Part shown: piece after piece, positions 1-47,491 of the stretch
Numbering within the stretch: position 1 is the first letter of the stretch
Layout of the letters: every line of letters begins with the position of its first letter
NCBI GenBank assembly: GCA_913020395.1
Contig: CAJWCA010000001.1
Coordinates: 1 to 47,491, forward strand
Source: an uncultured Cellvibrionales bacterium
Lineage (GTDB): Bacteria > Pseudomonadota > Gammaproteobacteria > Pseudomonadales > Cellvibrionaceae
DNA length: 47,491 nucleotides
Reading direction: 5' to 3'
Notes under the pieces: model-generated
What the model saw: only the letters and a program-made list of their open reading frames with translations
Told to the model about the DNA's origin: nothing
Database searches by the model: none
Made by a program: the position numbers and the translations under genes

Positions 1-453
1 CACAATGTCAACTTCCTGAAATGCGTTCCTGCCCAGCAGGTGAGAGGGCACATTACCGGTGATGGCGACAATCGGGGTGGAGTCGCTATTGGCATCGGCA
101 ATGCCCGTGACCAGGTTAGTGGCACCGGGGCCTGAGGTGGCAAGGCAAACACCCACCTTGCCTGTAGCTCGGGCGAAACCCTGAGCGGCATGAACAGCCC
201 CTTGTTCGTGTTCGGTGCGGATGCAGCGAATATCATATTCCCGCAGCACATCGAAAATCTCCAAGTTGGCACCGCCGGGATAACCAAACAGCGTATCGAC
301 CCCTTCGGCCTGAAGTGCTTTGGCCAGCAGTTGGGCACCACGCAAGGCATGGGTGCGCTGTTCGGGTTTGATGTCACTCAACTGGCCGCCGGTGACGGTG
401 CCGACATTTTGATACGTAACATTGTCTTCGTTGTGATGGCTGGGTGTGTTCAT
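1..453 (-). CDS. Thiamine-diphosphate-dependent enzyme of the acetolactate synthase large-subunit family; N-terminal part only, as the gene runs off the left edge
   Basis: My own reverse-strand translation from the ATG (complement of 451-453) reads MNTPSHH...GAQLLAKALQAEGVDTLFGYPGGANLEIFDVL...HEQGAVHAAQGFARATGKVGVCLATSGPGATNLVTGIADANSDSTPIVAITGNV. This is the N-terminal ThDP pyrimidine-binding domain pattern of IlvI/IlvB-type enzymes. It is absent from the ORF track because it has no stop codon in the window. The track ORF 190..456(+) is its antisense shadow. Confidence 0.8.
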   Translation of the reverse strand, partial: MNTPSHHNEDNVTYQNVGTVTGGQLSDIKPEQRTHALRGAQLLAKALQAEGVDTLFGYPGGANLEIFDVLREYDIRCIRTEHEQGAVHAAQGFARATGKVGVCLATSGPGATNLVTGIADANSDSTPIVAITGNVPSHLLGRNAFQEVDIV

Positions 454-647
454 TGAAAAACCGTGTCGCTGAAAGGGAAAATGATGCCTTCACTTTAGTT
501 GAGCAGGGAGGAATTTTCTCTGCTTTTTTTGCTGGATAAACCAGCGTGAAGTATAAATATTAACTAAATGCGTAGTTTTTGGGTTTGGCTATTCTCATTT
601 TGCGCCGCTGCGCCTTTCTCAATGCGTCTGGGGTGTTGGGCTAGTGC

Positions 648-2066
648 TCAGGCTCCATTGGTCAAAACGAGTTTCCCCAGCTTTTTAAGGGCCTCTTTTC
701 GTTTTGTGGTCCAGGGGTGTGCGAAGCTCATTCTCAAAAAATTCTGATAGCGGTCTTGTGCCGTAAACAGGCGGCCAGGGGTGATGGTAATGCCTAAAGC
801 CCGCGCTTTTGCGTATAGCGAGACCGTATCCACTGAGTCGGGCAGTTCAAGCCATAGCGCTACCCCGCCTTCGGGTTGGCTGCAGCGGGTTGCCATTGGC
901 AGGTACTTTGGAATGAGTGTCTGCAGTTCCTGGCATTGATCCCTGTGTTGCTGCCGCATATGCCGCAGGTGGCGATCGAGGCTACCTTCCTCCAGGAATC
1001 GGCTGATGCCCTGTTGCAAAGTTCGGCTGCTGGCGAGTGCGGTCACAACCTTCAAGCGTTTGACTTGTTCCAGGTATCTGCCTGGAGCAATCCACCCGAC
1101 ACGCAGATCCCGCGACAAGGATTTTGAAAAAGAGGAGCACAGTAACACGCTGCCCGTATCGTCATAGGAGTGTAATGAGCGGGGGCGCTGCAAACCAAAA
1201 TAGCAGTCTCCGTAGATATCGTCTTCAATAATGGCGATACCCCTTGGCTGGGTCAGTTCTAGAATGCGTCGTTTATTGGCTTCAGGCATGCAGGCACCTG
1301 TGGGGGTGGCATAACAGGGCGAAATCATCAGAGCCTGCACGTTCCAATGCTGCAGCGCTAACTCAAGGGCGTCTGGGCTGATGCCACTTTCGGCAGAGCT
1401 TGGCAGCTCAAGGGCTTGTAAACCCAGGGTTTCCAGCAGCTGGAAAACACCGTAATAACCTGGCGATTCAACCGCTACCACATCTCCAGGTTGTGTGGTG
1501 GCCATCAGTGCCAAAAGAAGGGCATGTTGACAGCCAGATGTAATGACCAGCTCGTTTTTATCAATCTGGCTACCGCTTTGCCCGAGTCGTTGTGCCAGTT
1601 GCGTTCTTAGCGACGACAAACCCATAGGTTCATCGTAATACAGTTGCTCTGCACTGGATTGTTGGCGCTGTGCCCTGGACAGGCATCGTCGCAGCGCTTC
1701 ATTCCCGGGTGATACTTCGGTAGACGGTAACAGGTCGAAGGCGGCGCCCTGTTCCATAATGTCGACCAGAACCTGACCTGCTGACACCTCGGCAGGGGCA
1801 GATGTTGGTTGACTGGGCGCGGGGGACTGCAGGATGTTTTTCTTTGTTTTTTGGGGGGCGCTCACGAAATAGCCCGAACGTGGTCGGGCCTCTATCAGGC
1901 CTTCAGACTCCAGTCGGCCATAAGCCACGAGCACGGTTGATTTAGACACTTCGTGCTCTGCGCACAGTTGCCGCACTGAAGGTAGGCGATCTGCTGGAGC
2001 TCGTTGGCCCGACTTGATCTCATCCCGCAGAGTCTGCTCGAGCTGTTGGTATAGGTATTCCGGCAT
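648..2066 (-). CDS. MocR/GabR-type regulator (GntR winged-helix HTH fused to a PLP aminotransferase-like domain)
   Basis: The N-terminus, YQQLEQTLRDEIKSGQRAPADRLPSVRQLCAEHEVSKSTVLVAYGRLESEGLIEARPRSGYFV, is a GntR HTH. It is followed by a roughly 350-aa fold-type-I aminotransferase-like domain (SSFSKSL... lysine motif). I trimmed the start to the ATG at 2064-2066 (MPEYLYQQ), because the 20 upstream codons of the track ORF look non-native. Confidence 0.85.
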   Translation of the reverse strand: MPEYLYQQLEQTLRDEIKSGQRAPADRLPSVRQLCAEHEVSKSTVLVAYGRLESEGLIEARPRSGYFVSAPQKTKKNILQSPAPSQPTSAPAEVSAGQVLVDIMEQGAAFDLLPSTEVSPGNEALRRCLSRAQRQQSSAEQLYYDEPMGLSSLRTQLAQRLGQSGSQIDKNELVITSGCQHALLLALMATTQPGDVVAVESPGYYGVFQLLETLGLQALELPSSAESGISPDALELALQHWNVQALMISPCYATPTGACMPEANKRRILELTQPRGIAIIEDDIYGDCYFGLQRPRSLHSYDDTGSVLLCSSFSKSLSRDLRVGWIAPGRYLEQVKRLKVVTALASSRTLQQGISRFLEEGSLDRHLRHMRQQHRDQCQELQTLIPKYLPMATRCSQPEGGVALWLELPDSVDTVSLYAKARALGITITPGRLFTAQDRYQNFLRMSFAHPWTTKRKEALKKLGKLVLTNGA

Positions 2067-2212
2067 AGGGGTACAGTTCTTAAAAAAACGGGGGGAACAG
2101 ATGGCTCCCGCAGCGCATCTGTGCACTAATATATATCATTTTTTGAATCTGTACACCTTTTGGCCTAAGGCATAGACTGCTGAGCATTAAATCCAAGCTA
2201 CTGGTCGCGTCG

Positions 2213-3637
2213 ATGTCTGAAATGATTCCTGCAATTGAAATTGACTCCACGTCGGGTAAAACCGATTCCGGTGTCCGCTATATAGACACCTACCAGTCTG
2301 AAAACAAAATTTACACTCGTCGTATCGAGGGTTTCTATCAGCGCCTGAGGCGTTATACCGGTATTCCACTGCTCCTGTCCTTTTTATTAATTCCCTGGAT
2401 TCCCATAGACGGTCGACCGGCCATGTTGTTTGATTTGTCCGAACAGAAATTCCACATTTTCTGGATGACCTTCTGGCCACAGGACGGCATTTTGTTAGCG
2501 GGTCTGTTAATCATTGCCGCCTTTCTTCTGTTTGCCGTCACGGTGCTGGTGGGTAGGGTTTGGTGTGGGTTTACCTGCCCCCAGACGGTTTGGACAATGA
2601 TGTTTATCTGGGCGGAAGACAAATGTGAAGGCGACAGGAATCAGCGTATTAAACTCGACCGACAGCCGTGGAGTTTGAAAAAGCTGTTGCGCAAAGGCAG
2701 CAAACACACCATCTGGTTGGTGATTGCCCTGATAACCGGCCTAACGTTCATTGGGTATTTCTACGGTATTCAACAGCTGATCGTTGATGTGTTTACGTTT
2801 CATGCATCGGGTGAGACGTATTTCTGGGTATTATTTTTTACCGCGTTCACATATCTAAATGCGGGTTGGTTGCGAGAGCAAGTCTGCAAATATATGTGCC
2901 CCTACGCTCGCTTTCAGTCTGCGATGTATGACAAAGATACATTGCTGGTGACCTATGATCACGCCCGTGGTGAGCAACGCGGCCCACGAAAATCCGGCAC
3001 AGATTACCGGGCCGACGGCTTGGGCGATTGCATTGACTGTAGTTGGTGTGTGCAGGTGTGCCCGGTTGATATCGATATTCGCGACGGTCTGCAATACGCG
3101 TGTATCGACTGTGGTTTGTGTGTCGATGCCTGTAACAGTGTGATGGATAAAATGGGGTATGAGCGCGGGCTGATTCGCTTTGCGACCGAGGCTGCCATGG
3201 AAACTGGCCAGACTCGTATTTTTCGCCCACTCATGATCGGATACTTTCTCCTGGTTTTGATCATGCTTGGGTTTTTTGTTTACGTGACGGCTACTCGTAC
3301 GCCGGTGGGTGTTGATGTGGTACGCGACCGGGGTGTGCATTTGTTTCGTCGCGTGGGTACCAACATAGACAATGTTTATACCGTGAAGATCAACAACATG
3401 AGCCGCGGTGAGCAGACCTATACGGTGTCTGTGGAAGGAGCACACAGCTATAAGCTCAAGGGGCAGACTCGTGTATTGCTAGAGGAGGGGGAAGTATTGA
3501 CCGTTCCCATGCGTGTGCGAGTGCCGCAAGAGGCCTTGGCGAGCAGCAGCGAAGAGATTTATTTTGTTGTGCAATCCCAGCAAGACCCCTCCATTAGCGC
3601 AAGACAGAAGACCCGATTTATAGGGCCCAAAAAATGA
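2213..3637 (+). CDS. ccoG: CcoG/FixG/RdxA-family membrane 4Fe-4S ferredoxin-type protein
   Basis: Motifs: CGFTCPQTVW and CKYMCPYARFQSAM. Two ferredoxin Cys clusters are present, CIDCSWCVQVCPVDIDIRDG and CIDCGLCVDACNSVM. There are several TM segments and a C-terminal IG-like domain. Confidence 0.85.
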   Translation: MSEMIPAIEIDSTSGKTDSGVRYIDTYQSENKIYTRRIEGFYQRLRRYTGIPLLLSFLLIPWIPIDGRPAMLFDLSEQKFHIFWMTFWPQDGILLAGLLIIAAFLLFAVTVLVGRVWCGFTCPQTVWTMMFIWAEDKCEGDRNQRIKLDRQPWSLKKLLRKGSKHTIWLVIALITGLTFIGYFYGIQQLIVDVFTFHASGETYFWVLFFTAFTYLNAGWLREQVCKYMCPYARFQSAMYDKDTLLVTYDHARGEQRGPRKSGTDYRADGLGDCIDCSWCVQVCPVDIDIRDGLQYACIDCGLCVDACNSVMDKMGYERGLIRFATEAAMETGQTRIFRPLMIGYFLLVLIMLGFFVYVTATRTPVGVDVVRDRGVHLFRRVGTNIDNVYTVKINNMSRGEQTYTVSVEGAHSYKLKGQTRVLLEEGEVLTVPMRVRVPQEALASSSEEIYFVVQSQQDPSISARQKTRFIGPKK

Positions 3638-3710
3638 TTTTATGCATGAGTGAATAAATGGGAATCAAAATTGGGTTTGATGTTCGAGTGAAAAATAGAA
3701 AGAAGGTTTT

Positions 3711-5381
3711 ATGTACATTTACGATGAATATGATCACCGCTTAGTGAGTGAGCGAGTTGCGCAATTTAGTGGGCAGACTGCCCGTTACCTGTCGGGGGAG
3801 TTGAGTGATGAGGAATTTTTGCCACTGCGTTTGCAGAACGGCGTATACATTCAACGCCTGGCGCCTATGTTGCGAATTGCCGTGCCCTACGGAATGTTGT
3901 CCGCCCGGCAGCTGAGAAAACTGGCGCATATCAGCAGAGCCTATGACAAAGGTTATTGTCATATCACCACACGTCAGAATGTGCAGTTTAACTGGCCGAA
4001 GATTGAAGACATACCCGCTTTGCTGTCTGAATTGGCAGAGGTTGAGATGCACGCGATTCAAACCAGTGGCAATTGCATTCGCAACATTACCTCAGATCAA
4101 TACGCGGGCGTGGCGAAGGATGAGCTTATTGACCCAAGACCCTATTGTGAGATGGTGAGACAGTGGTCAACGCTGCACCCGGAATTCGCCTATTTGCCGC
4201 GAAAGTTCAAGATTGCCATCAGTGGTTCTGCGGGTGATCGTGCAGCTACACACTTTCACGATATTGGTTTGCAGTTGGAAACGGATAATCATGGGGCTGT
4301 GGGTTTTCGGGTATTGGTTGGGGGTGGGCTTGGGCGAACACCCGCGATAGCGCCGGTGATTCGGGAGTTCCTGCCGGAAAAATACTTGCTGTCCTATCTC
4401 TGTGCGATATTGCGAATCTATAACCGTCTTGGGCGACGGGACAACAAGTACAAGGCCCGGATAAAAATACTTGTACGCTCAATGGGCGTTAAACACTTCT
4501 CTGAAGCCGTCGAGCACGAGTGGCATCAAATTAAAGATGATTATTCTCCTCTCTCTGCGGAAGATGTAAGTGACATGGCATCCTTCTTCACTGCGCCCGG
4601 CTATGACATAGTGGACGAGCACAATGCTCTGCAGCAGCTAGACCTACAGACCCGCGGGAACGTCGCCTTTGAGCGCTGGTTGCTGCGCAATGTGAATGAA
4701 CACCGGATGGCGGGCTACCGAACCGTCACGCTGTCTCTTAAACCTTCCGGTGTGGCGCCGGGGGATATCACTGACAGGCAGCTAGAAGCGGTGGCAGATC
4801 TGGCAGAGCAGTTTTCGTTTGGTGAAGTGAGGACAACCCATACACAAAATATTGTTTTAGCTGATGTGAAAGTGAGCGAGCTCTTTGCGCTTTGGCAGCA
4901 GGCCAAACGGTACGGTTTCGCTACACCCAATATAGGAGCGCTGACAGACATTATTTGTTGTCCGGGTGGGGATTACTGTTCGCTGGCTAATGCAAAATCA
5001 ATCCCCGTCTCGTCTGCTATTCAACGTACGTTTGATGACATGGATTACGTTTACGATCTGGGTGACATTTCTCTAAATATCTCCGGTTGCATGAATGCCT
5101 GTGCCCATCACCATATCGGTCATATTGGTATTCTTGGCGTCGATAAAAAAGGTGAGGAGTTCTTTCAGATAACACTCGGGGGCAGTGGTGGAAGCGAATC
5201 ACGCGCGGCCTCAATTGGCAAGGTGTTGGGGCCGGCTTTTTCAGCTGATGAGGTGCCGCAGGTTATTGGGGACATCTTGCAGGTTTATGTTGAACATCGT
5301 ATTGAAGGCGAGTTGTTTATAGATGTTTATGATCGGCTCGGGAAGGGCATTTTTAAGCAGGGTGTTTATGGGAAAAAATAA
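3711..5381 (+). CDS. cysI: Sulfite (nitrite/sulfite family) reductase hemoprotein, Pseudomonas CysI-like
   Basis: N-terminus MYIYDEYDHRLV...RLQNGVYIQRLAPMLRIAVPYG...HITTRQNVQFNW, a duplicated NIR_SIR ferredoxin-like repeat, and the sirohaem/4Fe-4S cysteine cluster CCPGGDYCSLA...SGCMNACAHHH. Confidence 0.85.
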   Translation: MYIYDEYDHRLVSERVAQFSGQTARYLSGELSDEEFLPLRLQNGVYIQRLAPMLRIAVPYGMLSARQLRKLAHISRAYDKGYCHITTRQNVQFNWPKIEDIPALLSELAEVEMHAIQTSGNCIRNITSDQYAGVAKDELIDPRPYCEMVRQWSTLHPEFAYLPRKFKIAISGSAGDRAATHFHDIGLQLETDNHGAVGFRVLVGGGLGRTPAIAPVIREFLPEKYLLSYLCAILRIYNRLGRRDNKYKARIKILVRSMGVKHFSEAVEHEWHQIKDDYSPLSAEDVSDMASFFTAPGYDIVDEHNALQQLDLQTRGNVAFERWLLRNVNEHRMAGYRTVTLSLKPSGVAPGDITDRQLEAVADLAEQFSFGEVRTTHTQNIVLADVKVSELFALWQQAKRYGFATPNIGALTDIICCPGGDYCSLANAKSIPVSSAIQRTFDDMDYVYDLGDISLNISGCMNACAHHHIGHIGILGVDKKGEEFFQITLGGSGGSESRAASIGKVLGPAFSADEVPQVIGDILQVYVEHRIEGELFIDVYDRLGKGIFKQGVYGKK

Positions 5382-5414
5382 CTAAGAATTGGGGCTACTT
5401 ATCTCCGTCTTCAA

Positions 5415-6179
5415 TTAGTGGTTTGTATAAAGAGAAATAATCTCGTCAATTCTACCGTTGTTAATCAGTCGGCTGTGTTCTTCATCAATGGCCTGAAAAA
5501 CAGCTTTAGAGACATTCTTTTTGCTGAGTGTTATGTAGAGTGGTTGTTGGCCGGAGCTTAAGCGAAATGCCAATTTGATGGTGTCGCCAAGCCCTTTAAC
5601 TTTAATGCGATGGTCGGCAACTCGCTGTGCAACAATGATGGCGTCAAGTCTTCCCAGTGCCAACATAGGGTAGAGTTGCTCGGCACTATTGACATGGACC
5701 TTGTTCATGATTTGGTCCTGGTCTAACCGGGGGAAGTGCGCGGCATTGCTAATTAAACCAACCCGTTCTAAACCGAGCAGGTCTTCGTAGCTTGTCATTT
5801 TGTGCTGATCTTCAGCCCTGGTGTAAACCGCTGTAGGATTCTCGCTAATGTACGGCATAGACAGATAATAAAGATAAGGCTCCCGAGCCTCTCTTTTGTT
5901 AGTAAAACTCAGTATGTCAATTTTGCCCTGTTTAATTTGCTTCAAGCATGAATGCCATGCGCAGTACTTAAACTTCAGTGATATACCCAGGTTTTCGGTG
6001 ATCTCCTTGAGAATCAGGATGTCGATTCCCTCACTGGCGTCCGCATCAAAGTTGTCACCGGGAATGATAAAGGGCGGTGCCGTGTGTACGGCGGCAATGA
6101 GTTCGTTTGTGTTCGCTTTGGGTGTCAGCGCGAGTAGTGCGAAGATTAGGCTGGCCAGGAGAGGGGGCTTACTCATCAT
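5415..6179 (-). CDS. Periplasmic solute-binding protein, family 3 (amino-acid-binding type), orphan with no ABC permease or ATPase nearby
   Basis: Signal peptide MMSKPPLLASLIFALLALTPKA. Size of about 250 aa and a two-lobe SBP_bac_3-like pattern (APPFII, GIDILILKEI, GKIDIL, GRLDAIIV). Confidence 0.7.
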   Translation of the reverse strand: MMSKPPLLASLIFALLALTPKANTNELIAAVHTAPPFIIPGDNFDADASEGIDILILKEITENLGISLKFKYCAWHSCLKQIKQGKIDILSFTNKREAREPYLYYLSMPYISENPTAVYTRAEDQHKMTSYEDLLGLERVGLISNAAHFPRLDQDQIMNKVHVNSAEQLYPMLALGRLDAIIVAQRVADHRIKVKGLGDTIKLAFRLSSGQQPLYITLSKKNVSKAVFQAIDEEHSRLINNGRIDEIISLYTNH

Positions 6180-6426
6180 ATCTTGGTCTGCATCACTGGT
6201 TTGGCTCGGGTATTCGTTTCAAATAATACAACAATTCTGTAATCCACCGGCAAATGGTTTTCAACTTGCGCCCCACAATAGTAATGTGATTAGTCGAATA
6301 GAGTCAAACTTCCCGCGTGGCATATAAACCGTTTGTATTCTCCGTCTATGGCAGGCACTTTTAAACTATAGAAGTCAGTATAAAAAAGTCAAAAGTGTGT
6401 TGATGCATGAAGAGTGTCTTGCAGGA

Positions 6427-6843
6427 TTATTGTTGTTTAACAAACTTCTTAACGATCGCTTTACGTGCGGCTGCCACATCGGGCAGGGTCTTGCTGCGCA
6501 CAGCGCTCACTTCAGTAGCAGTGTACAAGACAAAGTCCGCGGGCAACTCCTTCTTGCTTTTGGTCAGAAGAATCCAGTTTAACAGCTCCGCCAGGGCCTC
6601 GTCGTTCAGTGGAGCATTGGCAGATCCGGGCACCTGAACCAGAAACTCCCTGCCTCCTGGCACACCGATGAACTGACCCACAAAGTTTTGCATGTTGGGA
6701 ACACTGCCTGGCAGGCCGCTGCCATCGCCTTGGTGACAGCCCTGGCAATTGAGCATGTAGTTCGCTTCGGCCCTTTTTTCATCGACGGCAGCGGTACACA
6801 CCATCGTTATGCCTGAGAGAATTACCGCCAGCAGTGTTTTCAT
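6427..6843 (-). CDS. Monohaem c-type cytochrome, periplasmic
   Basis: Signal peptide MKTLLAVILSGITMVCTAA and a single CQGCH haem-binding motif. It is a paralogue of the upstream cytochrome (shared ...DGxGxPGxxPn/l... and ...LxDxLNw/y... blocks). I trimmed the start to the ATG at 6841-6843, because the track ORF extension overlaps the upstream gene. Confidence 0.75.
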   Translation of the reverse strand: MKTLLAVILSGITMVCTAAVDEKRAEANYMLNCQGCHQGDGSGLPGSVPNMQNFVGQFIGVPGGREFLVQVPGSANAPLNDEALAELLNWILLTKSKKELPADFVLYTATEVSAVRSKTLPDVAAARKAIVKKFVKQQ

Positions 6844-6853
6844 TGGGCGCTCC

Positions 6854-7342
6854 TTAAAAAAGTTCAGGGTAGGTTGCTGCCAAGGGTAAGCGCAGGCTTG
6901 CGGAATGGGCAGCGCTGCTTTTAGTGGATTTTGCCTTAATGGCGGCCACCTCCTCTGCGGTATAGGGCTTCCAGTCTTTGGCGACGTGCTTTGCATCCAA
7001 AACCAGAACCGAGTAGTTCAGCACGTCACTTAAGCTCTGATCATCAAGCCCCGCACCTTGGGCTGGCATTACCCCCATGTAGGGCGTACCGCCAACGTTT
7101 ATGGGACCCATTAGCCCAGCGTCTATCACTTCCACCAGGTAGTTGCGACCCAGATCAGTGGCGGCAATACCCGCCATACGATTTTTGAGTGGAGGGAAAG
7201 CCCCTGGAATGCCCTGGCCGTCAGTCAGGTGGCAGGCAACGCAGCGTTGAAAGGGCTTGCTGCCGGCGTGTTGTTTTTCGGCCTGGGCAACACTTGCGCA
7301 GAGTAATATCGCGGCTATGGCTATCGAAAAGCGCGTCGTCAT
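6854..7342 (-). CDS. Monohaem c-type cytochrome, periplasmic
   Basis: Signal peptide MTTRFSIAIAAILLCASVAQA and the CVACH haem motif. Its start overlaps the mauA-like stop by 4 nt (ATGA), which suggests translational coupling. Confidence 0.8.
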   Translation of the reverse strand: MTTRFSIAIAAILLCASVAQAEKQHAGSKPFQRCVACHLTDGQGIPGAFPPLKNRMAGIAATDLGRNYLVEVIDAGLMGPINVGGTPYMGVMPAQGAGLDDQSLSDVLNYSVLVLDAKHVAKDWKPYTAEEVAAIKAKSTKSSAAHSASLRLPLAATYPELF

Positions 7343-7905
7343 TTGTTTGCTCCCTGATCCATTGCCACACCCAATATCACAGCCGTTGAACAGGTGTATA
7401 CATTGCTCTCAGTTCCCAGACACCAGTTGGTATCGTTATTGGTTTGTGCTCTGTAAATAGGTGTATCGTTTTCATTGCGATTGCACATGCAGCGCCCGCA
7501 GCTGGTTTTACCACAACAGTCATTGTAGGAAATGATGTAGTGAACACCGTCAGCGGGGTTTTGACAGGTACCAATCCAGGTAATTGGCGACATTTCGGTG
7601 CCGGGGGGGCAGCTGTTTTGGGTGCCTCCACAACAACTGCATAGGAATCCGTCAATGGCGCAGTAGCGCCAATAGTCACAGCTGGACGGATCGCCAGGGT
7701 CGCCGGCATTGCCGGTTGTTTGGGGTGCGACACCGGGGTAACCATTGCTGGCGCTGGGTGCAGCGCTGGCTCTGGAAACCGGTAGCAGTGGCATGCTTGC
7801 ACCCACAACCATAAGGGAGCCCAGTCGAGTGAGCAGGCTTCTGCGCGAGGTCTGTTGCGCTAGAGAGCGGGAGGATTTCTCGGTTAATTTATCGAGCCAG
7901 GTCAT
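7339..7905 (-). CDS. mauA: TTQ amine dehydrogenase light (small) subunit, MauA/AauA family
   Basis: Long Tat-type leader (SRRSLLTRLG...ASAAP). The Cys-rich mature domain CDYWRYCAIDGFLCSCCGG...CPPGTEMSPITWIGTCQNP...YNDCCGK...GRCMC...NDTNWCLG matches the MauA pattern. Both TTQ tryptophans are in their conserved contexts (ITW, TNWC). Confidence 0.9.
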   Translation of the reverse strand: MTWLDKLTEKSSRSLAQQTSRRSLLTRLGSLMVVGASMPLLPVSRASAAPSASNGYPGVAPQTTGNAGDPGDPSSCDYWRYCAIDGFLCSCCGGTQNSCPPGTEMSPITWIGTCQNPADGVHYIISYNDCCGKTSCGRCMCNRNENDTPIYRAQTNNDTNWCLGTESNVYTCSTAVILGVAMDQGANK

Positions 7906-7914
7906 GTCAGTCTC

Positions 7915-8535
7915 CTACGCCGCGTTGCTGTTGGATGTGCCGGGGGCGGCATTAAAATAATCCTGGATCGATGGGATACCCAGTTCCTTTGACTCAAATA
8001 AACTTTCAATATGTTCACGGGAGTTTACTAGTCCGTGGGAGGCTATGATTCCCTGCTCGTCAATCAATACAGCAAAGGGCAGCTTGGCCACGCCGTATCG
8101 CACACCCAGGTTTTTCGAAGATACATACTGCGCGTCTTCGAGACCATTTTGATGAATGTAGTTTTGATGTAGTGCCAGTTCGCCATCACTGGCGAAAATG
8201 ACGTCCATCCAGCTCGATTCTGCAGACTGGGCGGACCGCAAGCTCGGAAGTAAAGACTTACAAACTGGACAGTCTGGCGACATAAAAAACAGCAGCTGAC
8301 TTCGCCCTTTGGCGGGTTGGCCGGCCGTGATGGTTTTCCCGGAATTAAGGTCCTGCACGGGTACGTGTGGCGCATCTGCGCCGACTTCTAATGTTTGGTT
8401 CATCATCAGGGCGCCGGCGGGGGCCACTCTCTCATAGAGCACACCTATTTGACGGGTTAAGGCAAACACCAATACCGACAGCCCTAATAGCAGTACCCAT
8501 AATACAAGATTAGAAATGATCAGAATGTTATACAT
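7915..8535 (-). CDS. mauD: MauD-type thioredoxin-like protein for small-subunit maturation
   Basis: One N-terminal TM segment, a CPVC redox motif, GVLYERVAPAGALM and LVNSREHIESL blocks typical of MauD, and a position between mauE and mauA. Confidence 0.8.
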   Translation of the reverse strand: MYNILIISNLVLWVLLLGLSVLVFALTRQIGVLYERVAPAGALMMNQTLEVGADAPHVPVQDLNSGKTITAGQPAKGRSQLLFFMSPDCPVCKSLLPSLRSAQSAESSWMDVIFASDGELALHQNYIHQNGLEDAQYVSSKNLGVRYGVAKLPFAVLIDEQGIIASHGLVNSREHIESLFESKELGIPSIQDYFNAAPGTSNSNAA

Positions 8536-9067
8536 GATTGTGTACCTTTTGTTGTAGTTTGTTGTTGGTGCGCAGTTGTGTAAGAGAGTGGTAGAAGAAG
8601 ATAAAAACGACGGTGCTGGCCAGAGCCAGACTCCACGTTCCGAGACTAGTCGGGAGAAGCGTGCTGAAGTATCCCACCCAGCCGGCCATCATTACTAAGC
8701 CGACATTTCGGCCCACTAACCACAGACTGATCCCTTCTGATCGGGCGGGTCCGTTACACCCGCAATCTATATCGACCCTGCCTCTTTGAATATTGATCAG
8801 CATGCCGGCAGTGTAGGCGCTTAGAAGAAAAACCATGCCCGGTAATGCAAACTCTCTAGCAGCAGGAATGAGTAACGCGATGCCCAGTGTTATTTCTAAC
8901 AATGGAAGACTTTGCCCTAAAGGCCTGAGTAAGCCCTCGGGTACAACTCGATAGTTTTCAAGCGCCGCCCGAAAATGTTGAGGTGCGGAAAACTTATGCA
9001 GGGCGCTGTCCACAAACACATAACTTAAACTCAGAACCGCAACGGCGCTTATAAAAGACAGAATCAT
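8528..9067 (-). CDS. mauE: MauE-type integral membrane protein (DoxX-like)
   Basis: A four-TM protein of about 180 aa located between mauB and mauD. It overlaps mauD by 8 nt. Confidence 0.75.
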   Translation of the reverse strand: MILSFISAVAVLSLSYVFVDSALHKFSAPQHFRAALENYRVVPEGLLRPLGQSLPLLEITLGIALLIPAAREFALPGMVFLLSAYTAGMLINIQRGRVDIDCGCNGPARSEGISLWLVGRNVGLVMMAGWVGYFSTLLPTSLGTWSLALASTVVFIFFYHSLTQLRTNNKLQQKVHNHV

Positions 9068-9073
9068 GGCCGC

Positions 9074-10240
9074 TTACCTCTGTGCGTGAATGCTAAAGGG
9101 AGTGGAAGCAACATCGCCAATCATTTTTAACCACTCGCCGTTTTGGGGGTTGTAGATATCCATTTGCATAGAGGCATTAACTACGACCAAGTAAGGTTGC
9201 TTGCCGCTGGTTAATTCAATCGATACGCCCCATTGTTTTAGGGCAAAGCTGTTCACTCGTTTGCGTTTTTTGGGGTCATAAACCCATACTTCAGATCCAC
9301 CGCCTTTATGGCTGCCGTTGTAACCGTCTTTGTGCATGAGAATGTAGATAAGCCCACGGTCATTAACGGTGGCGATTTGCCATCCGCCGGGGCGCCAGTT
9401 TTCGGCTCGCTGCTGTTCGTTTAGCAATGACCAGGTTTGTTTAACAACGGGTGTTTTGCCGCTGAAGTCTATGGGCTGGATCTCGCCCTTGAAGCTTGGG
9501 AACCAGGCGGTTTTACCAATATAAACCGGTTTGTCGAACAGGGGATCGTCGTCTACGTCAAAAAAGGGCGAGACATTTTTCTGGTGTGTCAGGTTTCCTT
9601 TTTTATCGAACTGGGCGCTAAAGAGAGAGCCGTTACTGCACAGTGATGCAAAACCTCGTTTGCCTGCGGGATATACCAGCCCGCAGCCTGGAATCTGCGT
9701 TTCGCTTAAAATTTTACGGGAGTCCATATCAATCATTGTCACAGAAGCGGCGGGGGTAAAATTGAACAGCAATAAAAAGCGATCATTGTCGACCAGCTGT
9801 AAAGTGTATCGGTGGGCAACCACTTGGCCGCGTTTGGCTCCGGGCAGCGCAATTTCACCAATGCGTTTGAGGTGTTTTTTGTCGTAGATGGTTATTACGT
9901 CGGTGCGCTCGCCGCGAGTGCCACGCGCGTAAAATGATTCCGCAACATAGAGTTCTTCTTTGTGTCGGGATTCAATAAAACTGGCAAATTGCGCGGCATC
10001 TAATGCGCCTTTGTAGTTTCTGGTGCCAGGGGCTACGTCCACCAGAGCCACTTTTCCGGCCAATAGTGTTTCAAAATTTGAGTCGTGCACATAAATCAGG
10101 CTTTCGGGGTAGGTATCGGGCATGGTCTCTACGGCCGGCGTGGGCTCGGCAGGCAGATTGGCAGCCAGTACAGTGGCGGCACTCAAGCAGAGTGCCGCAG
10201 CGCTGGTGAATGTGGCTAGATTTCTTGAGAAATCCTTCAT
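9074..10240 (-). CDS. mauB: Amine dehydrogenase heavy (large) subunit, MauB/AauB family beta-propeller
   Basis: Signal peptide, a size of about 390 aa, and beta-propeller-like repeats. It is the first gene of a B-E-D-A order identical to the mau/aau clusters. Confidence 0.85.
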   Translation of the reverse strand: MKDFSRNLATFTSAAALCLSAATVLAANLPAEPTPAVETMPDTYPESLIYVHDSNFETLLAGKVALVDVAPGTRNYKGALDAAQFASFIESRHKEELYVAESFYARGTRGERTDVITIYDKKHLKRIGEIALPGAKRGQVVAHRYTLQLVDNDRFLLLFNFTPAASVTMIDMDSRKILSETQIPGCGLVYPAGKRGFASLCSNGSLFSAQFDKKGNLTHQKNVSPFFDVDDDPLFDKPVYIGKTAWFPSFKGEIQPIDFSGKTPVVKQTWSLLNEQQRAENWRPGGWQIATVNDRGLIYILMHKDGYNGSHKGGGSEVWVYDPKKRKRVNSFALKQWGVSIELTSGKQPYLVVVNASMQMDIYNPQNGEWLKMIGDVASTPFSIHAQR

Positions 10241-10292
10241 AGTGTTTTCCCACTCGGTTGTTGATGTTGGCTTGAGGGTGCAAATATAGTGT

Positions 10293-10340
10293 GGTCGACC
10301 TAAATTAATATGTCAATAGACCTAAAATTAATTTGTGACC
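10293..10340 (-). promoter_or_regulatory. Candidate promoter/operator of the mauB operon: TTGACA plus a TetR-type operator, in two tandem copies
   Basis: The reverse complement of 10293-10316 is TTGACATATTAATTTAGGTCGACC, 20/24 identical to 11158-11181. A second, degenerate tandem copy GACCTAAAATTAATTTGTGACC lies at 10319-10340. No good -10 hexamer is evident. Confidence 0.45.
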
Positions 10341-10386
10341 GACGACCGCGTGAAACGGCCGTAGAAGTGTTATTGCTTAAAGGGGG

Positions 10387-11049
10387 TTATTTGGGGATTT
10401 GACCAGAGCGTATCAGCCATAGGAAGGATTGGCAGGCCATTTCGATTATATTATCGGTTTCTTTCTTCCACGGTTTATTATAACCAATGAACATAGTGTG
10501 GCCCTCCATTGAGGCGGTGACAAAGAGCGCCAGGCGTCGCAATTGCTCTTCGTCTAATGCAGGGTTTAGTTGTCTCATTACATCGATCAAGGTAAGTCGA
10601 TAGCGTTCATACATCTGATCCATGAATTCATCGGCATGATCATTGTGGTTGGCTAAAGACCAGACTTCCGGAAAGAAATAAGTAGTGGTTTTTTTATTAA
10701 GATCGCTAATAACCACTTTAATAATAGCCTTAAACTGTGTCTCCGGGTCTTGCTCAGCCTCGTGTCGCAGTGCTTCAAACTGATTCAGGTAGCGCTGTAT
10801 GCAGTTGTCGAGCATTGCTTTGATCAAATTATCTTTATTGGGGAAATAGTATTGCAGATTGCCCAGTGTGATATTGGCGGCCTCTGCAATTTTTCTCAGT
10901 GAAAAATTGTGGTAGCCCTGATCGGTAATTAATTTCTCCGCAGCCAGCAATATCAATAGTGATGTTTGCTGGCCTTTGCCTGATTTTCCTCGCAAAGGGT
11001 TAGAATTTTCTGTTCTTGATGGTTTGGCCAATGTCATTAATCTCGTCAT
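10387..11049 (-). CDS. TetR/AcrR-family transcriptional regulator
   Basis: The HTH is FSLRKIAEAANITLGNLQYYFPNKDNLIKAML. I trimmed the start to the ATG at 11047-11049, which is preceded by GGAGGAAAAC (a strong Shine-Dalgarno). Confidence 0.85.
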   Translation of the reverse strand: MTRLMTLAKPSRTENSNPLRGKSGKGQQTSLLILLAAEKLITDQGYHNFSLRKIAEAANITLGNLQYYFPNKDNLIKAMLDNCIQRYLNQFEALRHEAEQDPETQFKAIIKVVISDLNKKTTTYFFPEVWSLANHNDHADEFMDQMYERYRLTLIDVMRQLNPALDEEQLRRLALFVTASMEGHTMFIGYNKPWKKETDNIIEMACQSFLWLIRSGQIPK

Positions 11050-11157
11050 TGTTTTCCTCCGGCACATCCGGAGGGGGTTGCTGTTACTGGTGTTTAAGCT
11101 AGTGTAACTGCTTATACCCTCAATAAACATATTAGTTGTGTCAAAAAAACAATACAG

Positions 11158-11191
11158 TTGACATATTAAATACGATCGACCTAATATAGTG
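11158..11191 (+). promoter_or_regulatory. Sigma70-type promoter with an overlapping operator for the TonB-receptor/CoA-ligase operon
   Basis: TTGACA (11158-11163), an 18-nt spacer and TAATAT (11182-11187), about 40 bp upstream of the ATG at 11230. The spacer carries the TCGACC half also found upstream of mauB. Confidence 0.55.
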
Positions 11192-11229
11192 ACAGAATTA
11201 TAAATAACAACATCAACTGGAGAACAGAT

Positions 11230-13593
11230 ATGAGAGTTGCCGATAAGACTAAGATACTTGCTGGCCTAAGTGTCCCCATGCTTGCCTTAAGTGTCGATAT
11301 TCACGCCCTGGTGTTAGAAGAGATTGTTGTCACCGCACAGAAGCGGGAGCAAAGCCTGCAGGATGTCGGCATCGCGGTCACGGCCTACACGGGCGATCAG
11401 TTGAAAGCTCTGGGATACGACAATGCCCAGCAGATAACACAGCAGTCGCCGGGTGTGACCACCATCCAGCCCAACGGTCCTTCCTCCTTTTTTCTCAGTG
11501 TTCGCGGTGTCGCGCAAAATGACTTTTCAGGCGATCACCAGGAGTCACCGGTGGCGATCTATGTTGATGAGGCTTATATCAGTGCTGCATCAGGTGCGGG
11601 TTTCCAGTTGTTTGATATGGAGCGTGTAGAGATATTGCGCGGCCCGCAAGGCACGCTGTTTGGGCGCAATGCAACGGGTGGTCTGGCTCACTATATTACC
11701 AACAAACCCGGAGATGAGGTCGAGGGTTATGTTGACCTGACCATGGGGGAATATGATCAAGTGGTATTGGAAGGTGCGGTGGGAGGCCCCATCAGTGACA
11801 CCGTGTCCGGTAGAATTTCTTTCCTTCACAATGATCACGACGGTTATATTGATAACCGTATTGGCACAGACTTGAATAATGGTGATGACTGGGCCGTGCG
11901 TGGGCATTTGCAAATTGATTTGAGCGAAGATGTGAGCTGGTTGCTGACCGCAAAGGCGGCTGAGCAAGATATTAATTCAGGCTTTTTTAAACACAGTTCC
12001 GCGCGTCAAAACCCAGCGACGGGTTTGGGCGAGCATTTCTCCGGATCTGATTTACAGGGTGATGGCGACTCCCTCGCTACAGCATACCAAGACAGCTCCA
12101 GTGATGTGCATTCCGGAGAATACAACCTGATTGGACACAACAAACTCGAAACCTCAGGGCTGACCAGTAATATCCAATGGTCAAATGGGGGTTTGGATTT
12201 TGCTTTTGTGACTGACTTCTTTAGCCTGGAAAAAGATTACCTTGAGGATTCTGATGCTTCACCGAATGATTTTTTTGCCTTTTATCTAAAAAGTGATCTC
12301 GACCAGTTTTCTCAGGAAGTGCGTGTTAGTGGATCATCCGACTCTCTCCAGTGGGTCGGCGGCATTTATTATCTGAGCGTCGATGGTGATTTTGAGAATG
12401 GCGGCGCCGCCGGCAACTTCTTTGGCGCAGCATTTCCAGGATTTGGGCTGGGTGGCACAAACATCGGTTTATACAATCCTTTTTCAACAGAAACTGATTC
12501 GGTCTCAGTGTTTGGTCAGGCAGAATTTTCGTTGAAGGAAAACCTGACCTTAATTGCGGGTCTCCGGTGGACCAAAGAGAAAAAAGAAACAGACTTTATT
12601 CAATATGCCGCAGAATTTGCCAACCCGGCCACAAGTGATGTGGTTGGCAACGACTTCTTGGGAATAGGCGGAGCCTTGTTTACTTTTAACCCCTCTGAAG
12701 TGACTAACGATCCCGGCGGCACAGCGTTTGGGTTTCCACTGGTGTTGGGTAACCCTGGTGATGCCAAAAAAGACGACGATCTAATCACCGCCAAGCTCGA
12801 GCTAGATTGGCATGTCAATGCAGATACGCTGGTTTATGCCAGTTACAATCGTGGTATTAAAGGGGGGGGATTTAACGCTCCTCTGGATGCGACCAATTTT
12901 TACGATGGCGATCCATCTACCGGTGGTCCTGAAGATATGGCATTTGACGAAGAGGTATTGAATGCCTACGAAACGGGATTCAAATTGTCCTTCGCAGACG
13001 GTCGGGCGCGACTTAATGCCACCGTTTATTATTACGATTATCAAGATTATCAGGCTTTCAGCCTGGAAGGTTTGACAACGTTTGTTTTCAATACCGATGC
13101 GGAAACCTACGGTGGCGAAATCGAATTGCAAGCCTCGCCGACTGAAGGGTTGGATATCATGTTTGGTGCATCTTACATAGACAATACGGTTGAAGATGCC
13201 TATCGCCTGCCTTCCGGTGAAACTCTTGACCGTGTCGCGGTGATGACACCGGAGTGGAGCTTCAATGGACTGGCACGATATGAGTGGGCCGCAATGGGTG
13301 GCAACCTGGCCATTCAGGCAGACTTCAACTACATGGGCGACCATTATTTCCAGTTGAAAAACTCCCCGGTCGGTGAAGAGGATGCTTATACCCTGGTTAA
13401 TGCACGGGTGACTTACACCAGTGGCGATGGCAATTGGAATGTCACGGCCTTCCTGGATAATGCAACGGACGAAGAATATCGCACCATGGTGTTTGACCTT
13501 GCTGGTCCCGCTTCTGGTGGCGGATTTGGTTTGGCGGAAAACTATTATGGCACGCCGCGCTGGTGGGGTGTGACGCTCGGATACAACTGGTAG
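11230..13593 (+). CDS. TonB-dependent outer-membrane receptor
   Basis: Signal peptide, TonB-box/plug LEEIVVTAQKREQSLQDVGIAV, the plug motif RVEILRGPQGTLFGRNATGG, a beta-barrel and the terminal ...TLGYNW. Confidence 0.9.
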   Translation: MRVADKTKILAGLSVPMLALSVDIHALVLEEIVVTAQKREQSLQDVGIAVTAYTGDQLKALGYDNAQQITQQSPGVTTIQPNGPSSFFLSVRGVAQNDFSGDHQESPVAIYVDEAYISAASGAGFQLFDMERVEILRGPQGTLFGRNATGGLAHYITNKPGDEVEGYVDLTMGEYDQVVLEGAVGGPISDTVSGRISFLHNDHDGYIDNRIGTDLNNGDDWAVRGHLQIDLSEDVSWLLTAKAAEQDINSGFFKHSSARQNPATGLGEHFSGSDLQGDGDSLATAYQDSSSDVHSGEYNLIGHNKLETSGLTSNIQWSNGGLDFAFVTDFFSLEKDYLEDSDASPNDFFAFYLKSDLDQFSQEVRVSGSSDSLQWVGGIYYLSVDGDFENGGAAGNFFGAAFPGFGLGGTNIGLYNPFSTETDSVSVFGQAEFSLKENLTLIAGLRWTKEKKETDFIQYAAEFANPATSDVVGNDFLGIGGALFTFNPSEVTNDPGGTAFGFPLVLGNPGDAKKDDDLITAKLELDWHVNADTLVYASYNRGIKGGGFNAPLDATNFYDGDPSTGGPEDMAFDEEVLNAYETGFKLSFADGRARLNATVYYYDYQDYQAFSLEGLTTFVFNTDAETYGGEIELQASPTEGLDIMFGASYIDNTVEDAYRLPSGETLDRVAVMTPEWSFNGLARYEWAAMGGNLAIQADFNYMGDHYFQLKNSPVGEEDAYTLVNARVTYTSGDGNWNVTAFLDNATDEEYRTMVFDLAGPASGGGFGLAENYYGTPRWWGVTLGYNW

Positions 13594-13602
13594 GGGCGTC
13601 TT

Positions 13603-15207
13603 GTGAGCAATTATCTTTCAGAAGTTGAAACCTTCACCTGGGAGCGTCCCAGCCATTACAATTTTGCCCGGGACGTAATCGATCGCTGGGCACAAGACCC
13701 CGACAAGGTGGCGCTGCGCTGGCTCGATGATAATGGGGCAGATTTGGCCCTGAGCTTCGCCGATATCAGCGAACGCTCACGCAAAGTTTGTAACCTATTG
13801 TCGGAGGCCGGCGTTAAACGAGGGGATACCGTTGTTGTGGTGCTGGGCCGTCAAACGGCTTGGTGGGAAGTATTGACTGCGTGCATTCGCATGGGTGTGG
13901 TGGCCTCGCCGGGCACCACTCAGTTATCTGCAAGGGATCTGGCTTATCGCGTAAATGCTGCAAACGCCAGCGCAGTGGTTACCGATTTAATGTGTGCAAA
14001 AAAGATCGATACCATTGTGGGTGAGTGCCCGACATTACAGACACGCATTCTTGTAGACGGGGAGCGTAGTGAGTGGATTGATTACGATCAGGCCCTGCTA
14101 TCTGCTTCGACCCACTTTGAGACTTGTAATACTCAGAGTGATGAAGACGCGCTGTGCTACTTTACCTCCGGTACCACTGGTTACCCTAAGATGGTTATGC
14201 ATTCGCACAGTTATGCCATTGGGCACCAGACCACCGGTCGTTTTTGGTTAGACCTCACACCCGATGACTTGCATTGGAACATCAGCGATACCGGTTGGGC
14301 CAAAGCTGCCTGGAGCAGTTATTTTGGGCCCTGGGCTTGCGGTGCTGCGTTGTTTGTACACCACACGAGTGGTTTCAACCCCGCCAAGACATTAGAAATG
14401 TTATCGGCATATCCTGTGACCACAATGTGTGGTGCTCCTACGATTTACCGCATGTTGGTTCAGCACCAACCTGAAACCCATCAATATCCATACTTGCGAC
14501 ACTGTGTGGGTGCGGGTGAACCGCTCAACCCTGAAATCATTGAGGTGTGGGAACGGGCAACCGGGCTTATTATTCGCGACGGTTTTGGTCAGACGGAAAC
14601 CACTTTGTTATGTGGAAACTTCAAGGGTGTTGAGCCGCGCTTTGGTTCAATGGGCAAGCCGGCACCCGGTATTGAGCTTGCTGTGGTTGACCTCGACGGG
14701 CAACCCGTGGCCACCGGAGTGGAGGGTGACATTGGTGTTAGGGTAAAACCCGTTGCTCCGCAGGGCTTGTTTAAGGAATACAAAGGCGAACCCGAACGAA
14801 CTGCTAGTTGTTTTCGCGGAGATTGGTATTTGACGGGCGATCGGGCAACCGTAGATGAAGATGGGTATTTTTGGTTTGTCAGTCGCGCGGATGACGTGAT
14901 TTTGTCTGCAGGTTATCGCATTGGTCCTTTTGAGGTGGAAAGCGCGCTAATAGAACATGATGCCGTGGCGGAGTCTGCGGTGGTGTCTAGTCCGGATGAG
15001 CAGCGTGGCGAAGTGGTGAAGGCGTTTGTGATATTGAGCCCTGGGCACGATGCCTCAGACACTCTGAAACTTGAACTACAACAACATGTGAAAGCCGTTA
15101 CCGCTCCCTATAAATATCCTCGCAAGTTGGAGTTTGTAGAGGAGTTGCCAAAAACCGTGAGTGGCAAAATTCGACGCATTGAATTGAGAGAGCGCGAGTG
15201 GGCTTAA
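13603..15207 (+). CDS. AMP-forming acyl-CoA synthetase (medium-chain/ACSM-like)
   Basis: GTG start 9 nt after the receptor stop. Motifs: AMP-binding YFTSGTTGYPKMVMHSH, DGFGQTET, YLTGDRA..DEDGYFWFVSRADDVI and PKTVSGKIRR. Confidence 0.85.
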   Translation: MSNYLSEVETFTWERPSHYNFARDVIDRWAQDPDKVALRWLDDNGADLALSFADISERSRKVCNLLSEAGVKRGDTVVVVLGRQTAWWEVLTACIRMGVVASPGTTQLSARDLAYRVNAANASAVVTDLMCAKKIDTIVGECPTLQTRILVDGERSEWIDYDQALLSASTHFETCNTQSDEDALCYFTSGTTGYPKMVMHSHSYAIGHQTTGRFWLDLTPDDLHWNISDTGWAKAAWSSYFGPWACGAALFVHHTSGFNPAKTLEMLSAYPVTTMCGAPTIYRMLVQHQPETHQYPYLRHCVGAGEPLNPEIIEVWERATGLIIRDGFGQTETTLLCGNFKGVEPRFGSMGKPAPGIELAVVDLDGQPVATGVEGDIGVRVKPVAPQGLFKEYKGEPERTASCFRGDWYLTGDRATVDEDGYFWFVSRADDVILSAGYRIGPFEVESALIEHDAVAESAVVSSPDEQRGEVVKAFVILSPGHDASDTLKLELQQHVKAVTAPYKYPRKLEFVEELPKTVSGKIRRIELREREWA

Positions 15208-15244
15208 ACGCAAACGGTTGAACCGCTAAGGAATAAACACGCAA

Positions 15245-16924
15245 ATGAATCTTAAAGAAAGTTATTGTCGTGGCCCCGAGAGTGACAACTTGCTCAATAT
15301 CACTATCGCCGAGGCTTTTGACTCAACGGTGGAGCAGGACCCAAACGCACTGGCTCTGGTGGTTGATCATCAGGGTGTTCGGTTGAACTACCGTCAGTAC
15401 CAGGACAAAATCAACCAACTGGCCGTGGGTTTGTTAAGTCTGGGTATTGGCTCCGGAGACCGGGTTGGCATCTGGTCACCCAATTGCCTTGAATGGTGTT
15501 TAACGCAGTTTGCGACCGCGAAAATTGGTGCTGTTCTGGTGTGTATTAATCCGGCCTATCGCAGTCACGAATTGGCCTACGCCCTAAATAAAGTGGAGTG
15601 CAAGGCACTGGTAAGTGCCGAGCAGTTTAAGGGCAGCCAATATTTGGATATCTTAAAAACTCTCGCCCCGGAGCTCGACAGCTGTGCACCCGGCAAGCTT
15701 GAATCTGAGAAGTTACCGCATCTGAAAACTCTCCTGCGCCTGGGTGATGGGACGACCCCAGGCTTTTTTAATTTCGACGACTTTTGCCATGAGGCGAGCC
15801 CTGAACAGTTGGCGCAATTGGCCGATGTGCAGGCGAGTCTGAATTGTGAAGACGCAATCAATATTCAGTTTACCAGTGGCACCACTGGCAACCCGAAAGG
15901 GGCAACCCTGAGTCATTACAATGTGCTAAACAACGGTAAGTTTGTGGGCGATGGCATGCGCCTGGGGCCAAAGGACAAACTGTGTATTCCCGTTCCTCTC
16001 TATCATTGTTTTGGCATGGTGATGGGCAACCTTGCCTGCATTACGCACGGTTCTGCGGCGGTGTTCCCGAGTGAGGGCTTTGATCCTGAAGCCACATTGC
16101 GGGTTGTTTCAGAACAGAAATGCACGGCATTGCACGGTGTGCCTACGATGTTTATCGCCGAACTCGATCACCCGTCTTTTAAGCAGTTTGATCTGTCTTC
16201 ACTGCGCACGGGCATCATGGCCGGTGCCTCCTGCCCAATTGAATTGATGAACCGCATTATCGAGAAAATGCACATGAAAGATGTGTTAATCGCCTATGGG
16301 CAAACCGAAACCAGCCCTGTGAATCACATGACATCCCACACCGATGCCATTGAGAAACGTGTTGCCAGTGTTGGTAGGCCGGGCCCCCATTTGGAAATTA
16401 AATTGGTGGACAGTGCTGGTGAGATTGTGGCGGCGGGAGAAAAAGGCGAGATTTGTGTTCGTGGTTACGCGGTTATGCAGGGTTATTGGAATGACTCACA
16501 GCAAACAGAAGAAACCATTGACACCGACGGCTGGTTGCACTCCGGGGACTTGGGAATCATGGATAGCCAAGGTTATACCGAGGTGGTGGGGCGCATTAAA
16601 GACATGATCATTCGAGGTGGCGAGAACATTTATCCGCGGGAAGTGGAAGAGTTTTTGTATTCTCATCCGGCGATTAAAGAAGTTCAGGTATTTTCGGTGC
16701 CAGAGGAAAAGTTTGGCGAACAGGTGTGTGCCTGGATTGAGCTCAATGATCACTCTGAGGCCGATGCCGAAGCCATAAAAAACTATTGCCGTGACAAAAT
16801 CAGTTATTTCAAAATTCCACAACACATCCGATTTGTGAGCGAGTTCCCCATGACGGTCACAGGGAAACTCCAGAAATACAAAATGCGTGAGGCCATGATT
16901 GAAGACCTTCAGTCTGCCCAGTAA
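15245..16924 (+). CDS. AMP-forming acyl-CoA synthetase/ligase (second, divergent paralogue)
   Basis: Motifs QFTSGTTGNPKGATLSH, YGQTETSP, HSGDLG..DSQGY..VVGRIKDMIIRGGENIYP and TVTGKLQKYK. Confidence 0.85.
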   Translation: MNLKESYCRGPESDNLLNITIAEAFDSTVEQDPNALALVVDHQGVRLNYRQYQDKINQLAVGLLSLGIGSGDRVGIWSPNCLEWCLTQFATAKIGAVLVCINPAYRSHELAYALNKVECKALVSAEQFKGSQYLDILKTLAPELDSCAPGKLESEKLPHLKTLLRLGDGTTPGFFNFDDFCHEASPEQLAQLADVQASLNCEDAINIQFTSGTTGNPKGATLSHYNVLNNGKFVGDGMRLGPKDKLCIPVPLYHCFGMVMGNLACITHGSAAVFPSEGFDPEATLRVVSEQKCTALHGVPTMFIAELDHPSFKQFDLSSLRTGIMAGASCPIELMNRIIEKMHMKDVLIAYGQTETSPVNHMTSHTDAIEKRVASVGRPGPHLEIKLVDSAGEIVAAGEKGEICVRGYAVMQGYWNDSQQTEETIDTDGWLHSGDLGIMDSQGYTEVVGRIKDMIIRGGENIYPREVEEFLYSHPAIKEVQVFSVPEEKFGEQVCAWIELNDHSEADAEAIKNYCRDKISYFKIPQHIRFVSEFPMTVTGKLQKYKMREAMIEDLQSAQ

Positions 16925-16951
16925 TAATAATGACGAGAAAGGATCAGTACT

Positions 16952-18376
16952 ATGAGTGATTACAAATTATTGATTGATGGAAAACTACTGGCGGTTGAAG
17001 ACAGCTTGCCGGTTATCAATCCCGCCGATGAAACACTGGTGGCGAACTGCCCTCTGGCAACCGGCGCTCATCTCGAAGACGCGGTCGCTGCAGCCAAAAG
17101 AGCGGGACCCGCCTGGGCGGCAAAGTCGTTTGCGGAACGTCGAGGAGCCTTATTAGCGATAGCGGATGTACTCAAGGCTAACGCTGAAGACCTGTCAACA
17201 CTTTTGACTCTTGAGCAGGGTAAACCCAAAGTGCAAGCAGATGCGGAAGTGGCATTCTCCGAAATATTTTGCCGCCATTTCGCCGATCAAAGTCTCGACC
17301 CAGAAGTACTGTTTGAAAATGAAGGGCAGCGAGTGGAGGTTCATCGCAAACCACTGGGTGTTGTAGCGGGCATAATGCCCTGGAATTTCCCTTTGTTAAT
17401 TGCCGTCTACAAACTGGCACCCGCATTGATTGTGGGTAATACCCTGTTGCTAAAACCCGCCCCCACAACGCCATTGTCGGTGTTGAAATTAGGCGAACTG
17501 ATTGCCGACATTCTGCCTCCAGGGGTGATTAATATTCTCACCGACAATAATGATCTGGGCCCTATGATTACCGCCCACAAAGATATCGCAAAAATTTCCT
17601 TTACGGGATCAACCCCCACCGGCAAGGCCATCATGGCGGCGGCTGCACCGACCTTGAAGAGGCTTACGCTTGAACTCGGTGGTAACGATGCCGCCATTGT
17701 GTTGGACGACGTAGATCCGAAACAAGCGGCCCAGGGTATCTTTGGTGCCGCTTTCCTCAACAGTGGCCAGGTTTGTATTGCACTTAAAAGACTCTATGTA
17801 CACGAGTCGATTTACGATGAGGTCTGTGAGGAAATTGCCGTGCTTGCCCGTGGCGCCAAAGTTGCCAATGGTTTTGACAGTGGTGCTGAGTTTGGTCCGG
17901 TACAAAACCGTGCTCAATATGACAAGATTTGTAACTACCTTGTCGACGCTCGTGAACATGGCAATATCATTGCCGGGGGAGAGGTGAGTGATGAACCCGG
18001 GTTTTTTGTGCCGCTCACTGTCGTCAAAGATATCGAGGATGGCACTGCAGTGGTAGATGAAGAGCCCTTCGGCCCAATTCTGCCTATTTTAAAATTCAGT
18101 TCTGAAGCGGATGTTATTGCACGTGCAAATAACTCGGCTTATGGCTTGGGGGGGTCTGTTTGGTCGGCGGACCCGGAACGGGCCAGGCAATTGTCTCTAC
18201 AATTGGATTGCGGCACGGTGTGGATTAATCAGCACTGCGCTTTTGGGCCAAATATCCCATTCCCCCCCGCGAAGGAATCGGGTCTGGGGGTTGAGTGGGG
18301 TGAAGACGGCCTTAAGGAATTCACCGCTATGCAAGTCGTGAATATCAACACGGCCTATCAGGAGCCTGTTCACTAG
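16952..18376 (+). CDS. NAD(P)+-dependent aldehyde dehydrogenase
   Basis: The catalytic Glu lies in LELGGNDAAIV and the catalytic Cys in FLNSGQVCIALKRLYV. Also PWNFPL, FTGSTPTGK and EEPFGPIL. Confidence 0.9.
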   Translation: MSDYKLLIDGKLLAVEDSLPVINPADETLVANCPLATGAHLEDAVAAAKRAGPAWAAKSFAERRGALLAIADVLKANAEDLSTLLTLEQGKPKVQADAEVAFSEIFCRHFADQSLDPEVLFENEGQRVEVHRKPLGVVAGIMPWNFPLLIAVYKLAPALIVGNTLLLKPAPTTPLSVLKLGELIADILPPGVINILTDNNDLGPMITAHKDIAKISFTGSTPTGKAIMAAAAPTLKRLTLELGGNDAAIVLDDVDPKQAAQGIFGAAFLNSGQVCIALKRLYVHESIYDEVCEEIAVLARGAKVANGFDSGAEFGPVQNRAQYDKICNYLVDAREHGNIIAGGEVSDEPGFFVPLTVVKDIEDGTAVVDEEPFGPILPILKFSSEADVIARANNSAYGLGGSVWSADPERARQLSLQLDCGTVWINQHCAFGPNIPFPPAKESGLGVEWGEDGLKEFTAMQVVNINTAYQEPVH

Positions 18377-18557
18377 TGTGGGCGGGCCGGTAGTGCTTTC
18401 GAATTAATCATAAAGCCTCAAATGACCCACGCTGTTTTCTTAGAGAGTTTCCTGTATTGTGGTTATCGCAATACAGGACAAGGACGTGGCAGTGCAGAAA
18501 TGAGCTCCTTCTCCATTTTGTCAATTCTGATCGCAATGTCTACAAAAGGAGTTTTCT

Positions 18558-18875
18558 ATGGGTCAATATATTATTAGTTATCTCGGCGGCAATCAGCCCT
18601 CAACACCTGAAGAGGGCAAGCAGCATTTTGCCAAATATAAAGAGTGGTTATCGTCGCTGGGTGATTCGGTAGTCAGCCCGGCCAATCCCTTTAAAAATAC
18701 TACCGTGGTCAGTAGTGATGGCACGGTAACAACGGGCAGTCAAACGACAATGTCCGGATACACGATTATTACTGCTGAGTCTATGGATAAAGCATTGGAA
18801 GTGGCAAGAGCTTGTCCTTTCCTGGATATTGGTGGATCGCTAGAGGTATCAGAGCTGGTGCAGATGTCGGTCTGA
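18558..18875 (+). CDS. Small YciI/DGPF-like protein (tentative)
   Basis: A good Shine-Dalgarno (AAAGGAG) precedes the ATG. The 105-aa alpha+beta protein has the pattern ...YIISYLGG...KEWLSSLG...GYTIITAESMDKALEVARACPFL..GGSLEV, reminiscent of YCII-related proteins. This is from memory only. Confidence 0.45.
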   Translation: MGQYIISYLGGNQPSTPEEGKQHFAKYKEWLSSLGDSVVSPANPFKNTTVVSSDGTVTTGSQTTMSGYTIITAESMDKALEVARACPFLDIGGSLEVSELVQMSV

Positions 18876-18988
18876 CAACCAAGATAATTAAGCTTTTCGA
18901 AAATGGTGCCGGGCTAGCGATCCTTGGCCCAGCACCCACCCGCGCACGCTCTCCTTGAACAGAGGACCGTGGCGGTTTATTAAGGCAG

Positions 18989-20113
18989 TCAGTCTTCGTT
19001 GATGTAATCCACCACTTCCAGATCAAACCCGGAGATGCCGGCATATTTGATTGGCGCGCCCAGTAAGTGCATTTTTTTGACACCCAGGCTTCGCAAAATT
19101 TGTGAACCTGCGCCCACCTGCTGGAACTGCACGTGTTCTGAACCCGGCTGGGATGACTTCATTTTTTCGCCAAACACTTCCTGAAGTTGCACTTCCAGAT
19201 TCTTTCGGCCGTGGTTTTCGCCTTCGCCTAAAAGAATCAGCACGCCGCTCCCCAGGGATTCAATTTTTTTCATCGCCCGGTGGAATGTCCAGCGGGGGAA
19301 CTTCGCACCCGGTTCAACCAAAGTCAAAAAGTCGCGTACGGGGTCTGGTGCGTGCACTCGCACATATACGGGCTCGGCAACATTAAGCTCGCCTTTCACC
19401 AGTGCGTGGTGAACGATGTCTGTCGCCTTGTCCAGATAGGTATGCAAGGTGAAAGCACCAAAGGTGGTTTCAATCTCCCGGGAGCAGGTGCGCTCAAGTG
19501 TATTTTCGTTGGCCAGTCGGTAGTGAATAAGATCGGCAATGGCCCCCATCTTTAAACCGTGTTCGGCAGCAAATACTTCCAGGTCGGGGCGGCGCGCCAT
19601 GGAGCCGTCGTCATTCATGATTTCTACAATCACCGCCGCGGGTTCCAAACCTGCCAGGCGGCCAAGATCACAGCCCGCTTCGGTGTGGCCCGCGCGGCTG
19701 AGTACTCCGCCCGGCTGTGCCATTAGGGGGAAAATATGCCCGGGCTGAACAATGTCGACAGGTTTAGCGTTGGGGCCCACGGCCGCCTGTACAGTGAGTG
19801 CGCGGTCCGCAGCTGAGATGCCGGTGCTGACACCTTGGGCGGCCTCAATGGAAACTGTGAAGTTGGTGCCATGTACAGACTTATTGCCCGAAACCATGAG
19901 TGGCAATTGCAGTTGCTCGCAGCGCCTCTCTGTGAGAGTGAGGCAAATAAGCCCGCGGCCATATTTGGCCATAAAATTAATGTCTTCCGGGCGCACCAGG
20001 GAGGCGGCAATCAACAGATCCCCCTCGTTTTCACGGTCTTCGTCGTCAACCAGAATCACCATTTTGCCCATTCGGATGTCGGCGATAATTTCTTCGGTGC
20101 TGTTTAAAGCCAT
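18989..20113 (-). CDS. ribB: 3,4-dihydroxy-2-butanone-4-phosphate synthase fused to a degenerate GTP-cyclohydrolase-II-like domain (RibBX type)
   Basis: The N-terminal half has the RibB signature [22 protein letters not shown]...HTEA. The C-terminal half aligns to RibA, but where the Zn-binding Cys motif (VRVHSECLTGD...C.C) should be it reads [13 protein letters not shown], with no cysteines. Confidence 0.9.
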
Positions 20114-20242
20114 GTCTTGCCTCTCGATAATAAGTGGGGTTCAGCGGTGGCCGGCAAAGCCCGCAGCCGTTTTGCTCGCTGAGAAGACCGGATTATTATC
20201 CAATTTGCAGCGCTTTGAAACCCGTTTTTGCTTTTCGAGGGT

Positions 20243-21238
20243 TTAATAGATGACCGTTCTTTCCTGCTCTACAAACTGTTGAAAGCTCTGCTGCCAGTGA
20301 CCATCGGGCCAAAGTATGTCCATGGCGCCTTCTTCTGGATACCAAGCGCTTGTGTAGAGCGTACCCCAGCCGTGGGCCTGGGCGCTGGTGCGATAGAGCG
20401 GAGGCTGTAAAAACAGTTGCAGAAAATGCTCGTAATTTTGTCGGGGGTCCTGTTGCCGGCTGGCAATAAATTGTTCCCGCACACGGCTGTCTGCCAGTGT
20501 TTCATACAGGGCAACTTCCCTGGGGTTTTGGTGATTGGTTGCCCGTGGTGAATGGGTGATCCTGGCTTCTTTGTCCGGTGAGAGCATGACCGTCACAAAT
20601 TCACCCTGTCGGTCCAGAGCGGTAACATTGTATGACATCTGCACCGGAATTCGCTTTAGAACCGACACGGCTTCTTTGACCGTTTGGCAAAACTCAAGCA
20701 GATAACGCAGCACCAAGGTGATGGCAAAACCTCGATCCAGAACCCGCCGGCCGCCATAGGCCAGCGAGACTGCCAGCCCGTGTTCGTTCATGCCATCGAG
20801 TACTCCCCACAAACAGTCACTCATCGCCATGACACGTGTGCCGTTCCAGTTGCTTTGTAACAAGACGGATTCACACAGGCTTGCTGGAAAGTCGTAGTTG
20901 CGTACCAGTGCGCTTCTGTCTCTGGTCCACACGCCCTGAGAGCAGCCGGCCACAAACGCAGGGGGATCATAGAGACTGAGAAAACGGGCGCTAAGTTCGT
21001 CCGCCACACACCGCACAAGCAGGCGTTCGTAGGTGGGCACTAATTCAGGCATATGGGCTTTGAGCATATTCAGACCCCGGGTGTAATCGGGGCGGCGAGC
21101 CTCTCCATCACGCAAATACCAACGCAGATAGGCCTGTGCACTTTCCTGCCAGAGGTGTTCTATCGCAAGGCCGGGCCCGAGATCGCTAATTGCACGAAAG
21201 CGGGCCCGTGTGGGTGTCAGTGTAGAGTCGCTGATCAC
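20243..21238 (-). CDS. Peptidase C45 / acyl-CoA:6-APA acyltransferase-like Ntn-hydrolase
   Basis: A propeptide of about 98 aa is followed by FVAG|CSQGVW (Cys99 as the putative self-processing nucleophile), then RNYDF and [11 protein letters not shown] blocks typical of Ntn Cys hydrolases. Confidence 0.6.
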
Positions 21239-21242
21239 AGCG

Positions 21243-22154
21243 TCACACTGTATCGAGAGTGGTTACGTTTTTCGGCATGGCGAATTCTTTTTGACCGTTG
21301 ATGTCTTCTCGGCTGGGTTTGCATAGAGGGCCGAGGGATTGCAAATAACTGTCGTCCCAAATTTCACGGTTGTAGACCGCAAAATCTGCCTTGCGATCCC
21401 GGAAGCTCTTTAAGGGCTGGCCGAGGTGTAATATGCCCCGCTCACGCTGACGCCTGACCTGGTCGAGGTCGATCTCAATAGGTATAAATTCTTCCTGTGT
21501 TTGTGACTGGTGCAGTGCGCGCCCCGAGGGATCGATGACACAGCTGCGACCGTTGCCTCCGGCGCCCAGCCCGTTGATGTCAAACACATAAGCCTGAAAC
21601 ATCGCTGCACTGGCATGGGCGATATGTAGTTCTACTTCCCTGTCGATGGTGTTGGTTAACACCGGGTGAAGAATGACTTCGGCGCCTTTTGAGACCAAGG
21701 TGCGGGTGGTTTCGGGAAACCACATGTCATAACAAATGGATAAACCAAAACACCCCACCTCGGGCACATCGAATACCAGGCATTCATCGCCGCTGCTCAC
21801 GCCCTGTTCATAGGGCATAAACGGGAAGACTTTTCGATACCGCGTAACAATGTCGCCCTGGGGGTTAATCACAGGCAGCGTGTTGTATATCAATCCGTCA
21901 TTAAGCTCAAACATTGAACCCGGAATCAACCAGACTCCGTGCTGTTTTGCCATCGCCCTGAGCTGATCTTCCGCGTTGCCCGGCATCACTTGTGCGTGTT
22001 CAATGGAGGGACCAAATGGGGCCAATTCACTGAATACCACCATTTGAACCCAGGGGTGGAGGTGCATCAACATGTCGAGTCGCTGACCCATTTCACGCAG
22101 ATTGTTTTGAGTGGAAATGTGCATCTGCACACCGGCAATGGCAAAAGGTGTCAT
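21243..22154 (-). CDS. Carbon-nitrogen hydrolase (nitrilase superfamily amidase)
   Basis: The Glu-Lys-Cys triad sits in its usual contexts: VVFSELAPFG, YRKVFPF and GLSICYDMWFPE. Confidence 0.85.
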   Translation of the reverse strand: MTPFAIAGVQMHISTQNNLREMGQRLDMLMHLHPWVQMVVFSELAPFGPSIEHAQVMPGNAEDQLRAMAKQHGVWLIPGSMFELNDGLIYNTLPVINPQGDIVTRYRKVFPFMPYEQGVSSGDECLVFDVPEVGCFGLSICYDMWFPETTRTLVSKGAEVILHPVLTNTIDREVELHIAHASAAMFQAYVFDINGLGAGGNGRSCVIDPSGRALHQSQTQEEFIPIEIDLDQVRRQRERGILHLGQPLKSFRDRKADFAVYNREIWDDSYLQSLGPLCKPSREDINGQKEFAMPKNVTTLDTV

Positions 22155-22174
22155 TAATCGCTCCCGTTGTGTTA

Positions 22175-23614
22175 TTAGTTTATTTTGTAAAGCAGGCCGT
22201 CGTGTTTTTTCAGGTTCATGTCGGGCGCGGGCAGTGTGGTGCTGTAGGATTGCTTGATGGCATTGTTCCAGCTCACCGCACGTTCGTTAATTTGACCCTC
22301 GCTGTCTTGAACCCGACCGCGGGTTAATAAAATACCCAGGTCTGCACCTTTGTAGCTGTATTCCCCCGGTCCAAGTATTCTCAGGAAAAAACCTTCTGCC
22401 TGATCAGAGGCATTGCTCCAGTCTACCGAGCGGCGTAAAAATTCAATTTCGCCCTGTTCGTCAATGCGCCAAATTCCAGAGGCGGGGGCCGAGGTGATTA
22501 AACCCACTTTGTCGTGAGTTTGTTTCAATACCAGCGTGCTCCAGCTGTCGTAGTGCAACCAGCGCTCCTGTATCGCATCGAAATCCAGCTCATATTCAAC
22601 ATCAAAGAATTCTAACAAATGGAAAAATAACAGTGGCACACCACCGTATTTTTGGGTGATTAAATTGGTAACGGGCGAGGCGCCACTGATGCGCGGATTG
22701 ATTTCTCCCAGGTACACCTCTTCAGTGTCGCGATCGATAAGAAAGTCCATGCAGAAAGTACCTTTATACCCTTCTTTATAGAGCCGTTCTCCCAGAGCGC
22801 GGGTCATTTCTATGATGCGATTGCGTTGTGATTCAGTGAATACGGTAGCCGCGGTTTCATTCCCACACCAACCGCCTTTGTAAGGGGTTATGTCGGTGTG
22901 TCCAACCACTTCCATCATCACGGGCCCAACCAGTGTGCCGTATCGGGTCGCCACTCCCTCTACGGTTCCAGAAATGGGGTCAATACGTTTCATTATCTTC
23001 AGCTCTTCACCCACAATGTCCTTTTCATAACGTTGCCAGTCTTCGGCATTGTCGATAAAAAATGTGGTACGGCCAGAGTCGCCGTAAGGGGTTTGCACGA
23101 CCAATTGATCGCCAAGGCCCGCACTTTTTGCCTGCTTGCAAAGTGCCTCATAGGTATCTGCCTTGCCCAGCTTGTTGGGCACGCTGGCAACACCCGCTTC
23201 GTTGGCCAGTTGGGTGGTAAATATTTTGGAATCGATCCGGTCTCTCAACTCGGCCGGGGGCAGAGCGATTTCAAGGCCCAGTTTTTTCGCCAATACCTCT
23301 GTCTCCTCGTCAAACATCACTGTGAGGAGCTTTCCGCCGGGCGCTTGGCTGCGAATAAGGTTCACCACCTCTTTCTTTCTCAACAGGTAGTTGACAACAT
23401 CTACCATGGATTCAAATTCGGGTGCGTCTCGCTCGTCGGGCGTAAATACCCGATGGTGATGACTGTCAAAACAATCAAAATAGTTGATGTATTGTAAGGT
23501 AGGAACTAACTGTCCGAGTCCCAACACATTGAACGGCGATGCGGAAATAAAGTAAATCGGTGTTTTATTTTCGCTGAAGAAACGGTAGATATCATTGAGT
23601 CCTTTGAGCTTCAT
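22175..23614 (-). CDS. ATP-grasp family carboxylate-amine ligase with N-terminal pre-ATP-grasp domain; substrate unknown
   Basis: The central region, KIFTTQLANEAGVASVP...LVVQTPYGDSGRTTFFI...FCMDFLIDRDTEEVYLGEINPRISGA, shows an ATP-grasp fold pattern. I trimmed the start to the ATG at 23612-23614 (MKLKGLNDIY) with GAGGAA upstream. The track's longer ORF would overlap the upstream lipoprotein gene. Confidence 0.7.
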   Translation of the reverse strand: MKLKGLNDIYRFFSENKTPIYFISASPFNVLGLGQLVPTLQYINYFDCFDSHHHRVFTPDERDAPEFESMVDVVNYLLRKKEVVNLIRSQAPGGKLLTVMFDEETEVLAKKLGLEIALPPAELRDRIDSKIFTTQLANEAGVASVPNKLGKADTYEALCKQAKSAGLGDQLVVQTPYGDSGRTTFFIDNAEDWQRYEKDIVGEELKIMKRIDPISGTVEGVATRYGTLVGPVMMEVVGHTDITPYKGGWCGNETAATVFTESQRNRIIEMTRALGERLYKEGYKGTFCMDFLIDRDTEEVYLGEINPRISGASPVTNLITQKYGGVPLLFFHLLEFFDVEYELDFDAIQERWLHYDSWSTLVLKQTHDKVGLITSAPASGIWRIDEQGEIEFLRRSVDWSNASDQAEGFFLRILGPGEYSYKGADLGILLTRGRVQDSEGQINERAVSWNNAIKQSYSTTLPAPDMNLKKHDGLLYKIN

Positions 23615-23644
23615 GGTGTCATAATTCCTCGATTGATTGTCAGG

Positions 23645-23673
23645 TGTTAAATTATTGTTATTGTCTTGTTGTC
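23645..23673. promoter_or_regulatory. Three 11-bp-phased TGTT-type repeats upstream of the ATP-grasp gene
   Basis: TGTTAAA (23645), TGTTATT (23656) and TGTTGTC (23667), each start exactly 11 bp apart, lie in the 167-bp gap between the lipoprotein and ATP-grasp genes. This is a degenerate version of the TGTTAAC pairs found elsewhere in the locus. Confidence 0.35.
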
Positions 23674-23781
23674 GCTGTCTGTGAATGATTTGTCGCAGTA
23701 TTCTAAGTGAGCAGTGGGTAATGTGTTTCATTGACAAGAAACGGCGATACATAACCTGTTTTCCGGTGTTCCCATGGGCGC

Positions 23782-24360
23782 TCAAGTTTTTGCCGGTATA
23801 CATTGAATACCACCCTCGGGGTCTTCGGCAGAATTGCTGCTTGCTGTGGATGCTTTCAGTACTGATGGTTCAGTTAGTGCCGCGGGGGTAATTCGGGGAG
23901 TGGTGTTTGTTGCCAATGATTCCCGTTTGAAAGGTCTCCACTGACCCTGTTCTTTGATGTAAGCAACAAAACCATTGATATTTAAACTTGTTTCTCCATC
24001 AATCGTTTGAGCGTTCATTGCTGACAGACCGTCTTCTGAGATATTGAGTAAACGATGTAGTTGTCGCGTTTGAACAGAGTCCCACTCCTGTGACGACCAC
24101 TGACCAGAGAAGTGGAGCTGGGTAGTAAAATAAATCAGATATGCCGATTCACCTTGTTCACTGGTGTAGGGCTGACCGCCGCGTCTAGTAAAATCAACCA
24201 TCGATAACGCACCCTCGCCAAAGGTGTTATTCAGGCCAGACTGCAATTGTTCATTAATTGTTTTTCTATCGGGCCCCTGGCTGCACCCCGTGAGAAGCAG
24301 GCAGAGAGAAGCCAGCAGCAAAAAAAGCAAACTGGAAGACAAAACATTGGAACGGTTCAT
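23782..24360 (-). CDS. Lipoprotein of unknown function
   Basis: Signal peptide with the lipobox LLLTGC|S. No recognisable catalytic motif. It sits 9 nt downstream of gltS. Confidence 0.6.
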   Translation of the reverse strand: MNRSNVLSSSLLFLLLASLCLLLTGCSQGPDRKTINEQLQSGLNNTFGEGALSMVDFTRRGGQPYTSEQGESAYLIYFTTQLHFSGQWSSQEWDSVQTRQLHRLLNISEDGLSAMNAQTIDGETSLNINGFVAYIKEQGQWRPFKRESLATNTTPRITPAALTEPSVLKASTASSNSAEDPEGGIQCIPAKT

Positions 24361-24369
24361 TGTGTTTCC

Positions 24370-25590
24370 TCAGTGAACAAAGGGCAGCGCAAGATAAGAC
24401 TGAATAACCAATGCGTTGGTAATATCAATAAAAAAGGCCCCCACCATCGGCACAACTAAAAATGCCTGAGGGGAGGGGCCAAAACGGGAAACCAGTGATT
24501 CCATATTTGCCACGGCTGTAGGCGTGGCACCCAGACCAAAGCCACAGTGACCGCCCGCCATAATGGCGGCGTCATAGTTAGCACCCATCAACCGGAAGGT
24601 AATGAAGTAAGCAAACAGGGCAAGGGTGAATGTTTGCACCAGAATAATTAACAGAATGGGGCCTGCAAGATTGAGCAATTCCCAGATGCGCAGAGACATT
24701 AGTGCCATTGCCAAAAAGATCGAAAGCGCCATCGTGCCCCATAGGTCGACACAGGCTTTGCTGATTACATATTCACCTGAAAATTCGCAGGCATTGGTGA
24801 ATATAATGCCGAGGATCAGAGGTACAATAAATGAAGGAATAGGTACAGAATGCGCCTTTAACCATTCGTAGAGGTACGCACCTGCACTCATGCACATAAT
24901 TAAAATAAGCAGGGTTTCCATCATGCGCTTGGGCGTGACCAGGTCTTTGTCTTCCGGGTCGTAGGTGATGATGTCGTCGCGGTTGTGGTGGGCCTGATGA
25001 GAGGCGGGTTCAAGCGCGTGGCGGGCGATCAAGCGTTTGCACACTGGCCCTCCCAGCAATCCGCCCAGCACCAGGCCAAACGTTGCCGAGGCCATGGCGA
25101 TTTCCAACACACCCTGAAGATTGTGGCTGTCACCCAACATTTCGGCGTAAGTGGCGCCCGTGCCGTGCCCGCCAGAGAGTGTGATGGAACCGGCTATCAT
25201 GCCAAACAGGGGGTGCAGGTCTGTACTCAGGGCCATAGAAATACCGATGGCGTTTTGTACCATCAAATAGAGGCTGGCTACCAACAGGAAGAGAAAGACT
25301 TTGGGGCCGCCTTTCATCAAGAGTTTGAAGCTGGCCCCCAGCCCCACAGAGGTGAAAAACACGATCATTAAGGGTGTTTTTAAACTCAAGTCAAAATTCA
25401 GTGATACGTCAAACTGAGCGTAGAGCACCGCGCTGATCAGTGAGAATGCAATGCCTCCCACAACCGGTTCAGGAATATTATTGTCTTTAAGAAAGTGCAC
25501 TCGGTGATTGATGGCATAACCGGAAAACAGGATCAGCAGGGCAATGCCTATGGTTTCAAAAAAGCCAATATCAAAAGCCATAGCAAACAC
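24370..25590 (-). CDS. gltS: Sodium/glutamate symporter GltS
   Basis: About 400 aa and polytopic. The N-terminus ...ETIGIALLILFSGYAINHRV.FLKDNNIPEPVVGG and the overall pattern match the GltS family. Confidence 0.85.
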   Translation of the reverse strand: MFAMAFDIGFFETIGIALLILFSGYAINHRVHFLKDNNIPEPVVGGIAFSLISAVLYAQFDVSLNFDLSLKTPLMIVFFTSVGLGASFKLLMKGGPKVFLFLLVASLYLMVQNAIGISMALSTDLHPLFGMIAGSITLSGGHGTGATYAEMLGDSHNLQGVLEIAMASATFGLVLGGLLGGPVCKRLIARHALEPASHQAHHNRDDIITYDPEDKDLVTPKRMMETLLILIMCMSAGAYLYEWLKAHSVPIPSFIVPLILGIIFTNACEFSGEYVISKACVDLWGTMALSIFLAMALMSLRIWELLNLAGPILLIILVQTFTLALFAYFITFRLMGANYDAAIMAGGHCGFGLGATPTAVANMESLVSRFGPSPQAFLVVPMVGAFFIDITNALVIQSYLALPFVH

Positions 25591-25677
25591 TCTCGCAGGT
25601 GGGTGACGGTGTAGGCCGGTAATTTACCAGCTGCCTGTGTCTAAGCTATTGCTGAAATATGCCATGCGGTGATCAAG

Positions 25678-25710
25678 TGTTAACAAGCTGTTAACCCGGC
25701 AGATGTTAAC
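25678..25710. promoter_or_regulatory. TGTTAAC direct repeats in the gltS/decarboxylase divergent promoter region
   Basis: TGTTAAC occurs at 25678, 25689 (+11) and 25704. Confidence 0.5.
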
Positions 25711-25811
25711 CGAAGGTTTACAATTTATTGCAAGGTTCTTACCCGGCTGTGAGTGAGATTGGGTATTCTTTTGGCTCCAAATCCCCTACCCAGTAATCAC
25801 TTGGTGACAAT

Positions 25812-28676
25812 ATGGCTGCCCAAAAAACAGAAGAGATGTACAGCGCAATCGGTTTTTATCACCGTTTCTTCCACCAGCGTTCAGACACCTGGAATCAACT
25901 CAAAACAGATGTCGCCAGTTTGGCTAAAGAGAGCGAGGGGAGTGAGAAACTAGAGCGCTTGAATACCTCGGTTGTTAATGCTCTAGTGCAGTTAGAACGT
26001 TTTGAGGAATACACAGCGTTCCCTTCTAAGAGTGACTTCCAGTATTTGTGGCGGCTCTATCACAGCGAACAGTTTCAGCAATTGGACGTATCAGTGTCAC
26101 GGGTTGTGCGTGCGATTTCTTCCGGGATATACAGAAGTAAGTCCATTGTGCTCGATCAGCCTTTGATGAAAATGCATAAAGCCGAGGACGACCACCACGC
26201 CTCAGAGCTCACGCCAACGGTCACAAAAAGCAAAAATCGTCCTTATTTTGAGCTTCTGCTGGTTGATAATTTTTCGTCGGTTAAGCAGGAAGAGGCCGCC
26301 AGACGTGCTTTGCTGGACATGCGGCACGCCGATGACCGGTACATTTATGACGTTGTTGCGGTGAATAACTTTGAAGATGCATTGGTGGCTCTGCTCATCA
26401 ACCCGAATATTCAGTCATGTATTGTGAGGCATGACTTTGCATTTCGCTCTAAAAACGAAACCGGGTTTTTGCACCCCTATATGCCAAGTACCAATGATTC
26501 TGAATTTGCCGATCTGAAAGATGCGCAAAAGGGAGTGTTGTTGGGCACAGCGCTGAAAAACATACGTCCTGAAATTGATTTATTTTTACATACCAATAAC
26601 GCCTTGGAAGAGGCCGCCACGGGTGAGGCGCTCTGTTTTAACCGAATTTTCTACGGTGATCCGGACATTATTGAGCAGCACCACAGCATTCTACGGGGAA
26701 TTTATGGTCGTTATCAGACGCCATTCTTCTCCGCACTGCGTTTACATAGCCGGCGGCCTATCGGTGTTTTTCACGCCATGCCGCTGTCTCGGGGCAAGTC
26801 CATTTTTGCGTCAAACTGGATTCAAGACATGGCCGAGTTCTATGGGCGCAATATCTTTATGGCCGAGACTTCTGCCACATCCGGTGGTCTGGATTCCCTG
26901 TTGCAACCCCGGGGGCCAATGAAAAAAGCACAGGAATTGGCGTCGAAGGCGTTTGGTTCAAAAGAAACGTATTTTGTCACCAATGGCACGTCAACCGCCA
27001 ATAAAATTGTTGTTCAGGCGCTGATTAAACCGGGCGATATCGTATTGGTAGACCGGGACTGCCACAAGTCCCATCACTATGGCCTGATGTTAATGGGGGC
27101 CAATGTTTCCTATTTAGACTCCTATCCGCTTGATCACTATTCGATGTACGGTGGTGTGCCCCTGAGGGATATCAAGAAAAAACTGCTTGAATTCAAACGG
27201 GCGGGAAAACTTGATCGTGTCAAAATGTTGTTGCTCACGAACTGCACGTTTGACGGCATTGTCTACAATACTCGCCGTGTGATGGAGGAGTGTCTGGCGA
27301 TCAAACCAGACTTGGCATTCCTGTGGGACGAAGCATGGTTTGCCTTTGCAACGTTCAATCCAATTTATCGACCGCGCACGGGTATGCATGCGGCCAGAAA
27401 AATTAAACACACCTGCCGCACCGAAGACTATCGCAAGCGGTATCAGGAGTACAAAACGGCCTTTGATAAACTCGACCCGGAAGATGATGCCACCTGGCTT
27501 GATCGCCCGTTAATGCCAGACCCAGATAAAGTGCGCATGCGGGTATATACCACTCACTCAACCCATAAAACGCTCACGTCTCTGCGTCAGGGCTCGATGA
27601 TTCATGTCTACGATGAAGATTTCAGGAGTCAGAGTCGGGGCGCTTTTCACGAAGCGTATATGACTCATACCTCTACGTCGCCAAATTACCAGATTTTGGC
27701 GTCTTTGGATGTGGGCAGGCGCCAAGTAGATTTTGAGGGCTACGAGCTGGTTCACAAGCAGATTGAAGTGGCCTTGGCGCTTCGTGAGCAGTTGTATCGT
27801 CATCCCACCTTGAGCCGGTATTTTAAGGTTCTGGTGAATAAAGACCTGGTGCCAGGAGAATTTAGACAGTCGGGTGTCGAGAGTTACTACGATGACAAAA
27901 CCGGCTGGAGTCACATGGAGGATGCCTGGTATGACGATGAATTTGTGGTTGACCCAACACGCATCACTCTTTACATCGGTAATACAGGTGTTGACGGCGA
28001 CACCTTTAAAAACCGTTATTTAATGGACGCCCACGGTATACAGGTGAATAAAACCTCACGTAACACCGTTCTGTTCATGACCAACATTGGTACAAGTCGC
28101 AGCGCTATTGCCTACCTGATTGGTGTATTGGTTAAAATCGCCCGCGACCTCGATGTCCGGCAGGAAGAGAGTAGCCCGGCCGAACAATTGATCATAAAAA
28201 AACGCGTGGTATCTTTGACAAGGGAGCTGCCGCCGCTGCCGGACTTTAGCCATTTTCATCGAATATTTAGTCCGGGTTATGCAGATCAGACCACCGAAGG
28301 AGATATTCGCAAGGCTTATTTTGATGCTTATGATGATGAAAACTGCGAATTTTTGCGTATTGATAACGGCGATTTACAACGGAAGATTCAAAAGGGTTGC
28401 GAAGTGGTGGCCGCAACATTTGTAATTCCCTATCCTCCTGGGTTTCCCGTGCTGGTACCTGGGCAAGTAATCAGTGAGGAGATACTGGCGTTTATTCTGG
28501 CGTTGGATGTATCGGAAATTCATGGTTACAACCCCGATGTGGGTGTATGTGTTTTCCGAGATTCTTTACTGCAGGCGGAAGATTCCCGCCCGGAAACGAA
28601 AGTTATTACGCAAGAGAAAGTAGAGAAGGAGCGTATCAAAAAGAAAAGAGAGAAAAAGACCGCGGTCCCGCTTTAG
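25812..28676 (+). CDS. Orn/Lys/Arg decarboxylase family (fold-type I, LdcI/SpeC-like) PLP enzyme with extra N-terminal domain and Lys-rich C-terminal tail
   Basis: Motifs TNGTSTANKIVVQALIKPGD, DRDCHKSHHYG and the PLP lysine in YTTHSTHKTLTSLRQGS. A wing (receiver-like) domain starts near residue 145 (YFELLLVDNF...). About 140 aa of unmatched N-terminal sequence precede it. The protein ends ...KVEKERIKKKREKKTAVPL. Confidence 0.85.
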   Translation: MAAQKTEEMYSAIGFYHRFFHQRSDTWNQLKTDVASLAKESEGSEKLERLNTSVVNALVQLERFEEYTAFPSKSDFQYLWRLYHSEQFQQLDVSVSRVVRAISSGIYRSKSIVLDQPLMKMHKAEDDHHASELTPTVTKSKNRPYFELLLVDNFSSVKQEEAARRALLDMRHADDRYIYDVVAVNNFEDALVALLINPNIQSCIVRHDFAFRSKNETGFLHPYMPSTNDSEFADLKDAQKGVLLGTALKNIRPEIDLFLHTNNALEEAATGEALCFNRIFYGDPDIIEQHHSILRGIYGRYQTPFFSALRLHSRRPIGVFHAMPLSRGKSIFASNWIQDMAEFYGRNIFMAETSATSGGLDSLLQPRGPMKKAQELASKAFGSKETYFVTNGTSTANKIVVQALIKPGDIVLVDRDCHKSHHYGLMLMGANVSYLDSYPLDHYSMYGGVPLRDIKKKLLEFKRAGKLDRVKMLLLTNCTFDGIVYNTRRVMEECLAIKPDLAFLWDEAWFAFATFNPIYRPRTGMHAARKIKHTCRTEDYRKRYQEYKTAFDKLDPEDDATWLDRPLMPDPDKVRMRVYTTHSTHKTLTSLRQGSMIHVYDEDFRSQSRGAFHEAYMTHTSTSPNYQILASLDVGRRQVDFEGYELVHKQIEVALALREQLYRHPTLSRYFKVLVNKDLVPGEFRQSGVESYYDDKTGWSHMEDAWYDDEFVVDPTRITLYIGNTGVDGDTFKNRYLMDAHGIQVNKTSRNTVLFMTNIGTSRSAIAYLIGVLVKIARDLDVRQEESSPAEQLIIKKRVVSLTRELPPLPDFSHFHRIFSPGYADQTTEGDIRKAYFDAYDDENCEFLRIDNGDLQRKIQKGCEVVAATFVIPYPPGFPVLVPGQVISEEILAFILALDVSEIHGYNPDVGVCVFRDSLLQAEDSRPETKVITQEKVEKERIKKKREKKTAVPL

Positions 28677-29401
28677 ACCGCGCTCACCTCGGCGATAAAA
28701 ATGTAACCTGTGCCGTGGGCAGTATTGATGTATTTAGGATTGTCCCGGTCATCGCCAAGTTTCTTGCGAATCCGGGCAATCATGACATCAATCGTTCTGT
28801 CGGTTGGAAACCACTCTCTGCGTTCCATGCGGTTCATGATTTGATCCCGGCTAAGCACCGTGCCTGCGTGATTGATCAGGGTGTAGAGTAACTTGAATTC
28901 GCCCTCTGTCAGTTGAATGGACTCCTCGTCTGCCGTGAGCAGTCGGCGACCGACATGCAGAGTCCAACGATCAAAACTCACGGCGGTGGACGTTTTCAAG
29001 CCACTGGGGCCGGAGAGGGGGTTTGCCTTTACTCGAGACAGCAGGTTTTTGACTCGAGCAAACAGCTCTCGGGTGTTATAGGGTTTGGTGACGTAGTCAT
29101 CGGCGCCCAATTCGAGCCCCACAATACGATCGATATCGTCGTCTTTGTGTGTGACCAAAATGATGCCCACATCGGATTTATTGCGAATTTCGCGTGTCAG
29201 CGACAGCCCGTCTTTCCCGGGTAGATTGATATCCATCAGGATAACATCAACGGTATGTTGCTGAATGATCTTTTCAGCCTCATCGCCATTGACCGCCTTG
29301 TGAACGACGTAGTTTTCCTTTTCAAAATAGCTGGCAAGCAAGTTGAGGCTGGCTACTTCGTCTTCAACAATCAATATGCGTGGTGTCTGGTTGTCTGTCA
29401 T
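28673..29401 (-). CDS. OmpR/PhoB-family response regulator (receiver plus winged-helix DNA-binding domain)
   Basis: Motifs RILIVEDE, ILMDINLPGKDG, DDYVTKP and the C-terminal winged helix LTEGEFKLLYTL...RTIDVMIARIRKKL...GTGY. I prefer the ATG at 29399-29401 (MTDNQTP) over the GTG at 29422, but the choice is uncertain. Confidence 0.85.
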   Translation of the reverse strand: MTDNQTPRILIVEDEVASLNLLASYFEKENYVVHKAVNGDEAEKIIQQHTVDVILMDINLPGKDGLSLTREIRNKSDVGIILVTHKDDDIDRIVGLELGADDYVTKPYNTRELFARVKNLLSRVKANPLSGPSGLKTSTAVSFDRWTLHVGRRLLTADEESIQLTEGEFKLLYTLINHAGTVLSRDQIMNRMERREWFPTDRTIDVMIARIRKKLGDDRDNPKYINTAHGTGYIFIAEVSAV

Positions 29402-29415
29402 AGTAATAAAACGTC

Positions 29416-29454
29416 TGTTCACAATCTGTTAATAGTATAAGAGGCTTTGTTACA
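29416..29454. promoter_or_regulatory. TGTTCAC / TGTTAAT / TGTTACA phased repeats between the response-regulator gene and ggt-1
   Basis: TGTTCAC at 29416, TGTTAAT at 29427 (+11) and TGTTACA at 29448 (+21). Confidence 0.4.
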
Positions 29455-29584
29455 AACAACTAAGATTAGGTAATACCGGTTAATCACTTAGTTGGTATAG
29501 TACCGCTAGAAAGCAGTGCTGCTTTTTTCAAGGTCCTTGTCAGTGTAAGGGAAGAAAAATTAATTAACAAGTTGGTGATAAACG

Positions 29585-31351
29585 ATGTCGAATAGCAGGC
29601 TCAGCGTACGACTAATAAAAATATTTTGCTCGGCCATGACTGTAATCTGTGCTGTCTTTATCCAGGCTGATGCAGCCGCAGAAACACCTAAAAAAGCCTC
29701 AGTTTATATCTTGCGTTACGACGCCATTCACCAACCGGTTTACGGTGCCAATGGCATGGTCGCCAGCCAAAATACAGCCTCGAGTGAGGTGGGCCGAGAC
29801 ATATTAGCCCGTGGAGGGAACGCGATTGACGCGGCAGTTGCCATGGGCTTTTCATTGGCTGTCACACTTCCGCGTGCAGGTAACCTTGGGGGCGGCGGAT
29901 TTATGCTGGTTCATGTTGCAGCCGAAAACAAAACGGTAGCCATTGATTATCGAGGCACGGCACCGAGCCGTGCTAAAGCGAGTGATTTCCTCGATCGCGA
30001 AGGTAAGGTTGATGCAAAACGCAGCAAACTCGGCCACACCTCCTCCACCGTGCCTGGCACAGTTGCAGGTTTGTATGCCGCTCATCAGCGCTGGGGAAAG
30101 CTTCCCTGGAAAACCTTGCTTCAGCCCGCTATTAAACAAGCGTCAAAAGGTATTCAAGTCAACCGGGACCTGGCGTGGGCCATACAGGCCAAACGTTCCG
30201 TACTGGCCAAGAACCCAGAGTCACTCAACACTTTTTTTAAGGCCGATGGTGTCGGGTTTGAAGAGGGTGAACTGATGCGCCGACCCCAATTGGCAAAAAC
30301 CTTGAAGCTGATTGCCAAGAAAGGCCGCGACGGTTTTTATCGAGGTGCAGTCGCTGAAAAGATAGAAAAGGACATGGCTCTTCATGGTGGTTTGATCACC
30401 CGGGATGATCTCGCCAATTACGAAGCTGTTGTTAAAGCGCCGTTAAAAGGCAGTTACCGTGGCCACGACGTGGTCACAATGCCACCTCCTGCGGGCGGCG
30501 TTCATTTACTTCAAATGTTAAATACCCTGGAGCACTTTCCACTCGGGCAATGGGGCAGTCAGTCTTCAAAAACCGTGCATGTTTTGTCTGAAAGTATGAA
30601 GCGGGCCTATGCTTACAGGGCTGAATTTCTTGGAGATCCGGATTTTGCTTCAGTCCCCACCCAGTGGTTAATGAGCAAGACATTAGCGGCAGACCTGGCT
30701 GAAGGTATTACACCGAACCGCGCCACACCGGTTGCTGAGATCAAGCCGAAACACCCGGCCTCGTTGGATGAAAGTGCTGATACAACACATTATTCCATCA
30801 TGGACAGTGAGGGGAACGCGGTTTCCAATACTTATACCCTCAGTGCCTCCTTTGGGTCTGGTGTTACGGTAAAAGACACCGGCATTTTGATGAATAACCA
30901 AATCAACAACTTTGCGCTGCGTTATGGGGTGCCGGGCGCCACAGGTGCAAGAGCGAGTTTTGCCAACTCTCTAGCGCCTGGAAAGCGCACTAAAAGTACC
31001 CAAACACCCATTATTGTATTCGCTCAAGGTCGCCCCTGGTTCGCCAGTGGCACACCGGGTGGCAGGCGCATTATCACCACAATGGTACAGGTGGTCTCCA
31101 ATGTCATTGATCATGGAATGAATATCGCTGACGCCACCCATGCCCCCAGAATTCACCAGGGTTGGTCCTCAGATACCCTCGAACATGAACCTGGTTTTAG
31201 TGAAGACACACTGGGTGCATTGAGGGCCATGGGGCACCCGCTAAAACAAGGCGCCACGATGGGCAGCGTGCAATCGGTGCTGTGGCAGAACAATCAATTT
31301 AGTGGTGCGGCCGACCCTCGCAGGCCCAACGCCAGTGCCAGAGGATTTTGA
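29585..31351 (+). CDS. ggt: Gamma-glutamyltranspeptidase (periplasmic Ntn hydrolase), copy 1
   Basis: Signal peptide. Motifs GMVASQ, GGNAIDAAVA, LPRAGNLGGGGFML, the autoprocessing/nucleophile Thr in ADTTHYSIMD, and TPGGRRIITT. Confidence 0.92.
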   Translation: MSNSRLSVRLIKIFCSAMTVICAVFIQADAAAETPKKASVYILRYDAIHQPVYGANGMVASQNTASSEVGRDILARGGNAIDAAVAMGFSLAVTLPRAGNLGGGGFMLVHVAAENKTVAIDYRGTAPSRAKASDFLDREGKVDAKRSKLGHTSSTVPGTVAGLYAAHQRWGKLPWKTLLQPAIKQASKGIQVNRDLAWAIQAKRSVLAKNPESLNTFFKADGVGFEEGELMRRPQLAKTLKLIAKKGRDGFYRGAVAEKIEKDMALHGGLITRDDLANYEAVVKAPLKGSYRGHDVVTMPPPAGGVHLLQMLNTLEHFPLGQWGSQSSKTVHVLSESMKRAYAYRAEFLGDPDFASVPTQWLMSKTLAADLAEGITPNRATPVAEIKPKHPASLDESADTTHYSIMDSEGNAVSNTYTLSASFGSGVTVKDTGILMNNQINNFALRYGVPGATGARASFANSLAPGKRTKSTQTPIIVFAQGRPWFASGTPGGRRIITTMVQVVSNVIDHGMNIADATHAPRIHQGWSSDTLEHEPGFSEDTLGALRAMGHPLKQGATMGSVQSVLWQNNQFSGAADPRRPNASARGF

Positions 31352-31585
31352 AAATGATCAGTGTGGAGAGTAGTCAATCAATGAGTAAAAAAACGACCCG
31401 TTACCACTTGGCCGTCCAGCCCAACATGGTCCCCTATACCCGCTCACCGGCCATGGAACGAGATCACAGCGCTCAGCAGAACGGAGATCAGAAGGGCAGT
31501 AAATCACTGCCCTCGAGGCTTCCGGGCAGTGGATACACCTTTGAAGAGGTAGAGGATTGCGCTGAGCTGGGCTACAACTGAGCCC

Positions 31586-31603
31586 TGTTAACAACTCGTT
31601 AAC
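31586..31603. promoter_or_regulatory. TGTTAAC-N4-CGTTAAC repeat upstream of the second TonB receptor
   Basis: The sequence is cTGTTAACAActCGTTAACAAgg, with GTTAAC cores 11 bp apart, 156 bp upstream of the ATG at 31759. Confidence 0.5.
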
Positions 31604-31758
31604 AAGGTGATACAAGATGAGACGGCCCGCTTATTTGGCATTAACCACAGGGGAGTAGGATGAAATGGTAGGCAGGTAAATAGATCTGTCGCCATTCATG
31701 CAAAACAGCGGTCACAATAAAGCCCAGGTGTCAGACCCCGGGGCAATAGGAGAGCAGG

Positions 31759-34700
31759 ATGTTTAAAGCAAATAAATTAAGCCTTACAATTCTCGGTATT
31801 ATTTCGATGAATTCCACTCTGGCACAGAGTGTGAACGATGCCAATAATTCAGCCGAAGACCTCGATTTGATCCTCGAAGAGGTGGTGGTCACCGGCACCC
31901 ACATTAAGGGTGTAGATGTTGCAGGCGCACTGCCCGTTAGCATGTTGGACAGCGATGACCTCGATGCCATTGGCGCCTCAAGCACCGAAGAGTTGATAGC
32001 CGCTATTCCCCAGGCAGGCCAGGTAACTTTCAACAGCGACGATACCAGCACGTCTTCAAACAGTGTGCGGGGCGACGTTGGCTCTTTGAATCTCCGCGGA
32101 TTGGGCGCAGACAGCACGCTGGTTCTGGTGAACGGCCGCAGAATGGTAATGAATCCTTCCTCTTCTTCCGTTAACGGTGTGCCTGTTCAGTTTGTGAATA
32201 CCTCTATGTTGCCGGCGATGGGCATCGACCGGGTCGAAGTGCTACGGGATGGCGCTGCGGCGATCTACGGTACAGATGCCGTAGCGGGTGTAGCGAACTA
32301 CGTATTAGACACGGATTACGAAGGTTTTGAAGTGGCCGTTCGTCAAGGCGGTGCATCGGGTGAAAGCCTGAACGAAAACACAATTTCGGGCCGGGCTGGC
32401 TTCGAATTTAATGGCGGTCGCACACATGTCACTGTGTTTGGCAGTCGCTTTAATCGCTCGGGTATGGAGGCCAGCGAAGTGGAGTGGGCGGAGTCAAGTG
32501 ACTACCGCGAATCCGATAGAACACCCACTGATTTTATCGGCGATACCTCTCTCAGAAATTTGTCCACCTTCACCCCTTGGGGCCAATTCAATCTGGGTTC
32601 CATAGACTCGGCAACCGGCGCTTTTACGCCGGCGGGTGTATCGGGCATTGCCCGCAGTAGCGACGGTCGATTCCACTTGCAGCCTGAGGGCACCAGCGGT
32701 GGAACCTCTTTGGGTAATGGCATTGAAATTGATGACTCTACTTTGAACAGCGAACTGCGTTATAACATCAACGATCTGCGCATGCTTACCGGTGATATCA
32801 AGCGCAACAATGTCTTTGCGACCATGACACACGAGTTAGACAATGGCATTGAGATGTTTTCAGAAGCCTCTTATTACCAGTCTGATTACGCTTCGTATTT
32901 TGGCCCCAACGTCATTTCCGATGTGAACAAAATGTACATCCCCGCTGATTCCCACTACAACCCCTTTGGGCCGGTTGGCAGTGAACACAGAATGGCTGGG
33001 TTAGATCTTGCTGATGTGCCTGCTGAAGGTTTGAATGTGAAAGTGGATCGTCTGCGTCTTTACGACACAGGTCCAAGAACCATTGACGTTGAAGCGGACT
33101 CTTATCGTTTTGTCGGTGGATTGCGCGGTGAATTTGAAGGCTGGGATTGGGAGTCGGGTGTGTTTTATTCCGAAGCCAAGTCAACAGACTCTCAGTTGAG
33201 TGTGAGTCGCTCACGTTTTTATGAGGCGGTATCACGTACAACACCAGATGCCTACAACCCCTTCACGGGTGGTAACCCTGATGACGTTGCCAATGGAGAT
33301 CCCACCCCTGGTGGCGACGCTTCTGAGTTTACCGTGGATGTTGAACGCCACAACAAAACACGCCTAAGCGGTGCGGATTTTAAAATATCCACTGGATCTT
33401 TGTTTGCTTTGCCCGCGGGTGATGTAGGTGCTGCTTTTGGTATAGAGCAGCGTCGCGAAACCTATGACGACGATCGCGACCCTACACTGGATGGCACCAT
33501 CACCTTTACTCACCCATTAAGCGGTCAGTTCTTTGACAGTGACATTATGGGAGTGAGCGCGACTCCTGACACAGTGGGTAGCCGTGAAGTGTATTCAGCC
33601 TATGCAGAATTTATGGTTCCCATTATTGGTGATCATCAGAATATTCCCTTGGTAAAAAGCCTGAATGCACAACTGGCAATCCGGGGAGAAAACTACTCTG
33701 ATGTCGACGCCGATGTGGTGAAACCTAAGGTGGCAGTATCCTGGCGTCCGACCGACTGGCTGCAAGTTCGCAGTGCCTGGTCAAAAGGCTTTAGAGCACC
33801 AAACCTGGAAACGTTAAACTTGACCGTTCAGGAGCGTTTCAGCAACAACCAGGAAGACTTCCTTCGTTGTGCCACTGGCCAGGCTGCTGGCACCATAGAG
33901 GCTGATGTTGATGCTTGTTCCGCTTCCATCATTACACGCCGATTGGGCAACAGTGATTTGGAGCCTGAAGAGTCTGAAAACCTTACCTTCGGAGTCGTGA
34001 TTGAACCTACCTTTATTGAAGGTTTGACCGTGACCCTGGACTGGTGGGAAATTGAACAAGAAGGTGTTGTTGGGCTCTTTGGTCGTGACAATCACCTCCT
34101 GTTAGATCAGGCAATGCGCTTCCAGGGCAGCACCAACCCCGCCGTTGTACGGGCTGCGGCCACCGCTCAGGACCAGGCTGAAATGGATGCTTACAATGCG
34201 GCAAACAATACTAGTCTTGCCGCAGTGGGCAGCTTGCTTTACATCGATGATCAGTTCCTGAATTTGCAGCCACGTGCAATGCAGGGCACAGATATGAGCC
34301 TGACTTATCGTATTCCGGAAGGAGACTGGGGGCGTTTCACGCTTAAGTTTAACGCCGCTTACTTGATTAAATGGGACCAAGACGCGTCTTCGGATGTGAA
34401 TGCCCTGATGGAAGAGTTGAATGGCAACCCCTTGATCACCGGTGACGTGACCTCTGAAACAGTGGGCAGCCAGTTGTTGGACGAGAGCAAGCCACGCTGG
34501 AGAGCGAATTCCAGTTTGACTTGGAGTAAAGGACCCTGGCGCGCCGGTTTAAGTGCACGGTATGTGGGAGAGGTTTTTGACTACGATGTAGAAGCCGATG
34601 AGAACCCCGGTCAGCACCTTAAAATACCTTCGTGGTTAACCTTCAATACCTACGCAGACTATCGCGTTGAAGGTGGAGCGTTTGACAATACCCGTGTGAG

Positions 34701-34824
34701 ATTAGGTGTAAACAACCTGTCTGATGAAGAGCCACCACTGTTTGATGCCTCTGCGGGTTACAGCGCATCGCTGCATTCCAATCGGGGTCGCTATGTCTAC
34801 TTGGATATTAAGAAGTCGTTCTAA
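31759..34824 (+). CDS. TonB-dependent outer-membrane receptor (large, 1021 aa)
   Basis: Signal peptide, TonB box/plug LEEVVVTGTHIKG, RVEVLRDGAAAIYGTDAVAGVANY, a long barrel and the terminal ...YLDIKKSF. Confidence 0.9.
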   Translation: MFKANKLSLTILGIISMNSTLAQSVNDANNSAEDLDLILEEVVVTGTHIKGVDVAGALPVSMLDSDDLDAIGASSTEELIAAIPQAGQVTFNSDDTSTSSNSVRGDVGSLNLRGLGADSTLVLVNGRRMVMNPSSSSVNGVPVQFVNTSMLPAMGIDRVEVLRDGAAAIYGTDAVAGVANYVLDTDYEGFEVAVRQGGASGESLNENTISGRAGFEFNGGRTHVTVFGSRFNRSGMEASEVEWAESSDYRESDRTPTDFIGDTSLRNLSTFTPWGQFNLGSIDSATGAFTPAGVSGIARSSDGRFHLQPEGTSGGTSLGNGIEIDDSTLNSELRYNINDLRMLTGDIKRNNVFATMTHELDNGIEMFSEASYYQSDYASYFGPNVISDVNKMYIPADSHYNPFGPVGSEHRMAGLDLADVPAEGLNVKVDRLRLYDTGPRTIDVEADSYRFVGGLRGEFEGWDWESGVFYSEAKSTDSQLSVSRSRFYEAVSRTTPDAYNPFTGGNPDDVANGDPTPGGDASEFTVDVERHNKTRLSGADFKISTGSLFALPAGDVGAAFGIEQRRETYDDDRDPTLDGTITFTHPLSGQFFDSDIMGVSATPDTVGSREVYSAYAEFMVPIIGDHQNIPLVKSLNAQLAIRGENYSDVDADVVKPKVAVSWRPTDWLQVRSAWSKGFRAPNLETLNLTVQERFSNNQEDFLRCATGQAAGTIEADVDACSASIITRRLGNSDLEPEESENLTFGVVIEPTFIEGLTVTLDWWEIEQEGVVGLFGRDNHLLLDQAMRFQGSTNPAVVRAAATAQDQAEMDAYNAANNTSLAAVGSLLYIDDQFLNLQPRAMQGTDMSLTYRIPEGDWGRFTLKFNAAYLIKWDQDASSDVNALMEELNGNPLITGDVTSETVGSQLLDESKPRWRANSSLTWSKGPWRAGLSARYVGEVFDYDVEADENPGQHLKIPSWLTFNTYADYRVEGGAFDNTRVRLGVNNLSDEEPPLFDASAGYSASLHSNRGRYVYLDIKKSF

Positions 34825-34836
34825 AAGTAGATAGAT

Positions 34837-34867
34837 AAAAAAACGGGGCTTTATGCCCCGTTTTTTT
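34837..34867. terminator. Bidirectional Rho-independent terminator
   Basis: AAAAAAA-CGGGGC-TTTAT-GCCCCG-TTTTTTT lies between the convergent receptor gene (stop at 34824) and the binding-protein gene (stop at 34883). Confidence 0.85.
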
Positions 34868-34882
34868 ATGCCCAAATATTCA

Positions 34883-35656
34883 CTATTGCCATTTCTCCGT
34901 GAATGCTTGAAGGGAGGCGAGCCTGGTGGAAAACAGGCGGCCGTGTGTGCCGTCCTCTTTCAAGGCTTCAAACGCACTGCGAAGTTTCTTTACCAGTGCT
35001 GGATCAGAATCCAGGCTCAGTGCCATATAGAGCCCGTTAACCACTCCGTCTATTTCTACTGCCGGTTTAATTTTTTGGCAATCGATCTCCGTTCGCTGGC
35101 AGAGTGGAAAAATGCCGCCGTCACTCATCGCAAACAAATCAACACGTTCCAGCATTAGTTTTTTTAGATTCTGTGCGCTGTTGTTAACAGGTTGAAGTTG
35201 CTCAAACCCTTTGTCCAGCAGCATCTCGTGATGAGCGTGATAATTCACAACGCCAATTTGGTAGGGGCGGGCATCACTCAGCGTTTGCAGCTGAATGTCA
35301 CTCCGGTCTTTAAGTTGGAACAGGTAGTAGCGAATGGGCACCAGGGCTCCAATCCAGATAAAGTCTTGCTCGCGCTTTTGAGTTCTAGCCAGGGGGTAAA
35401 TTAAAACGTTGGCCTGTTTTCTGCCATTGTGATAAGCCCTTCGCCAGGGTAGATAGTTTAATTGATAATCGATGCCTGCCTGTTTTAGTAAGAGTTCAAC
35501 AAAACGGGTGGCCTCGCCATCGCCGGGGTTTTCTTCCGACGCGCGGGTGATGGGGGTTGATTCTGTATTGACGGTGAGCAATGGGTCGGCCCCGAGGCTT
35601 GAGTGGGCACCAATGCTTAGAGACACGGCCAATGCGATAGCTGAAAATTGTTTCAT
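34883..35656 (-). CDS. Periplasmic solute-binding protein family 3-like, orphan, cotranscribed with the hybrid kinase
   Basis: Signal peptide MKQFSAIALAVSLSIGAHS and an SBP_bac_3-like two-lobe pattern. Its start lies 4 nt after the kinase stop. No ABC transporter genes are nearby. Confidence 0.7.
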   Translation of the reverse strand: MKQFSAIALAVSLSIGAHSSLGADPLLTVNTESTPITRASEENPGDGEATRFVELLLKQAGIDYQLNYLPWRRAYHNGRKQANVLIYPLARTQKREQDFIWIGALVPIRYYLFQLKDRSDIQLQTLSDARPYQIGVVNYHAHHEMLLDKGFEQLQPVNNSAQNLKKLMLERVDLFAMSDGGIFPLCQRTEIDCQKIKPAVEIDGVVNGLYMALSLDSDPALVKKLRSAFEALKEDGTHGRLFSTRLASLQAFTEKWQ

Positions 35657-35659
35657 AAC

Positions 35660-37978
35660 TTACTCGAGCTCGTTAAAAAAGGTATTTAAATTATCAAAAG
35701 TTTGTTTTTCCAGTTTGTCGATTCCCTGAAGGTATTCCGCCGTTTTGGCAATGTCCTTGTCGGCGGCTGCCGTTTCAATATTCGAGGCCATCTCTCTCAG
35801 GCTGGGCAGGCCAAAATTGGCGCACATTCCCGCAAGGGCATGTGCATGTTCTTCTAGACTGCCCAGGTCGCCTTCCTCCAGCGCTTGGTGCAGAGATTTA
35901 ATACGACCATTTGAGGAGTCTTGCGCCTCACTGTAGAGGTCTCGCAAGGTTTCACTGCCGAGATTCCTGTAGTGTTGTTCAATCAGTGTGATCTCGATCG
36001 TTTTGAGAGACGAGGGCTGTGATTCCGTTCGTTTTTTCAATGTTTCGGGGTCGATCACCTCTGCGAGTAGTTGATAAAGGTGATTCGCTTCAATGGGCTT
36101 GGTTGTCACTGCATTCATACCTGCCGCCAGACAGTCTTTTTTACGCTGTTCGGAAATATTGGCTGTGATGCCAATCACCGGAGTATTGGCGATGCTGGCT
36201 TTGCCCAGTTGGCGAATTTTTTGAGTCGCGGTAATGCCGTCCATCACCGGCATGTGGAGATCCATTAACACCACATCGACGGTATCCTGTTGAATGATTT
36301 CAATGGCTTCCGCGCCATTGTTGGCCAGCAATACTAGATGTTTCTCAGCTTCCAGTTGTCCCTTTGCCAGCTTCTGATTAATGCTGACATCATCGACCAC
36401 CAAAATTCTGAGTGGCGGTGTTTCATGGCCGGGAGTTTCATGCACTTCGTAGCTGAGGTCCTCAGTCATTTCAGTGAAAGGCAGGGAGAACCAGAAATGG
36501 CTGCCCTTGTCGGCCTCACTTTCGAAATCGATGTTGCCGTGTTGTTGGGAAACTATTTGTTTGCAAATGGATAGCCCCATGCCGGTGCCTCCAAACTGCC
36601 GACTGATAGATGCCCCGGCCTGAGTAAAAGGGTCAAAAATCTGTGTTTTGGCTGAGTCGGGTATGCCGATGCCGGTATCGATGACAGAAAACGTCAGAGT
36701 CAGCGCGCCGTCGGCATCCCGCACCTGGGAAACTTGTACTTTGACAGAGCCTTGAGTGGTAAATTTTACGGCGTTGGAAATCAGGTTTAGCAATACCTGG
36801 CGAAGTTTGTCCGGGTCTCCACCCAGGGTCTCGGGGATCTCAGAGTCAATATCCGCACTGAGCAATATATGTTTTTTTTCAGCCGAGGCGGAGAGTAGAA
36901 AGATAATACTGTTGACCAGACGGTGCGGATTGAAAGGTATATGTTCAAAGGACAGTTGGCTCTTTTCGTATTTGGAATAATCCAACACCGTGTTGATCAG
37001 GGCGAGCAGGGATTTTCCCGAGTCGAGAATCGCTTCAATGTATTCGCGTAGCCCCCGATCCTTATTTTGACTACTCAACAACTGTGTCATGCCTAAGATG
37101 CCGTTCATGGGTGTGCGTATTTCATGGCTCATCATGGCTAAAAAGTCTGACTTGGCCTGACTGGCCTGCAGGGCGGCGGTTTTCTCCAGGTCGAGTTCTC
37201 GGTTTTTCTCGTGTAGTTGCTGGGTGCGTGTCTGCACGAGCTTTTCCAGGTTGGTATTGGTTTCGATAATTTGCTGATGCTGAGCGTTGATGATTTCGAG
37301 GTGTTCATTAAAGCCATTGATTAAAACGCCAAATTCGTCCTGCCGGTGTGAGTCGGGCAAGGGAATACGTTCGTTAGTGGTGCCCTTTTGCAAGCGCGAG
37401 CTCGCATATAAAATCGATTTTGTGAGTGTAAAATAGAAAACGGCAATCAGAATTAGAGCCAGTAATAAATTTGATAACAGACCCGAAATTAGAACAACGA
37501 GCGCTCGCCGAATGAAAGTGGTTGCCGAAATCGCCGGATCAACTTCCACCCTTAATGTACCGATGACCTCGGCATTGACCCCCTCGTCTATGAGTTCGAG
37601 CTCAAGTGTTTCCACATTCCCGAACAGCCATCGGGTAAACGGTGAGGTGGCCGGTTGATCGGGGTTGTGTGCACTGCCCAGTGCGTTGCCAAAATTGTCG
37701 GTAATGGCCGCCAGAATGATCTGGGGGTTGCTCACCAGCCCTCGGGTAATCTGCAGCGCACCATTCTCGTCAATGTTATAAGCCGCATGGTAAGCGGCCC
37801 GGTTAGCGGTGGTCAGCGCTTTGTTAACCGAGATATTCATCTCGTTTCGCAGGGAAAAGTAATCGAGTCCGATTTGTACCGAACTGAAAATAACGCCCAG
37901 TATAAAGGCGACGATGACCGTGTTTTTGGCCTGCCGGTATGACAGGCTTTTTCTCAATGGAATAGCGGAACTGGGCAT
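35660..37978 (-). CDS. Hybrid sensor histidine kinase (2 TM + periplasmic domain, HAMP, HisKA, HATPase_c, REC, Hpt)
   Basis: H-box FLAMMSHEIRTPMNGILG; N/G boxes LLNLISNAVKFT, DTGIGIP and GGTGMGLSIC; receiver ILVVDD...VLMDLHMPVMDG; C-terminal Hpt HAHALAGMCANFG. Confidence 0.9.
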   Translation of the reverse strand: MPSSAIPLRKSLSYRQAKNTVIVAFILGVIFSSVQIGLDYFSLRNEMNISVNKALTTANRAAYHAAYNIDENGALQITRGLVSNPQIILAAITDNFGNALGSAHNPDQPATSPFTRWLFGNVETLELELIDEGVNAEVIGTLRVEVDPAISATTFIRRALVVLISGLLSNLLLALILIAVFYFTLTKSILYASSRLQKGTTNERIPLPDSHRQDEFGVLINGFNEHLEIINAQHQQIIETNTNLEKLVQTRTQQLHEKNRELDLEKTAALQASQAKSDFLAMMSHEIRTPMNGILGMTQLLSSQNKDRGLREYIEAILDSGKSLLALINTVLDYSKYEKSQLSFEHIPFNPHRLVNSIIFLLSASAEKKHILLSADIDSEIPETLGGDPDKLRQVLLNLISNAVKFTTQGSVKVQVSQVRDADGALTLTFSVIDTGIGIPDSAKTQIFDPFTQAGASISRQFGGTGMGLSICKQIVSQQHGNIDFESEADKGSHFWFSLPFTEMTEDLSYEVHETPGHETPPLRILVVDDVSINQKLAKGQLEAEKHLVLLANNGAEAIEIIQQDTVDVVLMDLHMPVMDGITATQKIRQLGKASIANTPVIGITANISEQRKKDCLAAGMNAVTTKPIEANHLYQLLAEVIDPETLKKRTESQPSSLKTIEITLIEQHYRNLGSETLRDLYSEAQDSSNGRIKSLHQALEEGDLGSLEEHAHALAGMCANFGLPSLREMASNIETAAADKDIAKTAEYLQGIDKLEKQTFDNLNTFFNELE

Positions 37979-38070
37979 ATTAGGGGTCTCTGGCCAATCC
38001 TGAAGGTGCTGTAGTCAGTGTAAAGCCTGACAGAGGTTTAGCAATAGCCAGCCCGGGGGCGCGAGGGCGG

Positions 38071-38130
38071 TGTTAACAGCCTGTTAACAATTTGATGCAT
38101 TCGTTGACCTGCCCGTTAATGGCGGGTTAC
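38071..38130. promoter_or_regulatory. Array of TGTTAAC-like repeats in the kinase/ggt-2 divergent region
   Basis: TGTTAAC at 38071 and 38082 (+11), followed by the weaker CGTTGAC (38102), CGTTAAT (38114) and GGGTTAC (38124) at steps of about 10-12 bp. Confidence 0.5.
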
Positions 38131-38222
38131 ACCCGCTTGATATAGTTAGATCTAGTCTACAACCTCCAGAGTTGACCTTGTTTGTCGGTTGCTCATGGCC
38201 TAGATATAAACGGGAAATTGTT

Positions 38223-39935
38223 GTGAAAAAGAACCTGTCTGTCATTGTTTTGTGTTGCCTGTTCTCTCTGAGCAGTCATGCCACTGTTCCTATCATTGAC
38301 CACAAAAGCATCTTTCATCCGGTAGTGGGGCGACAGGGCATGGTGGCCTCGCAAGAGGCACTGGCAAGCCAGGTCGGGCTTGAGATACTCGCCAAAGGCG
38401 GCAACGCGGTAGATGCAGCCGTAGGAGTGGGGTTTGCTCTGGCGGTAACATTGCCCAAAGCCGGAAATCTCGGCGGTGGTGGTTTTATGTTGGTGCACCT
38501 TGCCGAAAGTGGCAAGACACTGGCGCTGGATTATAGGGAGATGGCACCAGGACGGGCTGGAAAAGACATGTTTCTGGACTCGAAAGGGGATGTTGATCCA
38601 CACCTTTCTCGCAATACTTTCCAGTCCGCAGGTGTACCGGGCACGGTTGCCGGCCTGATTCACGCGCTGGAAGAATACGGCACTCTGTCGATCAAAGACG
38701 TGGTCGCGCCTGCCATAAAACTGGCTGACGAAGGTTTTGTGATCAGTCATGAGCTCGCTGCAGAATTGGAGAGCAGGCGCAAACAGCTGTCTCGCTCTGA
38801 AGCGGGGCGAAAGATATTTTTCAAACCCGATGGCAGCGCGTTTAAAGCCGGCGAGCGTTTAATTCAAAAAGACTTGGCCTGGTCTTTGAAGATGATTGCC
38901 AAGAACGGAGAAGATGCCTTCTATCGCGGCTCAATTGCCGATAAATTTGTAGCAGACTCGAAGCGGCACAAGGGTTTGATTGATGCGGATGACCTCAACA
39001 ATTATCACGTTGCCGAGAGAAAACCTGTGACAGGTGAATACCGGGGAATGACCGTGGTGTCGATGCCCCCACCCAGTTCCGGTGGTGTTCATGTTCAGCA
39101 AATGCTGAATGTGCTCAAAAACTACGACCTGAAAAAAATGGGGCACAACAGTGCCGACTACCTGCATGTGCTGGCCGAGTCGATGAAATATGCCTATGCC
39201 GACCGCAGTGAATATTTAGGTGACACGGACTTCGTTGATGTGCCCATTAAAGAATTAGTCTCTGCGCCGTACACCCAAAAAATTGCGGCAAAAATTTCCC
39301 TGGCACGAGCGAGGCCTTCCGACGAAATTAAACCTGGCAGTGAACAGCCATTTGAAAGCCACGATACCACACACTACTCGGTGGCAGATAAACACGGCAA
39401 TGTGGTATCCAATACTTATACTCTCAACTTCAGTTATGGCTCAGGCATTGTGATTGAAGGCACTGGCATTCTGTTGAATAACGAGATGGATGATTTCTCC
39501 GCAAAACCAGGGGTGCCAAATGCCTTTGGCTTGTTGGGTGGTGAAGCGAATGCCATCGAACCTCGCAAGCGCCCTTTGAGTGCAATGACGCCGGTGATTG
39601 TTCTTAAAGAAGATAAACCCTTTCTGGTTCTTGGCAGCCCCGGTGGCAGCAAGATAATTAATGTGGTTTTACAAGTCATTTTAAATGTTATTGATCACGG
39701 CATGAATATCGCGGAGGCAAGCTCTGTTCCCCGCATTCACCACCAGTGGTTTCCCGATGTATTAAATGTTGAGCGTGGAATCTCGCTTGATACCCTGCGT
39801 TTGTTGGAGCAAAAAGGGCATAAAATTCACACAACACGGGTGCTGGGCAGTACACAATCCATATTGCTTAATGATGAAAAAATGTACGGTTCTTCTGACC
39901 CCCGTCGCCCGGGAGCATTGACCGTTTCCTACTAA
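38223..39935 (+). CDS. ggt: Gamma-glutamyltranspeptidase, copy 2 (paralogue of 29585..31351)
   Basis: Same motif set: GMVASQ, GGNAVDAAVG, LPKAGNLGGGGFML, nucleophile HDTTHYSVAD, SPGGSKIINV. I prefer the GTG at 38223 (VKKNLSVIVLCCLFSLSSHA signal peptide) to the track's TTG at 38172, but the start is uncertain. Confidence 0.9.
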   Translation: MKKNLSVIVLCCLFSLSSHATVPIIDHKSIFHPVVGRQGMVASQEALASQVGLEILAKGGNAVDAAVGVGFALAVTLPKAGNLGGGGFMLVHLAESGKTLALDYREMAPGRAGKDMFLDSKGDVDPHLSRNTFQSAGVPGTVAGLIHALEEYGTLSIKDVVAPAIKLADEGFVISHELAAELESRRKQLSRSEAGRKIFFKPDGSAFKAGERLIQKDLAWSLKMIAKNGEDAFYRGSIADKFVADSKRHKGLIDADDLNNYHVAERKPVTGEYRGMTVVSMPPPSSGGVHVQQMLNVLKNYDLKKMGHNSADYLHVLAESMKYAYADRSEYLGDTDFVDVPIKELVSAPYTQKIAAKISLARARPSDEIKPGSEQPFESHDTTHYSVADKHGNVVSNTYTLNFSYGSGIVIEGTGILLNNEMDDFSAKPGVPNAFGLLGGEANAIEPRKRPLSAMTPVIVLKEDKPFLVLGSPGGSKIINVVLQVILNVIDHGMNIAEASSVPRIHHQWFPDVLNVERGISLDTLRLLEQKGHKIHTTRVLGSTQSILLNDEKMYGSSDPRRPGALTVSY

Positions 39936-39958
39936 AAGTTTGCATGTTCTGATCTGCC

Positions 39959-40009
39959 AGCTACTATAATTGAGCGGACTTCTTTAAGTTCTGCTCAATT
40001 ATAGTAGCT
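39959..40009. repeat. Perfect 17-bp inverted repeat with a 17-nt spacer
   Basis: AGCTACTATAATTGAGC (39959-39975), a 17-nt spacer, then GCTCAATTATAGTAGCT (39993-40009). It lies between the ggt-2 stop and the MCP start, and no T-tract follows. Confidence 0.9.
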
Positions 40010-40031
40010 AATAACGTAGAAAAGACATGAT

Positions 40032-41180
40032 ATGACTCAATTCAGCCTCCGTGCTTCCATCATTGTTATCACCTTAGTGGGTCTGGCTGCATTTATTTTT
40101 TCAATTACCTGGTTAGGATTGTTGGCGGTGGTGATGCTGGCTGGGCTGGCTTGGGTGGCCTCTGTTGCGCCGGAGCCTGAAGTCATCAATGAGTTTCAAG
40201 CAGAGAAAGAACAATACGCCAGCTACATGGGAGACTCTTTCAACGTTTCTTACTTGCAGCTCTCTGAGGCCGCTGATGATGTCAATCATGTCAAAACAGT
40301 CATCGCCAATGCCAGCACTCACCTTAACTCGTGTCTCGAAGGGCTAAGGGAGGATTCAGGTGGGCAACTCCGTTTACTGGAACGGTTACTCAATGATTTA
40401 GTGGGTTTGTCAGGCGAGGCGGAGGGAGACGAGCAACAAGACGGCCTGGGTGATTTCTCAGCTCGCATTCGCGAGGAGGTGGGAGATCTGGTTGGCGCTC
40501 TCAGCCAAGTCGATACAAGCAGCCAGGATGCTCTTAAGCAGTTTTCGGAAATGACTGAACGCATCGTATCAGTTGAACAAATGGTTGAAGATATTACTTC
40601 AATTACCTCCCAGACTAACTTGCTCGCTTTGAATGCGGCTATCGAAGCGGCGCGGGCAGGAGAAGCGGGGCGTGGGTTTGCGGTGGTGGCCGACGAAGTG
40701 CGTAACCTTTCCATGCGCACCGGTAGTTTTAGTGATCAGATTAAAAGCCAGATTGCTTCGCTACGCACAACCCTTGACAGCGTTAGTGTGTCGATCGAAG
40801 AGGTCTCAGATTTTGACATCGAAAAACACCGCGAGGCAGAAAAGGACCTCAACCTAATGGTGGCGCGCATTGTTGAAGTGAATACCAAGGCGGGAGAGCA
40901 TTCGAGTGAAATCCGATCGGTGGCACAAAACATTCAAACCAATATTGGCGCGAGTATCACACAGCTTCAATTTGAAGATATCTCTCGGCAGCAGCTCGAT
41001 CAGCTCAGTGAACGTATTGAGGCTATTCAAGCGCTGATGCGTATTACACTTGAATATAATAAGTCGCTCGATGTGGTTGAGAAAATGCAGACGGCTTTGG
41101 ATCAGCTCAATGAATTTAAACAAATAGGCGTGAGTAAATCCCAGGAGTCTATGGAGTCAGGCTCGGCGGAACTGTTTTAA
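40032..41180 (+). CDS. Methyl-accepting chemotaxis protein (short; TM hairpin with no periplasmic sensor domain)
   Basis: The highly conserved signalling hairpin [33 protein letters not shown] is present. Two adjacent N-terminal TM segments are joined by only a few residues. Confidence 0.85.
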
Positions 41181-42514
41181 CGGTAGTCTCTGCCCATGGT
41201 GTCAGGTCTCATCAATGTTCTTTCGCGGGCTTCTGATGCTCTGTCAAATTTTGCCGAAGTGCCAGAAACCCCCAGATCTTGTATCGAGCACCAATCCTCC
41301 ATGTTGTCCATTAACATGGCATCTGGTACTGATTGAATGTACGGGTCAACGTCATTTAAATCGAGTAAAGCCTGCAGCGCATAGGTCGCTCTGCTAGCAA
41401 CCATTGGCAGCCCTACCCGATTGCGTACCCCCCACCGAATGATATAAGAAGAGCAAAAGCTGTCGTCTCCTGTTGGCGCATCGGTAAAGGCCAGTTCCCG
41501 GTCTACATCGTAGTAATATTTCATCATGACCTCTTCAAACAGCATCGCCAGGTCTTCAAAATTAGAGGAGTAGGCATAGTCATCACTGGCTCCGTCGATT
41601 TCAAAATCCAGCCCCACGGTTTCCGCCGAGGTCATCTTTTGAGTGCTACTTGCTGTCTCCCCATAATATTGAACGCGTGCCAATCCTTTGAGCAGTTCAG
41701 AGCGTAGTGGCTGGCTGGCAGCCAATTGTGCCGAAACTGACATTGGTTGAAGAGCAAATGAGGCGGAAACTACTGACTGATCCCGATTGATGTTTGCTAG
41801 TTCAGCAGGCGGAAATACATCATTGGCGTGGGCGAGTTCGTGAAACAACAAGGAAGCCATTGGCAGCACGGTGTCGTTGAGGGTTCTGGTTTGGCTACCT
41901 TCTAGAGGAAAGTAATCCCAGGCATAATCGCCGTCCTTAATGTAGCGCCAGAGGGGAACAAACTGCAGCTCATTGGCGAAGTCACTTCGGTAGTCTTCAG
42001 CACGATCGATGGTGATTTTCTCTGCGTTAGTTTGCCACAGGTATCTGGGGTCTAAATAGATCGCGCCGGTTAAACTGTGGTAGTAGGAAGGGCGAATGTC
42101 GAAAGCAATAACCACGGTTGTGATTCCCCTGAAAAGCTGCAGGGTATCCGGCGGCAAGACCTCGAGTAGTTCACCAAAGCGCTCTCCCATCCAGGGGTGT
42201 GAAACCACGGTTCGAGACAGAATATCGTTCACATCTGGCGCCATTGTGTCCATGCCCAGAAGAGGCAGGCTAAGTAAACTACAGGAGTTGCTGTTAGTTT
42301 CAACCAATGCACAATCTGCCAGCACATTCGAGTAGGTAGCCGCGGGGGTGACCGGTGTTAAATATTGCGTCGTGACCGGCGGGTCTGCGGGAGAGTTTGC
42401 TGTACTGCTCGCTGAAGAGCCTCCACCGCCACCACCTCCACAGGCAGAACCCAGGAGGGAGAGGGCAACTACCAGGCCGGTGAGCCGCGATTGTTTTGCC
42501 ATGCTGCGTGTCAT
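41177..42514 (-). CDS. Lipoprotein with an HExxH zinc-metallopeptidase-like motif
   Basis: Signal peptide plus lipobox LSLLGSAC, followed by a GGGGGGGSS linker, and HELAH in [14 protein letters not shown] trimmed the start to the ATG at 42512-42514; the ATG at 42500-42502 is also possible. Confidence 0.55.
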
Positions 42515-42697
42515 TGAAATACAAGTGTCTCGAATAAGTGCTTTGTGAACTTTAGAGAATCGATTGTATGACAGGGATGGAATTGTGAGCAAGCCAGCGC
42601 TGTGTCACTTCGTTATTCTGTGGTACTGTGCTGCCACTTTTGAAGGCCTCTCTTTTAGTGACCTTTATTTTTGATTTTACCCATCAGGTGACCTCAC

Positions 42698-43309
42698 ATG
42701 CAGCTACCCCTCGATATCAACAGTGTTAAAGGTTTTTTGGCAGAGGACGAAGGTGAGGCCTTGTATCAATATGCACTTCAAGCCTCGACCTTGGGGCCGT
42801 GTCTGGAGGTGGGGAGTTATTGTGGTAAGTCTTCTGTCTATATAGGCGCCGCCTGTCAGCAGAACGACAGTGTTCTCTATGCGTTGGATCATCACCGCGG
42901 TTCTGAAGAGCACCAGCTCGGCGAGGAGTATCACGACCCGGAGCTGTATGACGGCGGTGTGGGATTGATGGACAGCTTTAAGGCCTTTCGCGACACGGTT
43001 AGTCGAGCCAAACTTGATGACACAGTGGTGCCTGTTGTATCCAGCTCGGCGGTGGCCTCAAAACATTGGGTGACGCCATTAGGCATGGTGTTCATTGATG
43101 GGGGGCATAGCGAAGAGGCCGCCCACACCGATTACCGCAGCTGGGCTGGACATGTGGTGTCGGGTGGAATTTTGGCGATTCACGACATCTTCCCAAATCC
43201 TGCGGAGGGCGGTCAGGCCCCTTACAATATCTGGAAACTGGCTAAAGCGTCGGGTTTGTTTGAAGAGTTGGCCACGGTGAATACCTTAGGCCTCTTCCGT
43301 CGCAGGTAA
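42698..43309 (+). CDS. Class I SAM-dependent methyltransferase (Methyltransf_24-like)
   Basis: A Rossmann motif I-like LEVGSYCGKSSVYI, then LYALDHH and VFIDGGHSEE...GGILAIHDI. Confidence 0.65.
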   Translation: MQLPLDINSVKGFLAEDEGEALYQYALQASTLGPCLEVGSYCGKSSVYIGAACQQNDSVLYALDHHRGSEEHQLGEEYHDPELYDGGVGLMDSFKAFRDTVSRAKLDDTVVPVVSSSAVASKHWVTPLGMVFIDGGHSEEAAHTDYRSWAGHVVSGGILAIHDIFPNPAEGGQAPYNIWKLAKASGLFEELATVNTLGLFRRR

Positions 43310-44158
43310 TCAGGCTTTAATTTGAGCGCCTTTGCCAATACCTTCATAGGCGCGTACATCAATATCGCTGTTAGGGTGTTCGGCTTTGAGTGTCTGTGCG
43401 ATGTGCATTGCCAGCAGCTCAACGGTCGTATCGCTGTCGATCAAATAGCAGTTACCCCTTGGCATGTTTAAATCAAAATCGCCTTGCTCGGCACGGTAGG
43501 CGAAGCCCAGGTGACGGTCGTCGCTGCCCACGACATCTGCTTCACTGCCAATGTAGATGTCGCGCCACCGCTCTGCCCAATCCGCCTCCATCGCTTCCGA
43601 ACGCTGCCCATTCTCCCAAATCTCAATTCGGGAGCGGTGCCCGTGGGCGATGCGCTGGCAATTGCCCGCATGTTTTTTGAGCCCATGGCTGTACTGGTAG
43701 GCACTGCCTTCAATAGTCTCGAGGCCGAAGCTGAGGTTCAGCCGTTGCAGAGAAGAGGGAAACTGCGGCATGAGCTGGCTAATGCACCACTGAGCGGTTG
43801 ATTCCGGCGTGATAAGGTCGGTATCCACCAGTGCAATTGCCTGGCGTGGCGCGCGGCACGTTAGTGTTTCAGCGCGTTCTCCGGGCAGCCCATAGGACCA
43901 GCTCAGGCTGATATAGTCAGCATCTTCACTAATCACTAGATTAGGAGAGCGAACGGGAACCGCCAGGCGGTGATCCAGCTCATCATCTAGCCAGTGTCTC
44001 AGCGTCTTTTTGACCACACCAAAATCACACACCATGCCTTGCTCATCAAGCGCACCATCGAGTTCTACGTTGGCAAGCCAGGTCTCCCCGAGCAGCCCGC
44101 GCTGGGGGTCGAGGAAGCTGAAATCAACGTTAGTGAGATTGTCGACAAATAAATGCAT
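43310..44158 (-). CDS. 6-pyruvoyl-tetrahydropterin/6-carboxytetrahydropterin synthase family protein (long, two-domain form)
   Basis: N-terminus MHLFVDNLTNVDFSFLD..RGLLGETW...GMVCDFGVVKK and a CxxxxHGH metal/catalytic motif (GNCQRIAHGHRSRIEIW). Confidence 0.7.
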   Translation of the reverse strand: MHLFVDNLTNVDFSFLDPQRGLLGETWLANVELDGALDEQGMVCDFGVVKKTLRHWLDDELDHRLAVPVRSPNLVISEDADYISLSWSYGLPGERAETLTCRAPRQAIALVDTDLITPESTAQWCISQLMPQFPSSLQRLNLSFGLETIEGSAYQYSHGLKKHAGNCQRIAHGHRSRIEIWENGQRSEAMEADWAERWRDIYIGSEADVVGSDDRHLGFAYRAEQGDFDLNMPRGNCYLIDSDTTVELLAMHIAQTLKAEHPNSDIDVRAYEGIGKGAQIKA

Positions 44159-44268
44159 GGTCTAAAGTGCCTGTTGGGTAAATTTTGCGCTGCGTATCTT
44201 ATACTAGTTGGCGCCCAAACGCTTGCAAAGCCTTGAAAAACAATAGATAATCCGCCGCTCTTTGCAAT

Positions 44269-44385
44269 GGTGGCCCTTTTCGGTCCTCTCGCAATGATCT
44301 TCTGTAAACTCCGCCAGGCCCGGAAGGGAGCAACGGTAGCAGAAAGTATCATGTGCCGGGATGTGGCTGACTTGGGCTGCCACCT
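44269..44385 (+). ncRNA. ffs: Signal recognition particle RNA (4.5S RNA)
   Basis: GGTCCTCTCGCAATGATCTTCTGTAAACTCCGCCAGGCCCGGAAGGGAGCAACGGTAGCAGAAAGTATCATGTGCCGGGATGTGGCTGAC is collinear with E. coli 4.5S RNA. The match includes the domain IV GGAA tetraloop and the AGCA / GUGCCGGGAUGU elements. The ends GGTGGC...GCCACC pair. A possible promoter is TTGCAA (44223) - 17 nt - GATAAT (44246). Ends are approximate, within about 10 nt. Confidence 0.85.
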
Positions 44386-44693
44386 TAAATTCCAAGTTAT
44401 CCTTATTTCAATGCCTTAGCGCACTTGCCTCGATGAATCCTTAAGAAAGGGTACACATGGGGGTACACCGTCATGTATTTGATGCGTAAGCCGTCGGGTA
44501 TTTATTACCTGCGTAAAGTTTATCTATGTCCTATCACTAAGCGTCTTCAGCTCCAAACTAGTGAGTGAGGGCCACTCGCGCCTGTTTTTATTTTATCTCA
44601 GTACTCAACATTTATTCATGAGGCTTTTACCCCATTAAGCGCTATTGTAGCGCTTATGTTGGTGCTGCATGCCTGCTCAAAAAAGGATCACTC

Positions 44694-45092
44694 ATGAGAG
44701 AAAGACGAGACTACGACGATATCCCCGGGACCTATGTGTTTGACGGCGAGCATTCACTCAAGGGCTATCATTTGAACATGTTTTGCATGTCTTTGAACAA
44801 GGCTGGCAACAGAGAGGCCTTCCGCGCTGATGAGGCAGTCTATCTACAGGCTTTTCCAATGAGTGAAGCACAGCGTCAGGCGGTGTTGAACAGAGATTGG
44901 TTGGGTATGTTGCGGCTGGGAGGCAACATTTACTACACCTTTAAAGTCGCAATTTTCAGTGGCCTGAATATGCAGCAAGCGGGTGCGGCCATGTCTGGCA
45001 ATGGCATGAGTTTCGAAGAGTTTCAACAGATGATGTTGGATGGCGGTCGCCCGATTCAAGGCAATCGCAGTAAAGCAGACGAGAACAAGTAA
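44694..45092 (+). CDS. ligA: Protocatechuate 4,5-dioxygenase alpha subunit
   Basis: DDIPGTYVFDG...KGYHLNMFCMSL.KAGNREAFRADE..YL......EAQRQAVL.RDW..ML..GGNIYY...EEFQQMMLDGGR matches the LigA pattern. Confidence 0.9.
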   Translation: MRERRDYDDIPGTYVFDGEHSLKGYHLNMFCMSLNKAGNREAFRADEAVYLQAFPMSEAQRQAVLNRDWLGMLRLGGNIYYTFKVAIFSGLNMQQAGAAMSGNGMSFEEFQQMMLDGGRPIQGNRSKADENK

Positions 45093-45950
<858 letters not shown>

Positions 45951-46025
45951 AGCTTTTGCAATAGATTTTGCGTTGCTTAAACACGATGTCAAGCAGCGCG
46001 AGCCTCTCTCCATCTGCACAAAAAA

Positions 46026-47282
46026 TCACTTTTGAATCGATGCTTCTCCAGTCAAGTCATTCGCGACCTGGCGCAGGCTTGCCAAAAACAATTGGGCCGC
46101 GGGTGATGGCTGGGTTTGCGCCCGCATCGTAACGCCGATGGGGCGGTAAGTATTTTTCAGAGTGATTGGTAAGGCGTTTAATAAACCGTATTTCTTATCG
46201 TAGTAAATTTGATGTTCAGACAGTAGGGCAACCCTATCGCTTTCAAGCAGCAAGCCTCGAACGGTTGATAGTGAGCTCGTTTCTACAGTGTGTGCCGGGG
46301 TGTTGAGATTGTGTGCCTTCATTACTTCGTCAAAGAGCAGGCGTGTCGGCGCGTTGCGAGTGGGCAATACCCAGCCGAAGTCCTGAAGGTCTGCCAGAGT
46401 TAGGTTTTTTCGCCCCTCCAAAGGATGGCCCTTGCGCACTATCACTGACAGCTGATCTTCAAAAAGCTTTTCTGTAATCAGATTTTTACCATTCTCGAGC
46501 GGTCGAATGGCGCCTACAATAAAGTCTAGGTCACCACTGCGCAGAGAGGCTTCTAACAACGCGTAGGGACCTTCGGTGGTTGCGATATCGAGTTGTGGGT
46601 GTTGATCCAGTAAATGGTTAACGGCTCGAGGCGTTAAAATGGTGCGGGTATAAGGCAGTGAGCCCACAGATACACTACCTCGCGTCACGCCATTGAGACT
46701 GGCGAGATCCTCGATTGCGTGGCGAATTTCTGAAAATGCGAGCTTAGCTTGGCGCACCAGGACGACACAAAAAGCCGTGCAGGCGACACCGTTAGGTTTT
46801 CGTTCAAAAAGCGGCAACTCTAAGAGTTCTTCAAATTGGCGCACGGAGTTGTAGACTGCTGCCCGTGTGATGTTCAGTTGCTTGGCAGTCGCCGCGAAAT
46901 CTTTAGTGTCGTGCAGGGTGATGAACGAGGCCAAGCGTTTGTAGCTGATGTCCATCGAAAAAATTGGGATATTTTGATAGGCCTTGCTGTCTTTTTTGTA
47001 TTCCAGGTAGGCTTCGCCGGCTGCGATAAACTCAGCTTCTGCTTGCCGAACCCGATTCGCCAAGGCCTCTCCGTAAACTGTCGGCAACATGCCCGTGGAC
47101 GAGCGATCAAATAGCTTGACCCCTAAATCGCTCTCAAGATCGCTAATAGCTTTGGTGATCGCTGTTTGTGAGCGGTTGAGCTTTTTGGCAGCACGAGTCA
47201 GGTTTTTAAATTCCGCGACATAGACCATGGCTTTGAGATGGCGCAGGCTAAGCTCAGGTATCGCGTTGTCGGCTGTATTCAC
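46026..47282 (-). CDS. LysR-family regulator with two tandem N-terminal LysR-type HTH domains and one effector-binding domain
   Basis: HTH-1 is LRHLKAMVYVAEFKNLTRAAKKLNRSQTAITKAISDLESDLGVKLFDRSSTGMLPTVYG. HTH-2 is YKRLASFITLHDTKDFAATAKQLNITRAAVYNSVRQFEELLELPLFERKPNGVACTAF. A LysR_substrate-like domain follows (SVGSLPYT...DLDFIVGA...). The protein is 418 aa, against about 300 for typical members. Confidence 0.85.
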   Translation of the reverse strand: MNTADNAIPELSLRHLKAMVYVAEFKNLTRAAKKLNRSQTAITKAISDLESDLGVKLFDRSSTGMLPTVYGEALANRVRQAEAEFIAAGEAYLEYKKDSKAYQNIPIFSMDISYKRLASFITLHDTKDFAATAKQLNITRAAVYNSVRQFEELLELPLFERKPNGVACTAFCVVLVRQAKLAFSEIRHAIEDLASLNGVTRGSVSVGSLPYTRTILTPRAVNHLLDQHPQLDIATTEGPYALLEASLRSGDLDFIVGAIRPLENGKNLITEKLFEDQLSVIVRKGHPLEGRKNLTLADLQDFGWVLPTRNAPTRLLFDEVMKAHNLNTPAHTVETSSLSTVRGLLLESDRVALLSEHQIYYDKKYGLLNALPITLKNTYRPIGVTMRAQTQPSPAAQLFLASLRQVANDLTGEASIQK

Positions 47283-47491
47283 GATAAGTGGGTATCCATT
47301 AAAGCATGGCTCTCTACGTTATAGGCAATCATTTAGAATATCAAATGAATGATTCTCGCTAAAGACGAATATTTAACTTATTGATAAATATAGTTATTTA
47401 TTGGTTTATTGTCTTGGCTTATCTTTTTAGAATTGTCGGGGTATGGTTTGGAAAACTTTTCTCATGACTCGGGTGCTAGTGCTACGCTGAT

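Follow-up and report, generated by a model that had tools for sequence, protein, structure and literature searches.

A predicted module for uptake and catabolism of a hydrophobic primary amine, pairing a TonB-dependent receptor with an AADH-like quinoprotein, in a marine Cellvibrionaceae bacterium

The aau cluster of Alcaligenes faecalis encodes an aromatic amine dehydrogenase (AADH) that uses azurin; its genes reportedly run in the order aauB-E-D-A, followed by a gene for a monohaem cytochrome c, and the cluster lacks mauG. The methylamine dehydrogenase (MADH) clusters (mau) of Paracoccus and Methylobacterium (Methylorubrum) encode PF06433 and PF02975 subunits with MauE- and MauD-type helpers. 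In the qhpADCB and pea clusters (phenylethylamine, Pseudomonas putida U), periplasmic quinoprotein amine oxidation is followed by a cytoplasmic aldehyde dehydrogenase (ALDH), and the qhp dehydrogenase, which is not homologous to the TTQ enzymes, has a CTQ cofactor and a dihaem subunit and comes with a radical-SAM maturase. We know of no TonB-dependent receptor (TBDR), ALDH, CoA ligase or TetR repressor described for aau, nor of a TBDR in the described pea and qhp clusters. TBDRs for nutrients other than iron include SuxA (sucrose), MalA (maltodextrins) and DdvT (lignin-derived biphenyl).

The locus described here occupies positions 6427-18376 of the window, the whole 47,491-nt stretch of DNA that was analysed, from a marine bacterium with a 4.4-Mb, 84% complete assembly. 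In it, aauB-E-D-A, two cytochrome c genes and tetR are divergent from TBDR-ACS1-ACS2-ALDH. The locus shares with aau the reported gene order and the absence of mauG; with mau the two subunit domains, the helpers and the TTQ residues; and with qhp and pea the overall scheme of amine oxidation. It differs from aau in encoding a pair of cytochromes c but no cupredoxin, and in its link to a TBDR of its own, an ALDH, two CoA ligases and a TetR repressor, which are not known from aau. Unlike mau, its downstream enzymes imply an aldehyde of at least C2 and not formaldehyde. Like receptors of the SuxA, MalA, DdvT and PqqU type, its receptor lies in, and is apparently co-regulated with, a catabolic operon under a substrate-type repressor instead of Fur, although its predicted cargo, unlike theirs, is a primary amine. 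We conclude, with a probability of about 0.7, that the locus is a TetR-controlled module that scavenges and catabolises a hydrophobic primary amine, the transport, substrate and repression being read from context.

All gene classes listed in a preliminary description of this DNA were recovered in place (Table 1). The tetR gene between the operons and the MauE- and MauD-type accessory genes were absent from that list. The longest open reading frame of cytochrome c2 (6427-6996) overlaps cytochrome c1, and homologues align from 6846, which is most likely the true start (MKTLLAV). The start of tetR is probably at 11049 (MTRLMTL, with a GGAGG ribosome-binding site).

Table 1. Coordinates and predicted products of the features of the module.
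Feature	Position	Strand	Description
cytochrome c2	6427..6846	-	Periplasmic monohaem class I cytochrome c; signal peptide and CQGCH read from sequence
cytochrome c1	6854..7342	-	Second periplasmic monohaem cytochrome c; PF00034, 33.4 bits; CVACH
aauA	7339..7905	-	TTQ-bearing light subunit; Tat-type leader (SRRSLL); PF02975, 169.6 bits
aauD	7915..8535	-	MauD-type accessory protein with a membrane anchor and a thioredoxin-like fold family match; CPVC; TIGR02661 and thioredoxin-like Pfam domains
aauE	8528..9067	-	Polytopic membrane accessory protein, MauE type; PF07291, 93.1 bits
aauB	9074..10240	-	Heavy beta-propeller subunit; Sec signal peptide; PF06433, 134.9 bits
24-nt promoter/operator element, aauB copy	10293..10316	-	Minus-strand sequence TTGACATATTAATTTAGGTCGACC
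tetR	10387..11049 (longest ORF to 11130)	-	TetR-family repressor; PF00440 and TetR_C_6
TBDR promoter	11158..11187	+	TTGACA, 18-nt spacer, TAATAT; overlaps second 24-nt copy and 13-nt boxes TACAGTTGACATA, TACGATCGACCTA
TBDR	11230..13593	+	TonB-dependent outer-membrane receptor; PF07715 and PF00593
ACS1	13603..15207	+	Cytoplasmic AMP-forming medium- or branched-chain acyl-CoA synthetase
ACS2	15245..16924	+	Cytoplasmic acyl-CoA synthetase, PRK12583 family
ALDH	16952..18376	+	Cytoplasmic NAD(P)-dependent aldehyde dehydrogenase; PF00171, 468.7 bits

The mature domain of aauA shares 59% identity with A. faecalis AADH and 45% with P. versutus MADH. It has 14 Cys in the same pattern as AADH, and its TTQ pair (Trp110 and Trp161) and catalytic Asp129 align with AADH residues. 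For the light chain the scores were 162 bits (AADH) and about 120 bits (MADH); for the heavy chain the AADH heavy chain is the best solved relative (154 bits; MADH, 113 bits). Both subunits miss the MADH equivalog cut-offs: aauA scored 176.8 bits against TIGR02659 (cut-off 196.85) and aauB 140.8 bits against TIGR02658, far under the cut-off of 454.45. The score of aauD against TIGR02661 (MauD) was 181.1 bits (cut-off 188.6). In the light-chain alignment the residue before the second TTQ Trp is Asn here and Ile in MADH. No amicyanin, mauF, mauG, mauJ, mauM or mauN is present in the cluster, and MauG reached its curated cut-off in none of 20 genomes (the host and 19 related), a result that bears on how TTQ could form and on whether the enzyme is active, and that counts against the module reading. 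In a light-chain tree the host enzyme is not sister to A. faecalis AADH and falls in a large, mostly marine clade. The preliminary description had favoured an amine other than methylamine and called for placement of the subunits relative to MADH and AADH; both score higher against AADH, and this, together with the missed cut-offs, the Asn and the absent amicyanin, mauF and mauG, upholds its view. By sequence, the enzyme belongs to this dehydrogenase family and resembles AADH rather than MADH, and it would be expected to oxidise amines.

The best solved relative of cytochrome c2 is Thermus cytochrome c552, against which cytochrome c1 scored 89.7 bits. Of 40 TTQ loci from across the order, 38 have a cytochrome c2 homologue directly 3' of aauA. 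Cytochrome c2 most likely accepts the electrons of the dehydrogenase as its cognate partner. Cytochrome c1 is kept in the closest orthologous loci and is missing from many distant ones.

Features of the receptor sequence are a signal peptide, the TonB box EEIVVTA, a plug followed by a barrel of the 22-strand type, and Trp as the C-terminal residue; an N-terminal signalling domain is absent. The receptor reaches none of the curated cut-offs for siderophores, haem or B12, and it resembles solved TBDRs in the plug domain only (74 bits for the closest). Since TBDRs are abundant in such genomes (84 candidate stretches in the host genome in a loose first search), adjacency alone is weak evidence, and only clade-specific association carries weight. 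Receptor relatives sampled from the TBDR alone all adjoin a quinoprotein amine dehydrogenase (14 of 14), and such an enzyme is also encoded no more than 10 kb from the receptor in another seven named genomes, Kordiimonas and Colwellia among them. The receptor tree contains a clade of 23 (support 1.0) in which 15 TTQ-linked and 8 CTQ-linked receptors are interleaved, TTQ and CTQ amine dehydrogenases being non-homologous enzymes; a sister clade is paired instead with an ALDH, an aminotransferase of class III and an MFS transporter. The TBDR, ACS and ALDH genes stay with an amine dehydrogenase even where the CTQ enzyme replaces the TTQ enzyme, and relatives have the same TBDR, ACS2, ALDH and TetR set beside qhpADCB instead of aauBEDA. 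In locus L076, ALDH-ACS2-TBDR is divergent from tetR-qhpADCB, the same module with its dehydrogenase swapped. The TBDR is co-directional with and directly upstream of aauB in loci L015, L017, L023 and L029 and in a second locus of the host genome (contig C220), and ACS-free loci include L017, L023, L029 and L077, with the arrangement TBDR-aauBEDA. Full-text searches found no paper naming a primary amine as TBDR cargo. Small amines would normally cross porins, which counts against the module reading unless the concentration is very low or the amine larger than assumed.

The two copies of the 24-nt element, the second at 11158-11181, agree at 20 of 24 positions and are the only ones in the assembly at up to 4 mismatches. 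Both promoters carry the element at equal distance and in equal orientation (53-76 nt upstream of the start in the case of aauB), and it overlaps the strongest promoter match of the region. The TBDR promoter, which is back to back with the tetR promoter, is the top sigma-70-like site in 5300-19100 (10 of 12 positions match). The 13-nt box has 29 copies genome-wide; in nine orthologous loci it occurs one to three times per locus in promoter regions, ahead of the TBDR/tetR pair and, where four loci in another genus are concerned, ahead of aauB too, and it precedes both operons in Pseudoteredinibacter loci. TetR orthologues (219 aa) adjoin the receptor in both TTQ-type and CTQ-type modules. Most likely, TetR acts as repressor of the two operons and of tetR itself via the putative 24-nt operator, which overlaps both promoters, as judged from this context. 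Induction of the operons by unrelated signals would have told against the preliminary description, and the genome-unique promoter/operator element common to both points the other way.

The closest ligases to ACS1 are ACSM2A, MacsMa and MbcS. Among solved structures it matches human ACSM2A (521.6 bits) and the M. acetivorans ligase 3etc (482 bits) best, and it scored 544 bits against the NCBIfam MbcS model (branched-chain acyl-CoA synthetase), under the cut-off of 850. Within a 200-genome sample, all five ACS1 orthologues (at least 67% identity) lie inside amine modules and none elsewhere. ACS2 scored 860 bits against NF009233, over the cut-off of 832. Among its 20 orthologues (53-66% identity), four are in CTQ amine modules, one is near CTQ genes, five stand at the end of liuR-A-B-C-(D-E) operons and one is divergent beside liuA/liuB; this liu (leucine/isovalerate) link is found at only 6 of the 20 loci, which counts against the substrate reading. 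The ALDH has the catalytic Cys and Glu and no signal peptide, and reaches no curated equivalog (the best are aminobutyraldehyde dehydrogenase, 400 of 615 bits, and phenylacetaldehyde dehydrogenase StyD, 385 of 850 bits). Of the 40 TTQ loci sampled from the order, 18 adjoin an ALDH homologue (at least 38% identity).

The ligase relatives point to branched or medium-chain acids of approximately C4-C10, or to aryl-acetic acids. Because ACS2 orthologues occur at liu ends and ACS1 resembles medium- and branched-chain ligases, we tentatively favour branched or medium-chain alkylamines (isoamylamine, 2-methylbutylamine, isobutylamine, up to approximately C10) as substrate, at slightly less than even odds. 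The phenylacetate pathway marker PaaA was present in 10 of 10 checked genomes with an ACS-bearing module, so an aromatic substrate is possible, and aralkylamines such as phenylethylamine are a more doubtful candidate. Methylamine is very unlikely. The earlier suggestion that two ligases reflect two product classes is plausible, given that ACS2 is common to leucine catabolism and ACS1 orthologues were found solely in amine modules.

In the proposed pathway, the TBDR would concentrate the amine in the periplasm, where the AADH-like TTQ dehydrogenase (AauA2B2), matured by AauE and AauD, would convert it to aldehyde and ammonium. The two monohaem cytochromes c, both c552-like, would take up the electrons and hand them on to a terminal oxidase. 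The module encodes no inner-membrane transporter, and the uncharged aldehyde would cross the inner membrane without one. Cytoplasmic ALDH would then form the acid, which ACS2 and ACS1 would activate to acyl-CoA for beta-oxidation or liu-type breakdown. A single route of this kind, with a dedicated TonB receptor, had been put forward in the preliminary description; the support it now has is comparative-genomic, from the element common to both operons and the retention of the TBDR, ACS and ALDH beside a TTQ or CTQ dehydrogenase.

The receptor may instead import a larger amine compound (a long-chain or lipid amine, a long-chain polyamine, or an amine freed from amide-bound organic matter) whose terminal CH2-NH2 the dehydrogenase attacks. 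The pathway would then be unchanged but for its substrate, the bulky or conjugated amine that had been suggested earlier. Most known TBDR substrates are large or scarce, the substrate channels of AADH-type enzymes are wide and hydrophobic, and ACS1 and ACS2 fall in medium-chain ligase families. The module, however, has no conserved hydrolase, lipase or further periplasmic enzyme, the substrate in the liu operons that contain ACS2 orthologues is a C5 acid, and the nearest characterised ACS1 relatives prefer C4-C11 or short branched acids; we consider a larger amine unlikely. Methylotrophy or methylamine nitrogen scavenging by a methylamine dehydrogenase system would suit the top Pfam and NCBIfam matches, which are named "methylamine dehydrogenase", yet is scarcely credible for an enzyme that is nearer AADH in both subunits, misses the MADH cut-offs, has Asn in place of the MADH Ile and lacks the mau-specific neighbours listed above. 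Formaldehyde as product would also require neither this ALDH nor acyl-CoA ligases.

It is highly improbable that the plus-strand operon is an independent system for fatty-acid, aldehyde or siderophore uptake and activation, a neighbour by position only. The best curated match of the TBDR is indeed the siderophore-receptor subfamily TIGR01783, and some ACS2 orthologues lie away from amine genes; a "siderophore transporter" was also reported in a predicted fatty-acid-metabolism operon of the marine gammaproteobacterium HTCC2143 (Tang et al., 2012; PMC3400609). The TIGR01783 score, however, is 146 bits against a cut-off of 223.5, and the match to a solved receptor covers the plug only. In addition, the operon appears to be under TetR control through an element common to the aau promoter, ACS1 orthologues are confined to amine modules, and the receptor clade always adjoins an amine dehydrogenase, even in ACS-free loci. 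We give little credence to import of a cofactor or metal (haem, iron, or a quinone such as PQQ) for the periplasmic enzymes in place of the substrate. TTQ and CTQ are built from the protein's own residues and need no quinone import, a sister receptor clade pairs with a PLP aminotransferase, an ALDH and an MFS transporter, all of them haem-free, and the promoter carries a TetR-type element, with no Fur box evident by eye in 11050-11229. Such import would fit the c-type haems of TTQ and CTQ systems alike, and has a precedent in PqqU, the TBDR for PQQ in other bacteria (PMC12124388).

Within the family, at least five other genera have the gene set of the proposed amine module, and it is also present in further families and orders and in one alphaproteobacterium, which indicates that the arrangement is no chance juxtaposition. 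The receptor clade, of which we found no description in the literature searched, stands beside amine-deaminating enzymes across several bacterial groups.

ORF listing and profile searches verified the presence of every gene named in the preliminary description. The MauE- and MauD-type genes sit between those for the heavy and light subunits (aauB-E-D-A), and these two subunits, whose PF06433 and PF02975 scores both exceed the Pfam cut-offs, are encoded together. Sec signal peptides were read from the translations of AauB and both cytochromes, a twin-arginine leader (SRRSLL) from that of AauA, and an N-terminal anchor with a CPVC motif from that of AauD; the translated aldehyde dehydrogenase (ALDH) has no signal peptide. 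The two acyl-CoA synthetases (ACS1 and ACS2) are placed in the cytoplasm because their chemistry is ATP- and CoA-dependent. These predicted locations agree with the compartments proposed earlier, a periplasmic dehydrogenase followed by a cytoplasmic ALDH. No inner-membrane transporter is encoded within the module.

Genes of the amine module, with strand and the profile match or motif that identifies each
Gene	Coordinates	Strand	Type and evidence
aauB	9074-10240	-	Heavy beta-propeller subunit; PF06433, 134.9 bits
aauE	8528-9067	-	MauE type; PF07291, 93 bits
aauD	7915-8535	-	MauD type; TIGR02661, 181 bits, just below the cut-off of 188.6
aauA	7339-7905	-	Light subunit; PF02975, 169.6 bits
cytochrome c1	6854-7342	-	Monohaem; CVACH
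cytochrome c2	6427-6846	-	Monohaem; CQGCH
tetR	10387-11049 (longest ORF to 11130)	-	Upstream of aauB; PF00440 helix-turn-helix, 48.6 bits
TonB-dependent receptor (TBDR)	11230-13593	+	PF07715 plug and PF00593 barrel
ACS1	13603-15207	+	AMP-forming; best model MbcS, below cut-off
ACS2	15245-16924	+	AMP-forming; PRK12583 family
ALDH	16952-18376	+	Profile search

Two of the longest ORFs are probably over-extended. The most likely tetR start, at 11049, is preceded by a GGAGG ribosome-binding site, and the orthologues are 219 aa long; for cytochrome c2 the probable start is 6846, and the longest ORF (6427-6996) has a 143-nt overlap with cytochrome c1. An orphan gene for a family-3 periplasmic solute-binding protein (5415-6179, minus strand) follows the cytochrome genes closely on their downstream side, with no ABC permease or ATPase gene near it. 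As a tblastn query it matched no orthologous locus and was rejected as a module member. A 105-aa ORF without any family match (18558-18875) was also left out.

The receptor has a TonB box (EEIVVTA) after its signal peptide and an aromatic residue at its C-terminus (...GYNW). TIGR01783 is its best curated subfamily (146.3 bits, cut-off 223.5), and it reached no cut-off for siderophore, haem or B12 receptors, all others scoring far below. Since each genome carries many TBDRs, adjacency alone proves little, and sampling was therefore begun from the receptor. All six receptor homologues sampled from public assemblies (47-76% identity) adjoin an amine dehydrogenase, as do 11/11 homologues of at least 48% identity in a sample of 121 genomes of the family. 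The link is absent at 37% identity or less, and the receptor paralogues of the same genome on contigs C108, C40 and C46 (~37-43% identity) have no adjoining amine dehydrogenase; the association does not hold for all receptor homologues. Next to the C108 paralogue are an aminoglycoside-phosphotransferase-like kinase gene and a nucleotidyltransferase gene, judged AmgK/MurU-like from their sequences.

A tree of 61 receptors places the window protein in a clade of 23 members with support of 1.0. Every one of the 23 adjoins an amine dehydrogenase of either the TTQ (15) or the CTQ (8) kind, and the two kinds are interleaved in the tree. The genes qhpADCB, for a quinohaemoprotein (CTQ) amine dehydrogenase not homologous to the TTQ enzyme, replace the latter as partner in Pseudomaricurvus alkylphenolicus, P. 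albidus and others, and at locus L076 ALDH-ACS2-TBDR is divergent from tetR-qhpADCB, which is the window module with its dehydrogenase exchanged. Colwellia and Litorilituus encode a receptor ~60% identical with qhpA 8-10 kb away, and in the alphaproteobacterium Kordiimonas sediminis aauA lies ~4 kb from the receptor gene. At several loci, and on contig C220 of the same genome, the receptor gene immediately precedes the dehydrogenase genes and shares their strand. A neighbouring receptor clade contains the second TTQ locus of this genome's relatives, and some of its members pair with an ALDH, a class-III aminotransferase and an MFS transporter. This variant agrees with the module's logic: the inner-membrane transporter occurs precisely where deamination is by a cytoplasmic enzyme.

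Several further arrangements were observed among the sampled loci. The C220 locus (1-7816) encodes TBDR (cut by the contig end)-ALDH-aauB-E-D-A-cytochrome c on one strand; its genes are paralogous, 41-59% identical to those of the window and without a CoA ligase, and it probably serves a second amine specificity. Locus L080 (G022:C60:10500-30400, at 4619-13030) carries sulfatase-TBDR-ALDH-class-III aminotransferase-MFS transporter, with a receptor from a neighbouring clade. It looks like a cytoplasmic-deamination version of an amine uptake module, and its sulfatase hints at a sulfated amine as substrate. A Pseudomonadales MAG (G516:C1:5307742-5311146, OZ253946.1) carries a pair of aauA copies, separated by 3 kb and immediately adjacent to its receptor homologue, apparently because the TTQ genes were duplicated in tandem. 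At two loci (L031, G342:C56; L108, G186:C1), either TTQ (aau) genes or ACS2 are found no more than 10-20 kb from CTQ (qhp) genes.

In scores and sequence identity, comparison of the window dehydrogenase with aromatic amine dehydrogenase (AADH) of Alcaligenes faecalis and with methylamine dehydrogenase (MADH) favors the former. Both chains miss the MADH equivalog cut-offs (heavy, TIGR02658, 140.8 versus 454.45 bits; light, TIGR02659, 176.8 versus 196.85 bits). Against solved structures, the heavy chain scores 154 bits with AADH and 113 with MADH, and the mature domain of the light chain 162 and ~120 bits. The mature light chain shares 59% identity with AADH and 45% with Paracoccus versutus MADH. 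Like AADH it has 14 cysteines, including the AADH-specific extra pair, compared with 12 in MADH, and the residue before the second TTQ tryptophan is Asn, as in AADH, rather than the Ile of MADH. In the PDB alignment, Trp110, Trp161 and Asp129 align with the AADH SWIGTC, NWC and HDCCGK positions; the two tryptophans thus correspond to the TTQ-forming pair and Asp129 to the catalytic residue. The substrate pocket lies where the two subunits meet, and a model of one chain would leave it undefined. In a tree of 63 light chains, the window protein falls within a large, mostly marine clade apart from both reference enzymes, with the AADH reference elsewhere on a long branch. Given this similarity to AADH but separate placement in the tree, we call the enzyme AADH-like, and probably not orthologous to that of A. 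faecalis.

No cupredoxin domain, such as that of amicyanin, was found in any ORF of 5415-18376; the two cytochromes c are encoded instead, and both resemble soluble Thermus c552-type carriers in structure-database matches. Cytochrome c2 is likely the cognate electron acceptor of the dehydrogenase, because, of 40 TTQ loci sampled in the order, 38 have a homologue of it after aauA.

Completion of TTQ in MADH requires MauG. The window cluster contains no gene for this dihaem enzyme, and the three CCP/MauG-family genes found in the same genome, a metagenome assembly that is 84% complete, score 142-180 bits, with the cut-off at 443.85 (loci L001-L003, contigs C38, C307 and C346). The MauG equivalog cut-off was reached in none of 20 genomes with TTQ clusters (this one and 19 others), and seven of the 20, nearly complete, gave no match at E 1e-30 or better. 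Only 3/40 TTQ loci of the order have a CCP-like neighbour. TTQ completion in the AADH-like clade seems independent of canonical MauG, and would be achieved either by a divergent enzyme or by a different route. As 20 genomes with TTQ clusters lack a recognizable MauG, TTQ completion in AADH-type enzymes becomes a question testable in cultured strains. Carriers available in culture are Pseudoteredinibacter isoporae LMG 25246, with the complete TTQ module (locus L072), the Pseudomaricurvus species P. alkylphenolicus and P. albidus, with the CTQ version, and Kordiimonas sediminis KCTC 42590, with the TBDR and aauBEDA.

As far as sequence allows, the two operons, proposed earlier to form one route from amine through aldehyde and acid to acyl-CoA, appear to be jointly rather than separately regulated, their promoters sharing a 24-nt element unique in the genome. 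One copy of this element (TTGACATATTAA...TCGACC) is 53-76 nt upstream of aauB and the other 49-72 nt upstream of the TBDR gene; each copy is oriented towards its own operon, and the two are identical at 20/24 positions. They are the only copies with up to four mismatches in the 4.4-Mb assembly, where ~0.03 would be expected by chance. The receptor-side copy overlaps the best sigma-70-like promoter of the region (TTGACA, 18-nt spacer, TAATAT), and the TBDR promoter stands back to back with the probable tetR promoter. Both operons are most likely controlled by the TetR protein encoded between them.

A simple palindromic operator (consensus TTAGGTCGACCTAA, from the window) was rejected, as it is not conserved in orthologues. 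A 13-nt direct-repeat box, TAC-N-N-T-Y-GAC-M-TA, fits better. It occurs 29 times genome-wide with both strands counted, is present in one to three copies in the promoter regions of each of nine orthologous loci, and precedes both aauB and the TBDR gene in the Pseudoteredinibacter loci. Genome-wide, weaker matches to the 24-nt element (five or six mismatches) lie in coding regions only (contigs C49, C161 and C193), and the palindrome-type pattern matched only within a gene on C346. These weak intragenic matches were treated as chance, and a wider regulon was rejected.

On the question of the substrate, ACS2 passes the PRK12583 model (860.2 bits, cut-off 832). Among its 20 orthologues in an order-wide sample, four lie in CTQ amine modules, one is near CTQ genes and six are beside liu genes; five of these six end leucine/isovalerate liuR-A-B-C-(D-E) operons, and the other is divergent from liuA/liuB. 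The liu-adjoining orthologues (L103-L107 and L093, other genomes of the order) show 55-63% identity. This distribution suggests that the PRK12583 subgroup of ACS2 consists of isovalerate-type CoA ligases. One close copy of the whole module adjoins a liu cluster, and a more distant copy adjoins genes for a branched-chain keto-acid dehydrogenase and an IcmF-like mutase. ACS1 scores 544.3 bits with its closest curated model, the branched-chain acyl-CoA synthetase MbcS (cut-off 850), and by this measure is a relative and not a member. Its nearest solved relatives are human ACSM2A and Methanosarcina acetivorans ligase 3etc, the latter preferring 2-methylbutyrate, and all five ACS1 orthologues found are within amine modules. 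From these clues we favor as substrate an alkylamine that is branched or of medium chain length, such as isoamylamine, 2-methylbutylamine or isobutylamine.

Phenylethylamine-type substrates are possible and still considered, given that PaaA, a marker of the phenylacetate pathway, was present in 10/10 checked genomes carrying a ligase-bearing module, and that ACSM-type ligases also accept aryl acids. Diamines (putrescine, cadaverine) were considered because the best model for the ALDH is aminobutyraldehyde dehydrogenase. They are unlikely, since neither GABA nor, in the case of cadaverine, 5-aminovalerate would call for a pair of acyl-CoA ligases. Methylamine, already disfavored in the preliminary description, is very unlikely, as the enzyme is nearer AADH in both subunits and misses the MADH cut-offs, and formaldehyde needs no acyl-CoA ligase. 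Branched or medium-chain alkylamines are the preferred reading.

Taken together, we propose, at somewhat less than even odds (about 0.45), that the receptors form a clade of TonB-dependent transporters (TBDTs) specialized for primary amines, whose cargo is deaminated in the periplasm by a TTQ or CTQ enzyme, with the TTQ enzymes maturing without MauG. The receptor would actively load amines into the periplasm, where the lineage's own quinoprotein, TTQ or CTQ, would deaminate them, and the amine itself would never cross the inner membrane. We infer transport, substrate and regulation alike from comparative genomics. The enzyme steps have counterparts in the aau cluster of A. faecalis, the qhp and pea pathways and ALDH-plus-ligase funnels. 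While each enzyme step is familiar, no description was found of the dedicated clade of receptors or of its surrounding modular chassis. Full-text literature searches on TonB or TBDTs with amine dehydrogenases or amines yielded no description of the linkage, and Tang et al. (2012; PMC3400609) mentioned only a 'siderophore transporter' within an HTCC2143 operon predicted for fatty-acid metabolism.

Primary amines are not known as a cargo class of TBDTs, and if the receptor carries them they would constitute a new substrate class for TonB-dependent transport. These genes are at present annotated as 'methylamine dehydrogenase' and 'iron complex outer-membrane receptor', names that probably mislead when metagenomes are interpreted. 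Amine transport by this receptor would also provide a clear case of modular pathway evolution, with three different deaminating enzymes each joined to one chassis made up of receptor, ALDH, ligase and repressor. It would explain how marine Gammaproteobacteria associated with particles and blooms could harvest volatile or biogenic amines from dilute supply, such as those formed by decarboxylation of Leu, Ile, Val and Phe. If the proposal is true, scavenging of algal or biogenic amines at nanomolar concentrations could supply marine Cellvibrionales, Halieaceae, Colwellia and Kordiimonas with carbon, nitrogen and electrons for respiration.

Follow-up and report, generated by a model that had tools for sequence, protein, structure and literature searches.

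A TetR-family gene that lies between two operons, with nearly the same TTGACA-containing sequence of 24 bp on either side, raises the question of whether these repeats are operators of the intervening regulator and whether the two operons are controlled together. The window analyzed here, that is, the whole stretch of DNA (47,491 nucleotides), was compared with about 80 related loci, each represented by a 12-kb stretch. With a probability of roughly 0.8, judged from sequence comparison, the 24-bp element is a fragment of two pairs of operators for the TetR-family repressor encoded between them, and this protein most likely switches off an amine dehydrogenase operon together with an uptake and acid-activation operon. 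The proposed mechanism, a TetR repressor acting at palindromic operators over promoters, is a textbook one, and the gene set under its control appears to be uncharacterised.

The gene map drawn in the preliminary description was correct, as judged by Pfam. The 220-aa product of tetR (10387-11049, minus strand) is encoded between a mauB-E-D-A-cytochrome c operon on the minus strand and an operon on the plus strand that begins with a TonB-dependent receptor (TBDR) gene. The former (6427..10240, Pfam) specifies a tryptophan tryptophylquinone (TTQ) amine dehydrogenase and comprises, all on the minus strand, the heavy chain gene mauB (9074-10240), mauE (8528-9067), mauD (7915-8535), the light chain gene mauA (7339-7905), a cytochrome c gene (6854-7342), and a second, weak cytochrome c-like ORF (6427-6846, Pfam). 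The latter (11230..18376, plus strand), annotated with Pfam and NCBIfam, consists of the TBDR (11230-13593), two CoA ligases (13603-15207 and 15245-16924), and an aldehyde dehydrogenase (16952-18376), separated by gaps of 9, 37, and 27 bp; this set of genes is linked to tetR in many loci. Culturable bacteria with the system include Pseudoteredinibacter isoporae LMG 25246, Paraglaciecola mesophila KMM 241, and Colwellia sp. RE-S-Sl-9, and it is also present in the complete genomes OZ242189.1, OY843767.1, and CP182631.1. The start codons of tetR (ATG 11049) and the TBDR (ATG 11230) are divergent, with 180 bp between them, and, as a rule of thumb, a divergent neighbour less than ~200 bp from a TetR-family gene is a likely target.

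The regulator is a canonical TetR-family protein. It contains a TetR_N helix-turn-helix (PF00440; E=6.8e-13, 48.6 bits against a cut-off of 24) and matches TetR_C_6 (27.7 bits against 27); its AlphaFold model (pLDDT 88.8) has nine helices and yields 356 PDB matches at E<=0.001, the best 50 of 356 all being TetR-family proteins. For a hint of the ligand, structure prediction and Foldseek offered generic TetR neighbours only. The likely start is the ATG at 11049, preceded by GGAGG; the open frame extends to 11130, and homologues are 203-220 aa long.

The paired 24-mers of the preliminary description were located as TTGACATATTAAATACGATCGACC at 11158-11181 on the plus strand and as TTGACATATTAATTTAGGTCGACC, the reverse complement of 10293-10316. 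They agree at 20 of 24 positions, with the TTGACATATTAA and TCGACC blocks exactly alike, and constitute the longest inverted repeat of the window (I1 in the repeat search). The pattern TTGACATATTAANNNNNNTCGACC, searched with up to three mismatches, occurs nowhere else in the window; shuffles gave an expectation of 0.02 matches, and two matches were reached in 0 of 100. ATATAGTG is likewise common to both regions (10284-10291 and 11184-11191).

The 24-mer does not survive as the functional unit: expectation-maximisation motif finding and alignments across the related loci both yield a 16-bp imperfect palindrome, TAGGTC-N4-G(A/T)(C/A)CTA, with a 6-4-6 layout and a correlation of 0.68 with its own reverse complement. 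This unit stands alone, as isolated single sites, in many loci, and the 24-mer runs from the 3' half of one site across the intervening gap into part of the neighbouring one. The proposal that the element is a TetR operator gains support from conservation, with its unit corrected from the 24-mer to the 16-bp palindrome, present twice per promoter. A degenerate tandem copy reported at 10319..10340 is real as a sequence repeat (direct repeat D8, in which 10302-10313 and 10325-10336 agree at 11 of 12 positions with a spacing of 23 bp, overlapping one half-site of the operator O_L1 described below). It is unsupported as an additional binding site: no 16-mer there beyond O_L1 reaches 3 bits against the comparative motif, and a third operator was rejected. 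The two copies look outward-facing because each site is partly dyad-symmetric; on the plus strand, every one of the four 16-mers has the same polarity and finishes with GAC(C/A)TA.

A weight matrix was trained without the window, on 300-bp stretches upstream of tetR taken from 45 other loci. Its three best sites in the window, at 10309 (14.3 bits), 11168 (14.2 bits), and 11150 (13.8 bits), all fall inside the two intergenic regions flanking tetR, and a fourth, at 10287 (8.7 bits), ranks eighth among ~47,500 positions, giving two predicted operators per promoter on both the mauB and TBDR sides. The highest score in a shuffled 47-kb sequence averaged 12.6 bits (95th percentile, 16.2), and because single 14-bit sites therefore arise by chance, the argument rests on location and conservation rather than on score.

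On the TBDR side, the sigma-70 promoter noticed earlier (11158..11187, plus strand), with TTGACA at 11158-11163, an 18-nt spacer, and TAATAT at 11182-11187, is the best sigma-70-like match of the region (10/12 consensus positions). The predicted operator O_R1 (11150..11165, plus strand; CAATAC-AGTT-GACATA, 13.8 bits) contains its -35 hexamer, and O_R2 (11168..11183, plus strand; AAATAC-GATC-GACCTA, 14.2 bits) lies over the spacer and reaches two bases into the -10. In the alignment of this intergenic region (A2), ATATGTCAA..GTATT is invariant at O_R1 and TAGGTC....GTA.T at O_R2. The arrangement TTGACA-18-TAnnnT, with operators covering both hexamers, is retained in seven loci; the 18-nt spacing was seen in L081, L082, L004, L003, L022, and L007, with TAAACT, TAAAAT, TATTAT, or TAATAT as the -10.

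At the mauB promoter, the stronger predicted operator, O_L1 (10309..10324, minus strand; TAGGTC-TATT-GACATA, 14.3 bits), contains the putative mauB -35, TTGACA (10311..10316, minus strand), and corresponds to the sole invariant block of the alignment A3, T.TAGGTCTATTGAC.TAT. Upstream of mauB, this 16-mer recurs without change in L001, L002, L004, L007, L008, L081, and L082, and as its reverse complement in L003. The weaker O_L2 (10287..10302, minus strand; TAGGTC-GACC-ACACTA, 8.7 bits), over the -10 region, is confined to the closest clade, where L081 and L082, the two nearest loci, have it as AGGTCGGCCACACTAT; the equivalent place in L004 and L007 holds a -10 hexamer, TATAGT. Just downstream of that hexamer, these two loci also carry an operator-like GTGRTC-N4-GACCTA, seen by eye and below the 11-bit scan threshold. 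The earlier remark that no -10 is obvious toward mauB was fair: the two candidates (within 10283..10293, minus strand) are poor or wrongly spaced, namely CACACT (10293->10288, 17-nt spacer) and TATATT (10288->10283, 22-nt spacer). By eye, the former shares A3 columns with TATAGT or TATGCT of orthologues, and the latter corresponds to TATCAT or TATTAT of L081 and L082. Orthologous promoters place TATAGT, TATGCT, TATACT, TAATAT, or TAGACT 16-18 nt beyond this TTGACA.

This placement bears on whether TetR, if it binds, represses. A few TetR-family activators are known, the activator FasR is among the weak NCBIfam matches of this protein, and the mauB promoter of the window, with its poor -10, might need assistance. 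Most orthologues, however, have promoters that are otherwise close to consensus and whose -35 and -10 are overlapped by the sites, the classic geometry of repression, and we regard an activating or dual role as unlikely.

The promoter of tetR itself is less clear. The best-conserved candidate -10, TATAAG (11111..11116, minus strand), is kept as GGGTATAA in L081 and L082, with TACAAT at a similar place in L003, L004, and L007. Because it lies downstream of the operators in the sense of tetR, autoregulation, which is usual though not universal for TetR repressors, is not evident here. An alternative from the consensus scan, TTGTTA-16-TATATT, which the operators would block, was set aside, as it is not kept in the closest loci, L081 and L082. 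The leader of tetR also contains a hairpin (11053..11077, minus strand) that pairs the Shine-Dalgarno sequence GGAGG (RNA fold -16.5 kcal/mol, z = -2.9); in L081 and L082, a hairpin with other arm sequences lies at a similar place just upstream of tetR, with z-scores that are not significant.

Absence of the element from the corresponding intergenic regions of related genomes had been named beforehand as a possible refutation; it is present in them. Almost every orthologous locus contains the motif, and neither intergenic alignment (A2 or A3; TetR identity 63-77%) has an invariant stretch other than the operator blocks. Among windows upstream of mauB that had no part in training, 22 of 27 carry a site, among them windows from loci in which mauB is on the opposite strand, 4 kb away from tetR. 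The corresponding density, 26 sites in 8.1 kb compared with 27 in 591 kb of other sequence, amounts to a 70-fold enrichment (binomial P = 2e-34, which is not a true probability, the loci being related). In every gene order seen, the motif precedes mauB, the TBDR, and tetR, and it stays with the target genes in loci where mauB runs in the same direction as tetR, in those where the two converge at a distance of 4 kb, and in those where they diverge. In loci that lack mau genes, and hence the TTQ enzyme, the same motif lies between tetR and an operon of qhpA and the radical-SAM gene qhpD, which encodes a quinohemoprotein amine dehydrogenase.

Such co-localisation cannot by itself name the binder: the conserved 16-mers might be bound by a different regulator encoded elsewhere, pathway-specific or global, with the adjacent TetR acting on other targets, and the lack of evident tetR autoregulation in the window would agree with this. 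Against this reading, the motif stays with tetR across the change from a TTQ to a cysteine tryptophylquinone (CTQ) dehydrogenase, and TetR operators typically have such a 16-bp 6-4-6 dyad. More direct evidence comes from distant loci in Myxococcota, Parvibaculum, and Phenylobacterium, fetched solely by common helix-turn-helix peptides, whose TetR proteins are 26-36% identical to that of the window. A site of at least 14 bits lies within 1.3 kb upstream of tetR in 14 of these 26 loci; TAGGTC-N4-GACCTA adjoins tetR in unrelated gene contexts in Myxococcota and Alphaproteobacteria, and several sites in these other contexts, for example TAGGTCAATTGACCTA, are perfect palindromes. The recognition helix is invariant among the loci, which were retrieved through those very peptides. 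Since distant homologues that share the helix-turn-helix peptides carry the motif, the motif travels with the DNA-binding domain, and we consider a different binder quite unlikely. The distant loci had been intended as a negative control; coming out positive, they became evidence tying the motif to the helix-turn-helix.

The repeated sequence might instead reflect promoter architecture only, a consensus -35 followed by an AT-rich spacer, with no dedicated operator, since TTGACA is the sigma-70 -35 consensus and both copies lie where a promoter is expected. This is very improbable given that the conserved positions reach well beyond the hexamers, into the TAGGTC and GTAYTA halves; that sites also occur away from the -35, after the -10, in L022 (15.7 bits) and, by eye only, in L004 and L007; and that the motif is dyad-symmetric and occurs as an isolated perfect palindrome in high-GC myxobacterial DNA. 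Barely credible, and contradicted by the comparative data, is the idea that the inverted pair I1, which does flank a single gene, represents the terminal repeats of a small tetR-bearing mobile cassette: there is no transposase, the sites remain with the promoters where gene order differs, and the common plus-strand polarity of the four operators leaves dyad symmetry as the source of the apparent inversion.

The preferred reading remains repression of both operons by this TetR, and the original suggestion of TetR operators and one regulon is well supported computationally, by conservation and by the link between motif and helix-turn-helix. Sequence comparison demonstrates the predicted sites themselves and shows that they are conserved, lie over promoter hexamers, and accompany the helix-turn-helix of this TetR; from these observations we infer binding by TetR, repression rather than activation, one dimer per site, and an inducer. 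One TetR dimer would occupy each 16-bp site (two 6-bp half-sites, 4 bp apart). When the inducer is absent, dimers on O_R1 (holding the -35) and O_R2 (filling the spacer and supplying the first two -10 bases), and on O_L1 (holding the mauB -35) and O_L2 (over the -10 region), would block RNA polymerase at both promoters. One co-repressed operon would provide a periplasmic TTQ amine dehydrogenase with two cytochromes c, and the other, besides outer-membrane uptake through the TBDR, the steps that oxidize the aldehyde and activate the acid so formed with CoA. Release would be brought about by a small molecule of the pathway, for which the amine, its aldehyde or acid, and the acyl-CoA are candidates.

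The enzyme is a TTQ dehydrogenase that should not be filed as methylamine dehydrogenase. Against the closest solved structures, the heavy chain scores 154 bits with aromatic amine dehydrogenase and 113 with methylamine dehydrogenase, and the light chain is equidistant (162 versus 164 bits, respectively). Both chains fall below the NCBIfam equivalog cut-offs for methylamine dehydrogenase (heavy chain, 140.8 versus 454.45 for TIGR02658; light chain, 176.8 versus 196.85 for TIGR02659). The accessory genes of mau clusters include mauG, mauF, and the amicyanin gene; no Pfam domain of di-haem MauG, MauF, or amicyanin was found among the scanned window ORFs of at least 150 aa, and the cluster has two c-type cytochromes in their place. 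It shares with the Alcaligenes faecalis aau cluster and with methylotroph mau clusters the order heavy chain, mauE, mauD, light chain, c-type cytochrome; its linkage to two CoA ligases, an aldehyde dehydrogenase, and a TBDR is not known from these classical clusters.

The archetype for such regulation is Tn10 TetR/tetO, which likewise combines a repressor gene divergent from its target, two short palindromic operators over promoter hexamers in the shared intergenic region, and release by a small ligand, here presumed. The proposed system differs in that it targets a regulon for catabolism and uptake instead of an efflux pump, that a second operator pair serves an operon downstream of and co-directional with tetR, that the operator sequence is unrelated, and that autoregulation is not evident; the proteins are alike in the helix-turn-helix only (NCBIfam TetR, 20 bits versus a cut-off of 265). 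Control of catabolic operons with CoA ligases is shared with PsrA, FadR of Bacillus and Thermus, BkaR, and PaaR. PsrA is the best NCBIfam match (57 bits versus a cut-off of 300), and FadR and BkaR are among the structural neighbours (TM-scores 0.55-0.67), but because the scores are far below the family cut-offs, the protein is not a member of these families, none of which, to our knowledge, controls amine dehydrogenases or TonB-dependent receptors.

Regulators of amine dehydrogenase and oxidase genes include MauR (LysR type, Paracoccus mau), QhpR (AraC type, qhp operon), and FeaR (AraC type, E. coli tynA/feaB). The presumed role here, substrate-dependent control of genes for periplasmic amine oxidation, is the same, whereas those proteins are activators of other families and the present one is a TetR-type proposed repressor; we know of no TetR regulator of mau, aau, or qhp genes. 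The recognition helix, NLQYYFPNK, resembles what we take to be that of E. coli RutR, NLLYYFPSK, and the RutR box is presumably also a 16-bp palindrome of GGTCAA/TTGACC-like hexamers, arranged there as TTGACC-N4-GGTCAA and here as TAGGTC-N4-GACCTA. The protein is not RutR (NCBIfam, 38 bits versus a cut-off of 368), and the regulon differs.

The analysis provides a four-site operator prediction, with coordinates, for a TetR subfamily without a characterised member, and ties together TTQ/CTQ amine dehydrogenases, a TBDR, and an aldehyde-to-acyl-CoA branch, three sets that annotation treats apart. If correct, it names a regulator for amine dehydrogenase genes of abundant marine heterotrophs, suggests TonB-dependent uptake of amines, and offers a reporter system for finding the natural substrate. 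A wider reading, which as a whole is possible but rather doubtful, is that the locus lies at the heart of an amine utilisation regulon, widespread but so far undescribed, in marine Gammaproteobacteria (Halieaceae, Cellvibrionaceae, Alteromonadaceae, and Arenicella), with relatives in Alphaproteobacteria. In such a regulon, a dedicated TBDR would import a primary amine, a substrate class not established for such receptors, interchangeable TTQ or CTQ dehydrogenases would oxidize it in the periplasm, aldehyde dehydrogenase and CoA ligases would take the product to acyl-CoA, and one TetR subfamily would control all of these steps via a TAGGTC-N4-GACCTA operator conserved across phyla.

As a probe for a reverse search of metagenomes, we used an exact 18-mer around O_L1, TTAGGTCTATTGACATAT, which gave 26 matches, 6 of them in tetR-mauB contexts and the remainder in about 11 unrelated AT-rich contexts. 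The off-context matches are consistent with chance for an 18-mer in so large a collection, and what the search contributed was six further mauB promoters, being otherwise uninformative.

The gene map of the window, built from Pfam and NCBIfam, places tetR at 10387-11049 on the reverse strand, with a likely ATG start at 11049 after GGAGG; an open frame continues as far as 11130, but homologues are 203-220 aa long. The same strand carries a tryptophan tryptophylquinone (TTQ) amine dehydrogenase operon (the heavy chain at 9074-10240, mauE, mauD, the light chain at 7339-7905, one cytochrome c gene and a further ORF with weak cytochrome c similarity), and the forward strand an operon of a TonB-dependent receptor (TBDR, 11230-13593), two CoA ligases and an aldehyde dehydrogenase, with gaps of 9-37 bp. 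Given these strands, tetR is divergent from the TBDR operon, with 180 bp between them, and co-directional with the mau-like operon across a 146-bp gap in which no terminator was predicted.

TetR homologues at 50-77% identity are numerous, and an alignment-based scan limited to one genome per species gave 80 loci for comparison. By tblastn synteny, tetR is linked to the mau-like and TBDR/ligase/aldehyde dehydrogenase genes, and at least three arrangements were seen: the TBDR gene divergent and mauB downstream and co-directional, as in the window; the mau operon convergent with tetR, its promoter 4 kb off (loci L003, L019, L023 and L029-31); and, in Paraglaciecola, tetR and mauB divergent. The window's own arrangement recurs exactly in two closer metagenomic contigs, L081 and L082.

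A motif search by expectation-maximisation, run on the 300 bp that precede tetR in 45 loci with the window left out, led from four different seeds to a single 16-bp motif. Restricted to the tetR-sense strand, the search gave TAGGTCAAnYGTAYTA, an imperfect 6-4-6 palindrome (correlation with its own reverse complement, 0.68), and the Paraglaciecola copy is the perfect palindrome TAGTACGTGTGTACTA. When the window (~47,500 positions) was scanned with this matrix, built without it, the top three positions were O_L1 (10309-10324, 14.3 bits), O_R2 (11168-11183, 14.2 bits) and O_R1 (11150-11165, 13.8 bits), and O_L2 (10287-10302, 8.7 bits) ranked eighth. The ranking thus gives two predicted operator pairs, O_R1/O_R2 at the TBDR promoter and O_L1/O_L2 at the mauB promoter, with start-to-start spacings of 18 and 22 bp, respectively. 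Shuffled sequence also yields single-site scores this large, so that the case for operators rests on where the sites lie and how well they are conserved, not on how they score. An operator-like 16-mer at 18391-18406 (9.9 bits) is probably a match by chance; the 612-bp gap at 18377-18988, between convergent aldehyde dehydrogenase and ribBA genes, has no Rfam match.

The preliminary description had proposed as TetR operators a 24-bp TTGACA-containing element on both sides of tetR, uniting the two operons in one regulon. The 24-mers occur where claimed, at 11158-11181 on the forward strand (TTGACATATTAAATACGATCGACC) and as the reverse complement of 10293-10316 (TTGACATATTAATTTAGGTCGACC), with 20/24 identity, and ATATAGTG is common to both of the places named for it. 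A degenerate 24-mer pattern (up to 3 mismatches) has two matches in the 47.5 kb and no others (shuffle expectation, 0.02), and the additional tandem repeat at 10319-10340 is a genuine sequence repeat (D8 in the repeat search). The proposed regulon is backed by strong comparative sequence evidence, with its anatomy refined: the predicted unit is the 16-bp motif rather than the 24-mer, which runs from the 3' half of one site across the inter-site gap into the following site. That the 24-mers match in inverted orientation comes solely from the partial symmetry of the 16-bp sites; all four sites have one polarity on the forward strand. Within O_L2, GGTCGACC is palindromic on its own.

The element is also present in orthologous loci, where the invariant blocks of the intergenic alignments are the operator stretches: the sole invariant stretch is TAGGTC....GTA.T..ATATGTCAA..GTATT between tetR and the TBDR gene (seven loci) and T.TAGGTCTATTGAC.TAT between tetR and mauB. 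Across 590 kb of orthologous loci, 117 sites reached at least 11 bits, 92 of them upstream of tetR, TBDR, mauB or (one) CoA ligase genes, as assigned by nearest gene. Regions upstream of mauB that were unused for motif building hold 26 sites in 8.1 kb versus 27 in 591 kb elsewhere, a 70-fold enrichment (22 of 27 regions with a site; binomial P = 2e-34, which treats related loci as more independent than they are). Independent support for the predicted operator motif at mauB comes from the loci with convergent or divergent gene order. In some Haliea genomes (L001, L002 and L101), two paralogous TTQ dehydrogenase clusters flank tetR (e.g., 976-4151 and 6844-10550 in L001), with heavy chains ~41% identical; the left-hand cluster lies downstream of the aldehyde dehydrogenase gene, the interval from that gene to tetR contains a single operator site, and the mauB on the right has another upstream of it.

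The layout of the TBDR promoter is fixed in the window and six other loci (L081, L082, L004, L003, L022 and L007): a -35 TTGACA within O1, an 18-nt spacer, and a -10 (TAATAT, TAAACT, TAAAAT or TATTAT) starting with the final TA of O2. TTGACA-18-TAATAT (11158-11187) is the top sigma-70-like site of the region. Orthologous mauB promoters have TTGACA in O_L1, followed after 16-18 nt by TATAGT, TATGCT, TATACT, TAATAT or TAGACT; in the window, L081, L082 and L088, O_L2 sits where this -10 would be, and candidate -10 hexamers in the window clade are CACACT (17 nt) or TATATT (22 nt). That the predicted operators cover both -35 and -10 argues for a repressor that would occlude RNA polymerase. The predicted mechanism is that of an ordinary TetR repressor-operator system; the regulon that it defines may be novel.

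A candidate tetR -10, TATAAG (11116 to 11111), is conserved and lies downstream of the predicted operators, so that tetR autoregulation is not evident; an alternative tetR promoter from a consensus scan is not conserved. The tetR-proximal (11136-11144) and mauB-proximal (10283-10316) regions are alike in TTGACA, 22 nt, TATAnn, which is probably coincidence, since the tetR-side TTGACA is not kept in L081. In a leader hairpin at 11053-11077 (reverse strand; -16.5 kcal/mol, z = -2.9), the Shine-Dalgarno GGAGG is base-paired; L081 and L082 have a similarly placed hairpin just upstream of tetR, with other arm sequences and a non-significant z-score.

Two observations bear on whether this TetR is the binder. 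Motif sites near none of tetR, TBDR or mauB are mostly directly downstream of tetR in loci without mau, and in all four checked the next operon past the site encodes a quinohemoprotein (cysteine tryptophylquinone, CTQ) amine dehydrogenase, qhpA (L009 6705-8306; L016 6909-8616; L036 6398-7494; L006 6709-8462); radical-SAM qhpD follows qhpA in both loci scanned for it (L009 and L016). The regulator and motif thus keep to the function, and the enzyme family would be what is swapped, from TTQ to CTQ, inside one predicted regulon. Secondly, loci intended as negative controls, fetched solely for the helix-turn-helix peptides NLQYY[FY]P[STN]K or GYHNFS[LM]R[KR] (TetR 26-36% identical), also bear the palindrome; in 14/26 of them a site scoring 14 bits or more falls in the 1.3 kb upstream of tetR. 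Perfect or near-perfect TAGGTC-N4-GACCTA adjoins tetR in Myxococcota (L064, L066, L068, L070, L074-L076 and L078, near 4800-4865) and Parvibaculum (L056 5948-5982; L062 5897-5931), at 26-33% TetR identity. In Corallococcus and Myxococcus, a saccharopine-dehydrogenase-like gene overlapping tetR is preceded by TAGGTCAATTGACCTA or TAGGTCATATGACCTA at a distance of ~45 bp, Parvibaculum has two copies immediately 5' of tetR, and Phenylobacterium has copies before a TBDR gene and upstream of mauB. Judged from these distant loci sharing the helix-turn-helix, the predicted operator motif goes with the DNA-binding domain, not the amine genes. The Myxococcota and Parvibaculum palindromes stand in unrelated contexts (the saccharopine-dehydrogenase-like gene; a Rieske protein).

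The AlphaFold model of TetR (pLDDT 88.8) has nine helices and a disordered N-terminal stretch of 22 residues. PDB sequence and fold searches returned only generic TetR matches, and the best NCBIfam matches, PsrA at 57 bits and BetI at 50 bits, lie under cut-offs of 300 and 201, respectively; none of these matches points to a ligand. The protein belongs to an uncharacterised TetR subfamily.

The dehydrogenase heavy chain is closer to aromatic amine dehydrogenase (154 bits) than to methylamine dehydrogenase (113 bits); both subunits score below the NCBIfam methylamine dehydrogenase cut-offs, and the window ORFs of at least 150 aa that were scanned, in the TTQ cluster and elsewhere, yielded no mauG, mauF or amicyanin gene. 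CoA ligase 2 exceeds the threshold of PRK12583, the 'fatty acid CoA ligase family' model, and CoA ligase 1, MbcS-like, is under it; these matches suggest an alkyl- or aralkyl-amine substrate oxidised to the acid and then activated as a CoA thioester. The TTQ cluster (6427-10240) has two c-type cytochrome genes at its end.

Downstream on the forward strand are an Orn/Lys/Arg-decarboxylase-like protein (25812-28676, 954 aa, catalytic domain from about residue 300), two gamma-glutamyltranspeptidase paralogues (29585-31351 and 38172-39935) and a second TonB-dependent receptor (31759-34824, 1021 aa), for which a link with amine or glutamyl-amine metabolism is possible. No tRNA genes were found in the window, and its sole Rfam match is a bacterial small SRP RNA at 44278-44375 on the forward strand (RF00169, 76.8 bits). 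A LysR-family ORF at 46026-47282 (reverse strand, 418 aa) contains two HTH_1 stretches (Pfam), which may reflect duplication of the N-terminal domain or an over-extended start.

Follow-up and report, generated by a model that had tools for sequence, protein, structure and literature searches.

A candidate regulon for the acquisition of a glutamate-yielding amide compound in an uncultured marine Cellvibrionales bacterium

The window analysed here, a 47,491-nucleotide stretch of a contig from an uncultured marine Cellvibrionales bacterium, raises the question of whether the genes between positions 20243 and 39935 form a single system, as proposed in the first-pass annotation, which had read them as machinery for capturing and dismantling an extracellular gamma-glutamyl-linked compound. 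All genes listed there were found where it had placed them by analysis of ORFs together with Pfam and NCBIfam searches. With moderate confidence we regard the region as a single regulon through which a glutamate-yielding amide compound is acquired; the evidence largely supports the single-system reading for a core of six genes, and this reading is plausible for the remaining genes of the region. We know of no published account of such a gene set.

The conserved core and its candidate operator

The core comprises an OmpR/TorR-like regulator, a gamma-glutamyltranspeptidase (GGT) homologue termed GGT1, a 1021-aa TonB-dependent receptor (TBDR), a 257-aa sensor protein, a TorS-like hybrid kinase and a second GGT (GGT2). 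These six genes are kept together in at least seven further Cellvibrionales genomes or contigs, and the order regulator/GGT/TBDR/sensor/kinase/GGT is found in L001 (Pseudomaricurvus alkylphenolicus), L002, L005, L022 (Sessilibacter corallicola), L093-L098 and L110. The left arm, on the regulator side, varies among genomes: it carries a third GGT in L005, L110, L093 and L096, gltS with an NAD-glutamate dehydrogenase in P. alkylphenolicus (the second genome in which gltS is joined to the core), and in the window gltS, a lipoprotein gene, a decarboxylase gene and an ATP-grasp/C-N hydrolase/C45 module. Export signals are present in the GGTs, the TBDR, the sensor protein and the lipoprotein, and the signal check of the window proteins found none in the module enzymes.

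The regulator (28673..29422, reverse strand, likely starting at ATG 29401; PF00072 and PF00486) has TorR as its best NCBIfam model (258 bits, cutoff 275) and is 68-88% identical to its counterparts in L001, L005, L022, L091, L093, L096 and L098. The hybrid kinase (35660..37978, reverse strand) combines HisKA, HATPase, REC and HPt domains with two transmembrane segments and a periplasmic loop of about 110 aa, and scores 416 bits against the TorS model TIGR02956 (cutoff 676). The 257-aa protein (34883..35656, reverse strand), previously described as a binding protein, carries a signal peptide and is linked to a kinase: its homologues (43-62% identical) have a hybrid kinase and a TBDR adjacent every time, as do six of six metagenomic contigs with a homologue at least 52% identical. 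The binding-protein label itself fared less well, as the similarity to SBP_bac_3 is weak (E = 0.005, below threshold), and no sequence match was found in the PDB; "binding-protein-like kinase partner" is the description we use.

The TBDR (31759..34824, forward strand) exhibits plug and barrel domains, a signal peptide and a TonB-box-like LEEVVVTG. It was said to follow ggt1 directly and is indeed encoded by the next gene, with a spacing of 407 nt. No NCBIfam model matched it at its cutoff, and matches in the PDB are restricted to the plug (at most 36 bits). An A7/T7-flanked hairpin (34837..34867; AAAAAAACGGGGCTTTATGCCCCGTTTTTTT) lies between the convergent TBDR and sensor genes, and its sequence suggests that it is likely a bidirectional terminator.

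A perfect GTTAAC-N5-GTTAAC motif occurs exactly three times in the 47.5-kb window (0.00 expected), each time in an intergenic region of the locus. The site O1 (25679..25721; a perfect copy at 25679-25695 followed by one with a single mismatch at 25705-25721) lies between the divergent gltS and decarboxylase genes, O2 (31587..31603) precedes the TBDR start by 156 nt, and O3 (38072..38088) lies between the divergent kinase and ggt2 genes, with a weaker operator-like site (29417..29433, 2 mismatches) between the regulator gene and ggt1; the candidate operator is common to all core transcription units and the gltS/decarboxylase region. Equivalents of O1 are found in the gltS/glutamate dehydrogenase intergenic region of L001 (1337 and 1374), those of O2 upstream of the TBDR in L001 (9694), L005 (9837), L022 (9779), L091 (12410) and L110 (4632), and those of O3 in L001 (17720), L005 (16318), L094 (3566), L096 (7446) and L098 (1209), and the regulator/GGT1 region contains one-mismatch sites in L001 (7357), L005 (7905), L093 (8133) and L096 (15859). 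With up to one mismatch allowed, there are 23 matches in 246 kb of sensor-system loci versus 2 in 1.71 Mb of other loci, i.e. the motif is enriched ~80-fold over background in the sensor-system relatives, and, as we read the gene tables, 22 of these 23 matches fall in equivalent promoter regions. The motif is likely the operator of the local regulator, judging from this distribution; we infer that the regulator binds it, and the direction of regulation is likewise postulated. At the divergent intergenic regions either gene of each pair could be the target.

The left arm and its separable module

GltS (24370..25590, reverse strand) is a Na+/glutamate symporter (TIGR00210: 452 bits, cutoff 311; PF03616: 434 bits), whose gene also adjoins the core in L001 (79% identical) and the TBDR in L004. 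Between gltS and the ATP-grasp gene, 9 nt downstream of the former, we found a gene missing from the first-pass list, which encodes a 192-aa lipoprotein (23782..24360, reverse strand; lipobox LLTGC) without a match in Pfam and NCBIfam searches; it shares 26% identity with the N-terminal portion of a gltS-adjacent lipoprotein in L004, and in L001 gltS is followed by a 162-aa gene. The 954-aa decarboxylase (OKR_DC_1; 25812..28676, forward strand; PF01276: 259 bits) is a long-form PLP enzyme of the Orn/Lys/Arg family that scores far below the cutoffs of all NCBIfam equivalogs; its closest relative among solved structures, at 834 bits, is 9n0n, a 947-aa "Probable amino acid decarboxylase", and orthologues are found in L008 (79%) and L091 (58%).

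The 479-aa ATP-grasp protein (22175..23614, reverse strand; NF005096: 670 bits, cutoff 684) was assigned the start codon ATG 23614, because its homologues are 479-484 aa long and the ORF reaches 23803. Its former designation as an ATP-grasp ligase holds for the ATP-grasp part; the ligase label is questionable, as the predicted fold is biotin-carboxylase/PurK-like (AlphaFold model: pLDDT 88; Foldseek: biotin carboxylases and N5-CAIR synthase on top, TM about 0.6, 12-16% identity). The C-N hydrolase (21243..22154, reverse strand; PF00795: 105 bits) is distantly Nit2/omega-amidase-like (best solved relative: mouse Nit2, 72 bits), and its orthologues (61-67% identical) adjoin the ATP-grasp gene in L010, L091 and L092. 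The C45 (AAT-family) Ntn hydrolase/acyltransferase (20243..21238, reverse strand; PF03417: 105 bits; NF040521: 129 bits) is cytoplasmic, without a signal peptide, and all six homologues compared keep its Gly-Cys autoprocessing site "GCSQ" unchanged.

This trio and the decarboxylase make up a module separable from the core, and the first-pass inclusion of them in one system stands only in part. It could be argued that the system consists of the six-gene core alone, perhaps with gltS, and that the module is an unrelated neighbouring pathway, for instance for the catabolism of a different organic-acid amide, in which case the 20-kb composite would be partly coincidental. Consistent with this, the module is missing in L110 and L005, the closest relatives, and the ATP-grasp/C45 pair, accompanied by either a C-N hydrolase or an amidase, occurs in L008, L009, L010 and L092 without a GGT, this TBDR or the sensor, adjoined by TRAP transporters in L010 and L092; the loci of this kind that lack the decarboxylase (L009, L010 and L092) also lack the motif. 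In P. alkylphenolicus the pair and the core are on different contigs, and the pair has no motif. In the window, the lipoprotein and ATP-grasp genes are set apart by a 167-nt gap in which the motif was not found, and with this gap the ATP-grasp gene may or may not be co-transcribed with gltS. On the other hand, in L091 the four module genes (decarboxylase, ATP-grasp, C45 and C-N hydrolase) form an unbroken run with the gene for a TBDR of this family and those for orthologues of the sensor, kinase and regulator (47-68% identical). The motif is found there both ahead of the decarboxylase gene and between the C-N hydrolase and TBDR genes; it also precedes the decarboxylase in L008 (decarboxylase/ATP-grasp intergenic region) and is present between gltS and the decarboxylase in the window. 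Counting against a single regulon, L091 combines receptor, sensor system and module but has no GGT within 9 kb. We consider an unrelated pathway unlikely and regard the module as an accessory cytoplasmic branch outside the core that in some genomes has a real tie to the regulon. The suggestion that these cytoplasmic enzymes handle the non-glutamate moiety found no support: the locus encodes no carrier for a non-glutamate product, its sole inner-membrane carrier being the glutamate symporter, and in P. alkylphenolicus the position of the decarboxylase is filled by a catabolic NAD-glutamate dehydrogenase.

The two GGTs, the receptor family and the substrate

GGT1 (29585..31351, forward strand; TIGR00066: 540 bits) and GGT2 (38172..39935, forward strand, probably starting at GTG 38223; TIGR00066: 628 bits; PRK09615: 751 bits) are 48% identical and share an N-terminal signal-like hydrophobic segment and DTTHYS, which bears out the earlier report of an intact Thr nucleophile in each. 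Treating them as equivalent enzymes is not supported. According to the alignment with E. coli GGT (2e0w), GGT2 is a canonical enzyme with an E. coli-like lid loop (PGVPNAFGLLGG), NNEMDDF, and conserved Asn411 and Asp433, whereas the alpha-amino pocket of the secreted GGT1 is non-canonical (N411S, D432N, D433N; residues 411/430/433 are S/Q/N in GGT1 and N/E/D in GGT2), with Arg114, Gln430 and Ser462 retained. Asp433, like Asn411, binds the alpha-amino group of the substrate, and Arg114 is the alpha-carboxylate binder. The GGT1 orthologues bear the same signature, as do almost all GGTs adjacent to a TBDR in other lineages: Asp433 is missing from 27 of the 43 GGT genes in the examined loci and outside Cellvibrionales is kept in only 2 of 24 (L066_7972 and L004).

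Unbiased clustering of the neighbours of 86 receptor-family loci from Alpha- and Gammaproteobacteria and Opitutaceae revealed that the ggt-TBDR pairing recurs across phyla. A GGT lies within ~7 kb of the receptor in 24 of the 86 loci, against a rough chance expectation of <1% that assumes one or a few gene copies per genome. Other neighbours include an M14 peptidase similar to cytosolic-carboxypeptidase deglutamylases (27 loci), an SDF-family (glutamate/aspartate-type) symporter (27), LysR (19), a DadA-like D-amino-acid dehydrogenase (14), Amidohydro_3 (13) and a Cache-domain kinase with a sigma54-dependent regulator (14).

Periplasmic GGT serves glutathione-type scavenging in E. coli, Francisella and Neisseria. 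Import of glutathione, GSSG or gamma-Glu-Cys, from which GGT would free glutamate and Cys-Gly as a source of cysteine/sulfur or glutamate, would agree with the similarity of GGT2 to the E. coli enzyme and with GltS and, in L001, the NAD-glutamate dehydrogenase, which suit the use of glutamate. However, no gene for a Cys-Gly dipeptidase, a cysteine/cystine carrier or sulfur metabolism was recurrent among the 86 neighbourhoods, the GGT that recurs beside the TBDR is of the Asp433-less type, expected from its residues to bind free-alpha-amino donors poorly, and the recurrent partners (deglutamylase-like M14, D-amino-acid dehydrogenase, D-aminoacylase-family amidohydrolase, LysA-like decarboxylase and a CapA/MslH-like protein) suggest glutamyl peptides containing D-amino acids; we find this alternative improbable.

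One receptor subclade (14 loci) sits only with the SDF symporter and the Cache-domain kinase/sigma54-dependent regulator pair, with no hydrolase, so the receptor family might import free acidic amino acids or another substrate; that the substrate is not gamma-glutamyl-linked at all, the Asp433-less GGTs being amidases of the glutaryl/cephalosporin-acylase type, would also fit the loss of Arg114 in several TBDR-adjacent GGT homologues and the lack of a GGT in L091, but it is very improbable given that GGT1 keeps Arg114, Gln430 and Ser462, that the canonical GGT2 and the TBDR carry the same candidate operator in the window and its Cellvibrionales relatives, and that the core has links to a carrier specific for glutamate and to glutamate dehydrogenase.

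The proposed system and its comparison with known systems

For the favoured single regulon, the substrate class and the order of the enzymes are what we infer. The secreted binding-protein-like protein, the TorS-like kinase and the OmpR/TorR-like regulator would form a sensing unit for a periplasmic ligand, and the phosphorylated regulator would bind the direct repeats and control four promoter regions (regulator/ggt1, TBDR, kinase/ggt2 and gltS/decarboxylase). The TBDR would import a substrate too large or too scarce for porins, and in the periplasm the two GGT-family Ntn hydrolases would split its gamma-glutamyl-type amide bonds. Canonical GGT2 would require a glutamyl donor whose alpha-amino group is free, and GGT1, devoid of Asn411 and Asp433, would probably take donors with this group acylated, absent or D-configured; the released glutamate would enter the cell via GltS. 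Candidate substrates are N-blocked or D-gamma-glutamyl peptides, oligo-gamma-glutamate and glutathione-type peptides.

Bacillus GGTs that hydrolyse poly-gamma-glutamate lack the lid loop. In contrast, GGT1 and GGT2 both keep a segment of lid-loop length, which weakly disfavours long polymers as a direct GGT substrate. The candidate operator, on the other hand, has a familiar architecture: it can be written as TGTTAAC-N4-TGTTAAC, i.e. tandem 7-bp direct repeats with an 11-bp period, and the same period is found in the Pho and tor boxes.

Gene content and conservation of the locus

ORF mapping together with Pfam and NCBIfam scans recovered all genes that the first-pass annotation had listed between 20243 and 39935, and one that was missing from its list, a 192-aa lipoprotein (23782-24360, reverse strand). 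The left arm carries, also on the reverse strand, genes for a C45/AAT Ntn hydrolase (20243-21238), a C-N hydrolase (21243-22154), an ATP-grasp protein (ORF 22175-23803, with the start placed at the ATG at 23614 because the homologues are 479-484 aa long) and, beyond the lipoprotein, GltS (24370-25590), which passes the TIGR00210 equivalog cutoff for the Na+/glutamate symporter (452 vs 311 bits). Divergent from gltS lies a gene for a 954-aa OKR_DC_1 decarboxylase (25812-28676, forward). There follow an OmpR-family regulator (28673-29422, reverse), GGT1, the first of two members of the gamma-glutamyltranspeptidase family (29585-31351, forward), a 1021-aa TonB-dependent receptor (TBDR; 31759-34824, forward), a 257-aa secreted protein (34883-35656, reverse), a hybrid kinase with HisKA, HATPase, REC and HPt domains (35660-37978, reverse) and GGT2 (38172-39935, forward). 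Export signals were found in both GGTs, the TBDR, the 257-aa protein and the lipoprotein, and the same check found none in the decarboxylase, ATP-grasp, C-N hydrolase and C45 proteins.

The receptor comprises a signal peptide, a putative TonB box (LEEVVVTG), a plug (PF07715, 54 bits) and a barrel of the 22-strand type (PF00593, 117 bits); no substrate-specific NCBIfam model reached its cutoff, and among PDB sequences the plug alone was matched. An Rfam scan of the 407-nt gap between ggt1 and the TBDR gene revealed no riboswitch, and a 66-codon ORF in this gap was dropped, as it is not conserved in relatives. Promoter and terminator consensus sites in the locus did not stand out above shuffled sequences (24 vs 20.8; 31 vs 23.9).

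The 192-aa lipoprotein that follows gltS belongs to no known family. At the corresponding place a 162-aa gene follows gltS in Pseudomaricurvus alkylphenolicus (homologous locus L001, 1-34), and a 510-aa NMT1_3 lipoprotein follows it in Porticoccaceae LTM1 (L004, 7413-8945), with an N-terminal part 26% identical to the window lipoprotein. It is possible that the lipoprotein is a partner of GltS.

The source organism belongs in or near the Cellvibrionaceae, and the best named homologue of the TBDR is that of P. alkylphenolicus (76% identity). The order regulator / GGT, TBDR, sensor protein, kinase / GGT is kept in L001, in a Cellvibrionaceae metagenome-assembled genome (L002), in a JGI contig (L005), in Sessilibacter corallicola (L022) and in the closest relative (L110, TBDR 80% identical). 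Six contigs with homologues of at least 52% identity were recovered when metagenomes were scanned with aligned sequences of the 257-aa protein; the kinase and TBDR genes adjoin in all six, and GGT1, GGT2 and the regulator are also there wherever the contig is long enough. The regulator-side arm varies: it holds a third, distant GGT in L005, L110, L093 and L096, gltS and a 1615-aa NAD-glutamate dehydrogenase (GDH) in L001, and gltS, the lipoprotein, the decarboxylase and the ATP-grasp/C-N hydrolase/C45 trio in the window. The decarboxylase and the trio are absent from the closest relatives of the core.

More remote members of the receptor family were collected by scanning a genome collection at one genome per species, which gave at least 80 loci with TBDRs 26-43% identical in Alpha- and Gammaproteobacteria and Opitutaceae; close relatives were added through protein look-ups. 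Partners within ~7 kb of the TBDR were counted for the 86 loci listed, with agreement between tblastn (using proteins of the window and accessory proteins of its relatives) and assumption-free ORF clustering. Among these 86 loci, M14 peptidases and SDF symporters were found in 27 each, GGTs in 24, LysR regulators in 19, DadA-like D-amino-acid dehydrogenases in 14, a Cache-domain kinase with a sigma54-dependent regulator likewise in 14 (a pair that resembles the acidic-amino-acid sensor AauSR), D-aminoacylase-family amidohydrolases (Amidohydro_3) in 13, CapA/PGA_cap-like proteins in four and LysA-like decarboxylases in two. For a gene present at one to three copies per genome, to lie within 7 kb of the receptor gene in 24 of the 86 listed loci, as GGT does, is far over chance. 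The M14 enzymes are nearest to deglutamylases of the cytosolic-carboxypeptidase type (PDB matches 4a37, 3l2n and human CCP5) and match the MpaA model weakly (24 bits, cutoff 157), while the CapA-like proteins match solely the model of the peptide C-terminal epimerase MslH. The theme that these partners share is the freeing of glutamate from a peptide-like substrate, probably one with D-residues, and its import. The parts are all of known kinds (GGT, TBDR, GltS, TorSTR-like sensor, TBDR-centred utilisation loci); to our knowledge, neither a TBDR dedicated to a GGT-processed substrate nor the systematic pairing of this TBDR family with GGTs that lack Asp433 has been described.

Several features lie outside the system. 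An MCP gene (40032-41180) was rejected as a member, being absent from all related loci and set off from ggt2 by an inverted repeat at 39960-40008 (GCTACTATAATTGAGC ... GCTCAATTATAGTAGC), with perfect 16-bp arms around a 17-nt loop, that could serve as a terminator or bind a protein. A methylamine/aralkylamine-dehydrogenase-type (mau-like) cluster occupies the reverse strand at 6427-10240, with genes for the heavy chain (9074-10240), MauE (8528-9067), a thioredoxin-like protein (7915-8535), the light chain (7339-7905) and a cytochrome c (6854-7342). It is followed at 10387-18376 by a second, unrelated uptake locus with a TetR regulator, a 787-aa TBDR (11230-13593), two AMP-binding enzymes of the acyl-CoA-ligase type and an aldehyde dehydrogenase. 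On the other side, 41177-42592 (reverse) encodes a predicted 471-aa lipoprotein with a Gly/Ser-rich linker behind the lipobox and no Pfam or NCBIfam match. The bacterial small SRP RNA at 44278-44375 (forward; 76.8 bits, gathering score 40) is the sole Rfam match in the window. At 46026-47282 (reverse) an unusually long LysR-type regulator ORF (418 aa) has two HTH_1 matches, which could mean that the start was called wrongly or that the DNA-binding domain is duplicated.

Candidate operator, sensor system and reach of the proposed regulon

Comparison of intergenic regions revealed tandem TGTTAAC repeats. The 47.5-kb window contains exactly three matches to the pattern GTTAAC-N{3,7}-GTTAAC, all with a 5-nt spacer (shuffle expectation 0.00): at 25679 in the gltS/decarboxylase intergenic region, at 31587, which is 156 nt upstream of the TBDR gene, and at 38072 between the kinase gene and ggt2. 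Less perfect copies are present at 25705 (one mismatch, gltS/decarboxylase intergenic region) and at 29417 (two mismatches, regulator/ggt1 region), and the rest of the window, outside 20-40 kb, has no copy at up to two mismatches. In L001 the sites fall between gltS and the GDH gene, between the regulator and the GGT, upstream of the TBDR gene and between the kinase and the GGT, and the motif recurs at equivalent positions in L005, L002, L022, L093-L098 and L110. At up to one mismatch there are 23 matches in 246 kb of loci with the sensor system, compared with 2 in 1.71 Mb of other loci (~80-fold enrichment), and, with the gene tables read by eye, 22 of the 23 lie in promoter regions of system genes. 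The layout, a 7-bp direct repeat with a 4-bp spacer and an 11-bp period, is that of sites of the OmpR/PhoB family, and the half-site resembles the tor box. We infer that TGTTAAC-N4-TGTTAAC is the operator of the local regulator, a predicted site which, shared as it is, would tie the units of the locus together; we know of no description of it.

The kinase has two membrane segments flanking a periplasmic loop of ~110 aa. The best NCBIfam models for the kinase and the regulator are TorS (416 bits, cutoff 676.5) and TorR (258 bits, cutoff 275), both under cutoff. The 257-aa protein shows sub-threshold similarity to SBP_bac_3, the family-3 solute-binding proteins (E = 0.005), and to Phosphonate-bd, with no match to the TorT family in the profile scan and none to PDB sequences; from its position it would act as a TorT-like partner of the kinase.

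In the model with the best support, which for the core we consider somewhat more probable than not, the binding-protein-like sensor and the hybrid kinase would detect a periplasmic ligand, and the regulator would switch on the TBDR gene, ggt1, ggt2 and the gltS/decarboxylase region. The TBDR would import the compound, GGT1 and GGT2 would hydrolyse its gamma-glutamyl-type bonds, and the released glutamate would be taken up by GltS, which in E. coli also carries D-glutamate. That the whole ~20 kb forms one pathway is roughly an even bet. The single system proposed by the first-pass annotation has strong backing for the TBDR, the GGTs, the sensor system and gltS and suggestive backing for the decarboxylase, while the trio may or may not belong to it and the specific role assigned to the cytoplasmic enzymes found no support.

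The ATP-grasp family is widespread among marine bacteria and nearly always found beside a C45 protein and an amidase. The trio is separable from the core, whose closest relatives lack it, since the module was found at L008 (decarboxylase / ATP-grasp-C45, with a one-mismatch operator copy in the decarboxylase/ATP-grasp intergenic region), at L009 of P. alkylphenolicus (amidase-C45-ATP-grasp, on a contig other than that of the core), at L010 of a Roseobacter (C-N hydrolase, TRAP transporter, ATP-grasp, C45) and at the Colwellia-like L092 (C45-C-N hydrolase / ATP-grasp); the three loci without a decarboxylase have no operator copy. L091, from a 6.45-Mb genome, argues the other way, against a module separate from the receptor system. 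There a decarboxylase-ATP-grasp operon is followed by the C45 and C-N hydrolase genes and then by the gene for a receptor of this family (42% identity). Farther along, the 257-aa protein has an orthologue at 47% identity, the kinase one at 50% and the regulator one at 68%; one-mismatch operator copies are found upstream of the decarboxylase gene and in the C-N hydrolase/TBDR intergenic region. Beside the decarboxylase of L091, an NhaC-family transporter gene (2824-5570) is apparently split (two tblastn segments, two called genes), with a DDE_3 transposase gene adjoining. Judging from the predicted sites, three genomes apparently have the decarboxylase in the regulon, and the trio travels with it. 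Predicted control of the trio itself is ambiguous in each genome, because the sites lie in divergent regions and the 167-nt gap before the window ATP-grasp gene carries no motif.

The model of the ATP-grasp protein (pLDDT 88) has a fold nearest to biotin carboxylases and PurK (TM ~0.6), and the fold search gave no substrate; the biotinyl/BCCP and carboxyltransferase domains expected of a biotin-dependent carboxylase were absent here and from five related loci. The C-N hydrolase resembles Nit2 distantly, and the C45 protein keeps the Gly-Cys processing site and has no PDB sequence match. Against the equivalogs for Lys, Arg and Orn decarboxylases (LdcI/LdcC, AdiA, SpeF) the 954-aa decarboxylase scores best with LdcC, at 216 bits (cutoff 968).

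The GGT paralogues and the candidate substrates

GGT1 and GGT2 (48% identity) both exceed the TIGR00066 cutoff of 358 bits (MEROPS T03; 540 and 628 bits, respectively) and have the context of the Thr391 nucleophile intact (ESADTTHYS in GGT1, ESHDTTHYS in GGT2). The alignment to E. coli GGT, whose numbering is used here, has no gaps from Thr391 to Pro466. In the E. coli enzyme the donor's alpha-amino group is reportedly bound by Asn411, Gln430 and Asp433 of the gamma-glutamyl pocket. At positions 411/430/432/433 GGT1 has Ser/Gln/Asn/Asn, which corresponds to the changes N411S, D432N and D433N, whereas GGT2 has Asn/Glu/Asp/Asp and essentially preserves the pocket, together with the E. coli-like lid loop and the E. 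coli substrate-binding residues. The alpha-carboxylate site (Arg114, Ser462, Ser463) is retained in both, as Arg/Ser/Thr in GGT1 and Arg/Ser/Ala in GGT2. Because its alpha-amino pocket (Ser, Gln, Asn) departs from that of E. coli GGT, GGT1 is a GGT-family hydrolase but probably not a canonical gamma-glutamyltranspeptidase.

The loss of Asp433 extends to 27 of the 43 GGT genes in the collected loci, among them all GGT1 orthologues and nearly all GGTs of the non-Cellvibrionales loci (the exceptions, L066_7972 and L004, have Asp); the signature of the Asp433-less type is usually NNQ[IM]NN[FY], that of the GGT2 type NNEMDDF. The D433N change alone reportedly confers glutaryl-7-ACA acylase activity on E. 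coli GGT. We infer that the TBDR-linked type would act on donors with an alpha-amino group that is acylated, absent or differently placed, as in a D-isomer; GGT2 would then finish off free gamma-glutamyl products. In the TBDR-adjacent GGTs of L025, L040, L051, L071, L077 and L088 Arg114 is also lost (Tyr or Met instead), and these homologues may have lost glutamyl recognition altogether. The third, distant GGT type, convergent with the regulator (L005 5356-7107, L093 8962-10692, L096 16688-18418, L110 92-1849), is ~31% identical to GGT1 and GGT2 and has Glu411/Thr432/Asp433; in L005 its upstream region showed no copy of this motif.

Our weighting of the candidate substrates is rough and presupposes a gamma-glutamyl substrate. 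The candidate we favour, at somewhat short of an even chance, is N-blocked gamma-D-glutamyl peptides of the peptidoglycan type, such as L-Ala-gamma-D-Glu-mDAP. Such peptides would account for an Asp433-less GGT that is apparently interchangeable with M14 peptidases (the parallel being MpaA), as well as for the D-aminoacylase-family amidohydrolase, the D-amino-acid dehydrogenase, the LysA-like decarboxylase and the putative C-terminal epimerase; however, no muramoyl-alanine amidase or other peptidoglycan-specific gene is recurrent in the loci. Oligo-gamma-glutamate comes a little behind: the deglutamylase-like M14 enzymes, the CapA-like proteins, the glutamate carriers and the glutamate dehydrogenase would fit oligo- or poly-gamma-glutamate, but the decarboxylases of the diamino-acid type would be left unexplained. 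Long polymers as a direct GGT substrate are weakly opposed, because both GGTs keep a segment of lid-loop length where the Bacillus enzyme (4y23) has gaps. Glutathione-type peptides, which match GGT2 only, are improbable, and the chance of some other substrate is similarly small; siderophores and microcystin were dropped, as nothing specific speaks for them.

We propose, tentatively and with the odds against it, that the receptor family represents a hitherto undescribed, widely distributed class of TonB-dependent uptake systems for N-blocked or D-gamma-glutamyl peptides from peptidoglycan stem peptides or oligo/poly-gamma-glutamate. Its periplasmic key enzyme would be a natural Asp433-less GGT, the physiological counterpart of the "class IV cephalosporin acylases", and the Cellvibrionales version would be run by a TorSTR-like sensor via the TGTTAAC-N4-TGTTAAC operator. 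If the substrate is derived from peptidoglycan or poly-gamma-glutamate, the system would give marine and soil Proteobacteria a route to D-glutamate-rich dissolved organic nitrogen. The predicted operator and the small sensor protein make it open to simple experiments.

Comparison with known systems

The sensor genes resemble TorS/TorT/TorR, the TMAO-sensing system of E. coli, in combining a periplasmic binding protein, a HisKA/HATPase/REC/HPt hybrid kinase and an OmpR-family regulator, and the candidate operator, like the tor boxes (CTGTTCATAT), consists of tandem direct repeats starting with CTGTT. They differ in that the kinase and the regulator miss the equivalog cutoffs of TorS and TorR, that the binding protein weakly resembles SBP_bac_3 and not TorT, and that the predicted regulon encodes an uptake and hydrolysis system instead of a reductase. 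In the TonB-dependent utilisation loci too, namely the CUT loci of Xanthomonas, MalA/NagA of Caulobacter and the SusC/D PULs of Bacteroidota, a TBDR is grouped with hydrolases of the periplasm, a carrier in the inner membrane and a sensor and regulator of its own. In the window, however, the hydrolases are Ntn amidases (GGT) and not glycoside hydrolases, no SusD partner is encoded, and the predicted substrate is an amino-acid amide or a peptide, not a glycan.

In the murein tripeptide catabolism of E. coli (MpaA, YcjG, PepD) an M14 enzyme cuts the N-blocked gamma-D-Glu-mDAP bond and the L-Ala-D-Glu is then handled. Relatives of the locus, as opposed to the window itself, have a comparable set of M14 enzymes, CapA/MslH-like putative C-terminal epimerases, D-aminoacylase-family amidohydrolases, DadA-like dehydrogenases and LysA-like decarboxylases. 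Here, by contrast, processing would be periplasmic and import TonB-dependent; MpaA, YcjG, PepD, AmpG, Opp/MppA and Mpl are not encoded, and the Pfam/NCBIfam scans found none of the recycling enzymes MpaA, YcjG, LdcA, AmpD and Mpl in the window. Bacillus degrades poly-gamma-glutamate with a lid-less GGT, PgdS and PghP-type hydrolases; the window has no NlpC/P60 or PghP-type endo-hydrolase, and its GGTs are not lid-less. For the decarboxylase the nearest known structure is a "Probable amino acid decarboxylase" of 947 aa (PDB 9n0n/9n0o), to which it aligns over residues 21-922 (834 bits), long N-terminal extension included; it lies far under all NCBIfam Lys, Arg and Orn equivalog cutoffs and belongs to a separate long-form clade with 9n0n.

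Like the periplasmic Ggt of E. coli and the secreted GGT of B. subtilis, both GGTs of the window are complete T03 Ntn hydrolases that carry a signal sequence and have their Thr nucleophile within DTTHYS, and their products would feed amino-acid uptake, but they are embedded in a receptor and sensor locus. Both keep the lid loop, unlike the Bacillus GGTs that hydrolyse poly-gamma-glutamate without one. Finally, GGT1 and the TBDR-adjacent GGTs share Asn or another non-acidic residue at position 433 with the class IV cephalosporin (glutaryl-7-ACA) acylases and the D433N variant of E. coli GGT, and this change reportedly lets GGT take an acyl donor without an alpha-amino group. The likeness is one of sequence; unlike engineered or industrial enzymes, the GGT1-type proteins occur naturally, in an uptake locus that is conserved. 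We know of no established natural role for bacterial GGT paralogues and GGT-like "cephalosporin acylases", and the conserved genomic link to a dedicated outer-membrane importer offers one that is testable.

Follow-up and report, generated by a model that had tools for sequence, protein, structure and literature searches.

Glutathionylspermidine synthetase/amidase (Gsp) of Escherichia coli combines an ATP-grasp ligase with a cysteine-nucleophile amidase that reverses its reaction. In Drosophila, Ebony ligates beta-alanine to biogenic amines, and the product is hydrolysed by Tan, a C45 homologue of isopenicillin-N acyltransferase that cleaves both beta-alanyl-dopamine and beta-alanyl-histamine (PMC1285064). 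AzsT, another C45 enzyme, is a desuccinylase (PMC10445470). Closest to the locus described here are two proteins of Mycobacterium tuberculosis. The first, Rv2531c, is a long-form "cloaked" L-glutamate decarboxylase of known structure (9N0N, 9N0O and 9N0P; PMC12329521). Work from 2026 showed that it takes L-glutamate, and not lysine, ornithine or arginine, as substrate; mutants of its specificity residues are mostly unstable, and the roles given to these residues are modelled (PMC13506015). The second, Rv1722 (GabtS), uses ATP to join GABA to trehalose, yielding GABA-trehalose, an ester (bioRxiv 10.64898/2026.04.15.718621). The product of Rv1723 is a serine hydrolase resembling beta-lactamases (10.1101/2025.02.25.640225).

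The window, that is the whole stretch of 47,491 nucleotides analysed, carries relatives of both mycobacterial enzymes close together. Five co-oriented genes lie on the minus strand at 20243-25590, and the gaps of 9, 167, 20 and 4 nt initially described between them were reproduced from the ORF coordinates. A sixth gene, divergent from gltS and lying beyond the string as first delimited, encodes a decarboxylase which is a conserved fourth member of the enzyme set.

20243-21238, minus strand: C45-family Ntn hydrolase or acyltransferase (331 aa; NF040521, PF03417)
21243-22154, minus strand: nitrilase-superfamily C-N hydrolase, Nit/omega-amidase-like (303 aa; PF00795)
22175-23614, minus strand: ATP-grasp ligase of the Rv1722 (GABA-trehalose synthetase) family (479 aa; NF005096)
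23615-23781, minus strand: spacer of 167 nt, with a GAGGA ribosome-binding site ahead of the ATP-grasp start codon
23782-24360, minus strand: small lipoprotein (192 aa; lipobox LLTGC)
24370-25590, minus strand: gltS, sodium/glutamate symporter (406 aa; TIGR00210, PF03616)
25591-25811, no strand: divergent intergenic region between gltS and the decarboxylase gene (221 nt; from ORF coordinates)
25812-28676, plus strand: long-form Rv2531c-type PLP decarboxylase, predicted L-glutamate decarboxylase (954 aa; PDB 9n0n/9n0o match)

The ATP-grasp start used here is the ATG backed by homologues (479 aa), while the longest ORF extends to 23803. A search of the coding strand of the 167-nt gap for a terminator-like hairpin found none, and its single weak promoter-like match (23650-23621) is no better than chance. 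Likewise, the one minus-strand promoter-like match in the 221-nt intergenic region (25683-25656) does not rise above chance. The surroundings include GGT, TonB and two-component genes, with two GGT genes further along.

The decarboxylase aligns with Rv2531c (PDB 9n0n/9n0o) over residues 21-922 against 24-903 (E 1e-249, 834 bits). This full-length homology takes in the N-terminal extra domain, and the four-domain long form is common to both proteins. Residues H405, K406, R576, T606 and N731 of Rv2531c are all retained, but R718 is a lysine here; one proposed specificity residue therefore differs, which counts against a glutamate/GABA reading. On overall resemblance, the substrate would nonetheless be glutamate and the product GABA. 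Could the enzyme instead act on lysine, ornithine or arginine, with the ligase acylating the diamine in a modified form of the Puu scheme of protection followed by oxidation? Pfam and NCBIfam do place it among the Orn/Lys/Arg decarboxylases, and some alphaproteobacterial loci carry Puu-like genes, a PotD-type transporter and a DABA-decarboxylase-like gene. However, it scores at most 191 bits against any solved Lys/Arg/Orn decarboxylase, far below its score with Rv2531c, and it keeps the arginine and threonine proposed for glutamate side-chain binding. As the mycobacterial enzyme does not use these three amino acids (PMC13506015), and the Puu pathway itself terminates in GABA, we hold diamine conjugation to be very unlikely.

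The ATP-grasp protein had been credited with an unusual N-terminal pre-domain and a C-terminal extension of about 100 aa. Both are ordinary for a protein of the PurK/biotin-carboxylase/PylC type, in which they form the N- and C-domains: the AF2 model aligns to such structures over residues ~12-460 (pLDDT 91.3), and only the last ~10-15 residues form a genuine disordered tail. The NCBIfam model that it matches, NF005096, bears the label "biotin carboxylase", and biotin carboxylases are also its top Foldseek matches. A true biotin carboxylase is nevertheless extremely improbable. The score of 670.3 bits falls under the model's cut-off of 684; the motif NPRISGAS stands in place of the NPRIQVEH of biotin carboxylases, so that QVEH with its catalytic glutamate is replaced by SGAS; in a Foldseek-independent search PurK, PylC, biotin carboxylase, BesA and PurT are tied as structural neighbours (Z 21-23); and the relative of characterised function acts as a ligase. 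Among the recurrent neighbours of the ATP-grasp gene, none codes for a biotin carrier or a carboxyltransferase. Membership of a carboxylase-subunit family, an outcome that the initial annotation had named as fatal to its own reading, is thus unsupported.

Which enzyme, then, does this ligase resemble? The M. tuberculosis genome, recognised by a 71-aa Rv2531c peptide (100% match at position 2.86 Mb) and consisting of one 4.4-Mb contig, contains one match to it, with 45% identity over residues 3-464 of 479 (E 2.4e-142). A PF00144 hydrolase gene follows 66 nt further on, on the same strand. This fits the Rv1722-Rv1723 layout, Rv1723 being a serine hydrolase, and we therefore read the match as Rv1722, on the basis of the genome identification and the neighbouring gene and not of an annotation. 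The homology is full length, and the motifs GGWCGN and YLGE-x-NPR-x-SGASP are common to the family and the mycobacterial orthologues. Both proteins also carry a misleading "carboxylase" annotation, and both genes have a hydrolase gene directly beside them. By this kinship the substrate of the ligase here is probably GABA, although at 45% identity its substrates may differ from those of Rv1722. The kinship also undoes the view of the ligase as an amide-former by family, since the closest characterised relative makes an ester, GABA-trehalose (bioRxiv 10.64898/2026.04.15.718621).

The association of these genes extends well beyond the window. Of 55 loci flanked on both sides by at least 4 kb of sequence, 53 have a CN-hydrolase and/or C45 gene no more than 6.1 kb from the ATP-grasp gene; they are drawn from Alphaproteobacteria, Gammaproteobacteria, Actinomycetota and others and show several gene orders. 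The large decarboxylase gene stands beside the ATP-grasp gene in all seven gammaproteobacterial genomes that carry the latter, within a blind, even sampling of the order and the class, and several of these have single-strand orders such as CNh-decarboxylase-ligase-C45. Overall, a decarboxylase homologue adjoins the ATP-grasp gene in loci L001, L088, L090, L091 and L098-L104. At loci without it, other genes connected with GABA occur in the vicinity: GS, DAO and GATase1 genes of Puu-like type together with a PotD-type ABC transporter, a class-III aminotransferase with an aldehyde dehydrogenase, an arginase-family gene that overlaps the start of the ligase gene, or an amino-acid permease. Many alphaproteobacterial loci hold the ligase and CN-hydrolase only, amid housekeeping genes and with no source of GABA in sight, which counts against a GABA reading. 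Natural fusions also occur, the partner of the ligase being either a PF00144 domain or an amidase-signature domain that shares 50% identity with the L005 amidase whose gene neighbours C45-ligase; on this evidence ligase and hydrolase are functionally tied. That an ATP-dependent ligase is paired with amide hydrolases, as first proposed, is thus strongly supported by clustering across phyla and by the fusions, and the co-localisation of the orthologues elsewhere is borne out. The five-gene unit itself does not survive the comparison: the conserved core is decarboxylase, ligase, CN-hydrolase and C45 protein.

Both hydrolases keep their catalytic residues. The C-N hydrolase (PF00795, 104.9 bits; best solved relative mouse Nit2, 2w1v) keeps the E-K-C triad already noted, E43-K108-C141, which together with E148 is invariant in 25 orthologues; across phyla its orthologues are 55-68% identical. 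The C45 protein scores 128.7 bits with NF040521 (cut-off 85) and 105.1 bits with PF03417, and its gene lies at a median of 321 nt from the ATP-grasp gene at other loci. Across 26 orthologues there is little or no variation at C99, the motif R113-N-Y-D116, D148, N151, N204 and N235. The self-processing site first written as G|C99 holds for its cysteine, invariant in the same 26, while the preceding residue varies and is not always glycine; the protein is predicted to self-process before Cys99. The nucleophilic cysteine after a processing site may correspond to that of Tan. By analogy, a ligase that consumes ATP and a C45 hydrolase that processes itself would be opposed here on an omega-amino-acid conjugate as in Ebony/Tan, except that Ebony is NRPS-like, not ATP-grasp, and its omega-amino acid is beta-alanine, not GABA. 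Gsp offers a similar analogy, its ATP-grasp ligase being paired with an amidase as here, or fused as in some relatives of the present ligase; it differs in belonging to unrelated subfamilies, in its substrates, glutathione and spermidine, and in having no decarboxylase partner.

The hydrolases could also be glutaminase-type subunits passing ammonia to the ATP-grasp protein, as in carbamoyl-phosphate synthetase or NAD synthetase. The families found beside or fused to the ligase (CN-hydrolase, Ntn, amidase signature, class-I GATase) all include or resemble glutaminase subunits, and the ligase motif NPRISGAS resembles the NPRxSRSS of carbamoyl-phosphate synthetase. Against this, the characterised relative is a plain ligase and has no glutaminase partner, no role as glutaminase subunits is known for PF00144 hydrolases, and two glutaminases per operon would be redundant, making an amidotransferase highly improbable.

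We favour, at somewhat better than even chances, a widespread four-enzyme set in which glutamate would be converted to GABA, GABA conjugated at the expense of ATP, and the conjugate hydrolysed, the set being fed at this locus by a glutamate importer. The scheme draws on the characterised relatives of two members, the Rv2531c-type decarboxylase and the Rv1722-like ligase. GltS would bring glutamate into the cell, part of it perhaps released in the periplasm by the window's two GGTs, and the decarboxylase would turn it into GABA. The ATP-grasp enzyme would convert the carboxylate of GABA to an acyl phosphate, thereby activating it, and join it to an acceptor; the C45 and Nit-like hydrolases, which probably act on the ligase product, would cleave the conjugate or a derivative, so that GABA is released or recycled. 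Since nearly all partner hydrolases are amidases, the acceptor here is expected to be an amine and the bond an amide, unlike the ester to a sugar hydroxyl of trehalose made by Rv1722. The mycobacterial arrangement differs further: its ligase gene is unlinked to that of its glutamate decarboxylase, which stands apart and feeds the GABA shunt, whereas here the decarboxylase gene adjoins a glutamate symporter within a ligase/hydrolase module; and a PF00144 serine hydrolase gene follows the mycobacterial ligase, in place of the C45 and CN-hydrolase genes. Two different hydrolases exceed the needs of a simple make-and-break cycle, which counts against the proposal.

A further difference concerns the C-terminus. 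The ATP-grasp protein ends K477-I-N (codons at 22178-22186), and of 131 family proteins 120 have a lysine at -3 followed by two hydrophobic residues, as do 97 of 107 locus rows from different phyla; the Pro-rich linker ahead of it is hypervariable. In the AF2 model pLDDT drops below 50 at residues 467-470 and 477-479. Might GABA then be attached by the ligase to protein, either at the epsilon-amino group of K477 in the ligase itself or at the terminal lysine of u18, a small protein of some loci, for processing or release by the C45 protein and CN-hydrolase, much as in LysW-type carrier pathways or biotin/lipoyl swinging arms? The near-universal, disordered end would suit such a tether, as would the terminal lysine of most u18 copies and the amidase partners, fit for an isopeptide bond. 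The tail is also absent from the ligase-hydrolase fusions and from the mycobacterial orthologues, whose characterised relative takes a free sugar as acceptor and whose genes adjoin one for a PF00144 esterase-type hydrolase. This support is purely correlative, however, and the tripeptide could equally be a partner-docking motif or an autoinhibitory plug. Moreover, an enzyme that modifies itself stoichiometrically would be unusual, and divergent members such as those of L101 and L104 lack the lysine despite having C45 and decarboxylase genes. A tethered substrate is unlikely.

The symporter assignment is firm (TIGR00210 451.9 bits, cut-off 310.75; PF03616 433.7 bits), but more than 100 other locus records contain no homologue of gltS or of the lipoprotein. 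Both are local additions and not conserved module members, and gltS, present at this locus alone, is tied to the module by position only. This bears on the initial annotation, which had glutamate itself as the ligase substrate and a glutamate-containing amide (a glutamyl-amine, N-acyl-glutamate or small peptide) as the compound made and turned over. Such a product would agree with gltS in the same gene string, with the two GGT genes of the window and another in L090, and with the gamma-glutamyl ligase BesA as a structural neighbour of the ligase (Z 22.1). Yet gltS does not travel with the module, the conserved neighbour would strip the alpha-carboxylate of glutamate (PMC13506015), and GABA is the substrate of the ligase's characterised relative (10.64898/2026.04.15.718621). 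The ligase/hydrolase pairing therefore stands and the link to glutamate import is sensible, but because the conserved neighbour is a predicted glutamate decarboxylase of the Rv2531c type (PMC13506015), a GABA-containing compound is likelier than a glutamate-containing one, which we consider distinctly unlikely.

As for the lipoprotein, Pfam and NCBIfam scans returned no family match, and its AF2 model (pLDDT 78) gives weak NTF2-like matches only (Z at most 6). One close homologue (91%) was found among 5.8 billion proteins. The distant homologues number 152, most of which are of ~500 aa and align through their N-terminal part, and all eight of the longer ones scanned (363-667 aa) carry a C-terminal NMT1_3 domain.

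The genes discussed here are the following:

20243-25590, minus strand: string of five genes, namely gltS, lipoprotein, ATP-grasp ligase, CN-hydrolase and C45 Ntn enzyme
25812-28676, plus strand: decarboxylase of 954 aa, divergent from gltS

The five minus-strand open reading frames lie as the initial annotation described them, with gaps of 9, 167, 20 and 4 nt, and searches of the window proteins with Pfam and NCBIfam identified GltS, the CN-hydrolase, the C45 enzyme and the ATP-grasp protein. GltS matches the equivalog model TIGR00210 with 451.9 bits, above its cut-off of 310.75. The CN-hydrolase (PF00795, 104.9 bits) has the Nit2 omega-amidase as its best solved relative. It does keep the full E-K-C triad read from the window alone: E43, K108 and C141, together with E148, are invariant in 25 orthologues. 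The C45 enzyme passes the cut-off of NF040521 (128.7 bits against 85). The residue proposed for its self-processing, Cys99, is invariant in 26 orthologues, while self-cleavage at that site stays a prediction.

Relatives of the ATP-grasp ligase were sought in one genome of each species; 209 came up, of which 80 loci were kept. Flanks of 4 kb or more on both sides are available for 55 loci. In 53 of them the same CN-hydrolase (55-68% identical), the same C45 enzyme or both are encoded near the ligase, at median distances of 1.3 kb and 0.3 kb, respectively. The co-localisation of ligase and hydrolase orthologues is thus found in other genomes. Gene order varies among Alphaproteobacteria, Gammaproteobacteria and Actinomycetota, so selection, and not just common descent, keeps the genes clustered. 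The gltS and lipoprotein genes were not found at any other locus examined. The operon first proposed therefore holds for its three enzymes but not as a unit of five genes, and it missed a fourth enzyme, the decarboxylase.

In the closest relatives, whose ligases are 60-83% identical to that of the window, a protein of 917-970 aa labelled “Orn/Lys/Arg decarboxylase” is encoded directly beside the ligase. The same holds for all seven gammaproteobacterial genomes of an even sampling, often within a single string such as CN-hydrolase-decarboxylase-ligase-C45. At the two loci nearest to the window (L001 and L088) the decarboxylase gene diverges directly from the ligase gene, and in the window gltS and the lipoprotein gene thus look inserted between the two. 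The label would suggest a polyamine or diamine pathway, and the solved Lys/Arg/Orn decarboxylases do align with the window protein, although with at most 191 bits and only from about residue 300. By contrast, the structures of M. tuberculosis Rv2531c (9n0n/9n0o) match it along its entire length (834 bits, E 1e-249; residues 21-922 against 24-903 of the 947-aa 9n0n_A), and this structure-sequence match gives it the four-domain long form with an N-terminal extra domain. Six residues of Rv2531c are proposed to bind PLP and the glutamate carboxylates (PMC13506015); in a HMMER alignment the window enzyme keeps five of them (H405, K406, R576, T606 and N731), with Lys in place of R718. The substrate of Rv2531c is L-glutamate, with no decarboxylation of the basic amino acids Lys, Orn and Arg, and the enzyme sustains the GABA pool (PMC13506015). 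The polyamine reading was dropped on these grounds.

What, then, does the ligase resemble? Its start at 23614 agrees with its homologues (479-484 aa, aligned from residue 2-3) and is preceded by a GAGGA ribosome-binding site. Its N-terminal pre-domain and C-terminal extension had been thought unusual; they are not, as in the model (pLDDT 91.3) residues about 12-460 align to PurK, PylC, biotin carboxylases, BesA, PurT and L-amino-acid ligases, which all tie at Z 20-23. A carboxylase subunit is the alternative foreseen in the initial annotation and carried by the “biotin carboxylase” model NF005096, but this label fails three tests. The score of 670.3 bits falls below the curated cut-off of 684. 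In a profile alignment with R. etli pyruvate carboxylase, NPRISGAS stands opposite NPRIQVEH, SGAS thus replacing QVEH and the catalytic Glu motif being absent. Lastly, biotin-carrier and carboxyltransferase genes are not among the recurrent neighbour clusters of the 80 annotated loci (singletons scanned in part), nor on seven Pfam-annotated contigs.

A better parallel is provided by M. tuberculosis. One genome (G1184) has, at 2.86 Mb of its single 4.4-Mb contig, a 100% match to a stretch of 71 aa of Rv2531c as given in the PDB alignment, and was identified as M. tuberculosis by this peptide match. It contains one match to the window ligase (45% identity, E 2.4e-142, query residues 3-464 of 479), followed 66 nt downstream on the same strand by a PF00144 hydrolase gene. 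Two other mycobacteria have the same arrangement, with about 60 nt between the genes:

G1184:C1:1947906-1950517: ligase and PF00144 pair
L111:338-2901: ligase and PF00144 pair
L112:332-2898: ligase and PF00144 pair

Since Rv1723 is a beta-lactamase-like serine hydrolase (10.1101/2025.02.25.640225), we take the G1184 match to be Rv1722, going by its PF00144 neighbour. Rv1722, or GabtS, formerly labelled a carboxylase, is an ATP-grasp enzyme that joins GABA to trehalose (10.64898/2026.04.15.718621); the activity is ATP-dependent and links the carboxylate of GABA to the 6'-hydroxyl of trehalose. No non-mycobacterial homologues were found in the supplement of that preprint.

The best-supported reading of the module, drawn from homology and gene neighbourhood, is thus a path from import to GABA, then to an ATP-dependent conjugate and its hydrolysis. 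GltS would bring glutamate in, and the Rv2531c-type decarboxylase would turn it into GABA. The ATP-grasp ligase would then activate the GABA carboxylate with ATP and pass it to an acceptor, and the resulting product would be hydrolysed by the C45 enzyme, the Nit-like enzyme, or both. Other C45 enzymes are known to cleave amine conjugates, namely Drosophila Tan (PMC1285064) and AzsT (PMC10445470). A predicted complex of the ligase with the CN-hydrolase scored 0.00, under the mark, which speaks neither for nor against binding.

The acceptor is likely to be other than trehalose. Whereas the mycobacterial homologue Rv1722 has a PF00144 neighbour, the window ligase stands beside C45 and CN-hydrolase genes and has an additional lysine tail, and these different partners and the extra tail point to a different acceptor. 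Across the family, the partner hydrolases are mostly amidases (CN-hydrolase, C45, amidase signature and class-I GATase). Natural fusions join the ligase either to an amidase-signature domain, 50% identical to the amidase beside the C45-ligase pair of locus L005, or to a PF00144 (beta-lactamase-family) domain:

P0131, P0133-P0135: ligase and PF00144 domain in one protein

The PF00144 family includes esterases, and it is this family that adjoins the ester-forming mycobacterial enzyme; with most other partners being amidases, an amide product would be expected here by analogy. How GABA-trehalose is broken down is named as an open question in the preprint (10.64898/2026.04.15.718621); a candidate for this step is now the PF00144 hydrolase beside Rv1722, presumably Rv1723.

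The tail itself is conserved across phyla. An end made of Lys and two hydrophobic residues (e.g., KIN, KMF or KWF) is present in 120 of 131 family proteins, after a hypervariable and often Pro-rich linker, and the ligase tail is disordered in the model. The motif is missing from the mycobacterial orthologues and from the fusions, and it is lacking where a PF00144 hydrolase is the partner. The tail lysine may act as a docking motif; a bolder idea makes it the acceptor. In the latter case the ligase would load GABA onto its own K477, and the C45 enzyme and CN-hydrolase would act on the tethered gamma-aminobutyryl group with no free metabolite. We consider this improbable; if true, it would be a new, self-carried swinging-arm pathway on an ATP-grasp enzyme.

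GABA would also account for the varied neighbourhoods of loci that lack the decarboxylase, as far as family names indicate gene functions. Some of these carry Puu-like genes with a PotD-type transporter, the Puu pathway being one that ends in GABA; others a class-III aminotransferase and an aldehyde dehydrogenase resembling GabT/GabD, or a thiamine-dependent decarboxylase with an aldehyde dehydrogenase. There are also an amino-acid permease and TRAP transporters. At one locus whose ligase is 70% identical to that of the window (L089:7913-9004), the gene in the decarboxylase's place belongs to the arginase family, overlaps the start of the ligase gene and may encode a guanidinobutyrase, which would supply GABA; a class-III aminotransferase, a group-II PLP decarboxylase and a TonB receptor follow downstream.

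The “cloaked” glutamate decarboxylase and the GABA-trehalose synthetase of M. tuberculosis were characterised separately in 2026 (PMC13506015; 10.64898/2026.04.15.718621), and neither paper links the two families. Their genes are unlinked in M. tuberculosis, whereas in many free-living bacteria the Rv2531c and Rv1722 families stand side by side in one operon, with two amide hydrolases. A 2009 study had listed Rv1722 (“carboxylase”) and Rv2531 (“arginine decarboxylase”) together, among the high-confidence horizontally acquired genes of M. tuberculosis (PMC3087520, Table 2). No description of an operon with this gene combination was found in the literature. The operon pairing of the two families suggests that the making and conjugation of GABA is widespread and not only mycobacterial, forming an undescribed branch of GABA metabolism. 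Candidate functions follow for thousands of proteins labelled “biotin carboxylase,” “Orn/Lys/Arg decarboxylase,” “C45 peptidase” or “carbon-nitrogen hydrolase.”

Outside the window genome (an 84%-complete assembly of 402 contigs), 3 of 150 genomes from the order and 6 of the 399 scored from the class carry the module, a rarity that suggests an accessory, horizontally moving unit. One related locus (L091) also has, next to the module, counterparts of the window's TonB receptor, 257-aa protein, hybrid kinase and OmpR-type regulator, and another (L090) has a GGT with a PGA_cap (CapA-like) gene upstream of the module. The shared setting covers:

window 28673-39935
L091:12607-19440
L090:1-3622

This larger island may be a conserved setting for scavenging gamma-glutamyl compounds, and the window adds a physiological frame in which TonB-dependent uptake, periplasmic GGTs and a glutamate symporter would feed the module. 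A 56-aa frame before the ligase in L090 was considered as a LysW-like carrier and rejected, being unlike one and not conserved. An Rfam scan of 18500-26200 gave no match near the gathering score.

The lipoprotein belongs to no Pfam or NCBIfam family, and in 5.8 billion proteins searched there is a single close homologue. By a full HMMER search it is a stand-alone copy of the ~140-aa N-terminal domain of TAXI-type solute-binding proteins of roughly 500 aa. It is not itself a TAXI-type TRAP solute-binding protein, as it lacks the NMT1_3 domain and the 167-nt gap is too short for one. Fold searches gave weak NTF2-like matches (Z 6 or less) and no functional lead. Its 91% identical homologue (P0137) has 163 aa and ends about 30 residues before the 192-aa frame of the window; these final residues, which partly overlap the longest ATP-grasp frame, may not be conserved.

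Fifteen of the 80 loci have, beside the module, a conserved small protein without Pfam or NCBIfam family, which is absent from the window. A core of about 110 aa carries the motif GGGF(G/A)DQ...W.V...VDG...SARG..REW.SLDRLE.WLR, and Lys is the last residue in six of eight sequences inspected. The protein is found, among others, at:

L002:10814-11221
L005:4993-5481
L011:9485-9883
L015:2762-3118
L018:12327-12680
L069:5914-6369

In the actinobacterial ligases P0125-P0130 (847-890 aa), an extra domain was rejected: the N-terminal extension of 350-400 aa is low-complexity Ala/Pro/Thr/Lys sequence, of which the start (MTA-x-AN) and the junction (PRA-x-P-x-GPEAPEAT-x-GTDAAFA) are conserved. Directly upstream of the C45-ligase pair, several actinobacterial loci encode a protein of 490-640 aa without Pfam family:

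L033:4996-6594
L054:5113-6594
L072:4997-6907
L076:5194-6669

Follow-up and report, generated by a model that had tools for sequence, protein, structure and literature searches.

Paired TGTTAAC-like boxes as predicted operators of an ArcA/TorR-clade regulator in a gamma-glutamyltransferase/TonB receptor locus

Which genes does the OmpR-type response regulator encoded in this DNA control, and through which sites? The original prediction pointed to TGTTAAC heptamers repeated at 11 bp in five intergenic regions of the window (the whole stretch of 47,491 nucleotides analysed here), and proposed that the regulator controls every unit so marked. Comparative evidence supports this candidate regulon in four of the regions, the one at 23645 dropping out. 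We place a probability of about 0.8 on the reading that the boxes are operators of the regulator at 28673-29401, which would control gamma-glutamyl uptake and breakdown through the relay and promoter action proposed below. The genes concerned are the following.

28673-29401, minus strand: ArcA/TorR-clade OmpR-family response regulator (Pfam REC and Trans_reg_C), the proposed binder of the boxes
35660-37978, minus strand: hybrid histidine kinase, HisKA-HATPase-REC-Hpt (Pfam)
34883-35656, minus strand: secreted family-3 solute-binding-like protein, 257 aa, with a signal peptide
31759-34824, plus strand: TonB-dependent receptor with plug and barrel domains and a signal peptide, predicted core regulon member
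29585-31351, plus strand: periplasmic gamma-glutamyltransferase GGT-1
38172-39935, plus strand: periplasmic gamma-glutamyltransferase GGT-2 (translation probably starts at a GTG near 38220 instead)
31381-31581, plus strand: small ORF of 66 aa ending ...ELGYN, its stop codon 4 bp before the receptor pair
25812-28676, plus strand: Orn/Lys/Arg-decarboxylase-family enzyme, 954 aa, with an orthologue in locus L087
20243-25590, minus strand: five genes, encoding GltS, an unknown 192-aa protein, an ATP-grasp protein (22175-23614), a CN-hydrolase and an AAT/peptidase C45 protein

The conserved core of the predicted regulon comprises the regulator, hybrid kinase, binding protein, TonB receptor and gamma-glutamyltransferase. 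The 20243-25590 genes lie on one strand with four tight junctions (4-20 bp) and a 167-bp gap between the 192-aa and ATP-grasp genes, and form a probable operon.

Five pairs of TGTTAAC-like heptamers, their starts exactly 11 bp apart, occupy four intergenic regions of the locus; the scores are those of a pair weight matrix described below.

25678-25695, plus strand (starts 25678/25689): pair TGTTAACaagcTGTTAAC, two exact heptamers in the divergent gltS/decarboxylase intergenic region, 21.1 bits
25704-25721, plus strand (25704/25715): second pair TGTTAACcgaaGGTTTAC in the gltS/decarboxylase intergenic region, 17.9 bits
29416-29433, plus strand (29416/29427): pair TGTTCACaatcTGTTAAT in the regulator/GGT-1 intergenic region, 14 bp away from the start codon (ATG) of the regulator gene, 19.5 bits
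31586-31603, plus strand (31586/31597): pair TGTTAACaactCGTTAAC upstream of the TonB-dependent receptor, 29.8 bits, the best in the window
38071-38088, plus strand (38071/38082): pair TGTTAACagccTGTTAAC in the intergenic region separating the hybrid kinase operon from GGT-2, 26.1 bits

Exact TGTTAAC stands at 25678, 25689, 25704, 31586, 38071 and 38082, with CGTTAAC at 31597 and TGTTCAC/TGTTAAT at 29416/29427; the predicted operator consensus is TGTWAAC-N4-TGTTAAC. The agreement of the flanks around the heptamers, GTTAACAA, was described correctly in the original prediction. With up to two mismatches allowed per pair, the window holds five plus-strand matches at a spacing of 11, all in intergenic regions of the locus, and 0-2 at each of the remaining spacings between 7 and 29. 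After dinucleotide shuffling, the window yields 0.138 +/- 0.38 pairs against the five observed, and the four intergenic regions 0.007. An unbiased repeat finder returned as its top direct-repeat family a 19-nt pair at 25677, 29415, 31585 and 38070.

The pair weight matrix was built from orthologous loci only, whose sites had been found using the originally proposed motif; this makes it partly circular, a concern mitigated by the unbiased repeat finder, a spacing histogram and two alignments (A2 and A3). Control DNA consisted of 1.35 Mb from 80 loci with 35-45% identical OmpR-family paralogues, obtained from a regulator-alignment scan of genome contigs. Scored in this way, the five pairs rank first in the window (17.9-29.8 bits), and control DNA contains, per 47.5 kb, 0.3 matches above 14 bits and about 14 above 6 bits. 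Within the unit, the C at position 7 is conserved (1.1-1.2 bits); the spacers are GC-rich, and their columns carry 0.1-0.3 bits.

Several further candidates fell away. The proposed triplet at 23645/23656/23667 upstream of the ATP-grasp gene is indeed intergenic, since translation of the ATP-grasp gene truly begins at Met64 (23614); as a site (23645-23673, plus strand), it reaches 5.1 and 5.8 bits, no better than control DNA. The original list of other, unpaired GTTAAC hexamers overlooked those at 21655 and 35036, of which the one at 21655 has a weak 11-bp partner (14.9 bits). This match, at 21653 within the CN-hydrolase gene, was rejected as a regulon site, as L087—the sole comparison—lacks one like it; an intragenic match at 30429 (16.6 bits) was likewise set aside, orthologous GGT-1 genes having no such match. 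Among the weaker copies proposed next to the pairs, 29448 and 38124 are conserved in orthologue alignments and 38102 partly so, and 38114 is absent from that conservation.

Phylogenetic footprinting, suggested as a check on the motif, was clearly positive: the pair stands at equivalent positions in orthologous loci. About 40 related loci were compared, part of them recruited via the regulator and the remainder via the unrelated kinase-linked periplasmic protein. Loci L081-L090 carry pairs at equivalent intergenic positions, and in L091-L119, recruited by the binding protein and thus independently of the motif, a pair of 18-28 bits is found in every locus covering the equivalent intergenic region. 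The pair recurs down to about 66% regulator identity, and in loci whose binding protein is 43-62% identical. Nineteen non-redundant loci (344 kb) contain 22 pairs with the 11-bp spacing, and no other spacing between 7 and 30 accounts for more than one; in the 1.35 Mb of control DNA, no spacing has more than one pair. No pairs were found in L121-L123, where the binding protein is 26-35% identical and which are probably different systems. The paired boxes are real, and conserved in dozens of related marine bacteria.

The genes that travel with the boxes bear on the identity of their binder. Pfam finds a receiver domain (PF00072, E 1.7e-30) and a winged helix (PF00486, E 3.3e-24) in the regulator, so the OmpR-type call is right and can be sharpened to the ArcA/TorR clade. 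In NCBIfam it matches TorR and ArcA best, but at 257.8 and 242 bits stays below their respective cut-offs of 275 and 334, and it falls far below those of PhoB and PhoP; its recognition helix, PTDRTIDVMIARIRKKL, resembles that of ArcA, PHDRTVDVTIRRIRKHF. The kinase, in which two predicted transmembrane helices flank a short periplasmic loop, has HisKA, HATPase, REC and Hpt domains (Pfam), in agreement with the earlier call, and scores 415.8 bits against TorS (TIGR02956, cut-off 676.5), with only residues 161-765 aligning, and 288 bits against ArcB (cut-off 838). As a yardstick, genuine Vibrio ArcA and ArcB (locus L003) reach 487 and 1306 bits. The secreted binding protein, likely the ligand sensor, matches Pfam SBP_bac_3 only at E 0.005 and a bona fide SBP_bac_3 protein with 94.4% probability in hhalign; it matched no NCBIfam family (TorT included) and nothing in a PDB profile search, and its single-sequence AlphaFold model (pLDDT 36) was unusable.

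These three genes are always linked, the kinase gene neighbouring the other two and the binding-protein gene directly following it, with regulator and kinase co-operonic in three loci. A pair is always found directly beside the regulator gene or the operon that it forms with the kinase gene. Cargo genes vary among loci, yet familiar ones recur behind pairs elsewhere, e.g., CN-hydrolase and AAT in L087, and gltS with a homologue of the 192-aa gene in L085, which also has two such pairs in a divergent GDH-operon/GltS intergenic region. Similar LGYN-ending ORFs occupy the same relative positions in L081, L085, L087 and L088, and the 1.35 Mb of control DNA contains none. Additional genes may belong to the regulon, or a second regulator may share the boxes.

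How might a regulator act from these positions? A consensus scan for sigma-70 promoters found no full promoter in three of the four regions and one weak match on the gltS side; the putative promoters discussed here were assigned from conserved -10 blocks, solely on conservation. The associated elements are these.

29448-29454, plus strand: extra unit TGTTACA (TTTACAAAC block in orthologues), a conserved block in A3
29478-29501, plus strand: GGT-1 proximal unit GGTTAATC (29478-29485) and extended -10 TGgTATAGT (29493-29501), putative promoter
31640-31661, plus strand: receptor proximal unit ATTAAC (31640-31645), 10 bp, and -10 TAGGAT (31656-31661), putative promoter
38125-38146, plus strand: GGT-2 proximal unit GGTTAC (38125-38130) and extended -10 TGaTATAGT (38138-38146), putative promoter

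In A3, an alignment of eight loci, the positions of the 29416 pair are invariant columns, the GGT-1 -10 block is conserved, and the stretch from pair to -10 (62 bp in the window) is ungapped in 8/8 loci; the 29448 unit, weak alone (1.4 bits), lies 20-21 bp past the second unit of that pair. The receptor-upstream pair is present in every locus covering the region except L081, and its distance to TAGNNT is exactly 52 bp in five loci (the window, L083, L085, L087 and L088). At GGT-2, L090, L092, L093, L094 and L096 conserve the pair and L083 does so in part; 52 bp separate it from the downstream -10 in the window and in L090 alike, and in A2 it is accompanied by a conserved GTGTAACC and -10 region. 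The 25704 pair, 15 bp out of phase with the 25678 pair, ends 42 bp ahead of a -10-like hexamer, TATTCT (25764-25769), marking a putative promoter. In distant loci, the distance is 41-43 or 52 bp. The kinase-promoter spacing is not strictly conserved (48 vs about 45 bp), which, like the phase offset of the 25678 and 25704 pairs, speaks against the preferred reading. Because the -10 distance is fixed at 42, 52 or 62 bp, the pair stays on one face of the helix. Pair centres fall near -63, -73 or -83 relative to the conserved -10 elements, and the putative promoters have no -35 consensus and carry extra weak in-phase units, one of them ending 10-11 bp upstream of the -10. Rfam returned no RNA element in the long leaders. 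The regulator-adjacent pair lies 8-14 bp from the start codon in the window and three other loci; this leaves no room for a promoter downstream, a geometry suggestive of negative autoregulation, like that of torR, which is reportedly autorepressed.

This architecture shares features with three known systems. In the pho and PhoP boxes of the OmpR/PhoB family, a head-to-tail dimer occupies two direct repeats of 7 bp that recur every 11 bp, and the -35 element is replaced by a unit whose end lies about 10 bp ahead of the -10. Here the box sequence differs and the strong pair lies further upstream, with centres at about -63 to -83, while the pho-box position holds only a weak single unit. The TorT/TorS/TorR system shares the combination of a hybrid kinase, a separate periplasmic binding protein and an OmpR-type regulator, as well as a regulator gene divergent from its target operon, the region between them containing one strong pair of boxes and weaker, proximal ones. 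One unit here, CTGTTCACAA, is tor-box-like, the tor box being CTGTTCATAT (PMC9239176). However, TorR and TorS, the best NCBIfam matches, remain below their equivalog cut-offs; the consensus here is TGTTAAC(A) rather than the tor TGTTCAT, with only one TGTTCAC unit; the TorS sensor domain is absent from the kinase; and the counterpart of TorT is a family-3 SBP-like protein, analogous in role and different in family. The window contains no TMAO reductase genes and no torCAD.

The likeness to ArcA in DNA recognition raises an alternative, namely that the boxes are bound mainly by another member of the clade, e.g., a global ArcA or an ArcA/TorR paralogue, which would make the locus respond to redox state instead of the local two-component system. 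Against ArcA, ArcAB systems typically occur in facultative anaerobes and less so in Cellvibrionaceae-like aerobes, the group to which the closest named relative belongs. ArcA binds TGTTA-core ATGTTAAAAA repeats at 11 bp, with extra weaker repeats at 11 or 22 bp, in work that also refers to a PhoB-DNA model (PMC4173790); the TGTTA(A) core and 11-bp centre-to-centre spacing found here are exactly those of this minimal site. The pair matrix, moreover, scores 20.7 bits on a site upstream of a genuine Vibrio arcA gene, and ArcB, like the kinase here, is a hybrid with REC and Hpt. The motif is so near the ArcA box that the boxes could also be bound by a true ArcA, should the host encode one. Yet in about 40 loci the boxes accompany the cassette of regulator, kinase and binding protein irrespective of the cargo genes, and one pair always adjoins the regulator gene or its operon. 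ArcA sites have an A-rich 3' half of the 10-bp repeat, in contrast to the conserved C at position 7 and the GC-rich spacers here. The system differs from ArcB/ArcA in other respects too: the ArcA and ArcB family scores fall short (242 vs 334 and 288 vs 838 bits). The location of the sites upstream of promoters suggests activation, whereas ArcA mostly represses; ArcA serves a global redox regulon and ArcB senses quinones, as opposed to a predicted local catabolic regulon and a kinase predicted to be coupled to a periplasmic binding protein. We consider binding mainly by another clade member improbable.

More doubtful still is the proposal that GTTAAC or TGTTAACA palindromes are the target of a symmetric dimeric regulator from another family, of restriction-modification or of some other non-transcriptional function, the pairing being incidental. 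GTTAAC is a type II restriction site, and repeat orientation cannot be read from the sequence because TGTTAACA is itself an 8-bp palindrome. In many orthologues, however, the first unit is the non-palindromic TGTAAAC or TGTGAAC and the 11-bp spacing is still strict; single GTTAAC hexamers within genes stay at chance level (14 observed vs 9.4 expected); the pairs stand at fixed distances, in helical register, from the -10; and the regulator is the sole DNA-binding protein of the conserved cassette. That the repeats are functionless chance or compositional matches is effectively refuted: short heptamers do recur by chance, and 2 of 100 shuffles reach the 15 single TGTTAAC of the window, but the pairs are about 36 times commoner than in shuffles, are confined to four intergenic regions, and keep position and spacing across dozens of diverged loci.

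With the cassette's own regulator as the preferred binder, the following course can be proposed. The secreted binding protein would bind a ligand, probably a gamma-glutamyl compound or glutamate, and signal to the hybrid kinase, from which a His-Asp-His(Hpt) relay would pass phosphate to the regulator. The phosphorylated regulator would bind as a head-to-tail dimer to two units one helical turn apart and, from these pairs, activate the TonB receptor, GGT-1, GGT-2, the decarboxylase and the gltS operon, with negative autoregulation from the pair at its own gene. The output would be outer-membrane uptake, periplasmic gamma-glutamyl cleavage, and glutamate import and catabolism.

A literature search returned nothing relevant on the motif or on a GGT/TonB two-component system. 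More tentatively, the cassette could represent an undescribed three-component system (family-3 binding protein, TorS/ArcB-like kinase and ArcA/TorR-clade regulator), widespread in marine Gammaproteobacteria, that senses a gamma-glutamyl compound and induces a TonB-dependent 'gamma-glutamyl utilisation locus'. This locus would include the conserved small protein with the invariant LGYN C-terminus, maybe a peptide that serves as carrier or scaffold and that the neighbouring M14 peptidase, ATP-grasp and GGT enzymes would process.

In mechanism, nothing here departs from known OmpR-family regulators, and the outcome is a sound, fairly ordinary regulon prediction, in which ArcA/TorR-type DNA recognition would be reused for a local catabolic switch. 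It gives an uncharacterised two-component system—one present in many marine metagenomes as well as in Cellvibrionaceae associated with corals—a concrete predicted operator, promoter architecture and core regulon. The TonB receptor and periplasmic gamma-glutamyltransferases point to a dedicated means of scavenging gamma-glutamyl peptides, glutathione-like compounds or polyglutamate, a plausible and little-studied part of marine dissolved organic nitrogen turnover.

Pfam and NCBIfam profiles bore out the genes that the original prediction had called at this locus:

24370-25590 (-), GltS
25812-28676 (+), 954-aa Orn/Lys/Arg-decarboxylase-family protein
28673-29401 (-), regulator with receiver and winged-helix domains
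29585-31351 (+), gamma-glutamyltransferase GGT-1
31759-34824 (+), TonB-dependent receptor
35660-37978 (-), HisKA-HATPase-REC-Hpt hybrid kinase
38172-39935 (+), gamma-glutamyltransferase GGT-2

Clear signal peptides were found in GGT-1 and the TonB receptor, and GGT-2 also carries one if translation starts at an internal GTG near 38220. A 257-aa ORF lying 3' of the kinase gene (34883-35656) likewise has a signal peptide, and profile comparison matched its product to a genuine SBP_bac_3 protein with 94.4% probability (hereafter, the binding protein). On the other flank, gltS heads a same-strand run encoding an unknown 192-aa protein, an ATP-grasp protein, a CN-hydrolase and AAT, with gaps of 4-20 bp except for the 167 bp ahead of the ATP-grasp gene—the true start of which, according to an alignment with a 479-aa orthologue, is Met64 (23614).

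Sequence reading and pattern search located the following heptamers between these genes:

25678, 25689, 25704, 31586, 38071 and 38082, exact TGTTAAC
31597, CGTTAAC
29416/29427, TGTTCAC/TGTTAAT
25715, GGTTTAC

The start-to-start distance is exactly 11 bp in each pair. With a tolerance of two mismatches per pair, five plus-strand matches were obtained in the window at spacing 11, every one of them intergenic and within the locus, against 0-2 at each of the other spacings between 7 and 29; dinucleotide-preserving shuffles predicted 0.138 ± 0.38 pairs by chance in the whole window and 0.007 in the four intergenic regions. In an unbiased repeat search of 23600-38200, the top direct-repeat family was the 19-nt pair, with four copies. 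Since TGTTAACA is palindromic, these direct repeats can be read on both strands and the sequence does not fix their orientation.

Related loci gave strong evidence. Regulator orthologues are numerous (55-88% identity), the closest named one being that of Sessilibacter corallicola (Cellvibrionaceae). Ten loci (L081-L090) were obtained by exact-protein look-ups of the regulator, and a second set (L091-L123) by scanning metagenomes with the binding protein as seed, independently of both motif and regulator. L081 comes from the S. corallicola assembly GCA_021290925.1, L087 from a 6.45-Mb contig (ERZ26693861 ctg138368) and L088 from one of 4.84 Mb (ERZ21867824 ctg123370l). The conserved cassette consists of the regulator, the hybrid kinase, the binding protein, the TonB receptor and usually a GGT, accompanied by a variable cargo of peptidase M14, Amidohydro_3, PGA_cap, CN-hydrolase plus AAT, the large decarboxylase, GltS, NAD-glutamate dehydrogenase and a PF03553 transporter. 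Phylogenetic footprinting, proposed along with the original prediction, found the pair in the corresponding intergenic regions of every locus from L081 to L090; in L091-L119, a pair of 18-28 bits was present in every locus whose sequence covers the receptor/regulator or GGT/kinase intergenic region, and in-gene matches were few and reached just 13-15 bits. Invariant columns fell on the pair in alignments of the regulator-divergent region (eight loci) and of the kinase/GGT-2 region. Across 19 non-redundant loci (344 kb), 22 near-perfect pairs had the 11-bp spacing, and none of the other spacings between 7 and 30 had more than one pair; in 1.35 Mb of control DNA surrounding OmpR-family paralogues, no spacing exceeded one pair.

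On a 21-column weight matrix built solely from the non-window sites of L081-L090, the five window pairs ranked first (29.8, 26.1, 21.1, 19.5 and 17.9 bits), and control DNA yielded 0.3 matches above 14 bits per 47.5 kb. Four of the five intergenic regions originally marked were confirmed; the fifth, at 23645, scored 5.1-5.8 bits, which is chance level. Among the weaker copies proposed, those at 29448 and 38124 are conserved, that at 38102 partly so and that at 38114 not, and the accompanying list of isolated GTTAAC hexamers had missed two (21655 and 35036). Moderate pair-like matches inside GGT-1 (30429-30449, 16.6 bits) and the CN-hydrolase gene (21653-21673, 14.9 bits) are probably due to chance; no equivalents appeared in scans of orthologous loci, where the CN-hydrolase gene was covered by L087 only.

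The remainder of the window encodes unrelated functions and holds no strong sites. TGTTAAC pairs are absent from the two neighbouring clusters, one at 6427-10240 (-) including a methylamine-dehydrogenase heavy-chain-like gene, the other at 11230-18376 (+) with a second TonB receptor, two AMP-binding ligases and an aldehyde dehydrogenase; a TetR gene (10387-11130, -) diverges from that receptor. The sole Rfam match in the window was a bacterial small SRP RNA (44278-44375, +; RF00169, 76.8 bits).

Within the conserved cassette, only the regulator is a DNA-binding protein. NCBIfam matched it best to TorR (257.8 bits, cut-off 275) and ArcA (242 bits, cut-off 334), and the kinase to TorS, BarA and ArcB, each below cut-off. 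ArcA recognises a pair of ATGTTAAAAA repeats 11 bp apart centre-to-centre, with further repeats at 11 or 22 bp (PMC4173790), and TorR boxes read CTGTTCATAT (PMC9239176). In its recognition helix, PTDRTIDVMIARIRKKL, the regulator closely resembles ArcA (PHDRTVDVTIRRIRKHF). Taken together, the box is as predicted for a protein of the ArcA/TorR clade, and strong comparative evidence supports the original reading of the boxes as probable targets of the regulator. The same likeness feeds the main rival explanation, namely that these sites are occupied by a genuine ArcA: the pair matrix cross-recognises ArcA-type boxes, as judged from a 20.7-bit match (TTGTTAGCATGCTGTTAACAT) at 9773-9793 of a Vibrio sp. 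MAG locus among the controls, 228 bp upstream of a genuine arcA with arcB nearby. We assign this explanation a low probability, as the boxes co-travel with the regulator-kinase-binding-protein cassette in all loci and differ from ArcA boxes in their conserved C at position 7 and in spacers that are not A-rich.

Promoter elements, inferred from conservation, suggest how the regulator would act. At the receptor promoter, the pair is followed by a degenerate AACAAG unit, a single GTTAAC-like unit, 10 bp and TAGNNT; in the window and in L083, L085, L087 and L088 alike, pair and -10 are separated by exactly 52 bp. At GGT-2, TGnTATAGT lies 52 bp 3' of the pair in the window and L090; at GGT-1 (M14 in other loci), a conserved -10 block (TGgTATAGT in the window) follows 62 bp after the pair, over a stretch ungapped in eight loci. 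In the window, predicted transcription starts fall near 29508, 31668 and 38153. In distant loci, TATTCT follows the pair at 41-43 or 52 bp. With 42, 52 or 62 bp between pair and -10, and pair centres at about -63, -73 and -83, the pair would stay on one helix face; together with the missing -35 consensus (consensus scan of the window intergenic regions), this fits an activator-like layout. The pair lies 14 bp from the regulator ATG in the window and 8 bp in L087-L089, which leaves no space for a promoter downstream, so that autorepression of the regulator gene or regulator-kinase operon appears likeliest.

Three further features were observed. A 19-nt near-repeat, TACCCAGTAATCACTTGGT / TACCGGTTAATCACTTAGT, occurs just 5' of the annotated decarboxylase ATG (25787-25805) and at the promoter-proximal unit of GGT-1 (29474-29492); it may indicate that the decarboxylase has a second promoter and a true start codon further downstream, or be due to chance. 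A GC-rich hairpin (31723-31742), matching no Rfam family, sits just upstream of the TonB-receptor ribosome-binding region in a predicted leader of ~90 nt. Small ORFs were also found, always within the regulon, where they sit between GGT and the TonB receptor or precede peptidase M14 as first gene:

window 31381-31581 (+), small ORF
L081 9533-9706 (-), small ORF
L085 7731-7919 (-), small ORF
L087 9561-9749 (-), small ORF
L088 9557-9775 (-), small ORF

Their hydrophilic products (57-72 aa) are variable save for an invariant C-terminal LGYN after acidic residues, and no ORF of this type occurs in the 1.35 Mb of control DNA. The protein could serve as a carrier or scaffold, or be a leader peptide.

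The system would work in a way similar to TorT/TorS/TorR and ArcB/ArcA, but falls outside both by their membership tests; it is useful and testable, with an unsurprising mechanism. A methyl-accepting chemotaxis protein gene (40032-41180, +) shares the strand of GGT-2 and begins 96 bp 3' of it, no box separating the two; it may be co-transcribed with GGT-2, which would tie chemotaxis to the regulon. The conserved predicted targets, the TonB receptor and periplasmic GGTs, together with a variable cargo of, among others, peptidases and genes for glutamate transport and catabolism, point to a regulon that would serve the uptake and degradation of gamma-glutamyl compounds.
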